64,000 nt of DNA. Origin: an uncultured Candidatus Saccharimonas sp. GTDB taxonomy: Bacteria > Patescibacteriota > Saccharimonadia > Saccharimonadales > Saccharimonadaceae. Where the stretch lies: contig CAUQWN010000001.1 of assembly GCA_963522115.1 (NCBI GenBank), positions 212,916-276,915 of the forward strand. Direction: 5' to 3'. This document shows, piece after piece, positions 1 through 64,000 of the stretch (positions within the stretch are counted from its first letter, which is position 1; every line of letters begins with the position of its first letter). The translations under genes were made by a program, and so were the position numbers. Below the pieces are notes generated by a model. That model searched no databases and had not been told where the DNA came from. It saw nothing but the letters and a program-made list of their open reading frames with translations.

Positions 1-689
1 GCTGGGTTAATTATTGTTGAAGATCCGATTGATGTTGCGAGAGATCCTGCAATTAAAACTGCCAAGTATAAACCACCGCCAACGCCAAGTGCTTTTGCCA
101 TATTTCCGTTCTTTTTATTTGAAGTTATGGTTGCGACAGAAAATGCAAAAATAAATGAGCCAATAAATTCAGCAGCAAGCGCTAGCATTTCCTTGTCCTT
201 TGGGATCGGGTTTGCAGTGAATAGAGTTGGTTTTTGACCATATGATTGTAGAGTATCTTGTGCACCGACAAAGGCGTTTAAAAGCATAAAAGCAACCATC
301 GAACCTAAAACTTGAGCAATGATATAAAAAATAGCTTTAATTGTGTTAATCCTGCGAGTTGCCCAAGCGCCGATTGTAATTAATGGGTTAACGTGAGCTC
401 CACTAATTCCTCCAGCAATCAAAACAATTGACATAAGAATAAACATTACACCGATTGGTTGACCTTGACTAATAATAATACCAGCCGCGAGTAGAAATGT
501 TCCAATAAATTCAAGCACTACCGCTGAAATAAAACTTGGTTTTGAAATTTCCTCAAGAAAGATAGTATCAGTTTTTTTGTCATTCTTAACGATAGCTTTA
601 ACCGTTTTTTCAACTTTCAAAACTTCTTCAGTTACTTTTTTGTGAGCAGTCTTTGAAGATTTCTTTAAATTGGCTTTTTTTGTTGCCAT
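1..689 (-). CDS. MIP/aquaporin family channel (3' end runs off the window)
   Basis: Manual translation from ATG at 689: MATKKANLKK...EFIGTFLL...ISGAHVNPLITIG...YIIAQVLG...EFIGSF...STIINPA. Contains the MIP SGxHxNP signature and a second NPA at the window edge. Not in the ORF track because the stop is outside the window. Confidence 0.9.
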   Translation of the reverse strand, partial: MATKKANLKKSSKTAHKKVTEEVLKVEKTVKAIVKNDKKTDTIFLEEISKPSFISAVVLEFIGTFLLAAGIIISQGQPIGVMFILMSIVLIAGGISGAHVNPLITIGAWATRRINTIKAIFYIIAQVLGSMVAFMLLNAFVGAQDTLQSYGQKPTLFTANPIPKDKEMLALAAEFIGSFIFAFSVATITSNKKNGNMAKALGVGGGLYLAVLIAGSLATSIGSSTIINP

Positions 690-767
690 CTTCCCTCCTT
701 ATTTTAACTTATGTTTATATTTTATCATAAACTTTTCGAAAATGTCAAAATCTGATACAATATAAAT

Positions 768-1034
768 ATGGCTTTATATGTAAAACAAGATGATAATCGA
801 ACTGAATTGCAAGAAAAGATTGCAGCAGAGCTTCGTGAAAAACAGATTAAAAACTCGCTCAAAGAGGGAGATGAAATTCCAAATAGTAAAGGCGAAATCG
901 TTCAGCCTGAAGATAGTGCATATCTTGAAGGAACAAAAGAAACCACAGGGCTAGCTTTTATATGGCTTTTGGTTTTTGCGGCAATTTTAGTGGCACTTGG
1001 GCTTTATATTTGGGTGGCATCACAGCGAGTTTAA
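768..1034 (+). CDS. Hypothetical protein with C-terminal transmembrane helix
   Basis: 88-aa ORF with a hydrophobic C-terminal segment; extended -10 (TGATACAAT) 6 nt before the ATG. Confidence 0.75.
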   Translation: MALYVKQDDNRTELQEKIAAELREKQIKNSLKEGDEIPNSKGEIVQPEDSAYLEGTKETTGLAFIWLLVFAAILVALGLYIWVASQRV

Positions 1035-1087
1035 TTTTTTTTAAAAATCGACAAAAAGATACTGTTATGGTATAATTAAAGATAATT

Positions 1088-2107
1088 ATGGAACAAATTC
1101 AACAGATTAGAAATGAACTTTTGGCGGAACTTCAGGTACTCGAAAACCCGAGCGATATTTTGAAATCGCCAAAAATTAAAGAACTTTATAAAATTATTCC
1201 AACTCTGCCGAATGAGCAAAAAGGTGAATTTGGCGCGAAAGTGAATGATTTAAAAAATGAAATTCAGGCTGAAGTTTCGAAAAAACTTGAAGAAAAAGAG
1301 AACGCAGAAGTTGAAGAAATTGATATTACCGCACCTTTCGCAGAAAGCTCTCGTGATAAAATTTCTCGAAAATCGCAACTTTTGAGCGCGAAAAATGGTT
1401 CAAAGCATCCGCTCCAAAAAGAGCTTGAAAAAGTGGTGGACATTTATACACGAATGGGCTTTGAAGCAGTAGAATCTCGACAGATCGATAACGATTGGAA
1501 TATGTTTGGCGCGTTAAATTTTCCTGAAAACCACCCAGCACGAGATGGCTACGATACTTTTCGAACTGAAGAAAACTTTATTCCGCCAGCGCACACCTCA
1601 ACAATGCAAAATCGTGTTTTGAGACATGGTAAAAAGCAACTTGAAGAAGAGGGTCAAATTGCGCATGTTTCTTATGGTAGAGTTTTTCGCAATGAAGACT
1701 TAGATGCTACTCATGAACATACTTTTTACCAATGTGAGGGCGTTTTTGTGAGTGAAGCAGCGAATCTCGCACAAATGCTTGGCACGCTTCATGCCTTTTT
1801 TGAAGAATATTATGGCCAAAAACTAGAAATTCGCACTCAGCCGGGCTATTTTCCGTTCACTGAGCCAAGTCTTGAATTTTTGATTGAGAAACCTGAGGCG
1901 CTTGGTGGCAAAAAAGGTGAATGGCTTGAGATGCTTGGCTGCGGGATAATTCACCCAAATGTTTTGGAAGCTGCCGGAATTGATAGTAAAAAATATCGTG
2001 GTTTTGCTTGGGGTGGCGGAATTGAACGTCTCGTAATGCTTAAATATGGAATTTCGGATATTCGTTATTTCGAAAGCGCAAAATTAGAATTTCTAAAGGA
2101 ATTTTAA
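1088..2107 (+). CDS. pheS: Phenylalanine--tRNA ligase alpha subunit
   Basis: Motifs HPARD, HTS, GRVFRNE, DATHEHTFYQCEG, YFPFTEPS, GFAWGGGIERLVML. Confidence 0.97.
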   Translation: MEQIQQIRNELLAELQVLENPSDILKSPKIKELYKIIPTLPNEQKGEFGAKVNDLKNEIQAEVSKKLEEKENAEVEEIDITAPFAESSRDKISRKSQLLSAKNGSKHPLQKELEKVVDIYTRMGFEAVESRQIDNDWNMFGALNFPENHPARDGYDTFRTEENFIPPAHTSTMQNRVLRHGKKQLEEEGQIAHVSYGRVFRNEDLDATHEHTFYQCEGVFVSEAANLAQMLGTLHAFFEEYYGQKLEIRTQPGYFPFTEPSLEFLIEKPEALGGKKGEWLEMLGCGIIHPNVLEAAGIDSKKYRGFAWGGGIERLVMLKYGISDIRYFESAKLEFLKEF

Positions 2108-2347
2108 ATGACCGAGCAAGAATGGAGAGAAATAGATAAAAAGCGATCTTTAGCGGGTTTAAAGGTTGCTTTGATATTTTTTGCCGCAGCCATTATATTT
2201 TTCGCCGGAGTTTCAGCCTTTACAGAAGAAGATACTCGTTGTGAGGATTTTAGTAGGGGCAGGCAACGTTTTTATTGTAAGATTTTCGAAAAACCTATTG
2301 CTGATATGATTAGAAATATTTTTGGATTAAGAAGGAGTGATAAATGA
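2108..2347 (+). CDS. Small hypothetical membrane protein between pheS and pheT
   Basis: 79-aa ORF starting directly after the pheS stop and overlapping the pheT start (ATGA); one TM helix and two Cys. Confidence 0.7.
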   Translation: MTEQEWREIDKKRSLAGLKVALIFFAAAIIFFAGVSAFTEEDTRCEDFSRGRQRFYCKIFEKPIADMIRNIFGLRRSDK

Positions 2348-4839
2348 TAATTTCAGTAAATTGGCTTAAAAAATTTGTTCCAGATTTGCCAGATATTGGT
2401 GAGCTTTCGAAATTGATTGGTGCAAGGCTGGTTGAAATTGAAAGTATTGAAAATTTGGGCGAAAAGTATGAAGATGTGATTATTGCTAAGGTTGTTTCTG
2501 CGCAGAAAGTTGAAAATTCAGATCATTTAAACCTATGCAAGATTGATGATGGTGGTGTAAGAAAAAATATTACTCGCGATGAAGACGGGTTTATTCAGGT
2601 GGTTTGTGGTGCGTCAAATGTGCGAGCTGGCATTTTTGTGGCTTGGCTTCCGCCGGAGTCAATTGTGCCAGAAACTTTTGGTGGTGATAACTTTAAGCTT
2701 GGTGTACGAAAACTAATGGGCTATATGAGCAACGGAATGATTGCAAGTCTTCGCGAGCTTGGTTTGGGTGAAGAACATGATGGTATTCTTGAAATTTCAC
2801 CAGAGGTTTTCGAAAACGGCGTTCAGGCTGGTGATTCTTTTGCGGATAAATTTGAATTAAATGATTTTTTGCTTGAAGTTGAAAATAAAAGCTTGACTCA
2901 TCGCCCAGATTGTTTTGGAATTGTTGGCTTTGCTCGTGAAGTTGCAGGAATTTTGGGGCAAAAATTTGTCGAGCCAGATTTTATAAGAGGCTTGAATTTT
3001 AAAGCTCAAAGCAATAAAACGGTTAAAGTTGAAATTCAAGATCCTGAAATTTGTGAACGTTACACGGCGGCAGTTTTTGATATCTCTGAAATTTTAAAAA
3101 ATCCAAACTTAACAATTGCAAAAACTTATCTTTTGCGTTCTGGAATGCGGCCAATTGATTCTATAACTGATTTAGCAAATGAACTTATGCTTGAAACTGG
3201 GCAACCGCTCCATACATTTGATTTTGATAAATTAGTAAAAATTAACGGTAGCGAAAACATCAAAATTACCGTTCGAAAAGCTTTCGAAAATGAAGAATTA
3301 GAGCTTTTAGATGGCAAAAAAATCAAAATGAACAACCAAGATATCGTGATTGCAATTGGTGAAAATGCTGAAACAGCCGTGGCACTTGCTGGCGCAATGG
3401 GTGGAGCTTCAACCGCAATTGATGAAAATACAACACGAATTTTAGTAGAAAGTGCTACATTTAATCTTTATAATTTGCGAAATACACAAATGCGTCATGG
3501 AATTTTCTCGGAGGCAATTACGCGCTTCACAAAAGGTGTTCCAGAAATGATATCGCGAAAAGTTCTTGATTTGTTTGGTGCGCGAATTTTGGAACTTGGC
3601 GGAAAACCTTTGAGTGAGGTTGTAGATTCAAATGGTGATTTTTATTACAATAAAACTGAAATTTCAGTTTCGAAAGATAAAATTAACCAAGTTTTGGGAA
3701 CAGATTTTTCGAACGAAGAAATTCGGCAAACTCTAGAAAATGTTGGAATTTTAGCAAAAAATGAAAATCCTGAAACTTTTATGATTCCATTTTGGCGAAA
3801 TGATCTACATATTGAGGAGGATTTAATTGAAGAAGTTGGGCGATTGAATGGTTATGATAATATTAAATTGCAACTGCCAAGTCGAACTTTTAAGGCGGTA
3901 AAAAAAGCAAAAATCGACTTGCTTCAATCCGAAATTCGTGATATTTTAGCAGCAAGCGGTGCAAATGAAGTTTTGACTTATAGTTTTGTTCACGGTGATT
4001 TGCTTGAAAAGGTTGGTCAAGGTCCACAAAACTCTTACAAGATTATCAATTCAATTTCGCCAGATTTACAATATTATCGCCAAACTTTAATGCCAAGTTT
4101 GCTTTCTAAAATTAGTCAAAATATTCGTGCAGGTTTTGGTGAATTTGCAATTTTCGAAATAAATAAAATCACTGAAAAATCACTCGGTTTGAATGATGAA
4201 AATGTGCCAGTTGAACAGAAGAAATTGGCGTTCGTTTATGCAAAAAATAATGGCGAAAATGCATTTTATGAAGCAAAGAATTATGCAGAGTTTCTATTTA
4301 AAAAGCTTGGTTTAAATGTAGAATTTGTAAAATTTGAAACTGAAAAATCACCACTTTCAACTGAATTTGAACCAAAACGTTCGGCCTTAATGCAAATTTC
4401 TAAAAATGGCAAAAAGATAATTTTAGGCGTGATTGGTGAGTTTAGAAAATCAGTTCAAAAAGCGCTAAAACTACCAGAATCAACTGCTGGATTTGAGCTC
4501 GATTTACAAATTTTACTTGAAAATATTGAAAATTCAAATGTGAAAATTAGGGATTTTTCGAAGTTCCAATCTGTTGAGCGCGATATTTCAATTAACGTTG
4601 AAGAAAATCGCAAATTTGCTGAAATTTTTAGTATTTTTGAGAATATTTCTGATGAATTTAGCAAAATTGATATTGAAACTTCACCAATTGATATTTTTAA
4701 TAATTGTGATGGCTCAAAAAATATTTCAATTCGATTTAAGATTACGCCTTTCGAAAAAACTTTGAACGGTGAAGAGATTCGGGAAATTATGCAAAAAATT
4801 GAAGAAAAAGCCATAAAAAATGGCGGAAAGATAATTTAG
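2344..4839 (+). CDS. pheT: Phenylalanine--tRNA ligase beta subunit
   Basis: MIISVNWLK N-terminus, tRNA-binding domain (QVVCGASN), RPDC, GQPLHTFD, RNDL..EEDLIEEVGR, C-terminal FDX-ACB (VERDIS). Confidence 0.97.
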   Translation: MIISVNWLKKFVPDLPDIGELSKLIGARLVEIESIENLGEKYEDVIIAKVVSAQKVENSDHLNLCKIDDGGVRKNITRDEDGFIQVVCGASNVRAGIFVAWLPPESIVPETFGGDNFKLGVRKLMGYMSNGMIASLRELGLGEEHDGILEISPEVFENGVQAGDSFADKFELNDFLLEVENKSLTHRPDCFGIVGFAREVAGILGQKFVEPDFIRGLNFKAQSNKTVKVEIQDPEICERYTAAVFDISEILKNPNLTIAKTYLLRSGMRPIDSITDLANELMLETGQPLHTFDFDKLVKINGSENIKITVRKAFENEELELLDGKKIKMNNQDIVIAIGENAETAVALAGAMGGASTAIDENTTRILVESATFNLYNLRNTQMRHGIFSEAITRFTKGVPEMISRKVLDLFGARILELGGKPLSEVVDSNGDFYYNKTEISVSKDKINQVLGTDFSNEEIRQTLENVGILAKNENPETFMIPFWRNDLHIEEDLIEEVGRLNGYDNIKLQLPSRTFKAVKKAKIDLLQSEIRDILAASGANEVLTYSFVHGDLLEKVGQGPQNSYKIINSISPDLQYYRQTLMPSLLSKISQNIRAGFGEFAIFEINKITEKSLGLNDENVPVEQKKLAFVYAKNNGENAFYEAKNYAEFLFKKLGLNVEFVKFETEKSPLSTEFEPKRSALMQISKNGKKIILGVIGEFRKSVQKALKLPESTAGFELDLQILLENIENSNVKIRDFSKFQSVERDISINVEENRKFAEIFSIFENISDEFSKIDIETSPIDIFNNCDGSKNISIRFKITPFEKTLNGEEIREIMQKIEEKAIKNGGKII

Positions 4840-4847
4840 GAGAAAAG

Positions 4848-5528
4848 ATGGCAACAAAGAAAAATTCATTACAAACTGGTACACCAGCTTGGCAGAGATA
4901 TTCAATTTGGGTGATTTTAATTTTAACGATCGTTTCAACTGTGGCACTTTATGTTTCTTCATTCTTACAAACTGAGAGTAATTCAGAAACACAAAAAAAA
5001 CAATCGCAAGTTTTGAAAAAATACCAAGATTACAGAAAAAAGGTTGAAGAGCAGGCGAAAGAACTTTCGGCCAAATATTACGACAGTTTTAAGGAATATG
5101 AAAAAGCTCCAGTTGCATTTAATGCTGCGAGCGTAAAAGAGCTTACGAAAAAAGATTTAAAAGAGGGTGACGGTGAAGAATTTACAGATTCAACAACGAA
5201 ATTTCAGGCTTATTATATTGGCTGGAAACCTGATGGAACAGTTTTTGATGGAAGCTTTGAAAATGGTAGATTAAAATCGCCAGTTGTTTTTCGTAAAGAG
5301 GGTAAAAAATGGGGCTTAATTGAGGGCTGGAGTGAAGGTCTAAAAGGAATGAAAGTTGGCGGAATTCGTGAATTGTCTATTCCTGCGGATAAGGCTTATG
5401 GTGCTCAGGGCTCAGTTAATCAGGAAGATTCTTCAAAAACTATTGGCCCAAATACACCTTTGAAATTTATCGTAATGTTAATTCCTGAATTCCAAGAAAT
5501 TCCACAGCCAAGTCTTGAGGAAAACTAA
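4848..5528 (+). CDS. Membrane-anchored FKBP-type peptidyl-prolyl isomerase
   Basis: N-terminal TM helix, then FKBP motifs YIGW..DGTVFD, LIEGWSEGLKGMKVGGIRELSIPADKAYG, IGPNTPLKF. Confidence 0.92.
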   Translation: MATKKNSLQTGTPAWQRYSIWVILILTIVSTVALYVSSFLQTESNSETQKKQSQVLKKYQDYRKKVEEQAKELSAKYYDSFKEYEKAPVAFNAASVKELTKKDLKEGDGEEFTDSTTKFQAYYIGWKPDGTVFDGSFENGRLKSPVVFRKEGKKWGLIEGWSEGLKGMKVGGIRELSIPADKAYGAQGSVNQEDSSKTIGPNTPLKFIVMLIPEFQEIPQPSLEEN

Positions 5529-5529
5529 A

Positions 5530-6471
5530 ATGACTGATTTGGTAATTATTGGTTCAGGGCCATCTGCGTTGAGTGCGGCAATTTACGCTGCACGAGATGG
5601 CTTGAGTGTGCGAGTTTTCGAAAAAGCGGCTTTTGGTGGAATTGCAACAACTTCAGATTTAATTGAAAACTATCCAGGCTTTGATGAAGGAATTTCTGGG
5701 CTTGAGCTTTCAAAAAAAATGCGAATCCAAGCTGAAAAATTTGGTGCAAAATTTGATTATGGCGAAGTTTTAGGTTTTGAAAATCTTGGTAATTTTGTGC
5801 GATTAGATATTGATGGTGAAAAATTTGATTCAAAAACAGTTTTGATTGCAACGGGAAATTCATATAGAATGCTTGGCCTGCCACGAGAAGAAGAGTTTTT
5901 TGGGCGAGGTGTTCATACCTGTGCAACTTGCGATGGCCCATTCTATGCTGGAAAGGATTTGATTGCAGTTGGTGGCGGTAATTCTGCGGTAACTGAGGCC
6001 CTATTCTTGAGCCGATTTTCAAAAGTTAAGCTTTTAGTTCGAGGCGAAATTTCGGCGCAAGCTGTCTTGCAAGAGCGACTTTTTGAAGCAGTTAAATCTG
6101 GCAAAATTGAGTTATTTTTAAAAACTGAAATTGAGGAATTTCTTTTCGAAAAGGCTGATTTTGGTGAAAAAATTATTGGTACTCGTATAAAACAGCAAAC
6201 TAAAGAAGGTGAAAAAACTTTTGAAATTAAAGCTGCTGCAATTTTTGAATTTATTGGATTAATTCCGAATTCTGGTTTTGCAAAAAAATCTGGTGTTGAA
6301 GTTAATAACTATGGTGAGATTGTTGTAAATAACAATTTCGAAACAAATATTCCAAGAGTTTATGCTTCTGGCGATATAATTGAAAATGCACAAAAACAGA
6401 TTGTGGTAGCTGCAGCAACCGGTGCTCAAGCGGCAATAAAAATCTCAGAATTTTTACACAATGAAAAATAG
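5530..6471 (+). CDS. trxB: Thioredoxin-disulfide reductase
   Basis: GSGPSA FAD motif, IENYPG, CATCDG redox motif, GGGNSA NADPH motif. ATG at 5530 preferred over the TTG at 5515. Confidence 0.92.
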   Translation: MTDLVIIGSGPSALSAAIYAARDGLSVRVFEKAAFGGIATTSDLIENYPGFDEGISGLELSKKMRIQAEKFGAKFDYGEVLGFENLGNFVRLDIDGEKFDSKTVLIATGNSYRMLGLPREEEFFGRGVHTCATCDGPFYAGKDLIAVGGGNSAVTEALFLSRFSKVKLLVRGEISAQAVLQERLFEAVKSGKIELFLKTEIEEFLFEKADFGEKIIGTRIKQQTKEGEKTFEIKAAAIFEFIGLIPNSGFAKKSGVEVNNYGEIVVNNNFETNIPRVYASGDIIENAQKQIVVAAATGAQAAIKISEFLHNEK

Positions 6472-6540
6472 GGTTATATTGCCCTATTTTAGTTTTTGAA
6501 AAAGTGAAAAATATCCTCAAGCGTGATATAATGGAATATA

Positions 6541-9123
6541 ATGAAAAAGTTAGTGATTATTGACGGAAAAAGCGTATTTTATCGGGGCTACTACGCTATG
6601 GGTAATTTGAGTCTTGAAGACGGAACGCCCACAGGTGGTGTTTATGGTTTTGCCAGTTTAGCTTTTGAGGTTATTCGAAAATTAAAACCAGATTATGTGG
6701 TTGTGGCTTGGGATAAAAAAGGAACTTCAACTGCAAAAAGAAGTGCGATTTATCCTGAGTATAAAGCTGGGCGAAAAAAAGCGCCAGATGATTTCTATGA
6801 ACAGATTCCACTTTTAAAGGACTTTTTGAAGACTTTAGGTTGGCCTCTTTTCGAAACCGACGGCTATGAGGCTGATGATATTTTGGGGACTTTAGCGGTT
6901 CAGGCAAATAAGCTCGGAGTTGAAGCAAATTTGATTACTTCTGATCTTGATATGTTGCAATTGATTGATGAAAATACTAAAGTTTTTGCAATGAAACGTG
7001 GATTTTCGGATATCGAAGAATTTGATCTTGAATATTTTGAGAATAAATATGGATTAAAACAATCTCAATTTTTAGATTTAAAAGCACTTCAAGGTGATTC
7101 TAGCGACAATATTCCAGGTGTGCCAGGGATTGGTCCAAAAACTGCTACGCAACTTTTGCAAGAGTTTTTTACGCTTGAGGGAATTTATGAAAATCTTGAA
7201 AATATCAAACCGGCTTGGCGAAAAAAACTTGAAGCTGGTAAAGATTCAGCGTTTATGAGTAAAAAAATTGCTGAAATTTTTCTTGATGCACCGGTTGAGC
7301 TTAACTTTGAAGATGCCGATATTCGTAACTTTAATTATGAAGAAGTTTTAAAAATGCTTCGAAAGCTTGAATTTAATTCTTTGCTCCGAAAAATTCCAAA
7401 AGAGATGAAAACTGGCTCAGAGGATTTTGAAACAAAAAATGAAAACCAAATTGGGCTTTTTGAAGAAGTTCTAGAATCTTCTGGGATCAATACTTTGCCG
7501 GAAATTTCTGCTGAAAAGTTTTTCGAAAAACCACAAGATTTGGTTTTCTTTGATTTTGATACTCAAAAATTAAAAATTTTAGTTTCGAATTTTGAAAATA
7601 TTGCAGAATTTAATTTTATGGAATTTTCGAAATTTGCTGATTTCTTCAAAAATGTAAAAACAGTTTTCTTTAATGCAAAAGAAGCATTTCATAAAATTTT
7701 TAATGCTGGTATTGATTTTGAAGATTGGGGTGAAATTTATGATATTGAGCAATTGGAATTTTTGTTAAATGCTTTAATCCGCGATAAAAGTTTGAGTGGA
7801 ATTTATGGCGAAAAAATAGATGAAGATGATTCGAAAGTTCGAATTTCAGCAATGCGGATTATTTTTGAGCGTCAACAAAAAAAGCTTGAAGATTTGCCAA
7901 GAATTCGTGAAATTGCTGAAAAGTTAGATTTCCCAATGAGCTTGGTTCTATTTAAAATGGAAAAAGCTGGTGTTGAAATTTGCCCAGAGATTTTTGCTAA
8001 AATGAGCGAGGAATTTGCTGGTGAAATTTCAAAGATTGAAAAGGAGATTTTTGAAATTGCTGGGCGAGAATTTAATGTTGCTAGTCCATTGCAGCTTTCG
8101 AAAGTTCTTTTTGAAGATTTGGGCCTACCGACAAAAGGTATTAAAAAATCAAAAAATGGCTTTTCGACAGGGCAAAAAGAGCTTAATAAATTACGAGAAT
8201 ATAGCCCAATTATTGAAAAAATTGAGCAATTCCGTGAATTTTCGAAATTAAAAAGTACCTATGTTGATGCTTTGCCAAAATTAGCAGATGAAAAGAATCG
8301 GATTCATAGCAATTTTGCGCAAGATGTAACAACAACGGGGCGGCTTTCTTCAAGTAATCCTAATTTGCAAAATATACCGATTCGTTCCGAGCTTGGGCGG
8401 CGTATTCGTGAGGGCTTTGTGGCGAAAAAAGGAAATTTACTAGTTTCAGCAGATTATTCGCAGTTTGAATTGAGATTGGCGGCAGTTTTGGCAAACGACA
8501 AGCCTTTGATTGAGACTTTTGAGAAAGATTTAGATATTCACGCAAAGACTGCGAGCGAGGTTTTTGGCGTTCCGATTGATGAGGTTTCGAAAGAGCAACG
8601 ACGCGTTGCTAAAATTATCAATTTTAGCGTGCTTTATGGCGTTGGGGCTCATAATCTTTCTGGCACGATTGGAGTTGGTTTTTATGAGGCGAAAAAATAT
8701 ATTGAAGAGTATTTTAATGCGCACAAACCGATTCGTGAGCTTATGGATAATACATTGAAAAAAGCTCAGGATGAAGGTTTTGTAGAGACATTTTTTGGGC
8801 GAAGGCGACCAATGCCAGATATAAAATCGAGTAATTTTATGATTCGCGAGATGGCAAAGCGAGCAGCTCAAAATATGCCAATTCAAGGCACTGAGGCAGA
8901 TTTAATGAAGCGAGCGATGTTGGCTGTTGATGAAAAAATTGTAAAAGCTGGGCTTGGTGAACAAATTTTGCAAATTCATGATTCAATTTTGGTGGAAGTT
9001 CCAGCTGAAAATACTGAAAATGTGGCAGAAATTTTAAAGCGAGAAATGGAGAACATAGCTCCAGAATTAAATGTTAAATTAAAGGTTGAAGTTTCTATTG
9101 GCAAAGATTGGTTGAATATGTAA
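6541..9123 (+). CDS. polA: DNA polymerase I
   Basis: 5'-3' exonuclease (YKAGR, EADD, GDSSDNIPGV) and family A polymerase motifs (TGRLSS.NPNLQNIP, DYSQFELR, AKIINF, QIHD); the central proofreading region looks degenerate. Confidence 0.97.
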   Translation: MKKLVIIDGKSVFYRGYYAMGNLSLEDGTPTGGVYGFASLAFEVIRKLKPDYVVVAWDKKGTSTAKRSAIYPEYKAGRKKAPDDFYEQIPLLKDFLKTLGWPLFETDGYEADDILGTLAVQANKLGVEANLITSDLDMLQLIDENTKVFAMKRGFSDIEEFDLEYFENKYGLKQSQFLDLKALQGDSSDNIPGVPGIGPKTATQLLQEFFTLEGIYENLENIKPAWRKKLEAGKDSAFMSKKIAEIFLDAPVELNFEDADIRNFNYEEVLKMLRKLEFNSLLRKIPKEMKTGSEDFETKNENQIGLFEEVLESSGINTLPEISAEKFFEKPQDLVFFDFDTQKLKILVSNFENIAEFNFMEFSKFADFFKNVKTVFFNAKEAFHKIFNAGIDFEDWGEIYDIEQLEFLLNALIRDKSLSGIYGEKIDEDDSKVRISAMRIIFERQQKKLEDLPRIREIAEKLDFPMSLVLFKMEKAGVEICPEIFAKMSEEFAGEISKIEKEIFEIAGREFNVASPLQLSKVLFEDLGLPTKGIKKSKNGFSTGQKELNKLREYSPIIEKIEQFREFSKLKSTYVDALPKLADEKNRIHSNFAQDVTTTGRLSSSNPNLQNIPIRSELGRRIREGFVAKKGNLLVSADYSQFELRLAAVLANDKPLIETFEKDLDIHAKTASEVFGVPIDEVSKEQRRVAKIINFSVLYGVGAHNLSGTIGVGFYEAKKYIEEYFNAHKPIRELMDNTLKKAQDEGFVETFFGRRRPMPDIKSSNFMIREMAKRAAQNMPIQGTEADLMKRAMLAVDEKIVKAGLGEQILQIHDSILVEVPAENTENVAEILKREMENIAPELNVKLKVEVSIGKDWLNM

Positions 9124-9228
9124 TAATATATATTGTAAAATATATTTTTGCGGTGCAGTCTTGATTTTTAAAACGCTTTTGTTTATAATTATTTTAGGAA
9201 ATATTTTTAAGGTGGAGGGACTTAGATA

Positions 9229-9651
9229 ATGAAACATAAAATATTATTTGGTGTAGTTTTAGCTATTGCTGTTTTGAGCGCAGGGCTAAACTTAGTGCAA
9301 GTAATTAAAAATAAAAATGATATTGCTGCAATGAAAAACCCTGTTGGTTCGGTTTGTGGGGACGATATTATTAATAAATATAACAACATTAAAGGCAAAA
9401 AAGAAGAATACGCTAAAAACGCGAAAGCTTTAGGCGATGAGATTTCGAAAAAGGCAGGAAACGAGAAAGATTCCAACTGTGTTATAATGCGGCTTTTTAT
9501 TGGAACGGAAAATCAGGAACAAACATTTAAAAATCTTGAAGAAATGGTCAATAAGGGTCAAAACCCAAGCTTAAAAATTAGGGGTGTTGATTATATTGAA
9601 CATCTTAAGCCCTCAAGTTTAAAATATGAAAATGTTGGAGATTTATTTTAA
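9229..9651 (+). CDS. Hypothetical secreted or membrane-anchored protein
   Basis: 140 aa with an N-terminal hydrophobic signal and two Cys; GGAGG SD; stop directly abuts the next ATG. Confidence 0.8.
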   Translation: MKHKILFGVVLAIAVLSAGLNLVQVIKNKNDIAAMKNPVGSVCGDDIINKYNNIKGKKEEYAKNAKALGDEISKKAGNEKDSNCVIMRLFIGTENQEQTFKNLEEMVNKGQNPSLKIRGVDYIEHLKPSSLKYENVGDLF

Positions 9652-12132
9652 ATGAGAAAACTTAATATTTTATTTTTTGCTATTTTGCTAGCTTTTTTAT
9701 TTAGTTCTTTGTTTTTTCAAAAAAATACGAATGCTGCTTCTGTACCAGATAGTGTTGCTCGGAGGCTTAGAGACTCTTGCGATGCTAATGGTGGATGGGT
9801 TTACGAAACAACATATGAAAACACTAAGGAACCTTTTAGCGCTTATAGTAAGCCTACGTCAGTAACGGGAAACTGGATATCCTCTGATCCCGAAGGTGAA
9901 AAAGTTATTAGCTCTATTTACGAAAAAAATGATTTCCAAATAAGTAAAAATAATAGAAGTTTCTATCTTAACGTTGCTGCGATGGCGTGTAGGGGTGCAG
10001 CTAACGCCGCCGCCGCGAATATTAGGATTCAAAAAGGGGAATTAAATGCTGACAAGCTTGAGATAAACGGCCCTGTTGTCCTGGGTGGTAGGACTCAAGG
10101 TGCTGCTTATGATTTTAGTCTAAAGAATAGGGAGGTTGGTCGTATTGCCCCATCTACCAAAATAAGTATTAAAGAGTCTGAAATAGATAAACTTTCAGAT
10201 GGTGAATTTATACGGTTTAACGTGTGGCAATGTTGGGGTTTTTATGGTAAAGGGAATCATGGTTGGGACAGAGATGTTTATAACCAATGGCCGGGGTATT
10301 GTTATAGACATGAGATTGCTTTAAGAGTCAAGGCGCCAGTCAAATTTAACGTTGAAGGAGATACTAAAGCGGCAGTTCTAAATTCCAACCAGAGAATTAA
10401 CTCAGATGATTCAAGATTTAAGAGTAATGGTCGATACAATCCCCAAATCGCTAAAGTTGGTCAATGGGTTTCTTTTAGGCATAAAGTTACAGGTAAAGAT
10501 TTTAATAGAGATGATGTTAGCGGTATTGGCTATTATCAAACTATCAGGAATGATGGATATGGCGATTATTTAGTAAATAGAAACTATAATTTTAGATGGA
10601 ATAAATATCGGGGTAACAATCGCCCTACAATAATTAATCAAGGTAATATTTGGGATACGATTAATGCAATAGATACCGATAGAGAGATCTTTAGGGTAAC
10701 CAGAGATATGGCTGGAAAGATAATATGTTCAAAAATGTCATATAGAGTTGCTGCTGGAGATATTGACAATACCAATAGGTATAATAAAACTACTAATGAT
10801 TCGTGTGTCTATGTTCCTTATGATTTTGAAATAACACCTTGTGTTAAAATTGATAAAATTCGAAACTGCTCTGGTGGTGATTTAGATGTTCCTACTAATG
10901 GTAAAGTACCAAACGACCCTAATGATGGTGAAGAAATTAATATTCCAGGAGGCGGAACTGAAACTTCATCGATAAGGTATAAAATTACAACTTGGCGTGT
11001 TCCTTCAGATAAAGAGAGTTTTGTAACTCAAAATAATAAGAGAGATAACACGAACAGTGATACCTGTTCACCTTCAAACTTTTATTATCAAGATTATCAA
11101 GGAATCGAGAAATGTCATGTTGTTAAAGAAGGAGCTGGAAAATTTAATAAAGATACTCGAGTTGCCGACTTCATACCTTCAATTGAAGATGGTGCCGAGG
11201 CAGGAACCCGTTATTGTGTGGCGCTTTCCATCTCACCATACAAGATGAATTCGAACCAAAGTCAGGCTGAGCAAGCTAAACAAGAACGAGAAAATTTAGA
11301 CTGGCGGCATGGTGCACCAATTTGTATTAAGCTAGTTAAGAAACCAAAAGTTCAATTCTGGGGGAATGGTGTCTATTCAAAATCGGGTATTCGAACAAGT
11401 TTATCTACAGCTAAACAAGGAGTTCTTGGTTCTTGGGTTGAATATGAAGCACTCTCGGGCGTGAAAATTAAAGATTTTCGAACTGAATCTTCGCAAAGCA
11501 CTCGAAAGTTGGCAATTGAGGATTATTCTTCAAAAAGTAGTTTTGGCCAAGGTAAGTCAAGTATTGATTCATTAATTTCAAACATTGCTTCAAAATTTCC
11601 AAAAAAGAATTTCGAAGATACGAATACAAAAGTTGAAGTTTATGGCGATGCGAACAGGCAGCTTGGTTCAATTTCAGCTGATAAGCAAACTCGAGTAATC
11701 TATGGTAAAAATATTCGAATTTCTAGCGATATTGTGAATGCTGATAGAGCTGTAAATAATGATTCGGATTTTCGCCAGATTATAATTATTGCTGACGGAG
11801 ATATTACTATCGATCAAGGAGTGAAAAGAGTTGATGCGTGGTTGATTGCTCAAGGCGTAATAAATACTTGCGCAGTTAATGGCGCCCAGAATGCCAATGA
11901 TGTTAATATGAAAAATTGTGACAATCAATTGCGTGTGCGTGGTGGAACAGTTTCGAAAGGATTGCGATTATGGCGAACTGCTGGCTCTGATGGGACTGCG
12001 AAAGATACGCTAGCTAATCCTGCTGAAATTTTTAACCAATCGGCAGATACCTACTTGTGGGCTCAGTCTCAATCTGGTAGTGCGGGTAAAATTGTTACAA
12101 CTTATACTAAAGAACTTCCGGTGAGGTATTAA
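9652..12132 (+). CDS. Large secreted Cys-rich surface protein, putative pilus-associated adhesin (PilY1/PilC-like by context)
   Basis: 826 aa; signal peptide ending near TNAA; many paired Cys; beta-rich C-terminal region ending YTKELPVRY; lies immediately upstream of a PilX-like pilin. The function is inferred. Confidence 0.65.
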   Translation: MRKLNILFFAILLAFLFSSLFFQKNTNAASVPDSVARRLRDSCDANGGWVYETTYENTKEPFSAYSKPTSVTGNWISSDPEGEKVISSIYEKNDFQISKNNRSFYLNVAAMACRGAANAAAANIRIQKGELNADKLEINGPVVLGGRTQGAAYDFSLKNREVGRIAPSTKISIKESEIDKLSDGEFIRFNVWQCWGFYGKGNHGWDRDVYNQWPGYCYRHEIALRVKAPVKFNVEGDTKAAVLNSNQRINSDDSRFKSNGRYNPQIAKVGQWVSFRHKVTGKDFNRDDVSGIGYYQTIRNDGYGDYLVNRNYNFRWNKYRGNNRPTIINQGNIWDTINAIDTDREIFRVTRDMAGKIICSKMSYRVAAGDIDNTNRYNKTTNDSCVYVPYDFEITPCVKIDKIRNCSGGDLDVPTNGKVPNDPNDGEEINIPGGGTETSSIRYKITTWRVPSDKESFVTQNNKRDNTNSDTCSPSNFYYQDYQGIEKCHVVKEGAGKFNKDTRVADFIPSIEDGAEAGTRYCVALSISPYKMNSNQSQAEQAKQERENLDWRHGAPICIKLVKKPKVQFWGNGVYSKSGIRTSLSTAKQGVLGSWVEYEALSGVKIKDFRTESSQSTRKLAIEDYSSKSSFGQGKSSIDSLISNIASKFPKKNFEDTNTKVEVYGDANRQLGSISADKQTRVIYGKNIRISSDIVNADRAVNNDSDFRQIIIIADGDITIDQGVKRVDAWLIAQGVINTCAVNGAQNANDVNMKNCDNQLRVRGGTVSKGLRLWRTAGSDGTAKDTLANPAEIFNQSADTYLWAQSQSGSAGKIVTTYTKELPVRY

Positions 12133-12134
12133 AT

Positions 12135-13355
12135 ATGACAAATAGAGAGTTTAAAAAAGGTGGTGTTTCAATCTTTATTGTTATTATGGTTAGTATTTTG
12201 GTCTCGATTATGTCTGCAAGCTTTTTGCGGATTATGCTCCGAGACCAAGAGCAGGCCAGTAAGCTAGATCTTTCACAGAGCGCTTATGATAGTGCTCAGG
12301 CGGGAGTTGAAGACGCTAAAAGATTTTTGCGAATTTATAAAGGTGCCTGTGGTGGCGCAGATGTTGGTAAGAAAGTTTTCGAAGGCAAGACATATGATTG
12401 TAGTGAAATGACAAAGGCAATTCTGTCTGGTAGCTGTTATGTTCTAGCGACTGCCGGAATTGGCGCTAATGGTAGTGAAACTATAGTACAAACCAAAACA
12501 AGTTCTGGTGGAGGAAATACCGATGGAGATTTAAACCAAGCCTATACTTGTGTTAAAATTAAAACAGATACTTCTGACTTTTTGGGTCAAAGTAATGAAG
12601 GAACGCCCTCAGTTATTAACTTAAAAGGCGTTTCGAGCTTTAACCAGATTCGTGTTAAGTGGCATACTAAAAATAATATGGCGAATGGTTCAAAAATATC
12701 GTTAGATTCAATAAATAATCCTAATACTCGCCCTAATATTCTTAAAGATTGGCAAGCTCAAAATAGACCAGCCATATTAAAAACCCAATTATATGGTTAT
12801 GTTCCCGGACGGAATGGAAATTCATCAACAAGTATGGATACACCTTATCCAGATGATGGAAATGGTGCAAGTGAAATGCTGTTATATCCTGCTTCAGGCT
12901 TGGATTCTCGAGTTGTGAATAGTTCAAATCTACCAACTGTTCGTCGAGATGAAAATTCTGCACAGTCAACAAATGACTATACTTTTACAAAATGTTTAGA
13001 TGATCTTGGGGCTGGCTCAAGTACCTATGCCTGCGAAATGGTAATAAATATTGGGCGAAACGTTTCTCCGACTGATGTTTTATATGCTCGATTGACACCT
13101 TTAATGAATAATGCTGAATTTAAAATTGAGCTTATGAACAATGGTAATGTTGTAGATTTTAAAGGTATTCAACCGAAAGTTGATTCAACTGGTCGAGCAA
13201 ATAGTCAGTTTAGAAGAATTGAAAGTCGAATTGGATTTCATGATAGTAATTTCCCAGTTCCTTTATTTTCTGCTCAAACTGAAGGGGATGAGCCGGTTTG
13301 CAAAGATTTCTCAACAACTAAAATTAAAAATAGTGGGTTAAACTGTAAGATGTAA
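12135..13355 (+). CDS. PilX/GspK-like minor type IV pilin
   Basis: Class III signal FKKG|GVSIFIVIMV lacking Glu5, followed by the PilX-N-like motif SQSAYDSAQAGVEDA and a C-terminal STGR...RRIE strand. Confidence 0.8.
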   Translation: MTNREFKKGGVSIFIVIMVSILVSIMSASFLRIMLRDQEQASKLDLSQSAYDSAQAGVEDAKRFLRIYKGACGGADVGKKVFEGKTYDCSEMTKAILSGSCYVLATAGIGANGSETIVQTKTSSGGGNTDGDLNQAYTCVKIKTDTSDFLGQSNEGTPSVINLKGVSSFNQIRVKWHTKNNMANGSKISLDSINNPNTRPNILKDWQAQNRPAILKTQLYGYVPGRNGNSSTSMDTPYPDDGNGASEMLLYPASGLDSRVVNSSNLPTVRRDENSAQSTNDYTFTKCLDDLGAGSSTYACEMVINIGRNVSPTDVLYARLTPLMNNAEFKIELMNNGNVVDFKGIQPKVDSTGRANSQFRRIESRIGFHDSNFPVPLFSAQTEGDEPVCKDFSTTKIKNSGLNCKM

Positions 13356-13356
13356 T

Positions 13357-13386
13357 ATAAAATAGCCTCTATGAAGGCTATTTTAT
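13357..13386. terminator. Bidirectional intrinsic terminator between convergent genes
   Basis: ATAAAATAGCCT-ctatga-AGGCTATTTTAT inverted repeat with A/T tracts on both sides. Confidence 0.8.
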
Positions 13387-13401
13387 TATATTTCGAAATT
13401 A

Positions 13402-14907
13402 TTATTTTGCATATTCGATTGCGCGCGTTTCACGAATTATATTAACTTTAATTACGCCTGGATATTGCATTGTGCTTTCAATTTTATCTGCAATATCTCG
13501 TGCCATTTTTATTGCTGAAAGATCGTCGATAGATTCTGGTGAGACTATTACACGGATCTCTCTACCAGCAGAAATTGCATAAGCCTTATTTATTCCCTTA
13601 AAGCTAGTTGCAACATTTTCAAGCTCGCGCATTCTCTCTACAAAGTTTTCGGCAGAAGCGTTTCGAGTTCCTGGTCGAGAAGCACTCATTGCATCAGTAA
13701 TTTTAACAATAATTGCTTCAACCGTTGTAGCTTCAACATCTTCATGATGTGCTGCAATTGCATTTACGACTCGGGGATCCATTCCGTATTTTTCGGCAAG
13801 CTCAGCACCTATTTGGGCATGTTTCCCTTCAATCTTATGGGTTACAGCCTTTCCGATGTCGTGAAAGAGCGCAGCAGTTTTTGCAATTTTAACGTTTGCA
13901 CCAATTTCTTCGGCAATTAAGCCTGCAACATTGGCCATTTCTGTTGAATGTTTTAAAACATTCTGGCCATAACTTGTTCGAAACTTTAATTCACCAAGCA
14001 GTCGTAACATTTCATGCGGTAAACCTGAAAGTCCGACTTCACGAGCGGCATCTTCGCCAGCACGATTAATTTCCTTGTTTATTTCACGTTCAGCTTTTTC
14101 AACAACTTCTTCAATTCTTGCTGGATTGATTCGCCCGTCTTTCATTAAAAGCTCAAGCGAAAGTCGTGCAACTTGTCGGCGAACAGGGTCGAAACTTGAA
14201 AGAACAACCATTCCGGGGGTATCATCAACCAAGATATCTACACCAGTTTCGCGCTGAAGTGCTTGAATGTTTCGGCCTTCTTTGCCAATAATCCGACCCT
14301 TCATTTCATCGTCGGGTAGTTTTAAAGCAGTAACTGTTCGTTCAGCTGTTACTTCACTTGAGATTCGTTCCATTGCTGAAACCAAAATAGCCTGAGCTCG
14401 TTCTTCGGCATCTTCGGTTGCATTTTTTTGAAGCTTTGCAACTAGATTAACCATATCTTGAGCCATATTTCTTTCGGCAATTTTCATAATTTTTTCAGCC
14501 GCTTCTTTTTTTGAAAGCTTTGCAATTTTTTCAAGTTTTTCATCTTGCTTTTTGCGAATTTCTTTAATCTCATTTTTGAGTTTTTCAACTTCAAGCTCAT
14601 TATTTCGAAGTTTTTCGGTTCGTAAATCAATCTGGTCGAGCTTTCGGTCGAGAGATTCTTCTCGTTCTGCGAGGCGATTTTCAGTTTTTCGAATTTCTTT
14701 TCGCCGTTCTGATTCATCTTCGTTAGCCTTTTCGGTAATTTTTAAGGCTTTTTCATTTGCGCGTTCTAAAATTTCAGCTGATTTTTTTCGGGCTTCAGCA
14801 ATAATTTTATCTGAATTATTTTTTGCATTTGCGGTTTTTACTTTTTGATATGCAAAAGCGCTACCACCGCCAAACAAAACGCCAAGCGTAGCTATAATTA
14901 TTTCCAT
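13402..14907 (-). CDS. rny: Ribonuclease Y
   Basis: N-terminal TM helix, coiled coil, KH domain (MKGRIIGKEGRNI), HD domain (RTSYGQNVLKHS, HDIGK), SASRPG. Confidence 0.97.
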   Translation of the reverse strand: MEIIIATLGVLFGGGSAFAYQKVKTANAKNNSDKIIAEARKKSAEILERANEKALKITEKANEDESERRKEIRKTENRLAEREESLDRKLDQIDLRTEKLRNNELEVEKLKNEIKEIRKKQDEKLEKIAKLSKKEAAEKIMKIAERNMAQDMVNLVAKLQKNATEDAEERAQAILVSAMERISSEVTAERTVTALKLPDDEMKGRIIGKEGRNIQALQRETGVDILVDDTPGMVVLSSFDPVRRQVARLSLELLMKDGRINPARIEEVVEKAEREINKEINRAGEDAAREVGLSGLPHEMLRLLGELKFRTSYGQNVLKHSTEMANVAGLIAEEIGANVKIAKTAALFHDIGKAVTHKIEGKHAQIGAELAEKYGMDPRVVNAIAAHHEDVEATTVEAIIVKITDAMSASRPGTRNASAENFVERMRELENVATSFKGINKAYAISAGREIRVIVSPESIDDLSAIKMARDIADKIESTMQYPGVIKVNIIRETRAIEYAK

Positions 14908-15030
14908 ATTTTTCCTTTCATCAATAAATAATTAAAAAATCAAAAGCAATATTATGCCTAAATCCATTTTATCATAAAAAAAGTAAATTTCAAAATTGCG
15001 AAAAATATTTTTTTAGTGTATAATTTAATT

Positions 15031-15504
15031 ATGTTTATGTCTTTTTTAACTTGGTGGTATGGGAAAGGGCTAGCTTGGCGTGCTGAGAAGATTTTAGATG
15101 GAATCGAACGCTCGATTGATACTTTTTCGCTTGGTCTTTTAATAAAAACTTGGTTTGCACCTTTTCGACAAATTGATGCTTTAGGTGTTTCGAACGCTTC
15201 AGTTGAAGTCCGAATCAAGAAGTTTTTTGACAAGCTTTTTTCTCGGTTTATTGGTGCTTTTTTGCGAACAATAATAATGATAATTGGTGTATTTTTTATT
15301 AGCTTCAAAGCAATCTGGGGTCTAATAATGCTGATTTTATGGTTAATTTCACCTGTTTTACCGATTATTCTTGCTGTAATTTTTACAACTGGTTGGACTC
15401 CTAAAATTATTCCAAAAATTAAGGATGATTTTAAAAATTGGCAAAAAAATGTTCCATCAAAAGAAGTTAAACCAAATAAAACAAAAAGGAGTTGGTTCTT
15501 ATGA
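15031..15504 (+). CDS. Hypothetical membrane protein coupled to the Clp ATPase gene
   Basis: Hydrophobic ORF (WWYG, TWFAPFRQI); TATAAT 6 nt before the ATG at 15031; stop overlaps the next start (ATGA). Confidence 0.8.
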   Translation: MFMSFLTWWYGKGLAWRAEKILDGIERSIDTFSLGLLIKTWFAPFRQIDALGVSNASVEVRIKKFFDKLFSRFIGAFLRTIIMIIGVFFISFKAIWGLIMLILWLISPVLPIILAVIFTTGWTPKIIPKIKDDFKNWQKNVPSKEVKPNKTKRSWFL

Positions 15505-17876
15505 TTTTTGATTACAATGATTTGCGCGCAAAAAAATCCCGTTTAATGAATGGGCTTAGGGGTTTTTTATTTCTACTTAAGATTTTGAAAATTTTTGGAA
15601 TTTTGAGTGGATTTTGTCTAATTTTAATGGATTCGGCTCTTGGCTGGCTAATTTTAGCATTTTCATCAATAATCACAACTTTAGTTCATTGGTGGAATGG
15701 AGAACTTCATAGGCTGGAGCCAACAAAAGATTTAAATATTGAAGGGCAGCTAGCTAGCAATATTTTAGGAAAACTTTCTAAAAATCCAACAAGCGAGCAG
15801 ATCGCAAAAGTAGTTTTAGAAAGTTCTGGTGGAAAGTTTATTATTTCACGTTTTGGGCTTGGAAAAACTACGATTGAAAGTTTGGTTCAGATTCCACAAA
15901 ATTTACCTGAGAATATTTTTCAAACTGCACTACAAATTCAGCAAAAGTTAAAAACTAAAACCGTTTCTGGTTCGGTTTTAACTCTTGCGATAATTCGAAA
16001 TTTTCCAAATTACGAAACGCTTCTTGCGCAGTTTTATCTTGACTTTGAGGATTTAGAACGTGGTGTTTTGTGGCATGATCATATTTTTTCACTAATAAGT
16101 CAATCTAAAATTCCAATGAAAACTGGTGGAATTGCCCGCGATTGGTCGTTTGGTTATACTCCAACCTTGAACCGTTTTGGAGTGAATATTACAAATCAGG
16201 TTTCGAACAATATTTTAATGTCTTCAAATTTAGAGCAACATAAAGATTTAGTTTCGAAAATGGTTGAACAGTTCAGTGGTAATGGAAAACAGAATATTGC
16301 CTTGATTGGTGCTGATGGTGTTGGTAAAACTACTGTTGTGAATTCTTTCGCTGCAAAAATTGCAAATGGCAGTGAGAAAATCCCTTCAAATTTAAAATTT
16401 AGACAGGTTGTTTCTCTTGACGCCGCATCTTTGATTGCGGCAGCACCAGGGCGAGGTGAAATAGAAAATTTGCTGAATTATGTTTTGAATGAGGCTTATG
16501 CTGCTAAAAATATAATTATTTGTCTTGATAATGCTCAGCTATTTTTTGAAGATGGTGTTGGTTCGGTTGATGTTTCGAATTTATTCCTTCCTATTATTCA
16601 GGCTGGTGCTTTAAGATTAATCTTAACTCTTGACGAACAGAGATTTTTGCAAATTTCAGCAAAGAACCCAGCACTTGCTCAGGCAATGAATAGGTTGCAA
16701 GTTAAGCCAGCTAATTATGATGAAACACTGGCAGTTATGCAAGATAAGTTGTTGATTTTCGAACATCAAAATGGTGTGTTTTATCAATTTCAAGCACTTA
16801 AAGAAGCTTTTAAACTAAGCGAAAGATATATATTTGATTTAGAAATGCCAGGGCGGGCGGTGCGCTTGTTAGAGATGGCGGCAGGATTTGCTGATAATAA
16901 AATTGTAACGGCGAGCTCAGTTGAAAAAGCGATTGAGCAAACAATGAATGTAAAAATTGCTACTGCAAATGTTAATGAAGAGAAAGAAACTTTATTAAAC
17001 CTTGAAGATTTATTGCATGCCAGAATGGTTGGCCAGGAAAAAGCAGTTTCGGCTGTAGCAAATGCTTTGCGTCGTGCGAGAACTGGTGTTCGAAATCAAA
17101 ACAGACCAATTGGAACATTTCTATTTCTTGGCCCAACTGGAGTTGGTAAAACAGAGCTTTCGAAGGCACTTTCAGAAGTTTATTTTAATGGTGAAAATAA
17201 TATTGTACGTCTTGATTTGAATGAGTTTGTAAACCTTGACGATGTCTCAAGATTGATTGCAGATAGTGCGCGTGACGCGAGTTCTCTAACTGCTCAAATG
17301 ATGAAAAAGCCTTTCTCGGTTGTTCTTTTAGATGAAATTGAAAAGGCTCACCCAAATGTTCTAACTGCTCTTTTGCAGGTTTTAGATGAAGGTATTTTGA
17401 GGGATGAAAAAAACCGTGAGGTTTCATTTCGAGATGCGATTATTATTGCAACATCAAATGCTGGCTCTGAGCGAATTCAAGAGCTGATTTCTCGTGGTTA
17501 CGATTCGACAAGCGCTGAAGAAATCATTGTAAATGATTTAATTGCAAGTCGTGAATTTCGCCCTGAATTTCTGAACCGTTTTGACGAAATTATCGTTTTT
17601 GAACCGCTCACAAAAGAAAATCTGATGCAGATTATTGATTTGATGATTGTTGGGGTAAATAAAACTCTTGCTGGTCAAAAAATTACAGTTTCTGTTACGC
17701 CAGAAGCTAAAATATTGCTTACAAATTTAGGTTATGATCCAAAACTTGGTGCTCGACCAATGAGAAGAGTTATTCAGCGAGTCGTAGAAAACACTATTGC
17801 GCGAAAAATGCTTTCCGGCGAAGCTCAAGCTGGTTCGAATATTGAAATTACTCCAGAGATAGTTCGACAAAGCTAA
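15501..17876 (+). CDS. Clp/Hsp100 family AAA+ ATPase with N-terminal membrane anchor
   Basis: Two AAA modules (GADGVGKT; FLFLGPTGVGKTEL, LLDEIEKAH, FRPEFLNRFD, GARPMRR) preceded by two hydrophobic helices. Confidence 0.9.
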   Translation: MIFDYNDLRAKKSRLMNGLRGFLFLLKILKIFGILSGFCLILMDSALGWLILAFSSIITTLVHWWNGELHRLEPTKDLNIEGQLASNILGKLSKNPTSEQIAKVVLESSGGKFIISRFGLGKTTIESLVQIPQNLPENIFQTALQIQQKLKTKTVSGSVLTLAIIRNFPNYETLLAQFYLDFEDLERGVLWHDHIFSLISQSKIPMKTGGIARDWSFGYTPTLNRFGVNITNQVSNNILMSSNLEQHKDLVSKMVEQFSGNGKQNIALIGADGVGKTTVVNSFAAKIANGSEKIPSNLKFRQVVSLDAASLIAAAPGRGEIENLLNYVLNEAYAAKNIIICLDNAQLFFEDGVGSVDVSNLFLPIIQAGALRLILTLDEQRFLQISAKNPALAQAMNRLQVKPANYDETLAVMQDKLLIFEHQNGVFYQFQALKEAFKLSERYIFDLEMPGRAVRLLEMAAGFADNKIVTASSVEKAIEQTMNVKIATANVNEEKETLLNLEDLLHARMVGQEKAVSAVANALRRARTGVRNQNRPIGTFLFLGPTGVGKTELSKALSEVYFNGENNIVRLDLNEFVNLDDVSRLIADSARDASSLTAQMMKKPFSVVLLDEIEKAHPNVLTALLQVLDEGILRDEKNREVSFRDAIIIATSNAGSERIQELISRGYDSTSAEEIIVNDLIASREFRPEFLNRFDEIIVFEPLTKENLMQIIDLMIVGVNKTLAGQKITVSVTPEAKILLTNLGYDPKLGARPMRRVIQRVVENTIARKMLSGEAQAGSNIEITPEIVRQS

Positions 17877-17930
17877 TATAAAATAAAAATCAGCAGATAG
17901 ATATTCTTGCTGATTTATTTTTTCAAATTC

Positions 17931-18007
17931 TGGAGGGCCAGGAGGGGCTCGAACCCTCGACACCCTGCTTAAGAGGCAGGTGCTCTAACCGGCTGAGCTA
18001 CTGGCCC
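17931..18007 (-). tRNA. tRNA-Lys(CUU)
   Basis: GGGCCAG...CCTGC-CT-CTT-AA-GCAGG...GGTTCGAGCC...CTGGCCC-T-CCA cloverleaf. Confidence 0.95.
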
Positions 18008-18051
18008 AATATTCACATTATAGCATATTTAATTATGAAAAAAAAGACTTT

Positions 18052-18573
18052 TTAATTATTTTTTGGCTGAATTTTATAAATATAATGTGCGCCTGATATT
18101 CTAAAAGGTTTTAAGTTTTTAATTTCGAAACCATAGCTAATAAAAAGTAGAGGCATTTTTTGAAAATTTGCCTGAATTTGAGCAAGCTTTAGCATTTTTT
18201 CAATCCTCTCGGCGTGGCCAAAAGTATAGAATATGGTAATGTTTGGAATTGGGAAGGCTCTCCAAAAATTTTTAAGATAAATTTGGCAGTTTTGTTGTTT
18301 TCGAAGTTTAACTTTTGAAATTAGAACCAGAAAAGGGTTAATTTCAAAACCAATAGCTTTTGCGTTAAAATTATTTGCAACTTTTAAAACAACTCCATCA
18401 CCAGAACCGATATCTACGAGTATATCTTCTTTAGAAAGATTTATTGTTTCGAAGAGTTTGAAAAGATCTGATTTATGCGTAGGGACATACGGTGCACCAA
18501 AAAATACAGTTAAAAGAAAAGCGGCAATAATTATGCCGAGAATGAATAATATTGAGTAAAAAATAATTTCCAT
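18052..18573 (-). CDS. Class I SAM-dependent methyltransferase with N-terminal TM helix
   Basis: GAPYVPT, VDIGSGDG (motif I), GFEINP. Confidence 0.85.
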   Translation of the reverse strand: MEIIFYSILFILGIIIAAFLLTVFFGAPYVPTHKSDLFKLFETINLSKEDILVDIGSGDGVVLKVANNFNAKAIGFEINPFLVLISKVKLRKQQNCQIYLKNFWRAFPIPNITIFYTFGHAERIEKMLKLAQIQANFQKMPLLFISYGFEIKNLKPFRISGAHYIYKIQPKNN

Positions 18574-18587
18574 AAAATAAAATAATT

Positions 18588-18664
18588 TGGTACCCCCGGT
18601 AGGACTCGAACCTACGGCCAGGAGGGTAGAAACCTCTTACTCTAATCCACTGAGCTACGGGGGC
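18588..18664 (-). tRNA. tRNA-Arg(UCU)
   Basis: GCCCCCG...GAGG-TT-TCT-AC-CCTC...GGTTCGAGTCC...CGGGGGT-A-CCA. Confidence 0.92.
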
Positions 18665-18773
18665 GTACCTAAAACAATTATATCAAGTTTTTTTAAAAAA
18701 GTCTATATGATTATTTTCTAAAAGCAAAAACCTCCAGAAAATGGAGGCTTGTGCTAAAACAAAAAAGATCAAA

Positions 18774-18848
18774 TGGTGCGGGCGGAGAGAATCGAACTCT
18801 CATCACTTGCTTGGAAGGCAGGTATATTAGCCGTTATACGACGCCCGC
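18774..18848 (-). tRNA. tRNA-Gly(UCC)
   Basis: GCGGGCG...CCTGC-CT-TCC-AA-GCAAG...GTTCGATTC...CGCCCGC-A-CCA. Confidence 0.93.
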
Positions 18849-18927
18849 ATGAGATTATTATAACAAACATTTTCTATAAAAGCAAGACTTTTTTGAAAAA
18901 ATAATGTGTTTATGCTAATATAGTATT

Positions 18928-19395
18928 ATGAAATTAAATGATTATGTTGTAAAATCAAGTCTTGAAGAAGTTTCTCATTCTAGCGGATACGCTAAAGCTC
19001 AGTCTGGTGGAAGAATTGGTGCTGCAAGCTCACAAAGTTTTGCGCAGCGCCAGGCGATTGATTATAGAAATTCGAAAGTGCGATCATATCGAGATTCTCA
19101 ACTTGGTCAATTAAGAATGGCACAAAAAACTAAAATGGAAAGTTCAAGATCGGCTCTTGATCAGATTAGAGCCAAAAGAGAAGAAAGGGCTTCAAATTAT
19201 TTGCAGCAAAATTTAAATAGACAAAAAAATACAATTTCGAATGGTCAAATTGATCAATCAACAAAAATAAGAATGACGAAAAGTGGTTTCGGCGAGGTTC
19301 AACAAACCGGAATGGCAGGTTTTTATGGTTCGCAAACTCCAAGCTCTCAAAATGTTATGCGAAGTTTTCGCCCGCAAATTAAGCCAAAATTTTAA
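18928..19395 (+). CDS. Hypothetical basic, Ser/Gln/Arg-rich protein
   Basis: 155-aa ORF of low complexity with no hydrophobic segment. Confidence 0.75.
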   Translation: MKLNDYVVKSSLEEVSHSSGYAKAQSGGRIGAASSQSFAQRQAIDYRNSKVRSYRDSQLGQLRMAQKTKMESSRSALDQIRAKREERASNYLQQNLNRQKNTISNGQIDQSTKIRMTKSGFGEVQQTGMAGFYGSQTPSSQNVMRSFRPQIKPKF

Positions 19396-19439
19396 AGCTT
19401 GATTTTCAGGTTTTTATGTGTTAAAATGGTTGAAGTTAT

Positions 19440-19517
19440 GGCGGATGTAGCTCAGCTGGTTAGAGCGCTGGTTTGTGGCACCGGAGGCCGTGGGTTCGAA
19501 CCCCATCATTCGCCCCA
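19440..19517 (+). tRNA. tRNA-His(GUG) with encoded G-1
   Basis: G-GCGGATG...CTGGT-TT-GTG-GC-ACCGG...CATTCGC-C-CCA; G-1:C73 pair. Confidence 0.95.
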
Positions 19518-19612
19518 AGTGAATTTGAGCTTAGGGCTCTTTTTTATTTGACCAAAATTTAAAAGTGTGATATAGTATTATATAGATTTTTTTTGCCGAG
19601 GAGGTACATGAT

Positions 19613-20026
19613 ATGGCAAAGTTGAACCTTACAGAATTTAAATCAAAAAAGATGGATGAAGTTTTTCGAGATACTTTTGATTGTTTTAGGGCTCACCACT
19701 TAAGCTTTTGCAGTAGTCTTAATGATCAAAATGAGAATAATCTCTTAGAGGCGATTAAAAGTTCACTAATTCAGGCTGCCGAAGTTCTGCTTGAAGAGGA
19801 CTGTGGAGCGGAAAGTTCTGATGTTGATATTGAACTTCTAACAATTTTCGAAATTTCAAACGGTGAGAAGCCAACTGGAATTTCTTGCGTGAAGTTCAAT
19901 CTAAAATTTATCAATCTTCTTATTAAAAAACTTGAAGATAAATCAGTCTTTAATTTTAATGAAGCGCATTTTATTCTTAAAAATGCGATAAATTATCGCG
20001 AATTACACAAAGGATTCAACAATTGA
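19613..20026 (+). CDS. Hypothetical orphan protein
   Basis: 137-aa ORF with GAGGAGG SD, its own promoter (TTGACC-17-TATAGT) and a downstream terminator. Confidence 0.75.
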   Translation: MAKLNLTEFKSKKMDEVFRDTFDCFRAHHLSFCSSLNDQNENNLLEAIKSSLIQAAEVLLEEDCGAESSDVDIELLTIFEISNGEKPTGISCVKFNLKFINLLIKKLEDKSVFNFNEAHFILKNAINYRELHKGFNN

Positions 20027-20029
20027 ATA

Positions 20030-20054
20030 ACTCCCGATTTTCGGGAGTCTTTTT
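20030..20054. terminator. Intrinsic terminator
   Basis: ACTCCCGA-ttt-TCGGGAGT followed by a T-tract, between convergent genes. Confidence 0.75.
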
Positions 20055-20056
20055 AA

Positions 20057-21586
20057 TTATGAAAATAAAGTTTCAATTTTTGCGCCGAGTGAATTTAATC
20101 TTTCTGCAAAGTCCTCATAGCCGCGATTGATGTTGTAAACATCTCGCAAGGTTGAGACTCCTGGTGCGGCGAGCATCGCAATTAAAACTACAACACTTGG
20201 GCGAAGGGCACTTGGCGCAATAACATCTGCAGGTTTCCATTTTGTTGGGCCAGAAATGTAAACACGATGTGGGTCAACAAGTTCAATTTTAGCGTTTAAT
20301 TTTGAAAGCTCAGTGAAGTAAATTGCACGGTTTTCGTAGCTCCAGTCATGAATCAAGGTTCGACCTTCTGCGACAGTTGCAATTAATCCAAGAAAAGGTA
20401 AATTGTCCATATTTATACCAGGAAATGGTAGTGCGTGAATTTTATCTTTCGCAGCATGTAGTTTTGATTTTTTAACTTTAATATCCACAAGGCGCGTTTT
20501 TTTATTTTTCGAAAGATATTCGGGGCTGATTTCGAAATTTGCACCCATTTGTTCGAGGGTTGCGAGTTCAAGTTCGTTAAATTCGATTGGCGCACGTTTG
20601 ATAGTGATTTCAGAATTTGTAACCAGCGCAACCGCCACGAAAGTTAAAGATTCAATAGGGTCTTCGCTTACATAATATTCAACATCTTTCTCAATTTTTG
20701 TTAATCCATGAACTTTTAGGGTTGTTGTCCCAATTCCTTCAATTTTAATGCCAAGCTCTTCAAGAAAGAAGCATAAATCTTGCACCATATAGTTTGGGCT
20801 AGCGTTTCGAATCGTAATTTCTTGACCAGAAAGCGCTGCGGCCATAATTATATTTTCGGTTGTTGTATCTCCGCGCTCGGTCAAAAGTATTGGCTTCTCA
20901 ACTTTTTTTGGTTTGTTCGAAACTTTGTAAAAATCAGTTTGTGCTGTAACATTTGCACCAAAATACTTTAATCCAGAAAGGTGAGGTTCAACTGTGCGTG
21001 TTCCTAAATTGCACCCACCAGAAAAAGGTATTTCGAAGTCTGAATATTGGTGAAGAAGTGGACCAAGAAACATTAGAATACTGCGTGTTCTTTTAGCAGA
21101 TTCAATATTCATATTTTCGAAAGATAATTCTTTAGGAGGTGTAATTTCAAGATCGTTTTCATCATTTAGCCATTTAGTTTTTACGCCAATCGAATTTAAA
21201 ACTTCAATAATTCGATTAACTTCTTCAATTCGAGCAACGCGGCGAAGAATCGTTTTTCCTTTATTTAAAAGGGAAGCGCAAAGTAGGGCAACGGCGGCAT
21301 TTTTTGATGTTTTAACTTCAATTTCACCAGAAAGTTCGCGTCCGCCATGAACACGAAAATTGGTTTTCTTATTTGAATTAACAGATATAATTTCGCTCGA
21401 AAGTTCTTCTGAAATTCTTGCAAGCATTTCAATAGTTATATTTTGCTTACCACTTTCAATTCGGTTAATTGCACTTTGTGAGGTGCCAATTTTTTCGGCA
21501 AGCTCAACTTGAGTTAAATTCTTGTGCAGGCGGGATTCTTGAATAAGCTTCCCGATTTTTTCTAAATAGGCTTGTTCTTCGTTCAT
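20057..21586 (-). CDS. murA: UDP-N-acetylglucosamine 1-carboxyvinyltransferase fused to an N-terminal XRE (HTH_3) domain
   Basis: Residues ~10-65 (LTQVELAEKIGTSQSAINRIESG) form an XRE HTH; followed by SKNAAV, GGCNLGTR (catalytic Cys retained), TENIIMAA, YENR, INRGYE. Confidence 0.93.
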   Translation of the reverse strand: MNEEQAYLEKIGKLIQESRLHKNLTQVELAEKIGTSQSAINRIESGKQNITIEMLARISEELSSEIISVNSNKKTNFRVHGGRELSGEIEVKTSKNAAVALLCASLLNKGKTILRRVARIEEVNRIIEVLNSIGVKTKWLNDENDLEITPPKELSFENMNIESAKRTRSILMFLGPLLHQYSDFEIPFSGGCNLGTRTVEPHLSGLKYFGANVTAQTDFYKVSNKPKKVEKPILLTERGDTTTENIIMAAALSGQEITIRNASPNYMVQDLCFFLEELGIKIEGIGTTTLKVHGLTKIEKDVEYYVSEDPIESLTFVAVALVTNSEITIKRAPIEFNELELATLEQMGANFEISPEYLSKNKKTRLVDIKVKKSKLHAAKDKIHALPFPGINMDNLPFLGLIATVAEGRTLIHDWSYENRAIYFTELSKLNAKIELVDPHRVYISGPTKWKPADVIAPSALRPSVVVLIAMLAAPGVSTLRDVYNINRGYEDFAERLNSLGAKIETLFS

Positions 21587-21734
21587 AAAATAATTATATC
21601 ACTTATGGTATAATAAAAACAAGTTTTCTAAGATTTTTTTATTTTTTAAAAATATGATATACTTAAAAATATGATATAGCGACGGTTTTTATATTTTTAG
21701 TTTCGAAAAGTTTAATTTTTAAGGAGAGTTTTTT

Positions 21735-23006
21735 ATGTTTGATGAAAAGATTTTTGACGTAATTGAAAATGAGGAAAATCGTCAGCGGGAAGGCTTGGAG
21801 TTAATTCCGAGCGAGAATTATGTTTCGAGAGAAGTGTTGGCAGCGCTTGGCTCAGTTTTAACAAATAAGTATTCTGAAGGATATCCTGGTAAAAGATATT
21901 ATGGTGGTCAGGAAAATACTGATACCATTGAAAGTTTAGCGATCGAACGCGCAAAACAGCTTTTTAATTGTGATCATGCTAATGTCCAACCACATAGTGG
22001 TGCAAATGCTAATGAGGCGGTTTATAATGCTTGGTTAGAAGTTGGCGATACGGTTTTGGGTATGGATTTATCTCAAGGCGGTCATTTAACGCACGGCTCA
22101 CCAGTAACGCGTAGTGGCAAGATTTATAATTTTGTGCGATATGGTTTGGATGAAAATGGTGAAATTAATTATAAGCAAATTGAAGAATTAGCTGAAAAAT
22201 ATAAGCCAAAAATTATTCTTGTGGGATTTTCTGCCTATCCTGGTGAAATTGATTATGCTAAAATTGCTGAAATTGGCAAAAAATATGGAGCAATGTTAAT
22301 GGCGGATGTAGCACATATTGCTGGATTGATTGCTGGAGGTGTTTCGAAAAACCCATTTGATTACGGTTTTCATGTCGTGACAACTACAACACATAAAACC
22401 CTCCGTGGCCCTCGTGGTGGAATGATTATTTCGAATGGAAAAGTGGGTAATCCGCTCAAAAAACCAGAAAAAACTCTTGAAAATTTACCAACTTTAATTG
22501 ATCGCAGTGTTTTTCCGGGAACTCAAGGTGGACCACAAATGCACTCAATTGCAGCAAAAGCGGTTTCTTTTTATGAAGCACTTCAGCCCGAATTTAAAAT
22601 TTATGCTCAACAGGTAGTGAAGAATGCTCAATTTTTGGCCGAAGAGCTTTCGAAAAGAGGTTTCAAACTCGTGACTGGAGGTACAAAAAATCATTTAATT
22701 CTAGTCGATATTTATGCAAGTTTTGGAATTGACGGGAAAACTGCCGAACGCGCGATGGATGCAATTGGCCTAACTTTAAACGCTAATTCGATTCCTAATG
22801 ATACTTTGTCTATGTTCGCGCCAAGCGGAATCCGACTCGGAACACCAGCAGTCACTTCTCGTGGAATGAAGGAGGCTGAGATGGCGAAAATTGCTGAATG
22901 GATGGAGCTTGCGATTAAACACCGTGAAGACTCTAAAAAACTTGCCGAAATTAAAAAAGAAGTTGCAGATTTTGCTAGAAATTTTCCGCTACCGAGCGAT
23001 TTATAG
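21735..23006 (+). CDS. glyA: Serine hydroxymethyltransferase
   Basis: LIPSENY, NKYSEGYPGKRYYGG, GGHLTHG, TTTTHKTLRGPRGG. Confidence 0.97.
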   Translation: MFDEKIFDVIENEENRQREGLELIPSENYVSREVLAALGSVLTNKYSEGYPGKRYYGGQENTDTIESLAIERAKQLFNCDHANVQPHSGANANEAVYNAWLEVGDTVLGMDLSQGGHLTHGSPVTRSGKIYNFVRYGLDENGEINYKQIEELAEKYKPKIILVGFSAYPGEIDYAKIAEIGKKYGAMLMADVAHIAGLIAGGVSKNPFDYGFHVVTTTTHKTLRGPRGGMIISNGKVGNPLKKPEKTLENLPTLIDRSVFPGTQGGPQMHSIAAKAVSFYEALQPEFKIYAQQVVKNAQFLAEELSKRGFKLVTGGTKNHLILVDIYASFGIDGKTAERAMDAIGLTLNANSIPNDTLSMFAPSGIRLGTPAVTSRGMKEAEMAKIAEWMELAIKHREDSKKLAEIKKEVADFARNFPLPSDL

Positions 23007-23057
23007 ATAATTTTTAATATTTCGAAAAGTTAAAAGCTATGATATAATAGACTTATC

Positions 23058-24650
23058 ATGGGTATGGTTTTTTCGAGATTTAAAAAGTACCGCTCTAAAA
23101 TTGCTTTTCTGGGAATTATTTCAGGATTTTTAACCCTTGTTTTTTTAACGATTTCGAAAGCCTCAATCTGGTTTGATGAGGCTTTTTCGGCTTATATAAT
23201 TCGTTTCAATTTTGCTGAAATTTGGCATTACACATCTGTTGATGTTCATCCGCCGCTTTACTATTTCTTATTGAAGATTTGGAGTGTATTTTTCGCCTCG
23301 AGCGACTTTGCATTGAGGAGTTTATCTGCATTTTTTGGTGTTTTAACCATAATTTTGGCATATTTTTTGGTAAAAAGACTTTATAATAAGAAAATTGCAC
23401 TATTAGCGAGCAGTTTTCTTGCGATTTCGCCAATGTTAATTAGATATTCGCAGGAAGCCAGAATGTATACAATGGTAGCATTTTTGAGTGTTTTAACGGT
23501 GAGGGCCTTTTATGAAGCTTGGGTTGCTGAAAATGCGATTAAAAATAAGAAAAAATGGCGAATAATTTATATTATTGCTGTCTGCTCTGGAATTTGGACA
23601 CAGTATCTCTATGCTTTGATTCCAATTTCATTATGGATTTTTAGAGCAGTTTATATTTTGAAGAATCAAGAAAAAAACAATAGGTTTAATCTTTTTAGTT
23701 ATTTAAAATTTCAAAAGCAGAAGAATAACATAAAACAGTTTTTTAGTAATTTTTTTGCTGAAAAATGGCTTTCTTCACATTTAATTGTTGCATTTTTATA
23801 TATTCCTTGGATTCCATTTTTCATTTCGCAAGCTACTTATGTCAAAGCTAAGTTTTGGATTCCTGCACTTGATTTTACAACAATACCAAATATGATATCG
23901 AATTTCTTTTTTTATCTTGATGCTGGCAAAACTAACGGTTGGCTATCTTTGATAGCTATGGTTATTCTTCTGATTATTGCAATTTTTGCATTCGAAAAGT
24001 GGAGGAGTGAAAAAAATAATAGTATTTTTTGGATGATTTTTTCAATCTCAGTGATTCCTATATTTTTGCTTTATATCGCAAGTTTACCGCCATTTAGTTC
24101 AATTTTTGTTGATAGATATTTACTTATGGCTGAAGTTTTTGTATCAATTTTAATGGCAATTATTGCGGTTAAACTTTTCGAAAATAAAAAGAGTGTTTCA
24201 ATTTTATTGATTATTTTGATTATTTTCTCACATATTTTTGGAATTTTTCAGCTTAATTTGCAAAAGGGTATTTCTAAAAATGGTGGAGAAATTACTGAAA
24301 TTCGGCAAGCGATTGAAAAGGTTCGAAATGAAAAAAATAATGCAGCAATTGTTGTTGGCGGATTTTTATATTATTCGGCAGCACAATATTCCAATAATGA
24401 AAGTAAAATTTGGTTTTATGGCGAGCCCCCAATTTATCGTTCTGGTGATATGATTCGAGCTGATTACACACCAAAGATTGAGCATGATAGTAGTTTCTTG
24501 AAGAATAAAGAGTTTTTTATAATTTCCCCATATAACAGTGCTGATAAAAAATCGCCAATTTCTGGTTATAATTTTTCAGAGGAAATGGATTATAATAACT
24601 CATTAAACAGTGATCCTTTATACAAAATTTTAAAATTTATTAAAAAATAG
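23058..24650 (+). CDS. GT-C fold glycosyltransferase (family 39/PMT-like)
   Basis: Polytopic membrane protein with SIWFDEAFS, DVHPPLYY, YSQEARMY, DRY. Confidence 0.85.
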   Translation: MGMVFSRFKKYRSKIAFLGIISGFLTLVFLTISKASIWFDEAFSAYIIRFNFAEIWHYTSVDVHPPLYYFLLKIWSVFFASSDFALRSLSAFFGVLTIILAYFLVKRLYNKKIALLASSFLAISPMLIRYSQEARMYTMVAFLSVLTVRAFYEAWVAENAIKNKKKWRIIYIIAVCSGIWTQYLYALIPISLWIFRAVYILKNQEKNNRFNLFSYLKFQKQKNNIKQFFSNFFAEKWLSSHLIVAFLYIPWIPFFISQATYVKAKFWIPALDFTTIPNMISNFFFYLDAGKTNGWLSLIAMVILLIIAIFAFEKWRSEKNNSIFWMIFSISVIPIFLLYIASLPPFSSIFVDRYLLMAEVFVSILMAIIAVKLFENKKSVSILLIILIIFSHIFGIFQLNLQKGISKNGGEITEIRQAIEKVRNEKNNAAIVVGGFLYYSAAQYSNNESKIWFYGEPPIYRSGDMIRADYTPKIEHDSSFLKNKEFFIISPYNSADKKSPISGYNFSEEMDYNNSLNSDPLYKILKFIKK

Positions 24651-24692
24651 TCTTCACAAAATAAAAAAAGTGTGGTATAATTTATTTATTAA

Positions 24693-24769
24693 GCACCCGT
24701 AGCTCAACTGGATAGAGTACCTGGCTTCGAACCAGGCGGTTGTAGGTTCAAATCCTGCCGGGTGTACCA
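24693..24769 (+). tRNA. tRNA-Arg(UCG)
   Basis: GCACCCG...CCTGG-CT-TCG-AA-CCAGG...GGTTCAAATCC...CGGGTGT-A-CCA. Confidence 0.95.
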
Positions 24770-24822
24770 CAGTTTTTCTCGCTTTTGGCGAGTTTTTATT
24801 TTTTATGATATAATTGATTTAT

Positions 24823-25869
24823 ATGAGGGAAATAATTTTTGAAAATCTAAAAATTCAGCAAGATATTGATTTTGGTAAACTTACTACTATGAAAATTAGT
24901 GGAAAAGCTCATTTTTTTACAGTAGTAAAAAATATCGAAGATTTTAAGAATGCGATTAAGTTTTCAGAAAAAAATAATTTGCCGATTTTTATTCTTGGCG
25001 GCGGAAGTAACACGATTGTAAAGAATCAAAACTTTGCAGGAATAGTTATAAAAAATGAAATTAAAGGTTTTGAAAAGGTTTTCGAAAATAATGAAAGTAT
25101 TGAATTTTGTATAAAATCTGGTGAAAATTGGCATAATTTTGTTAACTTTGCGGTTTCGAAAGGATTTAGCGGCTGTGAAGCAATGGCGATGATTCCTGGA
25201 ACAGTTGGAGCTCTACCAATCCAGAATGTTGGTGCATATGGTCAGGAAATTGCTGATATTTTGAAAAGTGTCGAAGTTTTTGAAATCTTAACTGGTAAAA
25301 TCAAAACTTTATTAAAAGGTGAATGTGAATTCGCTTACCGTGATAGTATTTTTAAGAATGATGCTAAAGGGAAATATTTTATCGTTTCGGTAAATTTGAA
25401 GCTTTCAAAATCTAAACCAGAAATGCCTGAATACAAGGTTTTAAAGGAGAAACTTGAAAATATTGGCAAAAATAAAGAAAATCTAACAGCGAAAGATGTA
25501 ATGAACGCGGTGGTTGAAATTCGTTCAAAAAAATTGCCAGACCCAGAGGAAATTCCAAATTCTGGGAGTTTTTTCAAGAATGTGATAATTTCGAAAGAGA
25601 AAGCCGCAGAGATTCGCAAAAAATATCAAAATGTACCACTCTTTGAAGTGGGCGAAAAATATAAAATTGCAACTGGCTGGCTTATTGAGCAGGCGGGATT
25701 GAAGGGAAGAGAATTTTTTGGAATAAAAGTTCATCCAGAGAATGCTTTAGTTTTAACAAATATTTCAGCTAAAAACTATGATGAGCTGGCTAAAGCAAGA
25801 AAAATGATTCAGGATAGGGTTTTTGAAAAATTTGGTTTAAAAATTGAACAAGAACCGCTGGAGATTTAA
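24823..25869 (+). CDS. murB: UDP-N-acetylmuramate dehydrogenase
   Basis: LGGGSN, IPGTVGALPIQNVGAYG, FAYRDSIFK, NSGSFFKN, EQEP. ATG at 24823 chosen. Confidence 0.95.
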   Translation: MREIIFENLKIQQDIDFGKLTTMKISGKAHFFTVVKNIEDFKNAIKFSEKNNLPIFILGGGSNTIVKNQNFAGIVIKNEIKGFEKVFENNESIEFCIKSGENWHNFVNFAVSKGFSGCEAMAMIPGTVGALPIQNVGAYGQEIADILKSVEVFEILTGKIKTLLKGECEFAYRDSIFKNDAKGKYFIVSVNLKLSKSKPEMPEYKVLKEKLENIGKNKENLTAKDVMNAVVEIRSKKLPDPEEIPNSGSFFKNVIISKEKAAEIRKKYQNVPLFEVGEKYKIATGWLIEQAGLKGREFFGIKVHPENALVLTNISAKNYDELAKARKMIQDRVFEKFGLKIEQEPLEI

Positions 25870-25876
25870 TAAAAAT

Positions 25877-25909
25877 TAAAACGACATTCTTGATTCGAAT
25901 GTCGTTTTA
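25877..25909. terminator. Bidirectional intrinsic terminator
   Basis: TAAAACGACATTC-ttgattc-GAATGTCGTTTTA. Confidence 0.75.
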
Positions 25910-25927
25910 AGATTTAAAAAGAATTAA

Positions 25928-26473
25928 TTATTCTTCTGTTTTTTCTTCTTTAGCTTCAGGAGCTTTTTCTTCTTCTGCTTCTTCTTCTACAATTTTATAA
26001 CCAAGGATAGTTCCTTTTGCAAGGCTTTCTTTACCGGCTATATCATTCCAGCGAGAACTATCTAGACCAAGAATTAAGAACCAAATAGGGGCTGCAAATA
26101 TGAAAAGAAGAGACCAGGCAGGTGATTTATCTAGTTTTTTACTAATCTCAATAACTGCAAGAATTTCGAAAACGAGTGAGATTATGAGTCCGACATAAGG
26201 GATGAATGTTAGAAGAGATTTCCAGCCTTCTTGCCCGCCGAGTTCAAAGAATATCCAGCGGTTATAAAAAGGGATCCAGGCTTTTTTAGCGTCGATTCCA
26301 GCTTTTTTAAAAATTAGCATATAGAGAAGAGAGCTAATAACATATCCTATAATTGCAACAACTAGTACAAAAACCAATAAAAATACGATAGACATTCCGG
26401 CAATAGCGTAATCATCTGTGCCATGGCTGTAATTCCTATACCCATATGTATGGTAACTATTATAATTATACAT
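25928..26473 (-). CDS. Membrane protein (DUF5684-like)
   Basis: Three TM helices, IFKKAG..AWIPFYN motif, acidic tail. Confidence 0.75.
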   Translation of the reverse strand: MYNYNSYHTYGYRNYSHGTDDYAIAGMSIVFLLVFVLVVAIIGYVISSLLYMLIFKKAGIDAKKAWIPFYNRWIFFELGGQEGWKSLLTFIPYVGLIISLVFEILAVIEISKKLDKSPAWSLLFIFAAPIWFLILGLDSSRWNDIAGKESLAKGTILGYKIVEEEAEEEKAPEAKEEKTEE

Positions 26474-26570
26474 TCAAAATCCTTTCTTTGATTAACTTCT
26501 GTAATGATTACATGTTAAATTATATATTAAAAAATTGAATTTTTCAAGGTTTTTGCTTATAATAAGACTT

Positions 26571-27422
26571 ATGAGAATTTTAAATGGTGCAGAACTCCGT
26601 GATTTTATTAAGGAACGTCAAGCTAAGCAAGTGCGGGCTTTGCGGCAAAGTTGGCGAGTTTTTCCAAAATTAGTAATTTTTTACTCTTCGAAAAATCCTG
26701 TAACTGAAACTTATATGCGGCTTAAAGAAAAATATGGTGAAGATATTCTAATTGAGGTTGAGCGGCGAAAAGTTGCTGTTGAATTCATGAAAAAAGAAAT
26801 CCAAAAAGCAAATCTTGATGAAAGTATTCATGGAATTATTGTTCAACTTCCACTTGAAGATGAAAATGGCGAGAAGATTTCGAAAGAGGAAACTGAGCAA
26901 ATTTTATCGAAAATATCTAAAGAAAAAGATGTTGACGGTTTGAACGGTGGTGTTTTTGTGCCAGCTACAGCTCAGGCGATAAATTGGCTTTTGGCAGGGT
27001 ATAATATTTCGTTAGAGAATAAAAAAGTTGCTATTGTTGGTCAAGGCAAACTGGTAGGCGCACCACTTTCGAAAATGTTTGAGTCTTCCGGTGTGCCAGT
27101 TTCGAAATTTGATGAATTCAATTCTAAAGAAATGAGAGAGCAGCTTAAAGATTTTGATGTGGTAATTACAGCTGTTGGAAAGCCAAATTTAATAACTTCA
27201 GAAATGTTAAAAAATAAAGCTGTGGTTGTTGATGCCGGAACGGCAAGCGAAAATGGCAAAATTAAAGGCGATGTAACTGAAGAAGTTCGTAACTTTCGAA
27301 AAGACTTAACAATCACCCCGGTGAAGGGTGGTGTTGGTCCGCTTACGGTGGCTTCATTAATTGATAATGTAATTATAGCAGCGAGAAAAATTGCTGATAA
27401 AAAGGGCCAGCAAGATTTATAA
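26571..27422 (+). CDS. folD: Methylenetetrahydrofolate dehydrogenase/cyclohydrolase
   Basis: GIIVQLPL, KDVDGL, PAT, VVDAG, TPVKGGVGPLTV. ATG at 26571. Confidence 0.93.
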   Translation: MRILNGAELRDFIKERQAKQVRALRQSWRVFPKLVIFYSSKNPVTETYMRLKEKYGEDILIEVERRKVAVEFMKKEIQKANLDESIHGIIVQLPLEDENGEKISKEETEQILSKISKEKDVDGLNGGVFVPATAQAINWLLAGYNISLENKKVAIVGQGKLVGAPLSKMFESSGVPVSKFDEFNSKEMREQLKDFDVVITAVGKPNLITSEMLKNKAVVVDAGTASENGKIKGDVTEEVRNFRKDLTITPVKGGVGPLTVASLIDNVIIAARKIADKKGQQDL

Positions 27423-27498
27423 AAATAAAATAGACCTCCAAGTGGAAGTCTATTTTTTTAGATTTGAAGCTTGATCGCTCCATTGAGAAGCGGTCAGC

Positions 27499-29745
27499 TT
27501 AGAATCTTGCAGCTTTTCGGCTAGCGAAGTAGTAACCAAAGGCGGTCACCATTGATGTTAATCCAAGAATTGCAGAAAGTGTATTTGCACCAGTTTGTGG
27601 CAATTCTGTTGGAATATTTGGTGTTGGGTTGTTTGGTGTAGGTGCTGGTGGAGTTTGTTTCTTTGGAATTTCCACTTTTGCGCTATCACAACCATCATTA
27701 TCACCAGGAATTGTTGGCGTATCTACACAAGCTGTATTTACAGCAGTCATTCCTGTTGCTGTTGCTTGTGATTTAATTGTAATAGTTTTGCTTTCACCAA
27801 CTTTCAAAGATTTAATCTTTAGAGTTAAAGTATTATCTTTGATTTCACCGCTATCGGCACTTACAAAAGTAATATTTGCTGGTGCACGGTCGGTTACAAC
27901 AACATCTTTCAAATCAATATTTCCGTTATTCGAAACTGTAATCTCGTAGTTAAAATCAGTATTTGCTTCAATTTTAGCATTTTTCTGATTATTTACAGTT
28001 TTCTTGATAAGGATTGAAGGTTTTTCTTCACGTTTAACTTCAAAAGATTTTTCACAATTTGAATTTGAGTTTTCGCCATCTTTTGTGATAACTGTTGAAG
28101 AAATTGTGAATTTGCCAACAATTTCAATGTCGAGTGTTAATTTTGAGCCGTTATTTACAGTTTTCTCGATTATAATTTTACCACTTTGATCTTTTACGAT
28201 ATATTTAATGCCAACGAATGTTGTGTTATTTGCAGTATAAGAAGTGTTAAATTCGAATTTTGTTCGAGAGATTTGGTTAATTGTAATATTTCGACATACC
28301 AATTCCGATTTAGATGGAACTGGCGCTGAAGCTTTAGTTTCGAAAGATTTTTCACAGTTAGTATTTGAATTTTCACCGTTTTTAGTGACGATTGTTGAAG
28401 TAACTGTGTATTTTTCGTTCACATTATTTGGAACGGTAATTTCGAATTTAGTTCCACCATTTACAACTTTTTCGGCAACAACTTCATTTTTTGAATTTTT
28501 TACTACATATTTTGTGCCAGTAAATTCTGTATCTTTTACTGAATATTTTGTGTCAGCAGCATAAGTGATTTGCTTTTCATCTTTTCGGATAATGTTCAAA
28601 CTTAAAGCTTCACATTTATAAACTGGATTTTTAGGAGTTTCACATTTTTTTGTAACTTTTACGCTTGCAGTATCGTTTTTAACGATTTTTTGGTCACTTG
28701 CTTGAGCGATGTTAGTTAGAGTGTTATCTCCACAAACTGGCAAACTATTCTCAGCTGAAACAGTTGCGTCAAACCGAACATAAGCGTCGCCATTTGGTTG
28801 ATATGAACCGATATTGATTCCAGAATTTTGAATTACATTGTCGCTGACTTTCAATCCTTTTGGATTTGATGTGTTGTAGAGCTTTGTTGAGCCTGCAACA
28901 TAATTCAAGCCTTTTGGTAGAATGTCGCGAATTACAAGATTCTGAATTCCTGCAGAACCTGTATTTTTAGCATGAATTTGGAATTGAACTGTGTCGCCAG
29001 ATTTTGCATTTGCAGTTTCAACCCAAGATTTTTCGCCATTTGTTTTATTTCGAACTGTTTTTGCAAGGTCGATGTTAGTTTTTTCTTGCGGTTGGCTAAC
29101 TTGAGCTTTAACTTTAACGGTTACATAACCTGCATATTGGAAACATCCAGGAATTTTTCCGTCAAGTTTATCATATCCAAGTTTTGCTCCAGTATTATTT
29201 ACAATACTGTCTGGAAGTTTAGTTGTACCCATTCCGTTATTTTCGAAAAGAGCAGAACCAGCAACATAAGCTAAGTTGAAGTCATTATCGCTTGAAAAAG
29301 TTGCTTCGTCCCAAACTGTGTTAGGTTTTGCATTTGAAGCTGAAATCTGACCTTGAACAGTCACATTTTTTGCTGTTGTTGTTGGAACGTTAAGTTTTGC
29401 TACTACGTTTTCGGCAACAAGATTTAAGTTCGAAGCTGCGTTGTTGTGAACGTACATTCGAACGTAATATTCTTTGCCATTTTGAACTTTCATATTGTTT
29501 GTCCATTTTGCGTTTGAGCCAACTTCACGAATTCCAACGAAATCTTTTTCGTCTCCGCCGATCACAGGGTTATTTGTGATTGAGTTGAATGTAATATAAT
29601 CTGCTGGTTTTTCAATAGTGAATGATGGTCGAGCTGGACCCCAAGCCCAAACTAGAGCTGGAGCTACTGCTGCCACCAAAACTGAACCAGAGATTATTGA
29701 ATGGTTTTTAATAAAATTAATGAGTTTTTTCATTTGGTCCCTCAT
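27499..29745 (-). CDS. LPXTG-anchored multidomain surface protein with DUF11/CnaB-like domains
   Basis: Signal peptide; two DUF11-like domains (LAKTV..GDTVQFQI..KNTG..VIRDILP; IKKTV..YEITVSNNG..VVTDRAP); Pro-rich linker; LPQTG + TM + RK tail. Start is 29745 or 29733. Confidence 0.88.
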   Translation of the reverse strand: MRDQMKKLINFIKNHSIISGSVLVAAVAPALVWAWGPARPSFTIEKPADYITFNSITNNPVIGGDEKDFVGIREVGSNAKWTNNMKVQNGKEYYVRMYVHNNAASNLNLVAENVVAKLNVPTTTAKNVTVQGQISASNAKPNTVWDEATFSSDNDFNLAYVAGSALFENNGMGTTKLPDSIVNNTGAKLGYDKLDGKIPGCFQYAGYVTVKVKAQVSQPQEKTNIDLAKTVRNKTNGEKSWVETANAKSGDTVQFQIHAKNTGSAGIQNLVIRDILPKGLNYVAGSTKLYNTSNPKGLKVSDNVIQNSGINIGSYQPNGDAYVRFDATVSAENSLPVCGDNTLTNIAQASDQKIVKNDTASVKVTKKCETPKNPVYKCEALSLNIIRKDEKQITYAADTKYSVKDTEFTGTKYVVKNSKNEVVAEKVVNGGTKFEITVPNNVNEKYTVTSTIVTKNGENSNTNCEKSFETKASAPVPSKSELVCRNITINQISRTKFEFNTSYTANNTTFVGIKYIVKDQSGKIIIEKTVNNGSKLTLDIEIVGKFTISSTVITKDGENSNSNCEKSFEVKREEKPSILIKKTVNNQKNAKIEANTDFNYEITVSNNGNIDLKDVVVTDRAPANITFVSADSGEIKDNTLTLKIKSLKVGESKTITIKSQATATGMTAVNTACVDTPTIPGDNDGCDSAKVEIPKKQTPPAPTPNNPTPNIPTELPQTGANTLSAILGLTSMVTAFGYYFASRKAARF
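28035..28620 (-). repeat. Two tandem ~100-aa (300-bp period) Cys-bounded Ig-like repeats inside the surface protein
   Basis: KY.VK....EK.VN.G.K...K.T..ST..TK.GENSN.NCEKSFE.K occurs twice; DNA similarity is visible at 28041-28080 versus 28341-28380. Confidence 0.85.
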
Positions 29746-29846
29746 TTTCTCCCTTCTAATCTCCACTTATTAGAATTTATTATTAGTATCATCATAATTC
29801 TGTTTGTCAATATTTTGTTTTCTTCGCTTTAGCCGAATTGTTAAAA

Positions 29847-29876
29847 CTTAAAATCGGGTTATTAAGAAGTATCAAT
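29847..29876 (+). repeat. Left copy of a ~30-bp imperfect inverted repeat (partner at 31426-31456)
   Basis: CTTAAAA-TCGGGTTATTAAGAAGTATCAAT. Confidence 0.8.
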
Positions 29877-29881
29877 GTAAA

Positions 29882-29906
29882 GCCGGGCGGCGGAAAACCG
29901 CCCAGC
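29882..29906 (-). terminator. GC-rich hairpin downstream of the orphan gene (weak U-tract)
   Basis: Minus strand GCTGGGCGG-ttttccg-CCGCCCGGC followed by TTT only. Confidence 0.6.
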
Positions 29907-29962
29907 GTGAGTTTCGAAAGATTTTAATCTTTCACAAAGTGCAATCGTTAAAATCAAAGTTG

Positions 29963-31351
29963 CTAGTCATCAATTGCAGGCTCGCTCATAGAGCTGTTAC
30001 CTGCGAAGTTAGCCGAACTACTTGGAGCCGTAGTTCCATTTGCTCCGGATTGAACTGCTGGAGCAGATTGACCCACCAAGCCATCGTATTTCCGGCCATC
30101 TGGGGTAGTTACAGATCCATTGTCGGTCAACTTTGTGGTGCCGTTGGAATCAGTAACCGTGCCAGCGCCAGACCATTGAGATGGCTCACTTACACGAGCA
30201 TCTTGTGCTGGTGCAGATGAGCTTGCCGGTGCAGATGGAGCTGTTGGTGCAGAGTAGCTTTCAGGTAATTTTGCCTGAGTGGTCTCAGTACCATTTTCGG
30301 AGCCATCATTTTGGCCGCCCCCAACAGGGGCTTTTCCTTTGTTGTACGGATCTTTGCTCGGATCCTTCGATGAAACCTTGCTTTCGCTCGGTTTTGAAGG
30401 CTCTGATGGCTTTTCTGGCTTTGGTTTTGGAATTTCGATTTTTTCTGTCGGAATTCCGGGAATATTGTTATTTTTCATAACAGTATTTCCACAGTAAACC
30501 AAAACACAATAGCTGTACTTCTCAGTTGAACCCTTAGGGTTCGAAACTTCAACATACTCTTGACCTGAAAGGTCAAGTGCATTTTTGCTGATAACTACAT
30601 CACCTTTGTCATTGACGCCAGTAGTGTAGTAGTTTGAATTATCTTCCATTTTCTTGGAAGAAATTCGACTCCGTGAAAGAAATGCCTTCGTTTGATAGAA
30701 AACATCCTTTCCCTTGCTATTGTAATAAACCTCCCTGTTATTCTTCTTTTCTAGCCAGTCTTTAACGTCAGCTTTTGCGTCAACGATACCGAAAGCCATA
30801 GCCTTCTCTTTCAAGGCAGTTGCATTATGGCTCATATACTGAACCATTTCGTTAACCGCGTTTTCAGCGTTTGCTGAAAGAGTGTTTTTATCTGACCCAT
30901 TTGCAAATACTTTGTGTTGCGTATTTGCAATTTGGCTGTCGTAAACTACAGTATCGCCGTCGACCTTATAGTCGACGATCTGGAACTCTTCCTTCGGAAG
31001 ATCCATATTTGAATTGGCTACGGAAGAAGTAGCGACCGTGTTATTGCTTGCATTAGCACTTTTTGGTGTCAAAAACAAAAAGTACAACGCTGCTCCGCTA
31101 ATTGCAAGTATAAACAGTGCACCGATAGCTGTTTTTAGCCAAATATTTGGCTTTGACTTTACGATTTCAGTACTAGCAGCTTCATTATGCTTCAACTTAT
31201 TTAGAATGCCTTGAAGGTATTCTAATTTTTCTTCGTCGGTTTTGAAAGCTGAGGCGTTAACCTTAACTTGATGAAACCATTTCATTGCCTTCTTATCGTC
31301 GCCAATAAAACCTTGGATTTTCTCTAATAGTTCTTTGATTTTTGTGTCCAT
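29963..31351 (-). CDS. Orphan bitopic surface protein with Pro/Ser/Thr/Gly-rich C-terminal tail
   Basis: Strong SD (GGAAAGGAAGGTG) before the ATG at 31351 (MDTKIKELL); one TM helix; extracellular domain with CVLVYCGN; low-complexity tail. Confidence 0.8.
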   Translation of the reverse strand: MDTKIKELLEKIQGFIGDDKKAMKWFHQVKVNASAFKTDEEKLEYLQGILNKLKHNEAASTEIVKSKPNIWLKTAIGALFILAISGAALYFLFLTPKSANASNNTVATSSVANSNMDLPKEEFQIVDYKVDGDTVVYDSQIANTQHKVFANGSDKNTLSANAENAVNEMVQYMSHNATALKEKAMAFGIVDAKADVKDWLEKKNNREVYYNSKGKDVFYQTKAFLSRSRISSKKMEDNSNYYTTGVNDKGDVVISKNALDLSGQEYVEVSNPKGSTEKYSYCVLVYCGNTVMKNNNIPGIPTEKIEIPKPKPEKPSEPSKPSESKVSSKDPSKDPYNKGKAPVGGGQNDGSENGTETTQAKLPESYSAPTAPSAPASSSAPAQDARVSEPSQWSGAGTVTDSNGTTKLTDNGSVTTPDGRKYDGLVGQSAPAVQSGANGTTAPSSSANFAGNSSMSEPAIDD

Positions 31352-31425
31352 TTTTATTTCACCTTCCTTTCCATATATTTTTTTATTATTTTGGCTAAAA
31401 CAATAAATGAACACTGAGGTACACG

Positions 31426-31456
31426 ATTCATACCTCATAATAACCCGATTTTTAAG
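31426..31456 (-). repeat. Right copy of the ~30-bp imperfect inverted repeat
   Basis: Minus strand CTTAAAAATCGGGTTATTATGAGGTATGAAT; 27 of 31 columns identical to the left copy. Confidence 0.8.
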
Positions 31457-31499
31457 CTTCATTGACAGATCTGCTGATTATGATATGTCAACTGCTAGA

Positions 31500-31528
31500 A
31501 TTATAGCACAAAAGTATTAAAAAGTCAA
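31500..31528 (-). promoter_or_regulatory. Sigma70-type promoter of the orphan surface-protein gene
   Basis: TTGACT-17 nt-TATAAT with TG extension. Confidence 0.8.
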
Positions 31529-31612
31529 TAAGTATATAATATATATTAAATAAACGCAAGCACTTTAACTTTTTTAGGAAAAATAAAGAAAAATCACCTT
31601 CGAAAAGGTGAT

Positions 31613-32044
31613 TTATTGTACTGGTGGAAGCCTACGACTTTTTTTAGGATTCTCCTTTGTCCCATTCTTTTTTAGATCACTTTTATGATATTCCTCTATT
31701 AGAATATCACAAATTTTTGTTAAAATCGATGGTTCTTCATCTTCTTCATCAGTGTTGGGCGTTAAGGAATATGCCAAAACGACCAAAATCACACCCGCGA
31801 CCCAGAGATACCATTGGGGAAGTGTGTTGAATAAAATCCCAATGAAAATGAGAGTTCTGATGAAAAATCCAGAACTCCACCAAAAATCGCATATTTTAAA
31901 ATACTTGTCTAGTTTAACTACTGCATAGAATGTTGCGAGAACAAGTACTCCATAGACAACTGCGAGATCGTCGAGAACGCCAAAAGTAATGGCGTTAGCT
32001 GTTCGCAAAACGAATAAAAGTATATTTGCAATAAGGTTGATCAT
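31613..32044 (-). CDS. Orphan membrane protein
   Basis: 143 aa with 3-4 hydrophobic segments; SD GAGGGG; promoter TTGACT-17-TATTAT (32109-32137); terminator AAATCACCTT-cgaa-AAGGTGATTT at the 3' end. Confidence 0.75.
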   Translation of the reverse strand: MINLIANILLFVLRTANAITFGVLDDLAVVYGVLVLATFYAVVKLDKYFKICDFWWSSGFFIRTLIFIGILFNTLPQWYLWVAGVILVVLAYSLTPNTDEEDEEPSILTKICDILIEEYHKSDLKKNGTKENPKKSRRLPPVQ

Positions 32045-32200
32045 TTTTTCAACCCCTCTTTCATTAAAGATTTTCCAGTCCAGTATAGAAATGTACTAGA
32101 ATACTTATATAATAACATAAAAAACTTAAAAAGTCAATGAGCGAAGCCTTCGAAAAAAGAAGAAAGCTCCAAAACTGAAGCTTTTTGATATAATTTCAAT

Positions 32201-32277
32201 TGGTGGGTGATTAGGGACTCGAACCCCAGACCCTCTCGGTGTAAACGAGATGCTCTAGCCAACTGAGCTAATCACCC
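32201..32277 (-). tRNA. tRNA-Val(UAC)
   Basis: GGGTGAT...TCTCG-TT-TAC-AC-CGAGA...ATCACCC-A-CCA. Confidence 0.95.
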
Positions 32278-32404
32278 GAACAATTACTATTCTAGCAGAC
32301 TTTTTTTGTAAAGTCAACAACTTTTTTCATTTTTTGAAAAAATATTAAAGTTATGTTAAGATTATCTAGATGAATATGTAAAATCGAAAGGTAAAATAAA
32401 AATA

Positions 32405-32854
32405 ATGGATACGCGAAAACCTAATGGGGTTGGTAAAAAATATGAAAAATACGCAGAAAATAAAAAACACGAGGGCGAAGACTATAATTTTTACGACAGA
32501 GTAATACGCGACAATTTGGTTATAGAAAAATTTGAGCATTTTGTGCTGGTTGAAAACCTGTTTCCGTATCAGATTTGGGATGGTTTTGAAGTTAAAAAAC
32601 ATTTGCTCCTGATTCCGAAAAGATTTACAGATACAATTAGTAATTTTTCGCCAGCAGAAAAAGAAGAGTATTTTGAAATTTTATCAAAATATGAAGCTCA
32701 GGGTTTTTCAATTTACGCTCGTGCGGCACAAAATATTCGAAAAACTGTTAAGCATCAGCATACGCATTTAATAATTTTAAATTATAATCGGCGAGTGCGT
32801 TGGCTATTTAATGTTACAAATAAAATTCTTTGGTGGCGTAATTTCTCTAAATAG
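32405..32854 (+). CDS. HIT (histidine triad) family protein
   Basis: NLFPY, HLLLIPKR, TVKHQHTHLI triad. Confidence 0.8.
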   Translation: MDTRKPNGVGKKYEKYAENKKHEGEDYNFYDRVIRDNLVIEKFEHFVLVENLFPYQIWDGFEVKKHLLLIPKRFTDTISNFSPAEKEEYFEILSKYEAQGFSIYARAAQNIRKTVKHQHTHLIILNYNRRVRWLFNVTNKILWWRNFSK

Positions 32855-32926
32855 TTTAGTTGATTTTTAGCGAAAAAAATGGTAGAATATTTAAAGTTTT
32901 ATAATAATTTTTAATAGAGAGAAAAT

Positions 32927-34753
32927 ATGAAATCAGAAAATATTCGAAATGTAGCGATTATTGCTCACGTTGACCACGGAAAAACAACTTTGGTGGATGG
33001 TCTTTTAAAACAGAGCAATACTTTTCGTGAAAATCAGGCTGAAATGAGCCAAACGCTTTTGATGGACTCAGGCGATCAAGAGTCTGAGCGCGGAATTACA
33101 ATTACCGCAAAACAGACATCAATTTATCATGGTGATTATAAAATTAATATTATTGATACTCCGGGGCATGCCGATTTTTCTGGCGAGGTTGAACGCACGT
33201 TGAATATGGCGGATGGTGTAATTTTGGTGGTGGATGCTCAAGAAGGCCCAATGCCGCAAACTAAATTCGTTCTTTCGAAAGCGCTTGAACTTGGCTTAAA
33301 ACCAATTGTAGTGGTAAACAAAATTGATAAACCAGCTCGTCGAATTACAGAAGTGAATGATGAGGTTTCGGACTTATTTTTGGAGCTCGCTACGAATGAT
33401 GATCAATTATTGTATTCAACTTATTATGCAATTGGTCGTGATGGTAAAGCTTGGCCAGAAGTGCCAGAAAATCCTGAAGCAGATGCAAATTTCGAGCCGA
33501 TTTTTGATGCGATTATTAATGAAATTCCTGCGCCAAAAGTTGATCTTGAGGGTGATTTTCAGCTACTTGTAACCTCTTTGACTTATGATAATTTCTTAGG
33601 AAAATATGCGATTGGGCGAATTTCTCGCGGAAAAGTGAAATCTGGCGAACAAATTGCTTTAATTAAGAGAGATGGCACGGTTAAAAAGGCTAAAATTGAT
33701 AAACTTTTTGCATACCGTGGTTTGAACCGTGAGGAAATTCAAGAAGCCTTTGCTGGAGACATCGTGGCGATTACGGGTATCTCTGAAGCTGAAATTGGTG
33801 AAACTTTAGCTGATGTAAATAATCCAGAATCCCTACCAACAATTGAGGTTGAAAAACCAACACTTTCGATGTATCTTGGCCCAAACACCAGCCCGATGAA
33901 AGGCCGTGAAGGTGAGTTTACGACTTCACGTCAAATTGGCGATCGGCTAAAGAAAGAGCTCGAAACAAATGTTTCACTACAAGTTGAAGAAAGTGGAATT
34001 GGTTTTATTATTTCAGGTCGTGGTGAACTCCACCTTTCTGTTTTGATTGAAACCTTGCGCCGTGAGGGCTTTGAGTTTGAAGTTGGTCGCCCACAAGTAG
34101 TTACAATTCAGGAAGACGGTATCGAAAAAGAGCCAGTTGAAGAGCTAATTATTGAAGTTGCGCCCGAATTTGTTGGTGCGGTGAGCCAAGAAATGGGGGC
34201 TCGCCGAGCTGAAATGCGTGCTCAAGAAAGCCTACCAACAGGAGCTACTCGCTTAACTTATATTATTACAACACGCGCAATGATTGGTCTTCGAAATCTA
34301 ATGCTAACTGCCACAAAAGGCACGATTATTATGAATAGCTTGCCGTATGGTTATCAAGAAATGGGAGCTAAAATTCCTTCAAGCCGAAATGGTGTATTGA
34401 TCGCTTTCGAAAAAGGAGTGTCAACACCTTATGCACTTCAAAGTGCGGAGAGTCGTGGCGAATTATTCATCGGCCCAGGAACTGAAGTTTATGCCGGAAT
34501 GATTGTTGGTTTAAATAATCGCCAAGAAGATCTTGAAATTAACGTTGTGAAAGAAAAACATCTCACAAATATGCGTTCAAAATCTTCTGATGGCGCAGTT
34601 CAATTAACACCATATACAGATTTAAGCCTTGAACAATGTATTGATTTTATTGAAGATGATGAGCTCCTTGAAGTTACGCCGCAGAATTTGCGTCTCCGAA
34701 AGCGCTATCTCGACTCAAATGAGCGCAAACGAATGGTAAAATCTACTAAATAA
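32927..34753 (+). CDS. typA: Translational GTPase TypA/BipA
   Basis: [59 protein letters not shown]. Confidence 0.97.
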
Positions 34754-34781
34754 TAACGCTTGACAATTTACTAAAATATTT

Positions 34782-34814
34782 AAAAATCGCCCCAAGGACA
34801 GCGGGCGATTTTTT
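34782..34814. terminator. Bidirectional intrinsic terminator
   Basis: AAAAATCGCCC-caaggacagc-GGGCGATTTTT. Confidence 0.85.
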
Positions 34815-34833
34815 AGGTTTTTGAAAGTCTTAA

Positions 34834-34908
34834 TTATTTTTCGCGACTTGTTCGAACGTTCACTGAATAAGATTCTTCAGATTGGTTTACTCGAATAACT
34901 TTAAACAA
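34834..34908 (-). CDS. Putative 24-aa small protein (MFKVIRVNQSEESYSVNVRTSREK)
   Basis: SD AGAAAGGA, TTG start, TAA stop; lies between a consensus promoter and a terminator. Confidence 0.55.
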   Translation of the reverse strand: MFKVIRVNQSEESYSVNVRTSREK

Positions 34909-34973
34909 AATGTTTCCTTTCTATAATCATTTTTTATTTTGATACTTTTTATTTTTTGGATGATTATGTTATC

Positions 34974-35002
34974 ATTATAGCACAAAATTATTTGTATGTC
35001 AA
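34974..35002 (-). promoter_or_regulatory. Perfect sigma70 consensus promoter
   Basis: TTGACA-17 nt-TATAAT with TG extension. Confidence 0.85.
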
Positions 35003-35175
35003 TAGTTTTATTGTTGAATTGGTGTAATATATTTTATAGAGTTGGGTATGGCTGGAACAGAGTTTTGCTATTTTTTAGTAATATAAAATATATAGCCTAT
35101 GAAATAAAATAGTTGAATAATTAATGAGTTTATGTTAAAATTGTGTAAAATATTTTCAAAATAAAAAGGAACAAA

Positions 35176-36492
35176 ATGTTTAACAAAAAAACTATAAATG
35201 ACATTGATGTGCGAGGAAAAGTAATTTTGCTTCGTGCAGATTATAATGCACCTATTGAATATTCAGAAGATGGTTCAGCGAAGATTTTGAATAATTATCG
35301 AATTCGATCAAGCTTGCCAACGATAAAAAATTTGATTGAACGAGGGGCTAAAAAAATAATTATTATTTCGCATATGGGGCGACCAAAATCGGTTGAAGGA
35401 ATTGCCGATTTGGATGAACTTGAACATTTGCCTAATGGAACTCGAAAATATTCTTTGCGACCAGTTTTTAATAATTTGCGTGAGCTTCTACAGGCTGAAG
35501 GCTTGAATTTTCCGATGAATTTTCACGCTACACCAATCTTTCCGCGAACACGATACTCGGTTTCAATGAAAGATGCAAACGATGATTATAAGATTGAAAT
35601 GTTAGAGAATTTGCGTTTTTCGAAGGCTGAAAAAAATAATTTACCAGAATTTGCGGAAGCGTTAGCGCAGGTTACTGGTGCGGACTTATTTGTGCAAGAT
35701 GGTTTTGGCGTTATCCATCGTGAGCATACCTCAACTAGTGAAATTGCCAAAAAAATGCCAAGCGTAGCTGGTTTGTTACTTGAAAAAGAATACTCGACAA
35801 TCTTGCAAGCTTTTAAGAACCCCGAAAGACCATTTGTGGCAGTAATGGGCGGTGCGAAAATATCTGATAAACTGCCGTTAATTGAGAAATTTATTGAGCG
35901 AGCTGATAAAATTATCGTAGCTGGAGCTATGGCGAACACTTTTTTAAAATATTTAAATGTTGAAGTTGGGAAAAGCCGAATTGAAGATGGTCAAAATGAG
36001 ATTATTGAGCAGATTTTTGAGCTTGCGGAGCGAAAAGTTGGGTTTAATAGTTTGCGAAGTTTCATAATTTTGCCAGAAGATGTTGCTGTGGCGAGTGAAT
36101 TTTCGAAAGATGCTGAGAGAATTGAAAAGCCTGTTACGGCGGTTTTAGAAAACGAGATTATTCTTGATTTAGGAGAAAAATCGATTCAGCGAATTGAAAA
36201 TGAAATTTTAAATGCAAAAATGATAGTTTGGAATGGAACGATTGGTTATGCTGAATTTGAGAATTTTGCAAAAGGCTCTTCTCAAACTTGTTCTGCAATT
36301 TCGAAAGCTACAAAAAATGGTGCAAAATCAATAGTTGGTGGTGGTGACACTTCAGCTTTTGTTTTGGATTGGTCGATTCAAAATGTGGAGAATGCAGATT
36401 TTTCATTAATTTCAACTGGTGGTGGTGCAGCTCTTGAATTGATGAGCGGTGAAATTTTACCAGGATTTGAAGTTCTAGAAAATAAAGCATAA
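35176..36492 (+). CDS. pgk: Phosphoglycerate kinase
   Basis: RADYNAP, SHMGRP, LENLRF, GGAKISDK, GGGDT, ISTGGGA. Confidence 0.96.
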   Translation: MFNKKTINDIDVRGKVILLRADYNAPIEYSEDGSAKILNNYRIRSSLPTIKNLIERGAKKIIIISHMGRPKSVEGIADLDELEHLPNGTRKYSLRPVFNNLRELLQAEGLNFPMNFHATPIFPRTRYSVSMKDANDDYKIEMLENLRFSKAEKNNLPEFAEALAQVTGADLFVQDGFGVIHREHTSTSEIAKKMPSVAGLLLEKEYSTILQAFKNPERPFVAVMGGAKISDKLPLIEKFIERADKIIVAGAMANTFLKYLNVEVGKSRIEDGQNEIIEQIFELAERKVGFNSLRSFIILPEDVAVASEFSKDAERIEKPVTAVLENEIILDLGEKSIQRIENEILNAKMIVWNGTIGYAEFENFAKGSSQTCSAISKATKNGAKSIVGGGDTSAFVLDWSIQNVENADFSLISTGGGAALELMSGEILPGFEVLENKA

Positions 36493-36533
36493 GAATTTAC
36501 AAAAATAAAATAAAATGATAAAATAAAAGTATT

Positions 36534-37301
36534 ATGGATAAAAAACTTGTTATCGCCAACTGGAAAATGAACTTAAATATGCAGGAATCGAGTATTTTTT
36601 TGCATAAATTGAGTGATAGAATTCAAGCTCATCGTGGAATGGAAATTATTCTCGCGCCATCAACTTTCACTCTGCAATCTTTAAGCTTGCAAGTTAATCA
36701 TAGGCAATTTAAGTTAGCGGCACAGAATTTTTACTGGCGAGATCACGGAGCTTTTACTGGCGAAGTAGCAATTTTACAGCTCCGCGGAATTGTTCAGTAT
36801 GCGTTAGTCGGCCATTCTGAAAGGCGAAATATTTTTCACGAAACAGATAAAGATATTCGTGCAAAAGTTGCTGCAGCGATTCGAAACGATATTCGACCAA
36901 TTTTGTGTATTGGTGAAACATCTGATGAGCGAAATCATAATGAAACTGATTTAGTTCTAAACGATCAGCTAATTGGCGGGCTTGCAAATGTATCAAGTGA
37001 AGATATTACGAAAGTGATTATTGCGTATGAACCGGTTTGGGCGATCGGAACTGGTGTGAATGCTAACCCTGATGATATTCGAAAAGCGGTAAAAGTTATT
37101 CGAAATCAAATAAAACAACTTTATGGCGCAAAAACTGCTGAGAATATTCAAGTAGTTTATGGTGGAAGTGTCCAGCCAGAATTCGCAACAGATTATGCAA
37201 ATATTAGGGGAATAGATGGTTTACTAATTGGCGGAGCGAGTTTGAGCGTTGAAAAATTTGCTAAAATTGCAGAAAAAGTTTTTGAAACAATAAAAAAGTA
37301 A
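36534..37301 (+). CDS. tpiA: Triosephosphate isomerase
   Basis: ANWKMN, GHSERR, AYEPVWAIGTG, YGGSV, LIGGASL. Confidence 0.97.
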   Translation: MDKKLVIANWKMNLNMQESSIFLHKLSDRIQAHRGMEIILAPSTFTLQSLSLQVNHRQFKLAAQNFYWRDHGAFTGEVAILQLRGIVQYALVGHSERRNIFHETDKDIRAKVAAAIRNDIRPILCIGETSDERNHNETDLVLNDQLIGGLANVSSEDITKVIIAYEPVWAIGTGVNANPDDIRKAVKVIRNQIKQLYGAKTAENIQVVYGGSVQPEFATDYANIRGIDGLLIGGASLSVEKFAKIAEKVFETIKK

Positions 37302-37311
37302 AAGGAAAAAT

Positions 37312-38595
37312 ATGCGAGATATAGATTTTGAAGAATTAGATAAAGCGGTTGGAAGCTATCTTGAAAATGGTGTTGTGCCAAATTCGAAAGAGAAAAATAA
37401 TGAGGTTTTTTCGAAAATCGAAAGCCAGATTGAGCATTCTCGTGAGCAACAAAAAATGGTTTTTGCACGAAAAGCTCCGCAGTCGGCGAACCAATTGCAT
37501 CAAAATAACGAAAAAGCACAAATTCGAAATATTGAAAAGGTCGCTGAAAAACCAAAAAATGAGAAAAAATCTGTTTATAAAAAACCAAGAGTTCGAATTT
37601 TGGATGATTTTAGTGCGCCCGTTCCACTAGAGCATCACCGCGATAGTTTTGGCGTTTCACTTTTAGCAAGAGAAGAGAAAATTGCTTTCGAAAGCCCAAT
37701 TTTAGAAACATATGGTGGTGAAAAACCAATTCGAAATATTAAAAAGCTTGAAAATTCACCGATTCGAAAAAAAGTTGTTTCAAAAAATGAAAAAACTCAA
37801 GTAAAAAAAGAAACTGAAGTTCAATCTCAAAAAAATGAAATTAATATTGCGGAGCAAAAAACTACCACGCCAAGTCGGGCGGAGTTTTATGCTGGTGTCT
37901 ATCGGATTGGTGATGATAGCAATAAACTTCGAGTTTTTCATGGCGAGCACACGGTTGAGATTCCAGAGCGAAAAGTTTCTAGTTCAAATTTCGAAAATCT
38001 AAATCTCAAAAATGAGCTAGAAAAAGTTATGCCAGAAATTTCAAGCTTAAAAACTAGCGGCAATACGATTGCTCTTGATAATTCTGAGAAAATCAAAAAA
38101 GAGATAGATAGTAAAGCTGAAACCGAAGCTTCAAAGATTGAAGTTAAGACTGAGCAAAAAAATCAATCAGGGCAGATTAAAGAAAATAATAAAAGAATAG
38201 ATATTTTTGAGTTTGATGAAAGAGTTAAAGAAAATTCAAAACAAAATGAATCCTCGGAAAAGGTGATAATTCAGCCTGTTGATGAAAATGAAAAGCCAAA
38301 AACACCTTTCGTGCAAAATCCGCAAATTGAAAAAAGACCATTAGGTACAAATCAAAATCAGGCTAAAAGTTTCGAATTTAAAAAGCCGGTTTCTAACTAT
38401 GAGCAAAAATCTGCAACGATTACAAAGGAGCTTCGGCGGGCAAAAATGTCGGTACCGATTCTTTCGAGTGATGAATATTCTGCACCCATTAAGCATAAAA
38501 AGAAATCTGGCTGGGGTGTTGTGCTAGCCATAATTGCAATTCTAATGCTTGGTGCCGGTGCTGGATTGGTAGCATATCTGGTGGCATTCCGATAG
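37312..38595 (+). CDS. Hypothetical tail-anchored protein with large charged, probably disordered domain
   Basis: 427 aa, rich in K/E/N/Q/S, with a single C-terminal TM helix preceded by KHKKK. Confidence 0.8.
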   Translation: MRDIDFEELDKAVGSYLENGVVPNSKEKNNEVFSKIESQIEHSREQQKMVFARKAPQSANQLHQNNEKAQIRNIEKVAEKPKNEKKSVYKKPRVRILDDFSAPVPLEHHRDSFGVSLLAREEKIAFESPILETYGGEKPIRNIKKLENSPIRKKVVSKNEKTQVKKETEVQSQKNEINIAEQKTTTPSRAEFYAGVYRIGDDSNKLRVFHGEHTVEIPERKVSSSNFENLNLKNELEKVMPEISSLKTSGNTIALDNSEKIKKEIDSKAETEASKIEVKTEQKNQSGQIKENNKRIDIFEFDERVKENSKQNESSEKVIIQPVDENEKPKTPFVQNPQIEKRPLGTNQNQAKSFEFKKPVSNYEQKSATITKELRRAKMSVPILSSDEYSAPIKHKKKSGWGVVLAIIAILMLGAGAGLVAYLVAFR

Positions 38596-38717
38596 AATTT
38601 TGTGTTTAAGATATTGAACCACTTTTCGAAAATTGAAGAGTGGTTTCATTTATTATAAAAAAGGAAAAGCCAGTGTGTACTGACTTTCGAAAATAATTAA
38701 GTGTAGATATAGCAGTT

Positions 38718-38882
38718 TTATTCCAATTTTTCAATTCTTTGCTCATTTTTTGGGTCATTGGTCTGATTGTTGATAGGCTCGTTATTTAAAATAACGAATA
38801 TAAGCATACCAAAATAAATCATTATAAAAATTGAAAGTAAAGAACGAACTATAAATGCGCGAGGAGTTTTTATTTCTCTCAT
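38718..38882 (-). CDS. Small single-TM protein, 54 aa (MREIKTPRAFIVRSLLSIFIMIYFGMLIFVILNNEPINNQTNDPKNEQRIEKLE)
   Basis: GGAGG SD, ATG, promoter TTGACT-17-TATAAT (38914-38942), downstream hairpin at about 38664-38688; below the ORF-track size cutoff. Confidence 0.75.
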   Translation of the reverse strand: MREIKTPRAFIVRSLLSIFIMIYFGMLIFVILNNEPINNQTNDPKNEQRIEKLE

Positions 38883-38983
38883 AATGTACCTCCGATAATA
38901 TTAGAATGATTAAATTATACAAAATATAATTTTAAAAGTCAACAATTTGCTAAAAAGGCTAAAATTTGGTAAAATGAAAGAAT

Positions 38984-40867
38984 ATGAATGCACAAGAAAT
39001 CCGAAAAGCTTATTTAGAATTTTGTCAAAAAAATGGCCACGAAGTAATCGATCGCGCTTCTTTAATTTTAAAAGATGACCCAACAACCCTTTTCACTGGG
39101 AGTGGAATGCAGCCGCTCTTGCCGTATCTTTTGGGCGAAAAGCATCCAAAGGGTGTGCGATTAACAGATAGTCAGACCTGCTTGCGAGCGCAAGATATTG
39201 ATGATGTTGGTGATAATCGCCACACAACATTTTTCGAAATGCTTGGAAATTGGTCTCTTGGCGATTATTTTAAAGAACAGCAAATTCGGCAATTTTTTGA
39301 ATTCTTGACAGATATAGTAGGCCTTGACCCTTCGAAAATATATGTTTCTTGTTTTATTGGTAACGAAAAATATAATATTCCACGTGATGACGAATCGGCA
39401 GAGATTTGGCGAAAGGTTTTTGCTGAAAAAGGTATTGATGCAAAAATTGTTGAGCTTAACACGGCCGAAAACGGTGATAAGCTTGGGCTTCAAGGCGGAC
39501 GAATTTTCTTTTATAACGATAAAGAAAACTGGTGGAGTCGTGGTGGTGGCCTAGATTCAACACCGATTGGTGATCCTTGTGGTCCTGATTCAGAAGTTTT
39601 TTATGATTTCGGTAAAGAAAATCATGATGCTAGTTTTGGCGAGGCTCATCCAGCGAGTGATAGTGGTCGGTTTATGGAAATCGGCAATCAGGTTTTTATG
39701 CAATATCGACGAATGGAAGATGGTTATTTCGAGCCGCTTAAAAAGAAAAACGTTGATTTTGGCGGCGGCTTAGAAAGGATTGCTGCAGCAAAAATTAATA
39801 ATCCAGATGTATTCCAAATTAGTTTGATGAAGCCAATTATCGAAAAGCTTGAAGAAATTAGTGGTAAAAATTACGATGAAAACAAAATTTCGATGCGTGT
39901 GATTGCTGACCATTTGCGAAGTGCAACATTTTTGGCAGTCGATGGATGTATTCCTTCAAATAAAGAGCAAGGTTATGTGATGCGAAAATTTATTCGTCGC
40001 GCGATGGTGAAGGCTTTTGATTTGGGTATAGAAGATAATTTTGTTGAACAGATTGTGCCAGTGATCGTGGATATCTATGCGCCAGATTACAAGGAAGTTG
40101 CTTCAAAATCTGATGAAATTATTGCAGTTATGGTGAAAGAAGAAAAAGCTTTCCGTCGAACGCTTCGAAAAGGCTTGCGAGAGCTTGAAAAATTTTCTCA
40201 AGATGGTTTAACTGGTGCGGAATTATTCCAGCTTTATGATACTTTCGGTTTTCCGCTTGAACTTTCAACAGAAGAAGCTATCCGACGTAAAATACCGCTT
40301 TCGAAAAACTGGCGTGAGGAATTTGATACTAAAATGAAAGAGCAACGCGAACGCTCGCAGACGGCTTCAAAGGGTAAGTTTAAAGGCGGTCTTGAAGGGC
40401 AAACTATCGAACACCGTAAGCTTCATACAGCTACTCACTTGATGAATGCAGCACTTCACAATATGTTCGAGGGGCAAATTGCACAAAAAGGTTCAAATAT
40501 TAATGCCGAGAGACTCCGCTTTGACTTTACTTTTGACCGAAAATTAACTGATGAGGAAAAACAGCAAATTGAAGATACGGTTAATGATCAAATTTTGAAA
40601 GGGTTAGAAGTTTCTTGGGCGGAGTATCCAACGGATTACGCCTTGAATGAATTAAAAGCGATTGGTGTGTTTGGCGATAAATACGGCGAGATAGTTAAAG
40701 TCTATACGATGAAAGCCGAAGGCGAAAAACCGTTTAGTGTTGAAATTTGTGGTGGTCCGCATGTTGATAATACACGAGAGCTTGCTGAGGGTGGCAAGAA
40801 ATTCAAGATTGTGAAAGAACAATCTTCGAGTGCTGGCGTGCGAAGAATTAAAGCAGTTTTACGATAA
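38984..40867 (+). CDS. alaS: Alanine--tRNA ligase, short form without C-Ala domain
   Basis: HTTFFEMLGNWS, DFGGGLER, VIADH.R, LYDTFGFP, editing motifs HTATH and EICGGPH; ends GVRRIKAVLR at 627 aa. Confidence 0.96.
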   Translation: MNAQEIRKAYLEFCQKNGHEVIDRASLILKDDPTTLFTGSGMQPLLPYLLGEKHPKGVRLTDSQTCLRAQDIDDVGDNRHTTFFEMLGNWSLGDYFKEQQIRQFFEFLTDIVGLDPSKIYVSCFIGNEKYNIPRDDESAEIWRKVFAEKGIDAKIVELNTAENGDKLGLQGGRIFFYNDKENWWSRGGGLDSTPIGDPCGPDSEVFYDFGKENHDASFGEAHPASDSGRFMEIGNQVFMQYRRMEDGYFEPLKKKNVDFGGGLERIAAAKINNPDVFQISLMKPIIEKLEEISGKNYDENKISMRVIADHLRSATFLAVDGCIPSNKEQGYVMRKFIRRAMVKAFDLGIEDNFVEQIVPVIVDIYAPDYKEVASKSDEIIAVMVKEEKAFRRTLRKGLRELEKFSQDGLTGAELFQLYDTFGFPLELSTEEAIRRKIPLSKNWREEFDTKMKEQRERSQTASKGKFKGGLEGQTIEHRKLHTATHLMNAALHNMFEGQIAQKGSNINAERLRFDFTFDRKLTDEEKQQIEDTVNDQILKGLEVSWAEYPTDYALNELKAIGVFGDKYGEIVKVYTMKAEGEKPFSVEICGGPHVDNTRELAEGGKKFKIVKEQSSSAGVRRIKAVLR

Positions 40868-40948
40868 AAATAGATTAATCAGTCTAAAGGCTGATTTTTC
40901 TTTCGAAAATTTGCAAAAAAACCTTAAACGGTTTATAATAGTGTTAGT

Positions 40949-42208
40949 ATGCTATTCAAGAATAAACAAAAAGAAGATTTAAGCGATAATCATATCGTTG
41001 CCCTTGATATTGGAACTGAATTCGTGAAGGCTCTTGTAGCTGAAATTGATGGTGATGAAATTCGTGTTATTGGTGTTGGGCGTGCACGGCAGAGTGTGGC
41101 GGATATGCATTCGGGTGCGATTGCTGATATTGCTAGCGTTGTTCAAAATTGTGAGAATGCTTTGATCGAGGCTGAAGACCAAGCGGAGATCCAAGCTAAA
41201 AAAGCCGTAATCGGAATTGCTGGTGAGTTGGTTAAAGGAGCGACAAATACAATTAAATATCGTCGTCCACAGCCAAATCGCCCTCTTGATGAAGCTGAAA
41301 TGGAATTTATTATTGATAAAATTCAAGAAAGAGCTCAGCTTAAAGCTCAAAGAGAGATTGCTCTTGAGACGGGAAACCAAGAAGCTGAAATCAAGCTTGT
41401 TAATTCAGCAATTGTTGGGATTCATATTGATGGCTATAAGGTTTCGAATCCGATTGGTTTTCAGGGAAAAGATGTTTCAATTCAAATTTATACAGCTTTT
41501 GCGCCAACTGTTCATATTGGTGCTATTGAGCGTGTCGCAAATGAACTTGCGCTTGATTTAATTGCGGTAGCAGCTGAGCCTTTTGCGGTTGCTAGAAGTG
41601 TTGTTGGCTCAGATTCTTCAAGCAATTTTACTGCAATTTTAGCTGATGTTGGTGGTGGAACAACTGATATTGCTGTCGTGAATGATGGTGGTGTTGAAGG
41701 AACTAAAATGTTCGGAATTGGTGGTCGAAGTTTCACAAATCAAATTGCGAATGAGCTTTCATTGTCTTATAATAACGCTGAAAAGCTAAAGCTAAACCTT
41801 TCGAATGAAAAACTCAAGTCTACTATTGCAAAGCAGGCAATCGATGCAATTGATAATACTTTGGATGTTTGGATTTCTGGCGTTGAACTAGCTTTAAGCG
41901 ATTTTGAAAATGTTGATTATTTGCCAAGTAAGATGTTGCTATGTGGTGGTGGCTCAAGCTTAGAATCTCTTGTTGAAAGATTGGAAAATGACGATTGGTG
42001 GCAAGAATTACCATTCAATAAAAAGCCTATAGTAAAGCATATTAAGCCTTCTGAAGTTTCGGGAGTTATTGATGAATCTGGAAAAATTAACGACCATACA
42101 TTTATTACGGCAATGGGGCTTTTACGAGTCGGATATGACACTTACAGTACTGATGAAAATGCTAGCGAGAGTTTTCGTGATAAACTAAACAGGATTTTAC
42201 GAGCTTAA
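40949..42208 (+). CDS. FtsA-like actin-fold ATPase
   Basis: ALDIGTEFVK, AEPFA, ADVGGGTTD, GGRSFT, AEKLK, LCGGGS; not adjacent to ftsZ. Confidence 0.8.
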   Translation: MLFKNKQKEDLSDNHIVALDIGTEFVKALVAEIDGDEIRVIGVGRARQSVADMHSGAIADIASVVQNCENALIEAEDQAEIQAKKAVIGIAGELVKGATNTIKYRRPQPNRPLDEAEMEFIIDKIQERAQLKAQREIALETGNQEAEIKLVNSAIVGIHIDGYKVSNPIGFQGKDVSIQIYTAFAPTVHIGAIERVANELALDLIAVAAEPFAVARSVVGSDSSSNFTAILADVGGGTTDIAVVNDGGVEGTKMFGIGGRSFTNQIANELSLSYNNAEKLKLNLSNEKLKSTIAKQAIDAIDNTLDVWISGVELALSDFENVDYLPSKMLLCGGGSSLESLVERLENDDWWQELPFNKKPIVKHIKPSEVSGVIDESGKINDHTFITAMGLLRVGYDTYSTDENASESFRDKLNRILRA

Positions 42209-42220
42209 AAGAGGTAAGAC

Positions 42221-43831
42221 ATGAGTGAAAAAGTTAAAAAAGATGTAATCTATGTCGATGTTGAAGATGATATTACAGATGTTGTTAATAAAATAAAATC
42301 TTCGAAAGAAAAAATTATTGCAATTGTTCCACCAAAAAGTTTGGGTATTTTTAGGAGTGCTGTAAATATTCGCTTGCTTTCTCGGGCTGCACAAAAAAAT
42401 GATAAGAAGATTGTTTTTATTACCAATAATTCTGCATTAAAGACTATGTCGGCAGCGGCAAAAATTCCAGTTTCAAAAACCCTTCAAAGTAAGCCAGAGG
42501 TACCAGAAATCGATATTTTAGAAGTTGAAGGAGATGATGTTATCGATGGTGAAAGCTTGCCAATTTCGGATTTTAGCGGTCCAACTTCTGATGAGAAGGA
42601 AGCTGAAATTCTTGAGGGAATTGATATTGATGATAACAAGAATTTTAACAAGATTAATCCAGAGCTTAAAAAAGAGAAGACTAATAAATCTAGAAAAGGA
42701 TCGAAAGTTCCAGATTTTTCAAAGTTTCGAAAAAAAATTCTCATTATCGGTGGGGTATTCTCTGTATTTTTAGTATTTATGATTTGGGCAATATTCTTTG
42801 CTCCATTTGCGGATATCACGATTGCTGCAAAAACCTCGACTACTAACGTAAAAGGTGTTACTTCGATTTCTAATAGCACAAGTGAAAATTCGTTGCTTTC
42901 AAAAACTGAAACTATTGAAAAAAATCATGAAATTACTTTTGAAGCGACTGGAACTCGTGAAGAAGGCGAAGCGGCTTCAGGGACTTTAAATCTTTCTCAA
43001 AGTGGTGATAGTGATCCTGTTACTGTGGCGCAAGGCTCTGCATTTTCAGCTGGGCAATGCAATTTTATTACAACCTCATCTGTTACTATTCCAGGAGCAA
43101 AGATTAAAGGTGGTGTAATTTCTAACGGAAAAGCAAGTGTTAAAATTAAGGCGACGACTATCGGCGAGCAATGTAATCTGCCAGCGCAAGAATATGTTTC
43201 ATCAATTAAGGGTGTTTCGGCAAGTGGCGGTCAGCTTTCTGGTGGTTCGAAAAAAACTTTAAAAGTTGTTTCGCAAAATGACATAAATGCAGCAAAAGCT
43301 AAAATTAATACAGAAAATGCAGATTCTATTAAGAGTTCTTTAAAAGCTAAATTTGGCTCAGATTATACTGTATTAAACGATAGCTTCTCTGTAAAAGATG
43401 GTGAGATTTCTTCTTCTGTTGCCGTCAATCAAGAGGCTCCAAACGGTAAGGCTACATTAAAAGCAACTTCTCTATATTCAATTACGGCAATTGAAAATAG
43501 AAGTATTGAAAGAGTTATCTCTTCTCTTGCTAAAAATAAAATGGGTGACTTAAACAGTCAGAAAATTTATGATTATGGCTTGAAAGATGTCTCATTTTCG
43601 AAATTTAGTGGTAATAGTGTAGAAATTTCATCAAATGTAAAAATTGGCCCAGTTATTGATATAGATAATCTGAAAGATAAAATTAAGGGTAAAAAATCTG
43701 GTGAAGTCCGAAGCTTAATTGAAGCAAAAGAGGGTGTAAAAAATGTTGATGTGAAGTTTTCATTCTTTTGGGTAAATACTGTGCCGAACGATGATAAAAA
43801 AATTAATATCAAGTTTACGGTTGATAAATAA
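42221..43831 (+). CDS. Bitopic membrane protein with an extracellular region reminiscent of baseplate J/gp47 domains
   Basis: Cytoplasmic N-domain (IYVDVEDDIT), TM helix, then ASGTL..TVAQGS.F...NFITT...V.IKAT.IGEQCN..GG..VSQNDI pattern. Confidence 0.6.
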   Translation: MSEKVKKDVIYVDVEDDITDVVNKIKSSKEKIIAIVPPKSLGIFRSAVNIRLLSRAAQKNDKKIVFITNNSALKTMSAAAKIPVSKTLQSKPEVPEIDILEVEGDDVIDGESLPISDFSGPTSDEKEAEILEGIDIDDNKNFNKINPELKKEKTNKSRKGSKVPDFSKFRKKILIIGGVFSVFLVFMIWAIFFAPFADITIAAKTSTTNVKGVTSISNSTSENSLLSKTETIEKNHEITFEATGTREEGEAASGTLNLSQSGDSDPVTVAQGSAFSAGQCNFITTSSVTIPGAKIKGGVISNGKASVKIKATTIGEQCNLPAQEYVSSIKGVSASGGQLSGGSKKTLKVVSQNDINAAKAKINTENADSIKSSLKAKFGSDYTVLNDSFSVKDGEISSSVAVNQEAPNGKATLKATSLYSITAIENRSIERVISSLAKNKMGDLNSQKIYDYGLKDVSFSKFSGNSVEISSNVKIGPVIDIDNLKDKIKGKKSGEVRSLIEAKEGVKNVDVKFSFFWVNTVPNDDKKINIKFTVDK

Positions 43832-44244
43832 TGAAATCTTTAAAGTTAATGGCGCTTGATGTTGGCACCAAGAGGATTGGTATTGCTTTGGCTGACTCCT
43901 TTATTAAAATAGCAATACCATTTACTACTGTTGAAGTGAATAATGATGTAGACTCTGCAATAAAACAAATTATTGAGATAATTTCGAAAGAAGAAATCGA
44001 CGTTCTTGTAGTTGGGCTGCCACGAAATCAGAGTGGTGAAGAGACTTCGCAAACTGCTTATACCAAAGAATTTGTAAAAAATTTTGAATATTCAGTCGAT
44101 AAAATTTGTTTTCAAGATGAAAGCTTGACGAGTATTCAGGCTGAAAACAGACTAAAAAGCTATGGAAAGCCATATTCAAAAGGCGATATCGATATGAATG
44201 CAGCTTCAATTATTTTACAAGATTATTTGGAGGAGAATTTTTAA
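43831..44244 (+). CDS. ruvX: YqgF/RuvX family pre-16S rRNA nuclease
   Basis: MALDVGTKRIGIA, VVGLP, DESLTS, ID..AA.IILQDYL. Confidence 0.93.
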   Translation: MKSLKLMALDVGTKRIGIALADSFIKIAIPFTTVEVNNDVDSAIKQIIEIISKEEIDVLVVGLPRNQSGEETSQTAYTKEFVKNFEYSVDKICFQDESLTSIQAENRLKSYGKPYSKGDIDMNAASIILQDYLEENF

Positions 44245-45413
44245 TGGATGGGATTATAAAACCACCAGTAAATAGAGATAATCAGGGGCTAATAGAAGAT
44301 CGTGCTGAAAGGGTTATTGAGGAAATATCTAAGCGCGAAAGGGAAAAAGCTTCTATTTTGGACACAAAAAATAGTAAAAAAAGAGTTTTTCGAAAGAGGA
44401 TTTTAGTTGTTTTTACAGTTTTATTATTTTGCTTTATTTCTTTTTGTGGAATTTTATTTTTAAGCTATAATAGCGCAATAAATTATAAAACTAACGATTC
44501 TAAAAAAGTTAACTTCAATATTAGTAAGGGTGAATCTTTAGATGTAGTTGCTCAGAAATTGGCTGATAAAAAAATAATTATTTCTAAAAACTCATTTATT
44601 TTTTATGCACGAATAAATAATAAACGAAATATTTTAGCTGGTAGTTATCAGTTATCTTCAAGTATGACAATTCCTGAGGTTTTGGATATTTTAAATAAAG
44701 GCCAAGCTGTTGATAGTTTTAATATTACCTTTTTACCTGGTGGAACGGTAAAAATGGCCAAAAACGCTCTTTTGAAAGCTGGCTATTCGAAAAATGAAAT
44801 TGATGATGCTTTTTCGAAAGATTATTCCGGGGAATTTCCAACTCTTTTCTCTGGTAAGCCAAAAAATACGGATCTTGAAGGATTTCTTTATGGTCAAACT
44901 CATAATTTCAAGAAAAGTATAAAAGTTGAAAATATTTTGCGGAGATATTTTGCAGACTTTGAAGCTAAAATTAAAGAATTAAACCTTGAGAATAAATTTA
45001 AGCAAAAAGGTTTGAGTTTATATGAAGGGATTACGCTTTCTTCAATTGTTCAGAAAGAAACCTTGAGTGATTTCGAAGATCAACAAAAAGTTGCAGGCGT
45101 TTTTTACAACAGAATTAAAGCTGGAATGACGCTTGGCTCAGATGTGACATATCAATATATTGCGGATAAAGCAGGGGTTGAAAGAACTCCAAACTTAGAT
45201 AGTCCTTATAATCTTCGAAAATATAAAGGTTTAACACCTACTCCAATTGCGACACCAGGGCTATCTGCTCTTAAGGCAACGGCTTCTCCAGCTGAGCATA
45301 ATTATTTATTCTTTTTGAGTGGAGACGATGATAAGACTTACTACGGTAGAACGGATATAGAGCATCAAGATAATATTAAAAGATATTGTGCAAAAAAGTG
45401 CTTGATTTTGTGA
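44244..45413 (+). CDS. mltG: Endolytic transglycosylase MltG
   Basis: TM anchor, LEGFL, SIVQKE, GVFYNR, LGSD, SPYN, GLTPTPIATPG, YLFF. Confidence 0.93.
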   Translation: MDGIIKPPVNRDNQGLIEDRAERVIEEISKREREKASILDTKNSKKRVFRKRILVVFTVLLFCFISFCGILFLSYNSAINYKTNDSKKVNFNISKGESLDVVAQKLADKKIIISKNSFIFYARINNKRNILAGSYQLSSSMTIPEVLDILNKGQAVDSFNITFLPGGTVKMAKNALLKAGYSKNEIDDAFSKDYSGEFPTLFSGKPKNTDLEGFLYGQTHNFKKSIKVENILRRYFADFEAKIKELNLENKFKQKGLSLYEGITLSSIVQKETLSDFEDQQKVAGVFYNRIKAGMTLGSDVTYQYIADKAGVERTPNLDSPYNLRKYKGLTPTPIATPGLSALKATASPAEHNYLFFLSGDDDKTYYGRTDIEHQDNIKRYCAKKCLIL

Positions 45414-45419
45414 TTAAGC

Positions 45420-45448
45420 TTGACAATTGTATTAATATTTGATAGAAT
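45420..45448 (+). promoter_or_regulatory. Sigma70-type promoter of the LysM/CHAP gene
   Basis: TTGACA-17 nt-TAGAAT with TG extension. Confidence 0.8.
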
Positions 45449-45638
45449 CTTATATGTAAATTAATATAAAAATGATGTTTTGTGCATTTTTATATTAAGG
45501 CACCTACCAGAAAATACTTTATAGCATTCGTTTAACTCTATAATATTAATTAAAAAGGTCGACATTATGCTAATTTTCGAAAAGAAAGGGTATTATTAAG
45601 GTAGTGCATCACAGTAATGTGTTTGCGGGAGAAAGATT

Positions 45639-46847
45639 ATTTGTAGTCAAAAACGAGGAGTTAAATCTCCTAAAATTGAAATTATACAGAATAGAAAAAA
45701 TACAGTTTCTAATTCTACTTTTTTAAAGATAATTAACATACTAAGTTTAAAATCAACTGTTGTTTATTCTTCTATTTTTGTTATTGTGGTTATGGTTGCC
45801 GTATTTGGTGGTAGTCAGCCAGATATTAAAAAAACGACCGAGCTAAACAATCAAATTAATTCAAAGTCTGTTGAAAATACTCAAAATAGTAATGAGAAAT
45901 ATTCTGTAGCAGACAAAGTTACGGAGTCTGGTGTTGTTGCAAATCTTGCTGAGTCTGCTGATTTAGCGATCGCATCTTCTGTGGCGAGCCTTTCGACATC
46001 TACTGCAATACTTCAGGATTCGCCTCAAGCTGCTGCTTCTGTTGAAAAGCCTAAAGTTCTTGAGGTTTCTTCTGAAAAACGTGAAATCATTAAATACACT
46101 ACAACTTCAGAAGAGGTTATTCAAACAATTGCCGATAAATATGGCATCACTGCTCAAACTATTAAATGGGTTAATGGCTTGAAGGGTGATAAAGTTGAAG
46201 CTAATAAGGAGCTAAGAATTCTGCCTGTAGACGGAATTATCTATCGATTTAAATCTGGCGATAGTATTAAATCCGTAGCAGAAAAATACCAAGCCAGTTT
46301 AGAGAGATTGATTTCTTATAATAAGCTTAAAGATAGCGAAGAGCCTAAAGAAGGCGTTGAGATTGTAATTCCTGGCGGTATCTTGCCCGAAGAAGAGCGA
46401 CCAGATTACAATCCTAAATCCAAGGTTTTCTCAACTTTTACAGCTTCGAATTCTCGAAAATCTTCTAGCTCTGTGAACGTATCACCAGTGTCTCTATCTT
46501 CTAATTACAATGTTAAGGCTGGAAATGCTTATGCCTGGGGAAACTGTACTTGGTATGCATATAATCGTCGTCCAGACATCGGAAGTTTTTGGGGTAATGC
46601 TTCAACTTGGGCAGTCAGCGCTAGAGCTGCTGGGTATAAGGTTGACCAAAATCCATCTGTAGGTGCAATTGCTCAGTGGAATGCTTACGCAAACTCATAC
46701 ATTTGGGGCTACGGGCATGTTGCTATTGTTGAGTCTGTGAACTCTGACGGAACAATTACTGTTTCAGATATGAATTACGCTGGAAAACTGAATGTTGTAA
46801 CAACTCGAACAGTACCAGCAAGCAGTGTTTCGAACTATATACACTAA
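45639..46847 (+). CDS. LysM + CHAP domain peptidoglycan hydrolase (probable ATT start; ORF track starts at GTG 45786)
   Basis: Two LysM repeats (IADKYGIT..IKWVN; GDSIKSVAEKY), CHAP motifs GNCTWYA, WGNASTW, YGHVAIVE, SDMN. The frame is open from 45618. Confidence 0.88.
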   Translation: MCSQKRGVKSPKIEIIQNRKNTVSNSTFLKIINILSLKSTVVYSSIFVIVVMVAVFGGSQPDIKKTTELNNQINSKSVENTQNSNEKYSVADKVTESGVVANLAESADLAIASSVASLSTSTAILQDSPQAAASVEKPKVLEVSSEKREIIKYTTTSEEVIQTIADKYGITAQTIKWVNGLKGDKVEANKELRILPVDGIIYRFKSGDSIKSVAEKYQASLERLISYNKLKDSEEPKEGVEIVIPGGILPEEERPDYNPKSKVFSTFTASNSRKSSSSVNVSPVSLSSNYNVKAGNAYAWGNCTWYAYNRRPDIGSFWGNASTWAVSARAAGYKVDQNPSVGAIAQWNAYANSYIWGYGHVAIVESVNSDGTITVSDMNYAGKLNVVTTRTVPASSVSNYIH

Positions 46848-46925
46848 AATATTTAAATGAGCGTTACTATTTTGAGCGCTCATTTAAAATTGGATTTTTT
46901 ATATTTTTTGTGTTATTATGTATGT

Positions 46926-48230
46926 ATGTTTGTAGATACAGCTAAGATTTTTGTTCAAGCCGGCCGTGGCGGAAATGGTGCGGTTAGTTTTCGAAGGGAA
47001 CTTTATATCGAAAAAGGCGGCCCAGATGGTGGTGATGGCGGAAAGGGCGGCAATGTTATCTTTCGAGCGACTAAAGATCTAAATACACTTTTGAATTTTC
47101 GTTATAAGCCAGAAATTAAAGCTAAAAAAGGTGAAAATGGTTCAAAAAGGAATAAGACTGGAAAATCCGGCGAAGATTTAATTGTCAAGGTTCCTGTGGG
47201 AACTTTAGTTAAACGAGACGGAGAAATTTTAGCTGATTTAAAAGCTGACGGAGAAGAGGCTGTGATCGCTCGAGGTGGTGATGGCGGCTTTGGTAATGCT
47301 CACTTTAAATCTTCAGTTCGGCAAACTCCGCGTGTTGCTGAACTTGGCGAATCTGGTGAAACTTTTGAAGCTGATTTAGAGCTAAAACTGCTTGCTGATG
47401 TCGGGCTAGTTGGTTTTCCGAATGCTGGAAAATCTACATTTTTGAGTGTTGTTTCTAATGCGCGGCCAGAAATTGCCAATTATGCTTTTACGACCCTTAC
47501 TCCAAATCTTGGCGTGGCGGAAATTGATGGTTTTAATTTGTTAATTGCGGATATTCCTGGCCTAATTGAAGGGGCGAGCGAAGGTAAAGGCTTAGGGGAT
47601 GCATTTTTACGTCATGTTGAAAGAACAAGTGTTTTACTTCATTTGATTGATATTTATGAAGAGAATCCAGATGAACAATATAAAATTATTCGTGAAGAAT
47701 TAAAAAAATATCAACCCGAGCTTTTGGATCGGCCTGAAATCATTGCTTTGACTAAGTCAGAAGGAATGGACGCCGAAATGATTGACTTTCAAATTTCGAA
47801 GCTTCATAAAGTGGCTGGTGACTCTCAGATTTTTGCAATTTCTTCGAGCGCGCATCAAGGTTTGAAAGAAGTTCTTCGTGCACTTCGAAAACAAGTTGAA
47901 GAATCTAGAAATATGCAAGCCGAAGTAAATCTTGATGATGAAGAAAATGAAGAGATTGCTGTAATATCTCTATCTCAAGATGAGATCAATAAGGCTTGGT
48001 CGGTTGAATTTAATGAAGAAGAAAACATCTTTGAGATTTATGGTGAAAAAATTGAAAAATTTGCTCGCCGAACTAACTTTATGAATATACACGGCGTAAA
48101 TCGCTTGCGTGATATCTTGCGAAAAATGGGAATTGAACATGAACTCCGCCGAATAGGCGCAGAAAACTCAAGTATAATTTCGATCGCTGGCAATCAATTT
48201 GAGCTAGTTGATTCGAATTGGGAAGATTAA
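46926..48230 (+). CDS. obgE: GTPase ObgE/CgtA
   Basis: MFVD, GGPDGGDGG, GFPNAGKST, YAFTTL.PNLG, DIPGLIEGA. ATG at 46926. Confidence 0.97.
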   Translation: MFVDTAKIFVQAGRGGNGAVSFRRELYIEKGGPDGGDGGKGGNVIFRATKDLNTLLNFRYKPEIKAKKGENGSKRNKTGKSGEDLIVKVPVGTLVKRDGEILADLKADGEEAVIARGGDGGFGNAHFKSSVRQTPRVAELGESGETFEADLELKLLADVGLVGFPNAGKSTFLSVVSNARPEIANYAFTTLTPNLGVAEIDGFNLLIADIPGLIEGASEGKGLGDAFLRHVERTSVLLHLIDIYEENPDEQYKIIREELKKYQPELLDRPEIIALTKSEGMDAEMIDFQISKLHKVAGDSQIFAISSSAHQGLKEVLRALRKQVEESRNMQAEVNLDDEENEEIAVISLSQDEINKAWSVEFNEEENIFEIYGEKIEKFARRTNFMNIHGVNRLRDILRKMGIEHELRRIGAENSSIISIAGNQFELVDSNWED

Positions 48231-48280
48231 AGTTGCTTAAATAAAAAAGCACGATCTTAGTCGTGCTGGATGTATGATAG

Positions 48281-48559
48281 TTAACTTTTAGGCTCATTTT
48301 TGGATTCTTCTAAGGATTCCAATTCTTCCATACCTATATAGAAAGCTATAATCTCTCGAACTTGGCTCTTATCGAATTCTTCTGAAAAGATTTCGATAAT
48401 TTCAATTGGATTATAATCATTATCAAGAAGTAATTTGATCAGCCTTTCTGCAATGTTGTTAATTTCTTCCTCGGCTAGCTGTACGGGGTATAGGCGTATT
48501 TGATCATCAATAACCATCTGTCTTAAAGATGCTGATTCGTAATTTATAAAAATTGCCAT
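48281..48559 (-). CDS. Acidic orphan protein
   Basis: 92 aa, AGGAG SD, promoter TTGACT-17-TAGAAT (48630-48658). Confidence 0.75.
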   Translation of the reverse strand: MAIFINYESASLRQMVIDDQIRLYPVQLAEEEINNIAERLIKLLLDNDYNPIEIIEIFSEEFDKSQVREIIAFYIGMEELESLEESKNEPKS

Positions 48560-48699
48560 TATTCTTCTCCTATAAATGTGCGCGCCACTCTCTGGCGAAT
48601 GAGTGAGATATTATCTCGGAGCTATTTGTATTCTACAATATTTTAATTAAAAAGTCAAGTATATTTGTTATTTTTGTAGTTTTAGAGTAAAATATAAGC

Positions 48700-50148
48700 A
48701 TGAAGACTTTCTTTTTTTATGATCTTGAAACAAGCGGCTTTAGCCCGCAAAGCGATCGAATTATGCAATTTGCAGGACAGCGAACAGATGAAAACCTTAA
48801 TCGAATTGGCGATCCTGTTAATATTTTGGTTAAACTGAATGATGATGTTTTGCCAAGCCCGAGTGCGCTAATGGTGACGAAAATTAGTCCGCAAAAAACG
48901 GTTGAAGAGGGTTATACTGAAGCCGAATTTGCGAAAATACTTGTTGAAGAATATTTTACGCCAGATACAGTGATTGTTGGATATAACAATGTTCGATTTG
49001 ATGATGTTCATATTCAGCATCTTTTGTGGCGAAATTTCTACCCACCATATGATTGGCAATGGAAAGATGGTCGCTCGCGTTGGGATTTACTTGATGTCGT
49101 GCGAATGATTCGCGCTCTTCGTCCGGAAGGTATTAATTGGCCGTTTATTATAAATGAAGAAACTGGCGAAAAATTTGCGGCTAATAAGCTTGAGCTTTTA
49201 ACTAAAGAGAATGGAATTTCGCACGAAAATGCTCATGATGCAATGAGTGATGTTGATGGCTTGATAGATGTTGCGCGACTCTTGAAAGAAAAACAGCCGC
49301 AGATTTTTGATTACTTGTTTAAAATACGTTCGAAAAATGAAGTTCAAAAACTAGTTAATCTTGAAAATCCAAAACCATTTGTTTATACGTCTGGTCGCTT
49401 TAAAGTTGAGTTTGAAAAAACTACTGTGGCTTTTCCAATTGTGCCGGCTAAAAATAAAAATGTAATTGTTTGGGACTTGAGATTTTCTCCTGAGAAATTT
49501 ATTGATTGGAGTGAAGAGCGAATTCTAGAAAATATTACGGCAGATTTCGAGACTCGTTCGCAAGCAGATTTTACGCCACTGCCAGCCAAAGTTTTGCAAT
49601 ATAATAGATGTCCGGCAGTTGCGCCAATGGGTGTTTTGACTGAAAAAAATCAGCAAAGATTGAAGATTGACTTAGTTGAAATTCAAAAAAACTTAGACAT
49701 TTTACGAAAGAATCCACACTTTGCTGAAAACCTTAGATCTGCTTTCGAAAGGCGAAGTGAAGTTTTTCAATATAAGAGCAGTACAGAAAAACCAGCTCCA
49801 GAAGCTCGGCTTTTTGAAGGTTTTGTTTCAAAAAGTGATGATATTAAAATTGAAGCTGTTCGAAATTCTACTGATCGCGAGCTCGCTGATTTTCATCCAG
49901 ATTTTGCCGACGAACGATTGACGGATCTACTTCTTCATTATAAAGCAAGGAGTTTTCCGAAAAGTTTAAGTTCTCAAGAAAAAGAGCTTTGGGAAGAGTA
50001 TCGGGTAAAAAATTTACAAAAAATGATGCCCAATTTTATGAAAGAATTCCAAGAAATTGCAAATAACCAAAATCTAAATTCACAAGAAGAATATATTTTA
50101 GAAGAAATTAAACTTTGGCTTGAAAATATTTTACCAGAAACTGACTAG
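48700..50148 (+). CDS. sbcB: Exodeoxyribonuclease I
   Basis: FYDLETSG, QFAGQRTD, GYNNVRFDD, RPEGINWP, HENAHDAMSDV, YKARSFP. Confidence 0.95.
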   Translation: MKTFFFYDLETSGFSPQSDRIMQFAGQRTDENLNRIGDPVNILVKLNDDVLPSPSALMVTKISPQKTVEEGYTEAEFAKILVEEYFTPDTVIVGYNNVRFDDVHIQHLLWRNFYPPYDWQWKDGRSRWDLLDVVRMIRALRPEGINWPFIINEETGEKFAANKLELLTKENGISHENAHDAMSDVDGLIDVARLLKEKQPQIFDYLFKIRSKNEVQKLVNLENPKPFVYTSGRFKVEFEKTTVAFPIVPAKNKNVIVWDLRFSPEKFIDWSEERILENITADFETRSQADFTPLPAKVLQYNRCPAVAPMGVLTEKNQQRLKIDLVEIQKNLDILRKNPHFAENLRSAFERRSEVFQYKSSTEKPAPEARLFEGFVSKSDDIKIEAVRNSTDRELADFHPDFADERLTDLLLHYKARSFPKSLSSQEKELWEEYRVKNLQKMMPNFMKEFQEIANNQNLNSQEEYILEEIKLWLENILPETD

Positions 50149-50744
50149 TCTATAATCCCGATAAAAATTGTGACAGCTCCTAAAATTGCATGGCTAATGA
50201 TTACTCCAGTGAGGTTCTTGGTTTTGAGATATTTTTGATGCCACAATAGACCAATTAGAAATGTTAATATACAGGTTATGAGATCTTTATAGCCTAAATG
50301 CGCTAAGCTATATAAAATCGATGAAATTAAGATGATTGAGAATTTTCGAAAATTTATTTGTTGTAAAATACTCGTTAATGCTCCTCTATAAAGAAATTCT
50401 TGAATAGGCGAAGATACAAAAATATAAAATAAGTAAAAAGACAGAGTTTCGCTCGGCTGGAATCTTGATATTTTAAAGCTGGATAAAATAATTCCAATAA
50501 CTATAAGAATAAGTGTTATTACTGAAATATCTCGAATTGACTGTGTGGTCTTTGCTGGTTTGATGCCGAGGGAGCTGTTATTGAAGCCTGATAATCTGAG
50601 TATGGTATAAATTAAAATTCCGCCAATAGTTAAAATTATGAATTTATTTTTAAAAAATAATGGATTAATCAATAATAAAAATGGAATAACTATATAAAAA
50701 GTGAATATTAATAACAATATTAATCTGTTACTTTTGTGTGTCAT
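50145..50744 (-). CDS. CPBP (CAAX/Abi) family intramembrane metalloprotease
   Basis: Polytopic protein with QEFLYRG, YSLAH, SHAILG. Confidence 0.85.
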   Translation of the reverse strand: MTHKSNRLILLLIFTFYIVIPFLLLINPLFFKNKFIILTIGGILIYTILRLSGFNNSSLGIKPAKTTQSIRDISVITLILIVIGIILSSFKISRFQPSETLSFYLFYIFVSSPIQEFLYRGALTSILQQINFRKFSIILISSILYSLAHLGYKDLITCILTFLIGLLWHQKYLKTKNLTGVIISHAILGAVTIFIGIID

Positions 50745-51988
50745 TTCGTTAGTTCTTTAATTTCTGGCGACCATTCACCAGCTAAGATTTTTTTATTTTG
50801 CTTGTCTAATGATATAAGCTCGCGAACCTCTTTCGGTAGATTGTCTTCTGAATGCTTGAAGCCTGTTGTCCACTGATAACCCTTATTATAGCCTAGTTCC
50901 TTGGTAATTTTAGAAGTAGAATTTCTTAAGTGTAAAGGAATAGGGGCGTTTGGGGCTTTTTTTGCTAAGTTATAAGATTGAAACATAATTCCGGTAGCTT
51001 CACGTGATTTTTTAGATTTTGCTAAAGCTATTGCAGTGTGAAATAAAATATATTTTGCTTCTGGCATTCCTATTTTTTCAACCGAATCAAAAGCAGAATT
51101 TGCCAAACTAAGAGCACCATTTCCAGCTAGCCCAATATCCTCACTCGCAAAAATAATCATTCGGCGGGCAATATATTTTGGGTCCTCGCCGGCATTTAAC
51201 ATTTTAGCTAGATAGTAGCCAGTAGCATCAACGTCGCTGGCTCGCATGCTTTTGATAAAAGCCGAGATTGCATCATAATGAGAATCGCCATTTTTATCAT
51301 AAATTAATGTTGAATTTTCGATTGAATTTTTAATAACTTCTGGCGTAATGTTATTTTTTTCGAAATTTAAAATTAGCTCGAGATTTCCAAGCGCATTTCG
51401 AGCATCGCCACTACTTATTTTAGCGAGAAGTTTGAGTGCTTCTGGCTCTATTTTTGTTTTTGGTGAAACTTTTTCAAGTGCATTTTTGATGATTTTTGAA
51501 ATCTCATCAATATTTAAAGGTTTGAGCGACAGAACTCGACTTCTTGAAAGTAGCGGTGTGATAATTTCGAATCCTGGATTCTCGGTTGTTGCGCCAATCA
51601 AATTTATTAATCCACTTTCAATATGTGGCAAAAAAGCATCTTGCTGCGATTTATTGAAACGGTGAATTTCATCAACAAAAAGAATTGTTCGTGTTCCGAG
51701 GTTCCAGTTTTGGCGAGCATGTTCGATAACTTTTTCAATATCTTTTTTACCACTAGTGACGGCTGAAATTTCAATAAAATCTGCATTGACTTCATTCGCC
51801 AAAATTCTTGAAAGAGTCGTTTTACCGGTTCCAGCTGGCCCCCAAAAGATTAAGCTGATAGGTTCTTTGTTTTCGATTATTTTTCGTAAAATTCCATTTT
51901 TACCAATAAGGTGAGATTGGCCAATAACTTCAGCAAGCTTTTTTGGCCTCATTTTTTCAGCAAGGGGAATTCTTTGTTGGTAATCCAT
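50741..51988 (-). CDS. rarA: Replication-associated recombination protein A (MgsA)
   Basis: PLAEKMRP, GPAGTGKT, DEIHRFNKSQQD, GATTENP, HYDAISAFIKSMR, ASEDIG. Confidence 0.96.
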   Translation of the reverse strand: MDYQQRIPLAEKMRPKKLAEVIGQSHLIGKNGILRKIIENKEPISLIFWGPAGTGKTTLSRILANEVNADFIEISAVTSGKKDIEKVIEHARQNWNLGTRTILFVDEIHRFNKSQQDAFLPHIESGLINLIGATTENPGFEIITPLLSRSRVLSLKPLNIDEISKIIKNALEKVSPKTKIEPEALKLLAKISSGDARNALGNLELILNFEKNNITPEVIKNSIENSTLIYDKNGDSHYDAISAFIKSMRASDVDATGYYLAKMLNAGEDPKYIARRMIIFASEDIGLAGNGALSLANSAFDSVEKIGMPEAKYILFHTAIALAKSKKSREATGIMFQSYNLAKKAPNAPIPLHLRNSTSKITKELGYNKGYQWTTGFKHSEDNLPKEVRELISLDKQNKKILAGEWSPEIKELTK

Positions 51989-52107
51989 TTCTATATTTTA
52001 CCATTTTAATGTAAAAACTGCAAAAATGGCCTTTTCGAAATTTGAAAAAAACACTATTTTATGGTATCATTTAGCTAAGTAGTCAATTAAAATGAATTTG
52101 AGGAATT

Positions 52108-53406
52108 ATGAAAATTAATACAAAACCATTGCCTGGGATGATGGAGTTATTGCCAGAAGAGCAACTCGAGTTTAATCGAATTATGGCAATTATTCAAAAA
52201 AATTATGAAAAATTCGGATTTACGCTGATTGATACACCAGTGATTGAGCGAACAGAGACTCTTCTTGCAAAAGCTGGTGGTGAGACCGAGAAGCAGATTT
52301 ATCGTTTTTCAAAAGGTGATAATGATTTAAGTTTGCGGTTTGATTTGACTGTACCGACTGCAAGATTTGTTGCTGAGAATTTTGGTCAGTTGCAATTTCC
52401 TTTTAAACGTTCGCAAATTGGTAAAGTCTATCGCGGCGAAAGAGCGCAGCGAGGTCGTTTTCGTGAATTTTATCAATGCGATATTGATGTGATTGGGCGA
52501 GACAAATTAAGCATTTCTTATGATGCTGAAGTTATTTCAGTAATTTATAATATTTTTCGAGAGCTAAATTTTGGTGATTTTACTCTTCGAATTAATAACC
52601 GAAATATCACGAGCGGTTTAATTGAAGGGCTTGGATTAACTGAAAAATCAGCTGAAATTATGGCTTTGATTGATCGTGCTGAGAAAATTTCAACTGAGGA
52701 GTTTTCAGGGCAACTTACAGATTTAAATTTAGGAGAAAAGTCTCAAATAATTTCTGATTTCATTAAAATCTCAGGTTCAGCTGAAGATGTTGTATGCGAG
52801 TTAAAAAATCTTTCTCAAAAAATCAAAAATCAACGATTCGAAAAAGGAATTGAGGAGCTTTCCGAAGTTTCTAAACTGTTAAAAATGATGGGCGTTGAAG
52901 AAAAATATTTCAAACTCGATATGCTAATCGTTCGCGGTCTAGATTATTACACAGGAACAGTTTTTGAAACAAATTTGAACAACTTCAATGAAATTGGCTC
53001 AGTTTCTAGTGGTGGGCGTTATGATAATTTAAGCGAATATTATTCGAAAGAAGAATTACCAGGAGTCGGTGCTTCAATTGGTTTAACTCGATTGTTTTGG
53101 TGCCTACGAGACTTGGGCTTGCTGAAATTTTCAAAACGCTCAACTGCGGATTTTTTAATAGTTCCAATGAGTAAAAACGAGCTTCAAAAATCTTTCGAAA
53201 TTGCTGGTGAATTAAGAAAAGAAGGTAAAAATACTGAAGTTCTGCTTGAAGATTTTAATATGAAAAAAGCTTTTAAGTTTGCCGATAAGCGGGGTGTTAA
53301 ATATACTTTAGTAATTGGTGAAAAAGAAATTTCTGAAAATTCATTTATTTTTAAAGATATGGAAACTGGTGAAAAGTTAGAATTAGCCGAAATTCTAAAA
53401 AAATAG
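52108..53406 (+). CDS. hisS: Histidine--tRNA ligase
   Basis: LRFDLTVP, YRGERAQRGRFREFYQCD, RGLDYY, GGRYD, GASIGLTR. Confidence 0.97.
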   Translation: MKINTKPLPGMMELLPEEQLEFNRIMAIIQKNYEKFGFTLIDTPVIERTETLLAKAGGETEKQIYRFSKGDNDLSLRFDLTVPTARFVAENFGQLQFPFKRSQIGKVYRGERAQRGRFREFYQCDIDVIGRDKLSISYDAEVISVIYNIFRELNFGDFTLRINNRNITSGLIEGLGLTEKSAEIMALIDRAEKISTEEFSGQLTDLNLGEKSQIISDFIKISGSAEDVVCELKNLSQKIKNQRFEKGIEELSEVSKLLKMMGVEEKYFKLDMLIVRGLDYYTGTVFETNLNNFNEIGSVSSGGRYDNLSEYYSKEELPGVGASIGLTRLFWCLRDLGLLKFSKRSTADFLIVPMSKNELQKSFEIAGELRKEGKNTEVLLEDFNMKKAFKFADKRGVKYTLVIGEKEISENSFIFKDMETGEKLELAEILKK

Positions 53407-53459
53407 TGCTATTGTTTATTTTTTAAAAAATATGTGGTATAATCATTTTATATCACTTT

Positions 53460-53533
53460 GGCGCCTTGGCGGAGTGGTTACGCAGCGGTCTGCAAAACCG
53501 TTTACACCGGTTCAAATCCGGTAGGTGCCTCCA
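53460..53533 (+). tRNA. tRNA-Cys(GCA)
   Basis: GGCGCCT...GCGGT-CT-GCA-AA-ACCGT...AGGTGCC-T-CCA. Confidence 0.95.
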
Positions 53534-53557
53534 AAATATTTAAGTAAAGGAAACCAT

Positions 53558-53869
53558 ATGAAAGAAGAAAATCAAAGAGTTGTAGAAATTCGAAAAGGTG
53601 AAAATGAATCAAATGTTCGCCCAGTAGTTGTTGCTCCAGTATCAAAAAAGAAGAAATATAGTCAAACAGTAAAAAGTATTCGGCAAATTTGTGTTTGGTT
53701 TAATATTTTTACGGCTATGGTTTGTGCCTTAATCAGCCTAGTATATATTTGGGTAGACAATAATCTAGGGGAATTAATGGGTAAGGCTTGGGCTACGTTC
53801 TTAGTGCTTGGTGCTTTTTCTCTATTCATTATGATTATCGCTCCACTTCTTGATAAAGATGAAGCTTAA
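53558..53869 (+). CDS. Small two-TM membrane protein
   Basis: AAGGA SD before the ATG at 53558; two hydrophobic helices. Confidence 0.75.
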   Translation: MKEENQRVVEIRKGENESNVRPVVVAPVSKKKKYSQTVKSIRQICVWFNIFTAMVCALISLVYIWVDNNLGELMGKAWATFLVLGAFSLFIMIIAPLLDKDEA

Positions 53870-53926
53870 GTTTATAACACGCCTTGACTTTTGCAGTTAA
53901 GGCGTGTAAAATATAAATATAAATAT

Positions 53927-54014
53927 GCGCGAGTGGCGGAATTGGTAGACGCGAGGGACTTAAAATCCCTTGACCTAAACAGTCGTGCGGGTTCGATTCC
54001 CGCCTCGCGCACCA
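53927..54014 (+). tRNA. tRNA-Leu(UAA)
   Basis: GCGCGAG...AGGGA-CT-TAA-AA-TCCCT, long variable arm, CTCGCGC-A-CCA. Confidence 0.95.
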
Positions 54015-54044
54015 AATTTAACAATAGTAGGAGAGTATAATAAA

Positions 54045-54608
54045 ATGACAATTGCAATTATTGTAATTATTGCTGTTCTTGTCCTTGTTGGGCTTTTTGT
54101 TTGGAGCCAATACAACGCACTTGTGCGGCTTAATGAAAGAGTTGAAGAAGCTTGGAGTGATATCGCTGTTCAGCTAAAATACAGAGCAGATTTGATCCCT
54201 AATCTTGTTGAAACTGTAAAAGGTTATGCAACTCATGAGAAAGAAGTTTTCGAAAATGTAAGTAGTGCACGAGCTGGATTAATAGGTGCTGGAAACAATG
54301 TTTCTGATGCTGCTAAAGCTGAGGGTGAACTTTCACAGGCGCTCGGCCGTCTGTTTGCTGTTGCCGAAAATTACCCTGAACTAAAGGCTAATGAGGGCTT
54401 TATACGTTTTCAACAACAACAGCAAGAAATCGAAGATAAAATTCAAGGTGCACGCCGATTTTATAATGGTGGTGTTCGAGACCTTAATATTAAGATTAAA
54501 GTATTCCCAACTAATATTTTTGCTAAAAAATTAGGTTTTGAAAAGAGGGAATTCTTCGAAGTAGAAGATAGAAAAGTAGTCGAATCTGCGCCTCAAGTAA
54601 AATTCTAA
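54045..54608 (+). CDS. lemA: LemA family protein
   Basis: YNALV, AWSDI, DLIPNLVETVKGYA, AENYPELKA, RRFYN; SD AGGAG before the ATG at 54045. Confidence 0.95.
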   Translation: MTIAIIVIIAVLVLVGLFVWSQYNALVRLNERVEEAWSDIAVQLKYRADLIPNLVETVKGYATHEKEVFENVSSARAGLIGAGNNVSDAAKAEGELSQALGRLFAVAENYPELKANEGFIRFQQQQQEIEDKIQGARRFYNGGVRDLNIKIKVFPTNIFAKKLGFEKREFFEVEDRKVVESAPQVKF

Positions 54609-54634
54609 TTTATTTTTTAGAGGTTTTATTAAAT

Positions 54635-55506
54635 ATGTATAGCTCAATTTCTCAGAATAAGCGTAATACTGTGATTATTTTCTCATTATTTATTGCGATT
54701 ATTTCTGGGATTGGGCTATATTTTTCTTACATCTATAACGATTTAATAATTTTTATTTTTACGCTAATTTTTACTATTTTTTATGCATTATTTCAGTATA
54801 AGATTTCGACAGCCATTACTTTAAAAATGAATGGTGCTGAGCCGATCTCAAAAAAAGATGCTCCTGAATTTTATTCAATAGTTGAATCATTATCTATTAC
54901 TGCTGGCCTACCAATGCCAAAGCTTTATATCATCAATGATTCTTCGATGAATGCTTTTGCAGCCGGAACTGATCCTGAGAATTCCGTAATCTGTGCAACA
55001 ACAGGGCTTCTTGAGAATATGGATAAGGTTGAAATTGAAGGAGTGATGGCTCATGAAATTTCACATATTAAGAATTATGATATTCGAGTCTCAATAACAG
55101 CAGTTGCTTTAACTGCTGTTATTGGGGTGCTTTCCGATATTGTTTTAAGGTTTATTTTTCTAAATGACGACGATGAGGATTCGAAAAACCCAATCGCTTT
55201 AATCTTGGGACTATTTTTTGTTTTGATTTCGCCACTTTTAGCTACAATAACAAGGCTTGCAATTTCTCGTCAGCGTGAATTTTTAGCTGACGCAACCGCT
55301 GTTTCATTAACTAGATATCCAGATGGCTTAATCAGTGCTCTTGAAAAGTTAAAAAATAATAAGCCTCTTGAAAGACAAAACTCAACAACGGCAAGCTTAT
55401 TTATTTCCAATCCTATGAAACAGGGCTTTTTTCAGAAATTATTTTCAACACATCCACCTTTAGATGACAGGATTAATAGATTGAAAGAAAATAGTGCGAG
55501 GTTTTA

Positions 55507-55507
<1 letters not shown>
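54635..55507 (+). CDS. htpX: M48 family zinc metalloprotease HtpX
   Basis: NAFA, AHEISH, SRQREFLADA, FSTHPP; follows lemA. Confidence 0.93.
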
Positions 55508-59057
<3,550 letters not shown>

Positions 59058-59100
59058 TTTTTTGATTTTTTATACTATTTTTGGTATAATTTAAAATAGT

Positions 59101-61542
59101 ATGAAAAGATATAATCCGATTGAAATTGAAGAAAAATGGCAAAAAAAATGGGATGAATCAAAGCTTTATGAGGTTGAAGCGGATTCTTCGAAACAGAAAA
59201 TGTATATTTCGGGAATGTTTCCATATCCAAGTGGGGCAGGACTTCACACTGGGCATGCAAGGAGTTATACGATTGTTGATTCGATCGCGCGTTTTTATCG
59301 CCAGCAGGGCAAAAATGTTTTAAACCCAATTGGTTGGGATACTTTTGGCTTGCCAGCAGAAAATTATGCAATTAAAACTGGGATATCTCCACAGGAAGCT
59401 ACAAAAACAAATATTGCAAATTTCAAAAAACAATTTAAACGACTTGGAATTTCAATCGATTGGTCGCGAGAAATTAACACTTCAAATCCAGAATATTACA
59501 AATGGACACAGTGGATTTTTCGTGAGCTCTATAAAAAAGGCCTAGCTTATCGAAAAGAGAGCTACCAGTGGTGGTGTGATAATGACAAAACAGTTCTTGC
59601 CAATGAACAGGTTGAAAATGGCCGATGCTGGCGCTGTGGCGAAGAAGTTTCAAAAAAACAAATGACTCAGTGGTTCTTTAAAATTACTGCATATGCTGAC
59701 GAACTTTTGGCTGATATTGATAATCTTGATTGGCCTGAAAAAATCAAAACAATGCAGCGAAACTGGATTGGTAAATCTGAAGGTGCTGAGGTGGAATTCA
59801 AGATTGCCGATGGTGAAGCTAAAGGTGAAAAAATTAAAGTTTTTACAACTCGACCAGATACAATTTTCGGTGTGACATTTTTAACTATTGCGCCAGAACA
59901 TGAATTGCTCGAAAAACTCTCTACTGATTTAACTAGAGAAAAACTTGAAGAATATAAGAAAAAATCACTTAAAAAATCTGAAATTGAGCGCCAAGAAAAT
60001 AAAGAAAAGACAGGAATTTTTACTGGAAGTTATGCAATAAATCCAGCGAATGGTAAGAAAATCCCAATTTGGGTGAGTGATTATGTGCTTGGAGGCTATA
60101 GTGAAGGGGCTGTTATGGCGGTTCCTGCTCATGATGAGCGAGATTTTGAATTTGCTAAAAAATTTGATTTGGATATTATAAAAGTTGTTGAGAAGCCTGA
60201 GAGCATGGCGGATGATGATTCTTGCTATCATGGAGAAGGAGTTATGGTTAACTCTGGTGAATTTAACGGTCAAAAATCAGAGGATGTTCGCGAACAGATT
60301 TTAGGCTGGCTTGAAGAATCTGGATTTGGTCGCTCGAAAACTACATATAAAATGCGAGATTGGTTGATTTCTCGGCAGCGCTATTGGGGTTGCCCAATTC
60401 CAATTGCTTATGATAAAGATGGGAAAGAGCACTTAATTCCCGAAGAACAATTGCCTGTGATGCTTCCAACTTTGAGTGATTTTAAGCCTGATGATTCTGG
60501 AAAGTCGGCCCTTGCTAAGAGTAAAGAATTCATTACAGTTGAAATTAATGGCGAAAAAATGACTCGTGAAACCGATACGATGGACGGTTACGCATGCTCA
60601 AGCTGGTATCTTTTGCGATATGCTGACCCTCGAAATTCTAAGCAAGCTTGGGATTCTGAGCTTGTAAATTACTGGGCACCGGTTGATTATTATGTTGGTG
60701 GCGACCACGCGGTTGCGCATTTACTGTATATTCGTTTTTGGACTCATGTTTTTAGAGATTTGGGACTAACTAATTTTGCTGAACCAGTTAAAAAACTCCT
60801 TTATCACGGATATATCAATGCGGAGGATGGTTCGAAAATGAGTAAATCAAAGGGGAATACTATTGATCCGCTTGAAGTCATCGACCAAGGATATGGTGCA
60901 GATTCACTTCGAACTTATGAAATGTTTATTGCTCCATATGAAGTTGATGCTTCTTGGGATTCACGAGGTATAGCTGGAGTTTATCGTTTTCTAAATCGTG
61001 TTTGGGTTTTGATTCAAGAATTTATTGAATCTGAAAAATCTGCTGAAAATCTTTCGAATTTTGCTGAAATCCAAAAAATTCAGCATAAAACCATCAAAAA
61101 AGTTACTGAAGATTTTCACCGCGAAAGCCTGAATACTGCGGTTGCTGCTCTGATGGAATTTGTAAATGATCTGTATAAATTGAAACTTGAAGGTTTTTCG
61201 AACGATTGGCGATTTGTTTTAGAAGATTTACTTAAAATGCTCGTTCCATTTGCGCCACATATTTCGAGCGAACTCTGGCAGCAGCTTGGAAATGATGACT
61301 TTATTGAAAAGTCTGGCTGGCCAAAATGGAATGAAGAGCTTTTGAAAACTGATGAAATTCAAATTATTGTTCAAGTTAATGGAAAGCTCCGCGGGAAAAT
61401 TAAAGTTTCGGCAAACTCTGAAAAGGATGAAATTCTTGCTGCTGCAAAAGCAGAAGATAACGTTTCGAAATTCTTGCAAGACAAGGAGATTTTGAAAGAA
61501 ATTTTTGTTCCGAATAAATTAATTAACTTCGTTGTTAAATAA
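59101..61542 (+). CDS. leuS: Leucine--tRNA ligase
   Basis: MFPYPSG.GLHTGH, GLPAEN, FTTRPDT, AVPAHDERD, SRQRYWG, KMSKS. Confidence 0.97.
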   Translation: MKRYNPIEIEEKWQKKWDESKLYEVEADSSKQKMYISGMFPYPSGAGLHTGHARSYTIVDSIARFYRQQGKNVLNPIGWDTFGLPAENYAIKTGISPQEATKTNIANFKKQFKRLGISIDWSREINTSNPEYYKWTQWIFRELYKKGLAYRKESYQWWCDNDKTVLANEQVENGRCWRCGEEVSKKQMTQWFFKITAYADELLADIDNLDWPEKIKTMQRNWIGKSEGAEVEFKIADGEAKGEKIKVFTTRPDTIFGVTFLTIAPEHELLEKLSTDLTREKLEEYKKKSLKKSEIERQENKEKTGIFTGSYAINPANGKKIPIWVSDYVLGGYSEGAVMAVPAHDERDFEFAKKFDLDIIKVVEKPESMADDDSCYHGEGVMVNSGEFNGQKSEDVREQILGWLEESGFGRSKTTYKMRDWLISRQRYWGCPIPIAYDKDGKEHLIPEEQLPVMLPTLSDFKPDDSGKSALAKSKEFITVEINGEKMTRETDTMDGYACSSWYLLRYADPRNSKQAWDSELVNYWAPVDYYVGGDHAVAHLLYIRFWTHVFRDLGLTNFAEPVKKLLYHGYINAEDGSKMSKSKGNTIDPLEVIDQGYGADSLRTYEMFIAPYEVDASWDSRGIAGVYRFLNRVWVLIQEFIESEKSAENLSNFAEIQKIQHKTIKKVTEDFHRESLNTAVAALMEFVNDLYKLKLEGFSNDWRFVLEDLLKMLVPFAPHISSELWQQLGNDDFIEKSGWPKWNEELLKTDEIQIIVQVNGKLRGKIKVSANSEKDEILAAAKAEDNVSKFLQDKEILKEIFVPNKLINFVVK

Positions 61543-61570
61543 TAAAATGGAGGTTTATTCCTCCATTTTA

Positions 61571-62122
61571 TTATTTTTGCTGAAAATCTTCTCTGTTTGC
61601 ATCGACTGCAACCCAGCCATCTTTATCAACATTTAAATTAATATTGGTTTTTTCACCTGTTGAGGTTGTTTCGAAATTTTCAATTCTAGTGATTAATTTT
61701 GGATTGTTTCCATCTTGTAGATAAACATCGCCCTTAGCAGTAAAATCCCTGTCTGCATTCATGATGCCAATTGCTGAGTGATTTGATTTGCTGAAAGTGT
61801 AATTTTCAGGGTTTTCGTAATATTCGCCAGTTGAGCTTCTTATGGCGTCTCCTTTTTGTAGATGGATTACGCCGCCATCATCTGAAATTTTTTTAAGTTC
61901 TGAAAAATCTATTTCAGAGTTGTCTAAACCTTCAGTTTGACTTTTTTGGAAAATCTCTGGTGGGTGATTTTCCTGATAGTTTTTATAAACATCGTGGCCA
62001 AACCAACCACCAAGCGCTCCAGCGGTCATTGCTAAAGCACCAAATTGTTTTAGTTTCTTTTTACTAATTTTTACTATTTCTTTGTTTTGAATTTGATTAT
62101 TTTTGTTTTGATATTTTTCCAT
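61571..62122 (-). CDS. Orphan membrane-anchored or secreted protein
   Basis: 183 aa with a basic N-terminus and hydrophobic segment; promoter TTGACT-17-TATAAT (62132-62160); shares a terminator at about 61541-61573. Confidence 0.75.
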   Translation of the reverse strand: MEKYQNKNNQIQNKEIVKISKKKLKQFGALAMTAGALGGWFGHDVYKNYQENHPPEIFQKSQTEGLDNSEIDFSELKKISDDGGVIHLQKGDAIRSSTGEYYENPENYTFSKSNHSAIGIMNADRDFTAKGDVYLQDGNNPKLITRIENFETTSTGEKTNINLNVDKDGWVAVDANREDFQQK

Positions 62123-62249
62123 AACAACTTTATTATAGCATAAAAGAAATAAAAAGTCAATATATTATACATAAAAAGCTTGCTTTATCTTTAAAATTAA
62201 GGTATAATTGATGTTGAAGGAAAATAATAAACCTAAGGAGAAACTTTAA

Positions 62250-62429
62250 ATGGCACAGCCAAAGAAACAGAGTAGTCCTCGAAAGACTGGTTTGCGACGC
62301 AGCCACTTGCGATTGGATTTAGCTCGTCGAGTTAATAAAAAATCACCAGTGAAAGTTTACACAACTAAAAAACAATCTGGTAAAGCTCTAAACAAGCAAC
62401 TCGAAGAAAACAAAACGCTAGCTGCTTAA
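62250..62429 (+). CDS. rpmF: 50S ribosomal protein L32 (Cys-free form)
   Basis: MAQPKKQSSPRKTGLRRSHLRL...; AAGGAG SD; 59 aa; upstream of nusB and rnc; below the ORF-track cutoff. Confidence 0.9.
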   Translation: MAQPKKQSSPRKTGLRRSHLRLDLARRVNKKSPVKVYTTKKQSGKALNKQLEENKTLAA

Positions 62430-62501
62430 TTTGCTGGCGTTTTAATTTTCATTTGACAAAAAATAATAATATTTTAATATAGGAAAGAACCTTACGTAAA
62501 A

Positions 62502-62957
62502 ATGGCATCAAATAGACATTTAGGAAGGATTGTTGTTCTTCAAACACTTTATGAATATGAATTTCGCTCTCAGGCACAAGATAAAACTGTTGACTTGGCT
62601 GAGATTATTTTTCGAAATATGAAGCAATATGAAGAAGCGATTGGAGATAAGCAATTCGTTCAAGATTTATTAAACGGGATTATTGAAAGACAGGTTGAAC
62701 TGGATACGAAACTTCAGCCAATGGCACCGGAATGGCCAATTTCACAGATTGCGCGAATTGACCGTAATGTTTTAAGGATGGGGCTTTATGAATTGCTTTA
62801 TTCTCGAGAAACAGTTCCGCCAAAAGTGGCTATAAATGAAGCAGTTGAGCTTGCAAAAGCGTTTGGTTCCGATAATTCAAGTAAGTTTATTAACGGCGTA
62901 TTAGGAACGGCGTATAAACTTTTTGTGGAGGAACAAAATGGCGAACAAGAAGGTTGA
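62502..62957 (+). CDS. nusB: Transcription antitermination factor NusB
   Basis: [36 protein letters not shown]. Confidence 0.96.
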
Positions 62958-63435
62958 ACATTTTCGAAAATATTTTCATAGAACACGCAGATCTTCAATT
63001 CAGGAAATCGTTCGTGAACCAACCGCTGGTGGCGTAATTTTTCGCCGTAATCAAAAAAATGAAGTTGAAATTTTGCTGATTCAAGATTCGAAAGATCGTT
63101 GGACAATCCCAAAAGGTCATATCGAAGAAGGAGAAACAGCTCAAGAAACTGCTAAGCGTGAAATTGGGGAAGAAGCTGGTCTTAATGATGTAAAAATTAT
63201 TGGCTGGCTTGGTAAAATCAATTTTCGATATAGGCGAATTGACAGGCTTGTTTTAATGACGACTCAAGTTTTTTTGGTGAAAGCGCTTGGTGATACTGAT
63301 GCAATTAAAAAAGAAGATTGGATGAATGGTATTAGATGGTTTAGTTTTTCTGATGCGTTGGATGAGATTGAATATGAAGATATCGGTAAGCTAATTTTGC
63401 TTGCGATGAAAAAAATTAGACAGGAGAACTTATAA
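62938..63435 (+). CDS. NUDIX hydrolase
   Basis: Nudix box [22 protein letters not shown]. Confidence 0.92.
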
Positions 63436-64000
63436 TGAGTGGAATTTTATTGGCGCCCTATCATGAATGGGCGAAAGAGAAACTTGGTTATGATTTCGAA
63501 AATATTAATTTATTAGTGACCGCATTGACACATCGAAGCTATTTAAATGAACATAAAAAATCGGCAAGTGAACATAATGAACGACTTGAGTTTTTGGGTG
63601 ATGCGGTTTTAGAGCTCGTTACTACTGATTTTCTATTTTCAAACTATGATAAGCCTGAGGGAATTTTAACAGCTTGGCGTTCAGCATTAGTTAGAACTGA
63701 AAGTATTGGTGCGGCTGGCGAAAGACTCGGCTATGAAAAACTAATTCGGATGAGCCGTGGTGAAAAACAAGGTTCTGCAAGGGCTCGCCAGCAGATTTTG
63801 GCAAATGCTTTCGAAGCGACTACGGGTGCTATTTATCTTGATAAGGGTTATGAAGCTGCAAAAAAATACATCACAGATAACATTTTGAGTACTCTGCCAC
63901 AAATTCTAGAGGAAGAATCTTGGCGTGACCCAAAGAGTTATTTACAAGAGATTTCACAAGCAAGAGATGGTTTTACGCCAATTTATAAGGTTCTTAAAGA
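63435..64000 (+). CDS. rnc: Ribonuclease III (3' end runs off the window)
   Basis: Manual translation: ALTHRSY, HNERLEFLGDAVLEL, ANAFEA..GAIYLD, DPKSYLQE. Confidence 0.96.
   Translation, partial: MSGILLAPYHEWAKEKLGYDFENINLLVTALTHRSYLNEHKKSASEHNERLEFLGDAVLELVTTDFLFSNYDKPEGILTAWRSALVRTESIGAAGERLGYEKLIRMSRGEKQGSARARQQILANAFEATTGAIYLDKGYEAAKKYITDNILSTLPQILEEESWRDPKSYLQEISQARDGFTPIYKVLK

Follow-up and report, generated by a model that had tools for sequence, protein, structure and literature searches.

Sites that combine a dyad with phased arms are typical of DNA-bending proteins, among them IHF/HU, gyrase and histones. DNA uptake sequences are non-palindromic 9–10-mers, often arranged as inverted pairs in terminators, and the Campylobacter RAATTY/CtsM system is one of methylation-dependent uptake that needs an orphan adenine methyltransferase. 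The function of a further class, the highly iterated palindromes (HIPs), has been open for three decades. In the portions of PMC4390886 available to us, a cyanobacterial HIP is the most over-represented palindrome at ~1,000–2,000 per Mb, the words that replace HIP1 are at least 75% GC, and no cyanobacterial HIP genome lacks a matching methyltransferase.

The word TTCGAA shares with HIP1 and alternative HIPs, as the accessible parts of PMC4390886 and PMC5861425 describe them, the status of a palindromic top oligomer, a frequency of ~1,300 per Mb, occurrence in all frames and in intergenic DNA, conservation beyond expectation (TTCGAA loss observed/expected (O/E) 0.57–0.75), and a proposed nucleoid role. 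It differs in that its leading 8-mer, TTTCGAAA, is AT-rich (25% GC) whereas HIP words are GC-rich; in its lower fold enrichment (6× at Markov order 2, by a different method); in its phasing at 10.4 bp, in a scan of 5–20 bp, against a reported HIP period of 10–90 kb; and in its limitation to part of one genus. Furthermore, no cognate methyltransferase common to the carriers was found with two HMM families and motif scans. For want of such an enzyme, TTCGAA is HIP-like but not HIP1 proper. A sequence-only reading had proposed a HIP1-like, undescribed motif system; the palindrome, the ~1,290 TTTCGAAA per Mb, the presence in all frames, the conservation and the lineage specificity stand, while a methyltransferase link was looked for and not found.

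The stretch of DNA analysed here, 64 kb in length (the window), contains 179 TTCGAA where base composition predicts 21.3, an 8.4-fold excess that makes it the leading hexamer, at a density of ~2.8 per kb. The TTTCGAAA extension is present at 79 of the 179 sites (Table 1). Coding sites are split 45/42/70 by frame and 22 sites are intergenic, in agreement with the sequence-only reading, which had placed the word in all three frames and in non-coding DNA. A recount over the first 9.1 kb also confirms its figure of 28 TTCGAA, and the 11 non-coding sites that it cited are all present between ORFs, with one position, 21703, corrected to 21702.

Table 1. TTCGAA sites and associated genes, with positions in the window unless a contig is named
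Feature	Position	Strand	Basis
Dispersed TTCGAA, 179 sites (79 as TTTCGAAA)	735..63815	none	word count
Intergenic site 5′ of pheS	735..740	none	sequence and ORF list
polA, tree marker and example of word-bearing coding DNA	6541..9123	+	annotation
Intergenic site, convergent gene pair either side	13392..13397	none	sequence and ORF list
Intergenic site in the murA/glyA gap	21702..21707	none	sequence and ORF list
Intergenic site over the loop of a short hairpin	31599..31604	none	sequence
Intergenic pair, 61 bp apart, 5′ of alaS	38625..38691	none	sequence and ORF list
Site within lysM-TM7 RNA motif (45502–45631)	45576..45581	none	RNA motif match
Intergenic site 5′ of hisS	52034..52039	none	sequence and ORF list
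Candidate reader gene, locus L234 (outside the window)	G000 C2:33674–34294	+	

The window sites are a sample of a genome-wide feature and not a local array. Specifically, the whole genome (G000, 694 kb) contains 2,020 TTCGAA, ~1 per 340 bases, with 1.9–3.2 per kb on each of the 7 contigs of the assembly. TTCGAA is the leading hexamer genome-wide at Markov orders 0–3 (z 164, 95, 57 and 40); at order 4 it is just 1.15× and no longer the leading word, because 5-mers then take up the signal. TTTCGAAA is the leading 8-mer (896 copies in 0.694 Mb). Synonymous within-gene shuffles (20 runs) yield 216/187/223 sites by frame against 487/492/806 observed, an excess of 2.3–3.6× across the three frames; this null was used in place of a strict dicodon-preserving shuffle, which would lock the frame-0 word by construction. 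In the 109 kb of intergenic DNA, TTCGAA occurs 234 times and again leads the hexamers at Markov orders 0–3. The suspicion that amino-acid or codon preference is insufficient is thereby borne out, as the enrichment neither disappears under codon shuffling nor is absent from intergenic DNA. The sites are evenly distributed along genes, on both replichores and either side of the GC-skew switch. Chi/KOPS are strand-polar and replichore-skewed, whereas TTCGAA has no polarity, and a Chi-like polar role, also raised from the sequence, is at odds with a palindrome.

The host is a Saccharibacterium (TM7) of the family Nanogingivalaceae. The lysM-TM7 RNA motif in the window also points to a TM7 host. 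Comparison with related genomes confirms a lineage-specific word: among 35 genomes of the genus, TTCGAA is high in 28, residual in 3 and absent in 4, and the enrichment is absent from 299 other Saccharibacteria genomes. Carriers have 990–2,667 TTCGAA and low genomes 96–173, with an 8-mer share of 0.11–0.15 in the latter, while the residual genomes (G001, G024 and G029) have 515–610, with a share of 0.31. In the non-carrier G009, whose base composition is similar, the word is under-used (O/E 0.62); a substitute palindrome was sought in this genome and none was found. G009 is placed outside the carriers (RELL 0.92). A search of the literature found no paper on the TTCGAA word.

Pair distances between sites peak at 10.4 bp in G000 and also in the distant G021 (range 10.3–10.5 bp), in a period scan that covered 5–20 bp and tried several distance ranges. 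In the helix band of G000, this peak was reached by 0 of 500 jitter runs and 1 of 300 protein-preserving runs, and it lies apart from the general A-tract period of 11.0–11.2. Furthermore, the flanks of TTCGAA favour AA/TT steps phased at ~10.4 bp, with the CG of the word in phase with the flanking A/T steps, and the phased A/T arm extends ~39 bp. Over 4,159 recodable positions, the realised share depends on flank phase, climbing from 0.37 to 0.51 (z 6.7), and three control palindromes give z −0.6 to 0.3 in this test. The effect is modest. Phasing is weak in G012 (290 kb), some periodicity is already present among the recodable positions as a pool (3.1 vs 3.9), and the phase of neighbouring sites adds nothing once the flanks are counted (z 0.7).

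A two-fold centre and A/T flanks of ~10.4-bp period over three to four turns are shared with the sites of IHF/HU, gyrase and histones; unlike these, TTCGAA is a fixed word, hyper-abundant genome-wide, in cells where searches turned up neither a histone nor a classical HU. Specifically, the histone fold has no match above the cut-off in 5 of 5 genomes, and the only HU-type gene found, HU-HIG, is patchy (22 of 61 genomes). HU-HIG was rejected as a reader, being present in the low genomes G007 and G015 and not found in the high genomes G010, G013, G016, G017 and G033. In nucleosomal DNA, which shows 10-bp AA/TT phasing (PMC2817485, in the part available), CG is out of phase with the A/T steps, whereas here it is in phase.

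We favour, with about even confidence, the reading that TTCGAA is under selection as an architectural site, with a DNA-bending protein as its reader. TTCGAA, in its best form TTTCGAAA, would be the likely two-fold centre of a putative binding site, at which a putative abundant protein would bend or wrap ~40 bp of DNA either side. Weak selection at each site would fix the word wherever the code allows, and its function may be chromosome compaction or supercoil handling. The nucleoid-linked option, one of several in the sequence-only reading, gains support from the helical phasing.

Synonymous changes in 236 genes of the trio G000/G012/G005 were compared with controls that either included or excluded motif sites. 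Excluding them, we count 136 losses against 239 expected and 66 gains against 27.5; including them, 135 losses against 179 (0.75, 95% CI 0.63–0.90) and 66 gains against 35 (1.89, CI 1.47–2.37). Across controls, synonymous gain among these close relatives is 1.9–2.4× and loss 0.57–0.75× expectation. TTCGAA ranks first of 1,504 hexamers for gain and fourth of 1,328 for low loss, two overlapping words ranking higher. All six positions show fewer losses than expected (20 vs 45 at non-CG positions), and therefore the entire word is protected, beyond the C alone. Motif-completing alleles have a mean frequency of 0.61 (35 variable sites) against 0.42 at 583 other CpG-making sites (p 1.7e-4). Gains at the outer T/A are not in excess (2 vs 4), and there is no non-synonymous bias at present (18 vs 20 losses, 2 vs 3 gains). 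In 408 orthologs compared with G009, the FE and SK peptides are doubled (FE 719 vs 361, FSK 107 vs 37, ISK 185 vs 81), and the reversed EF and KS are not enriched. Losses exceed gains 2:1, which is compatible with purifying selection and also with a declining motif.

The most likely reader, which we name tentatively, is a basic protein of 206 aa (net charge +21, pI 9.9), gained together with the word. Its gene is present in 28 of 28 genomes with at least 268 TTTCGAAA and in 0 of 33 others. Across the order, searching with a profile detects the gene in 2 of 301 genomes, both carriers, and a search at E 0.1 detects it in 0 of 9 non-carrier or residual genomes; the three genomes with a residual word lack it. 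The gene lies at varying loci across genomes, sometimes in 2–3 copies. The gene–motif match amounts to about one gain and one loss, and a quick polA tree, together with one further analysis, hints at a second loss. The TMEM175 channel has a similar distribution in the 8 genomes checked, and therefore shared ancestry alone can yield such a match. Profiling covered 9 of the 30 differential genes; the remaining 21 include ~12 phage genes. Set aside were TMEM175 (3 of 5 test genomes, taken as a clade marker), a P-loop protein (window 58584–59057; 2 of 5, missing in G013), the L084 protein (1 of 5), and a membrane protein, DUF2207, FemAB and the L070 protein (each 5 of 5).

The candidate matches 0 Pfam families at E 1, Foldseek against PDB returns nothing at E 0.001, and a PHROGs search returns nothing below E 0.004. 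Its top solved-structure match is the uncharacterised protein 2GUK (Z 7.9, rmsd 3.3, 107 aligned), and a structure atlas gives DUF483/DUF2023-like predicted folds with TM 0.49–0.56 and a feature score of 0.9; matches to Alba, SepF and R3H (Z 4–5) are at background level. In an LGYP-like motif and, more tentatively, in predicted fold, the candidate is similar to DUF483/DUF2023 (PG1857, PDB 2GUK) and to uncharacterised proteins of Bacillus phages (phiAGATE, Grass, G gp108), from which it differs in its 11–18% identity, an extra C-terminal part and the lack of a Pfam match. The listings searched record no function for DUF483/DUF2023 or the related phage proteins. The candidate is likely phage-derived. 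Phage Grass was discarded as independent support: it carries a distant relative, but the 50 kb examined of its 157 kb show no iterated palindrome. Also discarded was a flank preference set by protein subtype, the sisters G032 and G008 having 8-mer shares of 0.31 and 0.33.

It is possible, though doubtful, that a domesticated phage-derived DUF483-like protein became a new sequence-specific chromatin protein on TTCGAA and its phased A/T arms, that the genome was remodelled around this protein within one genus, down to thousands of codons and amino acids, and that the mark decayed after gene loss. If true, TTCGAA would be a HIP that works without a methylase and whose reader is identified, and the DUF483/DUF2023 superfamily would gain its first function. 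A HIP that arose within one genus, where carriers can be compared with residual genomes and non-carriers, makes origin and decay traceable, and the word also offers a helical-phase signature and a single short-listed gene suited to expression and in vitro testing. It also bears on DNA packing in ultra-small Patescibacteria where no classical HU or histone is detected.

Known uptake sequences are longer than TTCGAA and non-palindromic. Uptake drive, in which a sequence-biased transformation step favours TTCGAA fragments and the word builds up with no advantage from the individual sites, likewise predicts more gain, less loss and the frequency skew. We consider it rather unlikely as the explanation. 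The slightly even core spacing (CV 0.85) and the poverty of acquired DNA (0.35 per kb in an inovirus, 0.8 per kb in the C3 prophage) are in its favour, although one prophage region is almost host-like at 2.5 per kb. ComEC is present in 17 of 17 genomes, which is consistent with uptake, but its presence fails to distinguish carriers from non-carriers; the profiled differential genes include no competence gene, and drive gives no obvious reason for the 10.4-bp phased A/T arms. Saccharibacteria are naturally competent (10.1101/2024.11.25.624915, in the part available), which also favours uptake. With the uptake sequences of Pasteurellaceae and Neisseriaceae, as far as the accessible text of PMC2817400 goes, TTCGAA shares a frequency of about one per kb, peptide doubling as in Haemophilus and Neisseria, scarcity in recent acquisitions and competent hosts, but it is a palindromic 6–8-mer with phased A/T arms, unpaired in terminators and so far receptor-less. 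If the word influences uptake, construct design for transforming Saccharibacteria is affected.

A context-dependent mutation or repair bias, with a factor that converts near-matches to TTCGAA and shields the word without any function, is unlikely. Such a bias would suit the 54 of 66 gains that are T>C or A>G at the central CG, as well as the even spread along genes and both replichores, and has a precedent in Elhai's methyl-directed repair model for HIP1 (PMC4390886, excerpts). However, losses are down at all six positions, motif alleles are skewed to high frequency, and the dependence on flank phase is left unexplained. Equilibrium would need equal flux, yet there are 136 losses against 66 gains, with control transitions near balance (2,812 vs 3,286). 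Moreover, a PF00145 profile search has no match, leaving no m5C methyltransferase to supply a Vsr-type pathway.

The same search bears on a modification-linked HIP, whose methylase or modifier would be too divergent to detect, lie in an assembly gap or be the candidate protein itself, an explanation of low probability. TTCGAA is a known restriction-modification target, and the genome is split over 7 contigs; however, it and carrier G021 are both 99% complete, and the candidate has no SAM-binding fold. The methylation-linked option of the sequence-only reading was pursued with PF00145, PF01555 and motif scans, the last alone covering Dam/D12 and MT-A70, and no cognate enzyme was found. PF01555 gives one sub-threshold match, adjoining rpl27, rejected as an RNA-type methyltransferase, a label taken from reading the sequence. 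Two amino-methyltransferase-like (restriction-type) ORFs of G000 are absent from G021; in G000, in turn, nothing motif-bearing corresponds to the methyltransferase-like ORFs of G021. Campylobacter RAATTY is likewise a short, AT-rich, over-represented palindrome of a competent bacterium, but motif scans found no adenine methyltransferase common to TTCGAA carriers. In favour of modification, a matching enzyme accompanies each cyanobacterial HIP (PMC4390886, as excerpted).

A preference for codon pairs, peptides or RNA loops is highly improbable and already largely refuted: TTCG and GAAA belong to the tetraloop words, the peptides FE and SK are common and a few intergenic sites lie in hairpins, but a perfect stem of at least 8 bp holds just 1 of 235 intergenic sites genome-wide, which disposes of terminator loops, and the three-frame and intergenic excess, the unenriched EF and KS and the under-use of the word in G009 at similar base composition all argue against it.

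Recounting TTCGAA in the first 9.1 kb of the window returned exactly the 28 copies reported by the sequence-only reading, and the whole window holds 179, versus 21.3 predicted from base composition. The window, with housekeeping genes, is part of a 694-kb host genome of 35% GC (G000), in which TTCGAA is the top 6-mer (2,020 copies) and its extended form TTTCGAAA the top 8-mer (896 copies); the core has T before it and A after it at 65% of the genomic sites. The same reading's view that codon preference alone seems insufficient also holds: synonymous shuffling, based on our own calls of 661 genes, leaves an excess of 2.26-, 2.63- and 3.62-fold by frame, and TTCGAA is the top hexamer of intergenic DNA as well. 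In G000, the single-mismatch neighbours are mostly at or under expectation, and the sites are evenly distributed along genes and replichores, at ~3-fold in core genes versus a lower 1.8-fold in prophage genes. The signal is real, lineage-specific and actively maintained. As a separate observation, GATC, CATG, GTAC, GGCC and CCGG are depleted across G000 (O/E 0.57–0.65), which is typical restriction-site avoidance.

Among 35 genomes of the genus, 28 carry 268–1,187 copies of the 8-mer, three residual genomes (G001, G024 and G029) carry 163–191, and four carry 14–19; hexamer counts for the three classes (990–2,667, 515–610 and 96–173) agree. Genomes of other genera (n = 26) hold 1–36 copies, and in an order-wide sample of 301 the 8-mer is high in two members of the genus only, the other 299 holding at most 56, a result unchanged when the unpublished G282 and G326 are dropped. 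The top palindrome of G021, a distant carrier of 41% GC, is identical to that of G000, while in the non-carrier G009 TTCGAA is under-used and a search for a substitute palindrome found none. In a quick polA tree, the residual clade falls within the carriers, as does G009, on a half-length sequence; a 24-gene quartet analysis favours a position of G009 outside the carriers (RELL 0.92), rejecting G009 with G021 (AU 0.01–0.02) but not G009 with G000; and split RpoC matches place G009 with most carriers. The history of TTCGAA is therefore one gain and one or two losses. RpoC is ~55 residues shorter in most carriers and G009 than in G021, G015 and outgroups, a useful but conflicting phylogenetic character. 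In 56 kb from the low clade G003/G007/G015 (L023–L025, L136, L137), the leading palindrome is TCTAGA (34 sites, O/E 2.3), possibly a second, weaker iterated word.

Synonymous changes in 236 genes (239 kb) of three close relatives, G000, G012 and G005 (~94% identity), show 136 losses of TTCGAA versus 239 expected and 66 gains versus 27.5 expected, with loss and gain O/E of 0.83 and 1.4 for the control palindrome TTGCAA and 1.05 and 1.07 for AAGCTT. In a more conservative version, the ratios are 0.75 (CI 0.63–0.90) for loss and 1.89 (CI 1.47–2.37) for gain, and TTCGAA ranks first in gain among 1,504 hexamers. No excess was found in this trio in non-synonymous changes or in gains at the outer flank. 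Across 8–14 genomes, motif-completing alleles have a mean frequency of 0.61 at 35 variable sites, versus 0.42 at 583 other CpG-making sites. Losses outnumber gains 2:1 in the trio, with control transitions balanced, which fits selection or drive on young variants, or a declining motif. Over longer time the proteome is altered: across 408 equal-length orthologs, FE occurs 719 times versus 361 in G009, FEN 86 versus 21, FSK 107 versus 37 and ISK 185 versus 81, the reversed dipeptides EF and KS being near expectation.

Distances between TTCGAA pairs in G000 peak at 10.3–10.4 bp (3.8 times the mean), whereas A-tracts peak at 11.0–11.2. Among 500 jitter runs over 20–300 bp, none reaches this peak when the comparison is confined to the helix band, and one does when any band counts; over 20–200 bp, 3 and 17 of 500 do, respectively. 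G021 has the same peak (3.0 times; TCGA, 4.6 times); of the partial genomes, G005 has it in two of the four ranges and G012 shows it only weakly. Of 300 runs under a protein-preserving null, one matched the peak, although recodable positions as a pool have a periodicity of their own. In the clearest test, with amino acids held fixed, TTCGAA occupies 37% of recodable positions whose flanks are out of phase, rising to 51% where they are in phase (z 6.7); control palindromes do not respond to flank phase, and neighbour-site spacing has no added effect. The excess over TTTGAA/TTCAAA is greatest in the first turn and extends ~39 bp; it is present in G000 and G021 and was not seen in G009, at low power (95 sites). 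The flank effect and arm reach together define the TTCGAA unit as a dyad with phased arms. A BI/BII equilibrium at the CpG step in TTCGAA context has been described, according to a title cited by PMC2817485.

We give an even chance to the reading that TTCGAA is a selected architectural site, whose reader would be a DNA-bending protein with two-fold symmetry. It is preferred because no other reading explains at once the protection of the whole word, the frequency skew and the phased arms, and because searches for a histone or classical HU found none; the sole HU-type gene found, HU-HIG, has a scattered distribution in the genus (22 of 61 genomes, at most three copies), and none was seen beyond the genus. 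Drive by DNA uptake, which is unlikely, accounts for everything except the phasing; ComEC is present in 17 of 17 genomes, 10.1101/2024.11.25.624915 describes the host group as competent, and the peptide doubling reported for uptake sequences in PMC2817400 is matched by the TTCGAA peptides. A repair bias, likewise short of explaining all three features together, is somewhat less probable still. A hidden modifier is improbable: the proposed link to a cognate DNA methyltransferase found no support, as neither an m5C enzyme in G000 nor an amino-methyltransferase common to G000 and G021 was found. The proposed likeness to HIP1 stands in part: TTCGAA works like HIP as presented in PMC4390886 and PMC5861425, but is not classed as HIP because no cognate methyltransferase was found and the word lacks the GC-rich composition expected of HIP.

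A reader for the architectural site was sought among 30 G000 genes with a match in G021 and a weak or no match in G009. Nine of them were profiled, and one fits the TTCGAA distribution: all 28 high carriers have it and none of the 33 other genomes does, a result that a profile search confirmed. It has at most three copies per genome, and its neighbours vary (presumably uvrA, gap, iscS or dsbA, named from their sequences). The family is small (11 matches; 19 representatives below 1e-10), the predicted model is a confident one (pLDDT 92), and the best matches are 2GUK, uncharacterised Bacillus phage proteins and DUF483-containing clusters. Against this candidate, few independent events underlie the gene–motif match, a TMEM175-family channel has a similar profile, 50 kb of phage Grass showed no iterated palindrome, and flank preference does not track protein subtype; the gene is a lead, not an identification of the reader. 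The channel was apparently gained in the carrier clade. At title and abstract level, with subscription journals little covered, searches for the TTCGAA word or for Saccharibacteria palindromes found no report of this word; the gain/loss, phasing and candidate-gene results come from the present analysis.

Coordinates of features in the window, in the host genome G000 (contigs C2–C6) and in a stretch from a relative (L124)
Feature	Location	Description
Candidate reader gene	G000 C2:33674-34294 (+)	206 aa; net charge +21
TMEM175-family potassium channel	G000 C2:40019-40735; L124:10970-11668	beside rpsG
HU-HIG	G000 C6:30738-31115	also in relatives
Inovirus-like (filamentous phage) cassette	G000 C2 ~124,600-136,000	2-3 tandem copies; 29% GC; TTCGAA rare, almost absent
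Two tailed-prophage regions	G000 C3:2,600-30,000 and C5	TTCGAA 0.8 vs 1.5-2.5 per kb
lysM-TM7 RNA motif	window 45502-45631	contains one TTCGAA; upstream of peptidoglycan hydrolase
P-loop-like orphan	window 58584-59057	157 aa; between ligA and leuS
MurA	window 20057-21586	N-terminal XRE-type helix-turn-helix

The difference in TTCGAA density between the prophage regions is a possible clock for residence in the host. The filamentous-phage cassette, which we take to be inovirus-like from its proteins, has relatives in G021 (L080) and G009 (L048). The P-loop-like orphan is 94% identical in G001 despite a polA identity of 69%, a contrast that points to recent transfer between members of the genus.

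Follow-up and report, generated by a model that had tools for sequence, protein, structure and literature searches.

What is the function of an inverted repeat of about 30 bp that encloses a membrane-protein gene and leaves the promoter of that gene outside? The repeat lies in a 64,000-nt stretch of DNA (here called the window) from an uncultured Candidatus Saccharimonas sp., whose genome (G000; 694 kb, 35% G+C) has relatives with two rRNA sets. Saccharibacteria are tiny parasites of other bacteria, and the locus bears on how Patescibacteria take over their hosts. A sequence-only reading of the window had placed the open reading frame, its Shine-Dalgarno sequence and a downstream hairpin between the arms of the repeat and the promoter beyond them, all of which were found where it had put them, and it had offered two explanations: inversion of the cassette by a recombinase, giving ON/OFF phase variation, or pairing of the 5' UTR of the message with its 3' trailer.

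The arms, at 29850-29876 and 31426-31452, match ungapped at 24 of 27 positions, or at 27 of 31 with one gap, around a perfect 15-bp core. The best other site in the 694-kb genome matches an arm at no more than 20 of 27 positions; the pair is unique there, and the search for additional arm copies that had been proposed came back empty for this genome. Among its 1868 gene or operon units, the arms form the best of all leader-trailer pairings (score 50.5; mean 25.5, sd 3.3). The enclosed gene is referred to below as the cargo and the enclosing helix as the frame. The features discussed are:

27499..29745 (-): gene for a DUF11/LPXTG surface protein; it lies outside the frame and is found next to it, downstream, throughout the order
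29833..29845 (-): second boxA-like motif, with 12 of the 13 letters of the genus 23S-leader motif
29843..29876 (-): 3' arm of the leader-trailer helix
29882..29906 (-): G+C-rich hairpin with a three-U tail, its structure conserved across the genus
29916..29933 (-): variable trailer hairpin
29963..31351 (-): cargo gene (462 aa), highly variable between strains
31344..31414 (-): helix that, in the predicted fold, buries the start codon along with part of the Shine-Dalgarno site (31359-31372)
31415..31437 (-): local hairpin in competition with the long helix over its inner half (pairing 0.36 vs 0.55)
31426..31460 (-): 5' arm of the leader-trailer helix, matched by a spacer of a foreign CRISPR array
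31456-31447 (-): boxA-like motif opening the 5' arm, with A where the rRNA leaders have C
31461..31492 (-): 5' hairpin in a boxB-like place, its stem co-varying; precedes boxA as in the genus 16S leaders
31500..31528 (-): sigma-70-type promoter (TTGACT-17-TG-TATAAT, 11/12), conserved in the genus
62526..62915 (+): nusB, by NusB domain match; candidate reader of boxA
63504..63893 (+): rnc, identified by its match to the RNase III domain; candidate enzyme for cutting the helix

Pairing in RNA, and the case against a DNA switch

The arms change jointly across the genus, and matched insertions are present on both sides in five loci (L006, L012, L017, L036 and L037). In 102 distinct arm pairs the sense strand has 2600 Watson-Crick pairs, 176 G-U, 37 A-C and 105 other mismatches, as scored with a neutral aligner, the order-level arms having first been located by a G-U-tolerant scorer; 85 loci favour G-U and 4 favour A-C. 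The 16 genus arm pairs that could be anchored on the promoter give the same picture, with G-U at 42 and A-C at 5. Since the arms co-vary and G-U exceeds A-C on the sense strand, the pairing is at the level of RNA. In a fold of the predicted 1674-nt transcript, 31460-31439 pairs with 29843-29863, most probabilities being near 1, and the predicted RNA helix reaches 31460/29843, beyond the repeat arms as found in DNA. The second of the original explanations, UTR-trailer pairing, is thus borne out by paired substitutions and indels, by the strand-specific G-U excess and by the whole-transcript fold; of the two patterns that had been suggested for telling an RNA from a DNA function, compensatory and G-U changes or strict identity, the former was found.

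Transcription would start near 31493, judging from the promoter. In 29 of 32 genus loci, as opposed to 88 of 186 control genes, the predicted fold has the start codon paired, and the helix that buries it co-varies in sequence; at the other end, the G+C-rich hairpin at 29882-29906 is probably not a full terminator. Neither leader nor trailer matched any Rfam family, ribozymes included. Leader hairpins with self-complementary loops (GGCC, GCGC or GCGCGC) are seen in L026-L028, L030, L031 and L035 and in the window at 31387-31412, and are a possible dimerisation signal. Of 24 public runs listed, 20 contained small shares of matching sequence. No end-to-start (circle) go-back joints were found in four public runs, at thin coverage, and the circularising ligase RtcB exceeded the cut-off in 0 of 61 genomes. 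One true RNA run yielded a 160-nt contig within the cargo at a depth of 2.4, a cover too thin to be evidence on expression.

The fim, hin and shufflon systems are invertible promoter or gene cassettes, and the cassette resembles them in having inverted repeats of about 30 bp around a surface-protein gene, though it differs in lacking a second orientation and a linked recombinase and in the strand asymmetry of its mismatches. A switch flipped by a recombinase acting in trans would be in keeping with the promoter outside the repeats and with three tyrosine recombinases encoded elsewhere in the genome; as had been remarked from the sequence, no recombinase adjoins the repeat, and a search of the genome for resolvases gave none. 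Against such a switch, the series tRNA-Val, small membrane ORF, variable gene and DUF11/LPXTG gene has one orientation in all 33 genus genomes that were resolved at the locus (35 were searched, the other two being G007 and G020). A pattern that fits both arms, run against metagenomes, had 57 matches -- 31 5' arms and 25 3' arms in their native flanks, and one CRISPR spacer -- and there were no hybrid (flipped) junctions in the 56 genomic copies from these contigs, nor any exchange of arm-specific letters. Strand-switch joints were likewise absent from the four public runs, whose coverage is thin. Because assemblies display the majority form and would hide a minority orientation, these counts leave room for a rare flip. 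As an explanation of the repeat, the invertible switch was nevertheless rejected, the arm mismatches not being strand-symmetric and the arm-specific letters being fixed, and we hold it to be extremely improbable; phase variation by inversion, the first of the two original explanations, is given up with it.

A real candidate for DNA inversion or pilin-tip exchange, judged by its sequence, lies elsewhere in the genome (C2:96920-98279, L325), where a perfect inverted repeat of 233 bp covers the promoter region and N-terminus of two convergent pilin-like genes, at 97004-97528 (+) and 97725-98195 (-).

Likeness to the rRNA leaders of the genus

The rRNA genes of G000 are unassembled, and rRNA leaders were for this reason read from the relatives G005, G016 and G021. 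In these the 16S leader runs from a promoter through a hairpin to a TTTAACAATT motif, the first part of a 5' arm that forms a helix with the trailer; this motif also occurs in the 23S leader, with TGG behind it. Both ends of contig C1 of G000 itself are 16S leader stubs with this layout. The order in the cassette is promoter, hairpin, boxA-like motif, 5' arm, gene, 3' arm and a second boxA-like motif in direct orientation, the last standing behind the first unit as it does in the 16S-23S spacer of rRNA operons. The cassette motifs are nearly identical to the boxA-like motifs of the genus's own rRNA leaders, and the second is the sole intergenic match of its 13-letter pattern in the genome; from their position and their likeness to the published consensus (PMC5725501, available in part), they are read here as boxA. 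The genes for NusB and RNase III adjoin each other at the end of the window, and NusA was seen in G001, with a homologue in G000.

In E. coli, according to the available parts of two accounts, the boxA-bound Nus complex brings the leader strand of the rRNA operon to its trailer partner, forming an RNase III site, and the cassette shares with this boxB-boxA-boxC antitermination system the hairpin, the boxA and the long leader-trailer helix (PMC8632103, PMC10250234). It differs from rRNA operons in enclosing a membrane-protein coding sequence (1-5 ORFs) with a ribosome-binding site and a buried start codon, and in having no Rfam match. The cassette probably works like an rRNA leader-trailer system without belonging to that class, the enclosed RNA being protein-coding.

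Other messages show parts of this arrangement. Type I toxin mRNAs such as hok have 5' and 3' ends that pair and so silence translation, and the early mRNAs of phage T7 are processed by RNase III; the points of likeness are the paired ends, the burial of the start codon and the use of processing for stability. Those are short toxin or phage messages with no boxA, whereas the cassette spans 1.5-3.8 kb, is chromosomal and has been kept vertically across the order. No antisense partner for the cassette RNA was seen. Among gamma-proteobacterial mRNAs, some of which boxA regulates, suhB of E. coli resembles the cassette in having a boxA in the 5' UTR of a protein-coding gene; there a single boxA near the start codon represses translation, and the available part of that account describes no enclosing helix, second boxA or shift in codon use or folding (PMC5725501).

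Two minor observations concern the same motif. The 16S and 23S genes of the genus (L045-L055) each have their own promoter and boxA-like motif, the 16S unit ending in a terminator-like hairpin, and two prophage-like regions of G000 (C3:2600-12000 and C5:21500-29700) have in common a non-coding segment with a boxA-like motif at its start.

The enclosed gene and its distribution

The window protein consists of a small helical N-terminal domain, a membrane helix (70-92), an alpha/beta domain (about 120-300) with a conserved C-G-N and a Pro/Ser-rich tail. One membrane anchor or signal, a compact alpha/beta domain and a low-complexity tail recur across the cargo family, the profile of which matches 23 of 88 main cargo proteins, with the C-G-N motif in 41. 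The gene had been called an orphan, which holds for its annotation only: no Pfam family exceeded the cut-off for this protein or for 20 other cargo proteins, but 512 homologues were found, the family reaching into other families of the order. A model of the core domain has a pLDDT of 84 and a pTM of 0.85; the best Z in a fold search with it was 2.6 among 48161 chains, and neither the full model nor the Atlas gave a usable match. Both the cargo and the small membrane ORF upstream (31613-32044) are mosaic, with 65-97% DNA identity against 89-98% for the DUF11 gene.

The DUF11 N-terminus was detected in 88 of 121 genomes of the order. Sixty of these, together with four reached through the cargo protein, supplied the 64 upstream regions examined, and in 33 of them a frame (the helix, by inspection) precedes the DUF11 gene; in most of these the arm sequence is a common one and a boxA-like motif stands on both sides. 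These 33 cover 28 families of Saccharimonadales; a lack of conservation in homologous loci, which the sequence-only reading had named as a finding that would count against it, is therefore not what was seen. The arm motif has 93 matches among 185,579 species genomes. Among the 80 of these matches listed, 64 are titled Saccharibacteria and 68 have a 3' arm, 10 of the 12 without one being cut by the end of a contig. The next gene behind the frame is the DUF11 gene in 48 of 63 cases, again among the matches listed.

The frame is not confined to one kind of cargo, and the proposal to look in relatives for other genes between the repeats was rewarded. Several or tandem frames per genome were observed in eleven cases (L216, L226, L227, L250, L261, L271, L224, L288, L218, L290 and L265), the cargo of these genomes being unrelated, including small membrane proteins, and having genome-like GC3. 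It includes a pair that we take to resemble LemA with a partner, and a protein that presumably resembles a phage tail lysozyme.

Six families show both framed and frameless states. That the frameless DUF11 loci are mere paralogues was considered and rejected, since several of the genes without a frame are clearly homologous to the cargo, whether each is an orthologue or possibly a second copy. The order holds a built-in comparison of a homologous gene with and without the frame. L089 (G232), a cargo homologue with promoter, hairpin, boxA-like motif, a long leader and a folding z of -15.9, has an ordinary terminator; no 3' arm was found there, and the locus is possibly a half-way state. The Southlakia Tn-seq tables list two DUF11 genes, and the cassette gene was not identifiable among their entries. 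No description of the cassette was found in the literature searched, which lay outside subscription papers and preprint supplements.

When framed genes are compared with frameless genes at the same position, the median of GC3 minus that of the flank is +0.27 (n=32) for the former and -0.07 (n=24) for the latter, and a folding z below -2 relative to synonymous shuffles is found in 31 of 32 and 5 of 24, respectively. Seven truncated regions and one with too little flank were dropped, and L089 was counted as stem-less despite its boxA-like leader and its z; the z values, from 8 shuffles per gene, are rough, the ORF chosen may be in the wrong frame in a few loci, and the loci compared are kin, not independent, which makes P values too favourable. 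In five genomes the cargo has a GC3 of 0.61-0.85 and the ribosomal protein genes one of 0.29-0.37, so this is not the usual bias of high expression; the untranslated parts of the cassettes have a G+C content of 0.49, so neither is it a foreign block. The window's own cargo is a mild case in codon use, with a GC3 of just 0.36 against a median of 0.24 (rank 6 of 489), and its folding z is -5.7; an excess of folding is seen too in the DUF11 gene of the window (z -4.0), which the frame does not enclose. Cargo GC3 tracks the flank GC3 of the parasite (r=0.54), with 5 of 56 cargo genes not above their flanks. Even low-GC3 cargo shows excess folding (z -20 in L216, -3.8 in L229), and the codon shift is greatest in A/U-rich triplets (TTC 0.92, AAG 0.91, AAC 0.88) and milder in the Ala and Gly boxes; selection for folding alone could have raised GC3. 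That a conserved, pre-rRNA-like frame at the RNA level surrounds a protein gene and is coupled to these shifts in folding and codon use is a conclusion in which we have high confidence.

The arms might instead be the terminal inverted repeats of a mobile DNA cassette carrying foreign G+C-rich genes, a reading for which one could cite the arm sequence kept across many families and the occurrence, in some genomes, of multiple or tandem copies around unrelated cargo. We consider it very unlikely: terminal repeats would not account for the excess of G-U over A-C or for a bulge of 1-4 nt that recurs only on the 3' side, the boxA-like motif is repeated in direct and not inverted orientation, the position before the DUF11 gene is fixed in most loci, the G+C excess is limited to coding positions, and homologous cargo exists both with and without the frame. 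No transposase-like cargo was noted among the framed cargo inspected.

A foreign CRISPR array and the fate of the message

The CRISPR spacer encountered in the metagenome scan belongs to an array (L208) with a 36-37 nt repeat, unusually variable repeats and a weak Rfam match. The spacer equals the 5' arm, at 35 of 35 positions in L011, L013 and L022 and at the first 31 of 31 in G000. In total, five of the seven readable spacers correspond to transcripts of the genus, and on one and the same array strand all five read as sense RNA: two of the others match a long leader at 10.2 kb of C1 and a 5' UTR at 62.6 kb of C2 in G000, and two further ones match coding regions of G024 and G001. The repeat occurs in 0 of 35 genus genomes, and the owner of the array is therefore another organism, likely a host; the repeat was not found in viral contigs, plasmids, phages or the relevant papers. 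We assume from the end of the repeat, which we take to be typical of type III-A systems, that the guide RNAs would be antisense to the transcripts. A single polarity for five spacers arises by chance 1 time in 16, in what is a single array, and could also come from DNA uptake with later selection. Four of the five matched spacers target transcripts with no frame, so the array shows exposure to the nucleic acid of the lineage generally and not export of cassette RNA. It does mean that another oral bacterium has been immunised against chromosomal transcripts of this lineage, and that mining of spacers can name the lineage's host. The available part of the description of oral clade G6, to which the traits of the lineage appear to conform, reports no CRISPR system and no known host (PMC8386444).

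A second peculiarity of the cargo concerns its signals. A lipoprotein signal pattern is found in 15 of 88 cargo proteins (about 13 of them convincing), against 8 of 382 flank proteins, several of which are the frameless gene at the same position, and 1 of 488 of the genome's own proteins. Lgt was not detected in any of 121 order genomes or 35 genus genomes, nor LspA in any of the 121 from the order; textbook lipoprotein signal peptides are thus seen order-wide in genomes with neither enzyme detected. Such signals point to maturation in a host membrane, for frameless genes too, and because frameless and flank genes also carry them they are not specific to the delivery of RNA. An undetected substitute for Lgt is possible.

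Our reading of the whole, to which we give a little less than even weight, is that a membrane-protein message is framed like pre-rRNA, likely folded with the help of Nus factors and trimmed by RNase III, and possibly delivered to the host. The arms would be the two ends of a single transcript, complementary to each other and selected for pairing on the sense strand. By analogy with rRNA, NusB-NusE would bind boxA, and the modified polymerase would read through the weak hairpin and bring the 5' arm to the 3' arm; RNase III would then trim the helix, and the paired ends left behind would protect the RNA against exonucleases. Taken by themselves, Nus-assisted folding and trimming by RNase III are probable. 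With its coding region extra-folded and rich in G/C-ending codons and its start codon predicted to be buried, the product is likely to be a long-lived, translationally silenced RNA. In the last step, the least certain, packaged RNA would enter the host, and host ribosomes would make a parasite protein seated in the host membrane. The foreign spacer on the 5' arm, the lipoprotein signals with no Lgt or LspA and the several frames with unrelated cargo were counted for this step; a preprint reports, in its available part, RNA moving in the opposite direction, from host to parasite (10.64898/2026.06.21.733656). It is only tentatively that we suggest mRNA as an effector, made stable and silent by Nus factors and RNase III, adapted to host codons, used by host ribosomes and the host lipoprotein pathway and recorded by an RNA-targeting CRISPR system of the host.

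The same pre-rRNA-like processing may serve an RNA that stays in the parasite, as a stable, silenced store of a host-attachment message held through a host-free stage and translated on contact, high GC3 then serving folding and nuclease resistance and not host ribosomes. Such storage needs no export step, and it fits the folding excess of low-GC3 cargo, the concentration of the codon shift in A/U-rich triplets, the correlation of cargo GC3 with the parasite's own flanks and the parasite's own 16S end, which has a normal anti-Shine-Dalgarno sequence. It leaves the lipoprotein signals and the foreign spacer unexplained, and codons so far from those of the ribosomal protein genes would be costly for fast use by the parasite itself; we think it rather less likely than not to be the answer, though it is the chief rival of delivery to the host. 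A purely regulatory device, with no processing, would have the long helix and the hairpin at 31415-31437 set the translation of the cargo, and boxA antitermination carry transcription into the DUF11 gene. That hairpin does compete with the inner half of the helix, the helix over the AUG begins directly behind it, most loci have a second boxA-like motif ahead of the DUF11 gene, and boxA-regulated mRNAs offer a precedent (PMC5725501, in its available part). It is mainly in the clade of the window, however, that this hairpin overlaps the arm, relatives have a promoter-like site belonging to the DUF11 gene itself, and folding of the whole coding region and the codon shifts are left unexplained, so that this explanation appears unlikely.

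Even on the conservative reading, the cassette puts rRNA transcription and processing signals to a new use, on a protein-coding RNA, and one that has been kept across an order. If the RNA does reach the host, it would amount to delivery of mRNA between bacteria, and the frame would be a natural device for stabilising and exporting messages; if the effector reading is true, spacers would offer a way to name the hosts of uncultured lineages. All steps can be tested because cultured, transformable Saccharibacteria exist, as the available part of one report indicates (PMC10633639).

One of the other spacer targets deserves mention in its own right. The leader at C1:10180-10480 of G000 (L323) is non-coding, about 280 nt long, with no Rfam match, and stands behind a strong promoter near tmRNA; it precedes an operon that encodes, among others, a protein of 973 aa with weak likeness to a type IV secretion coupling protein.
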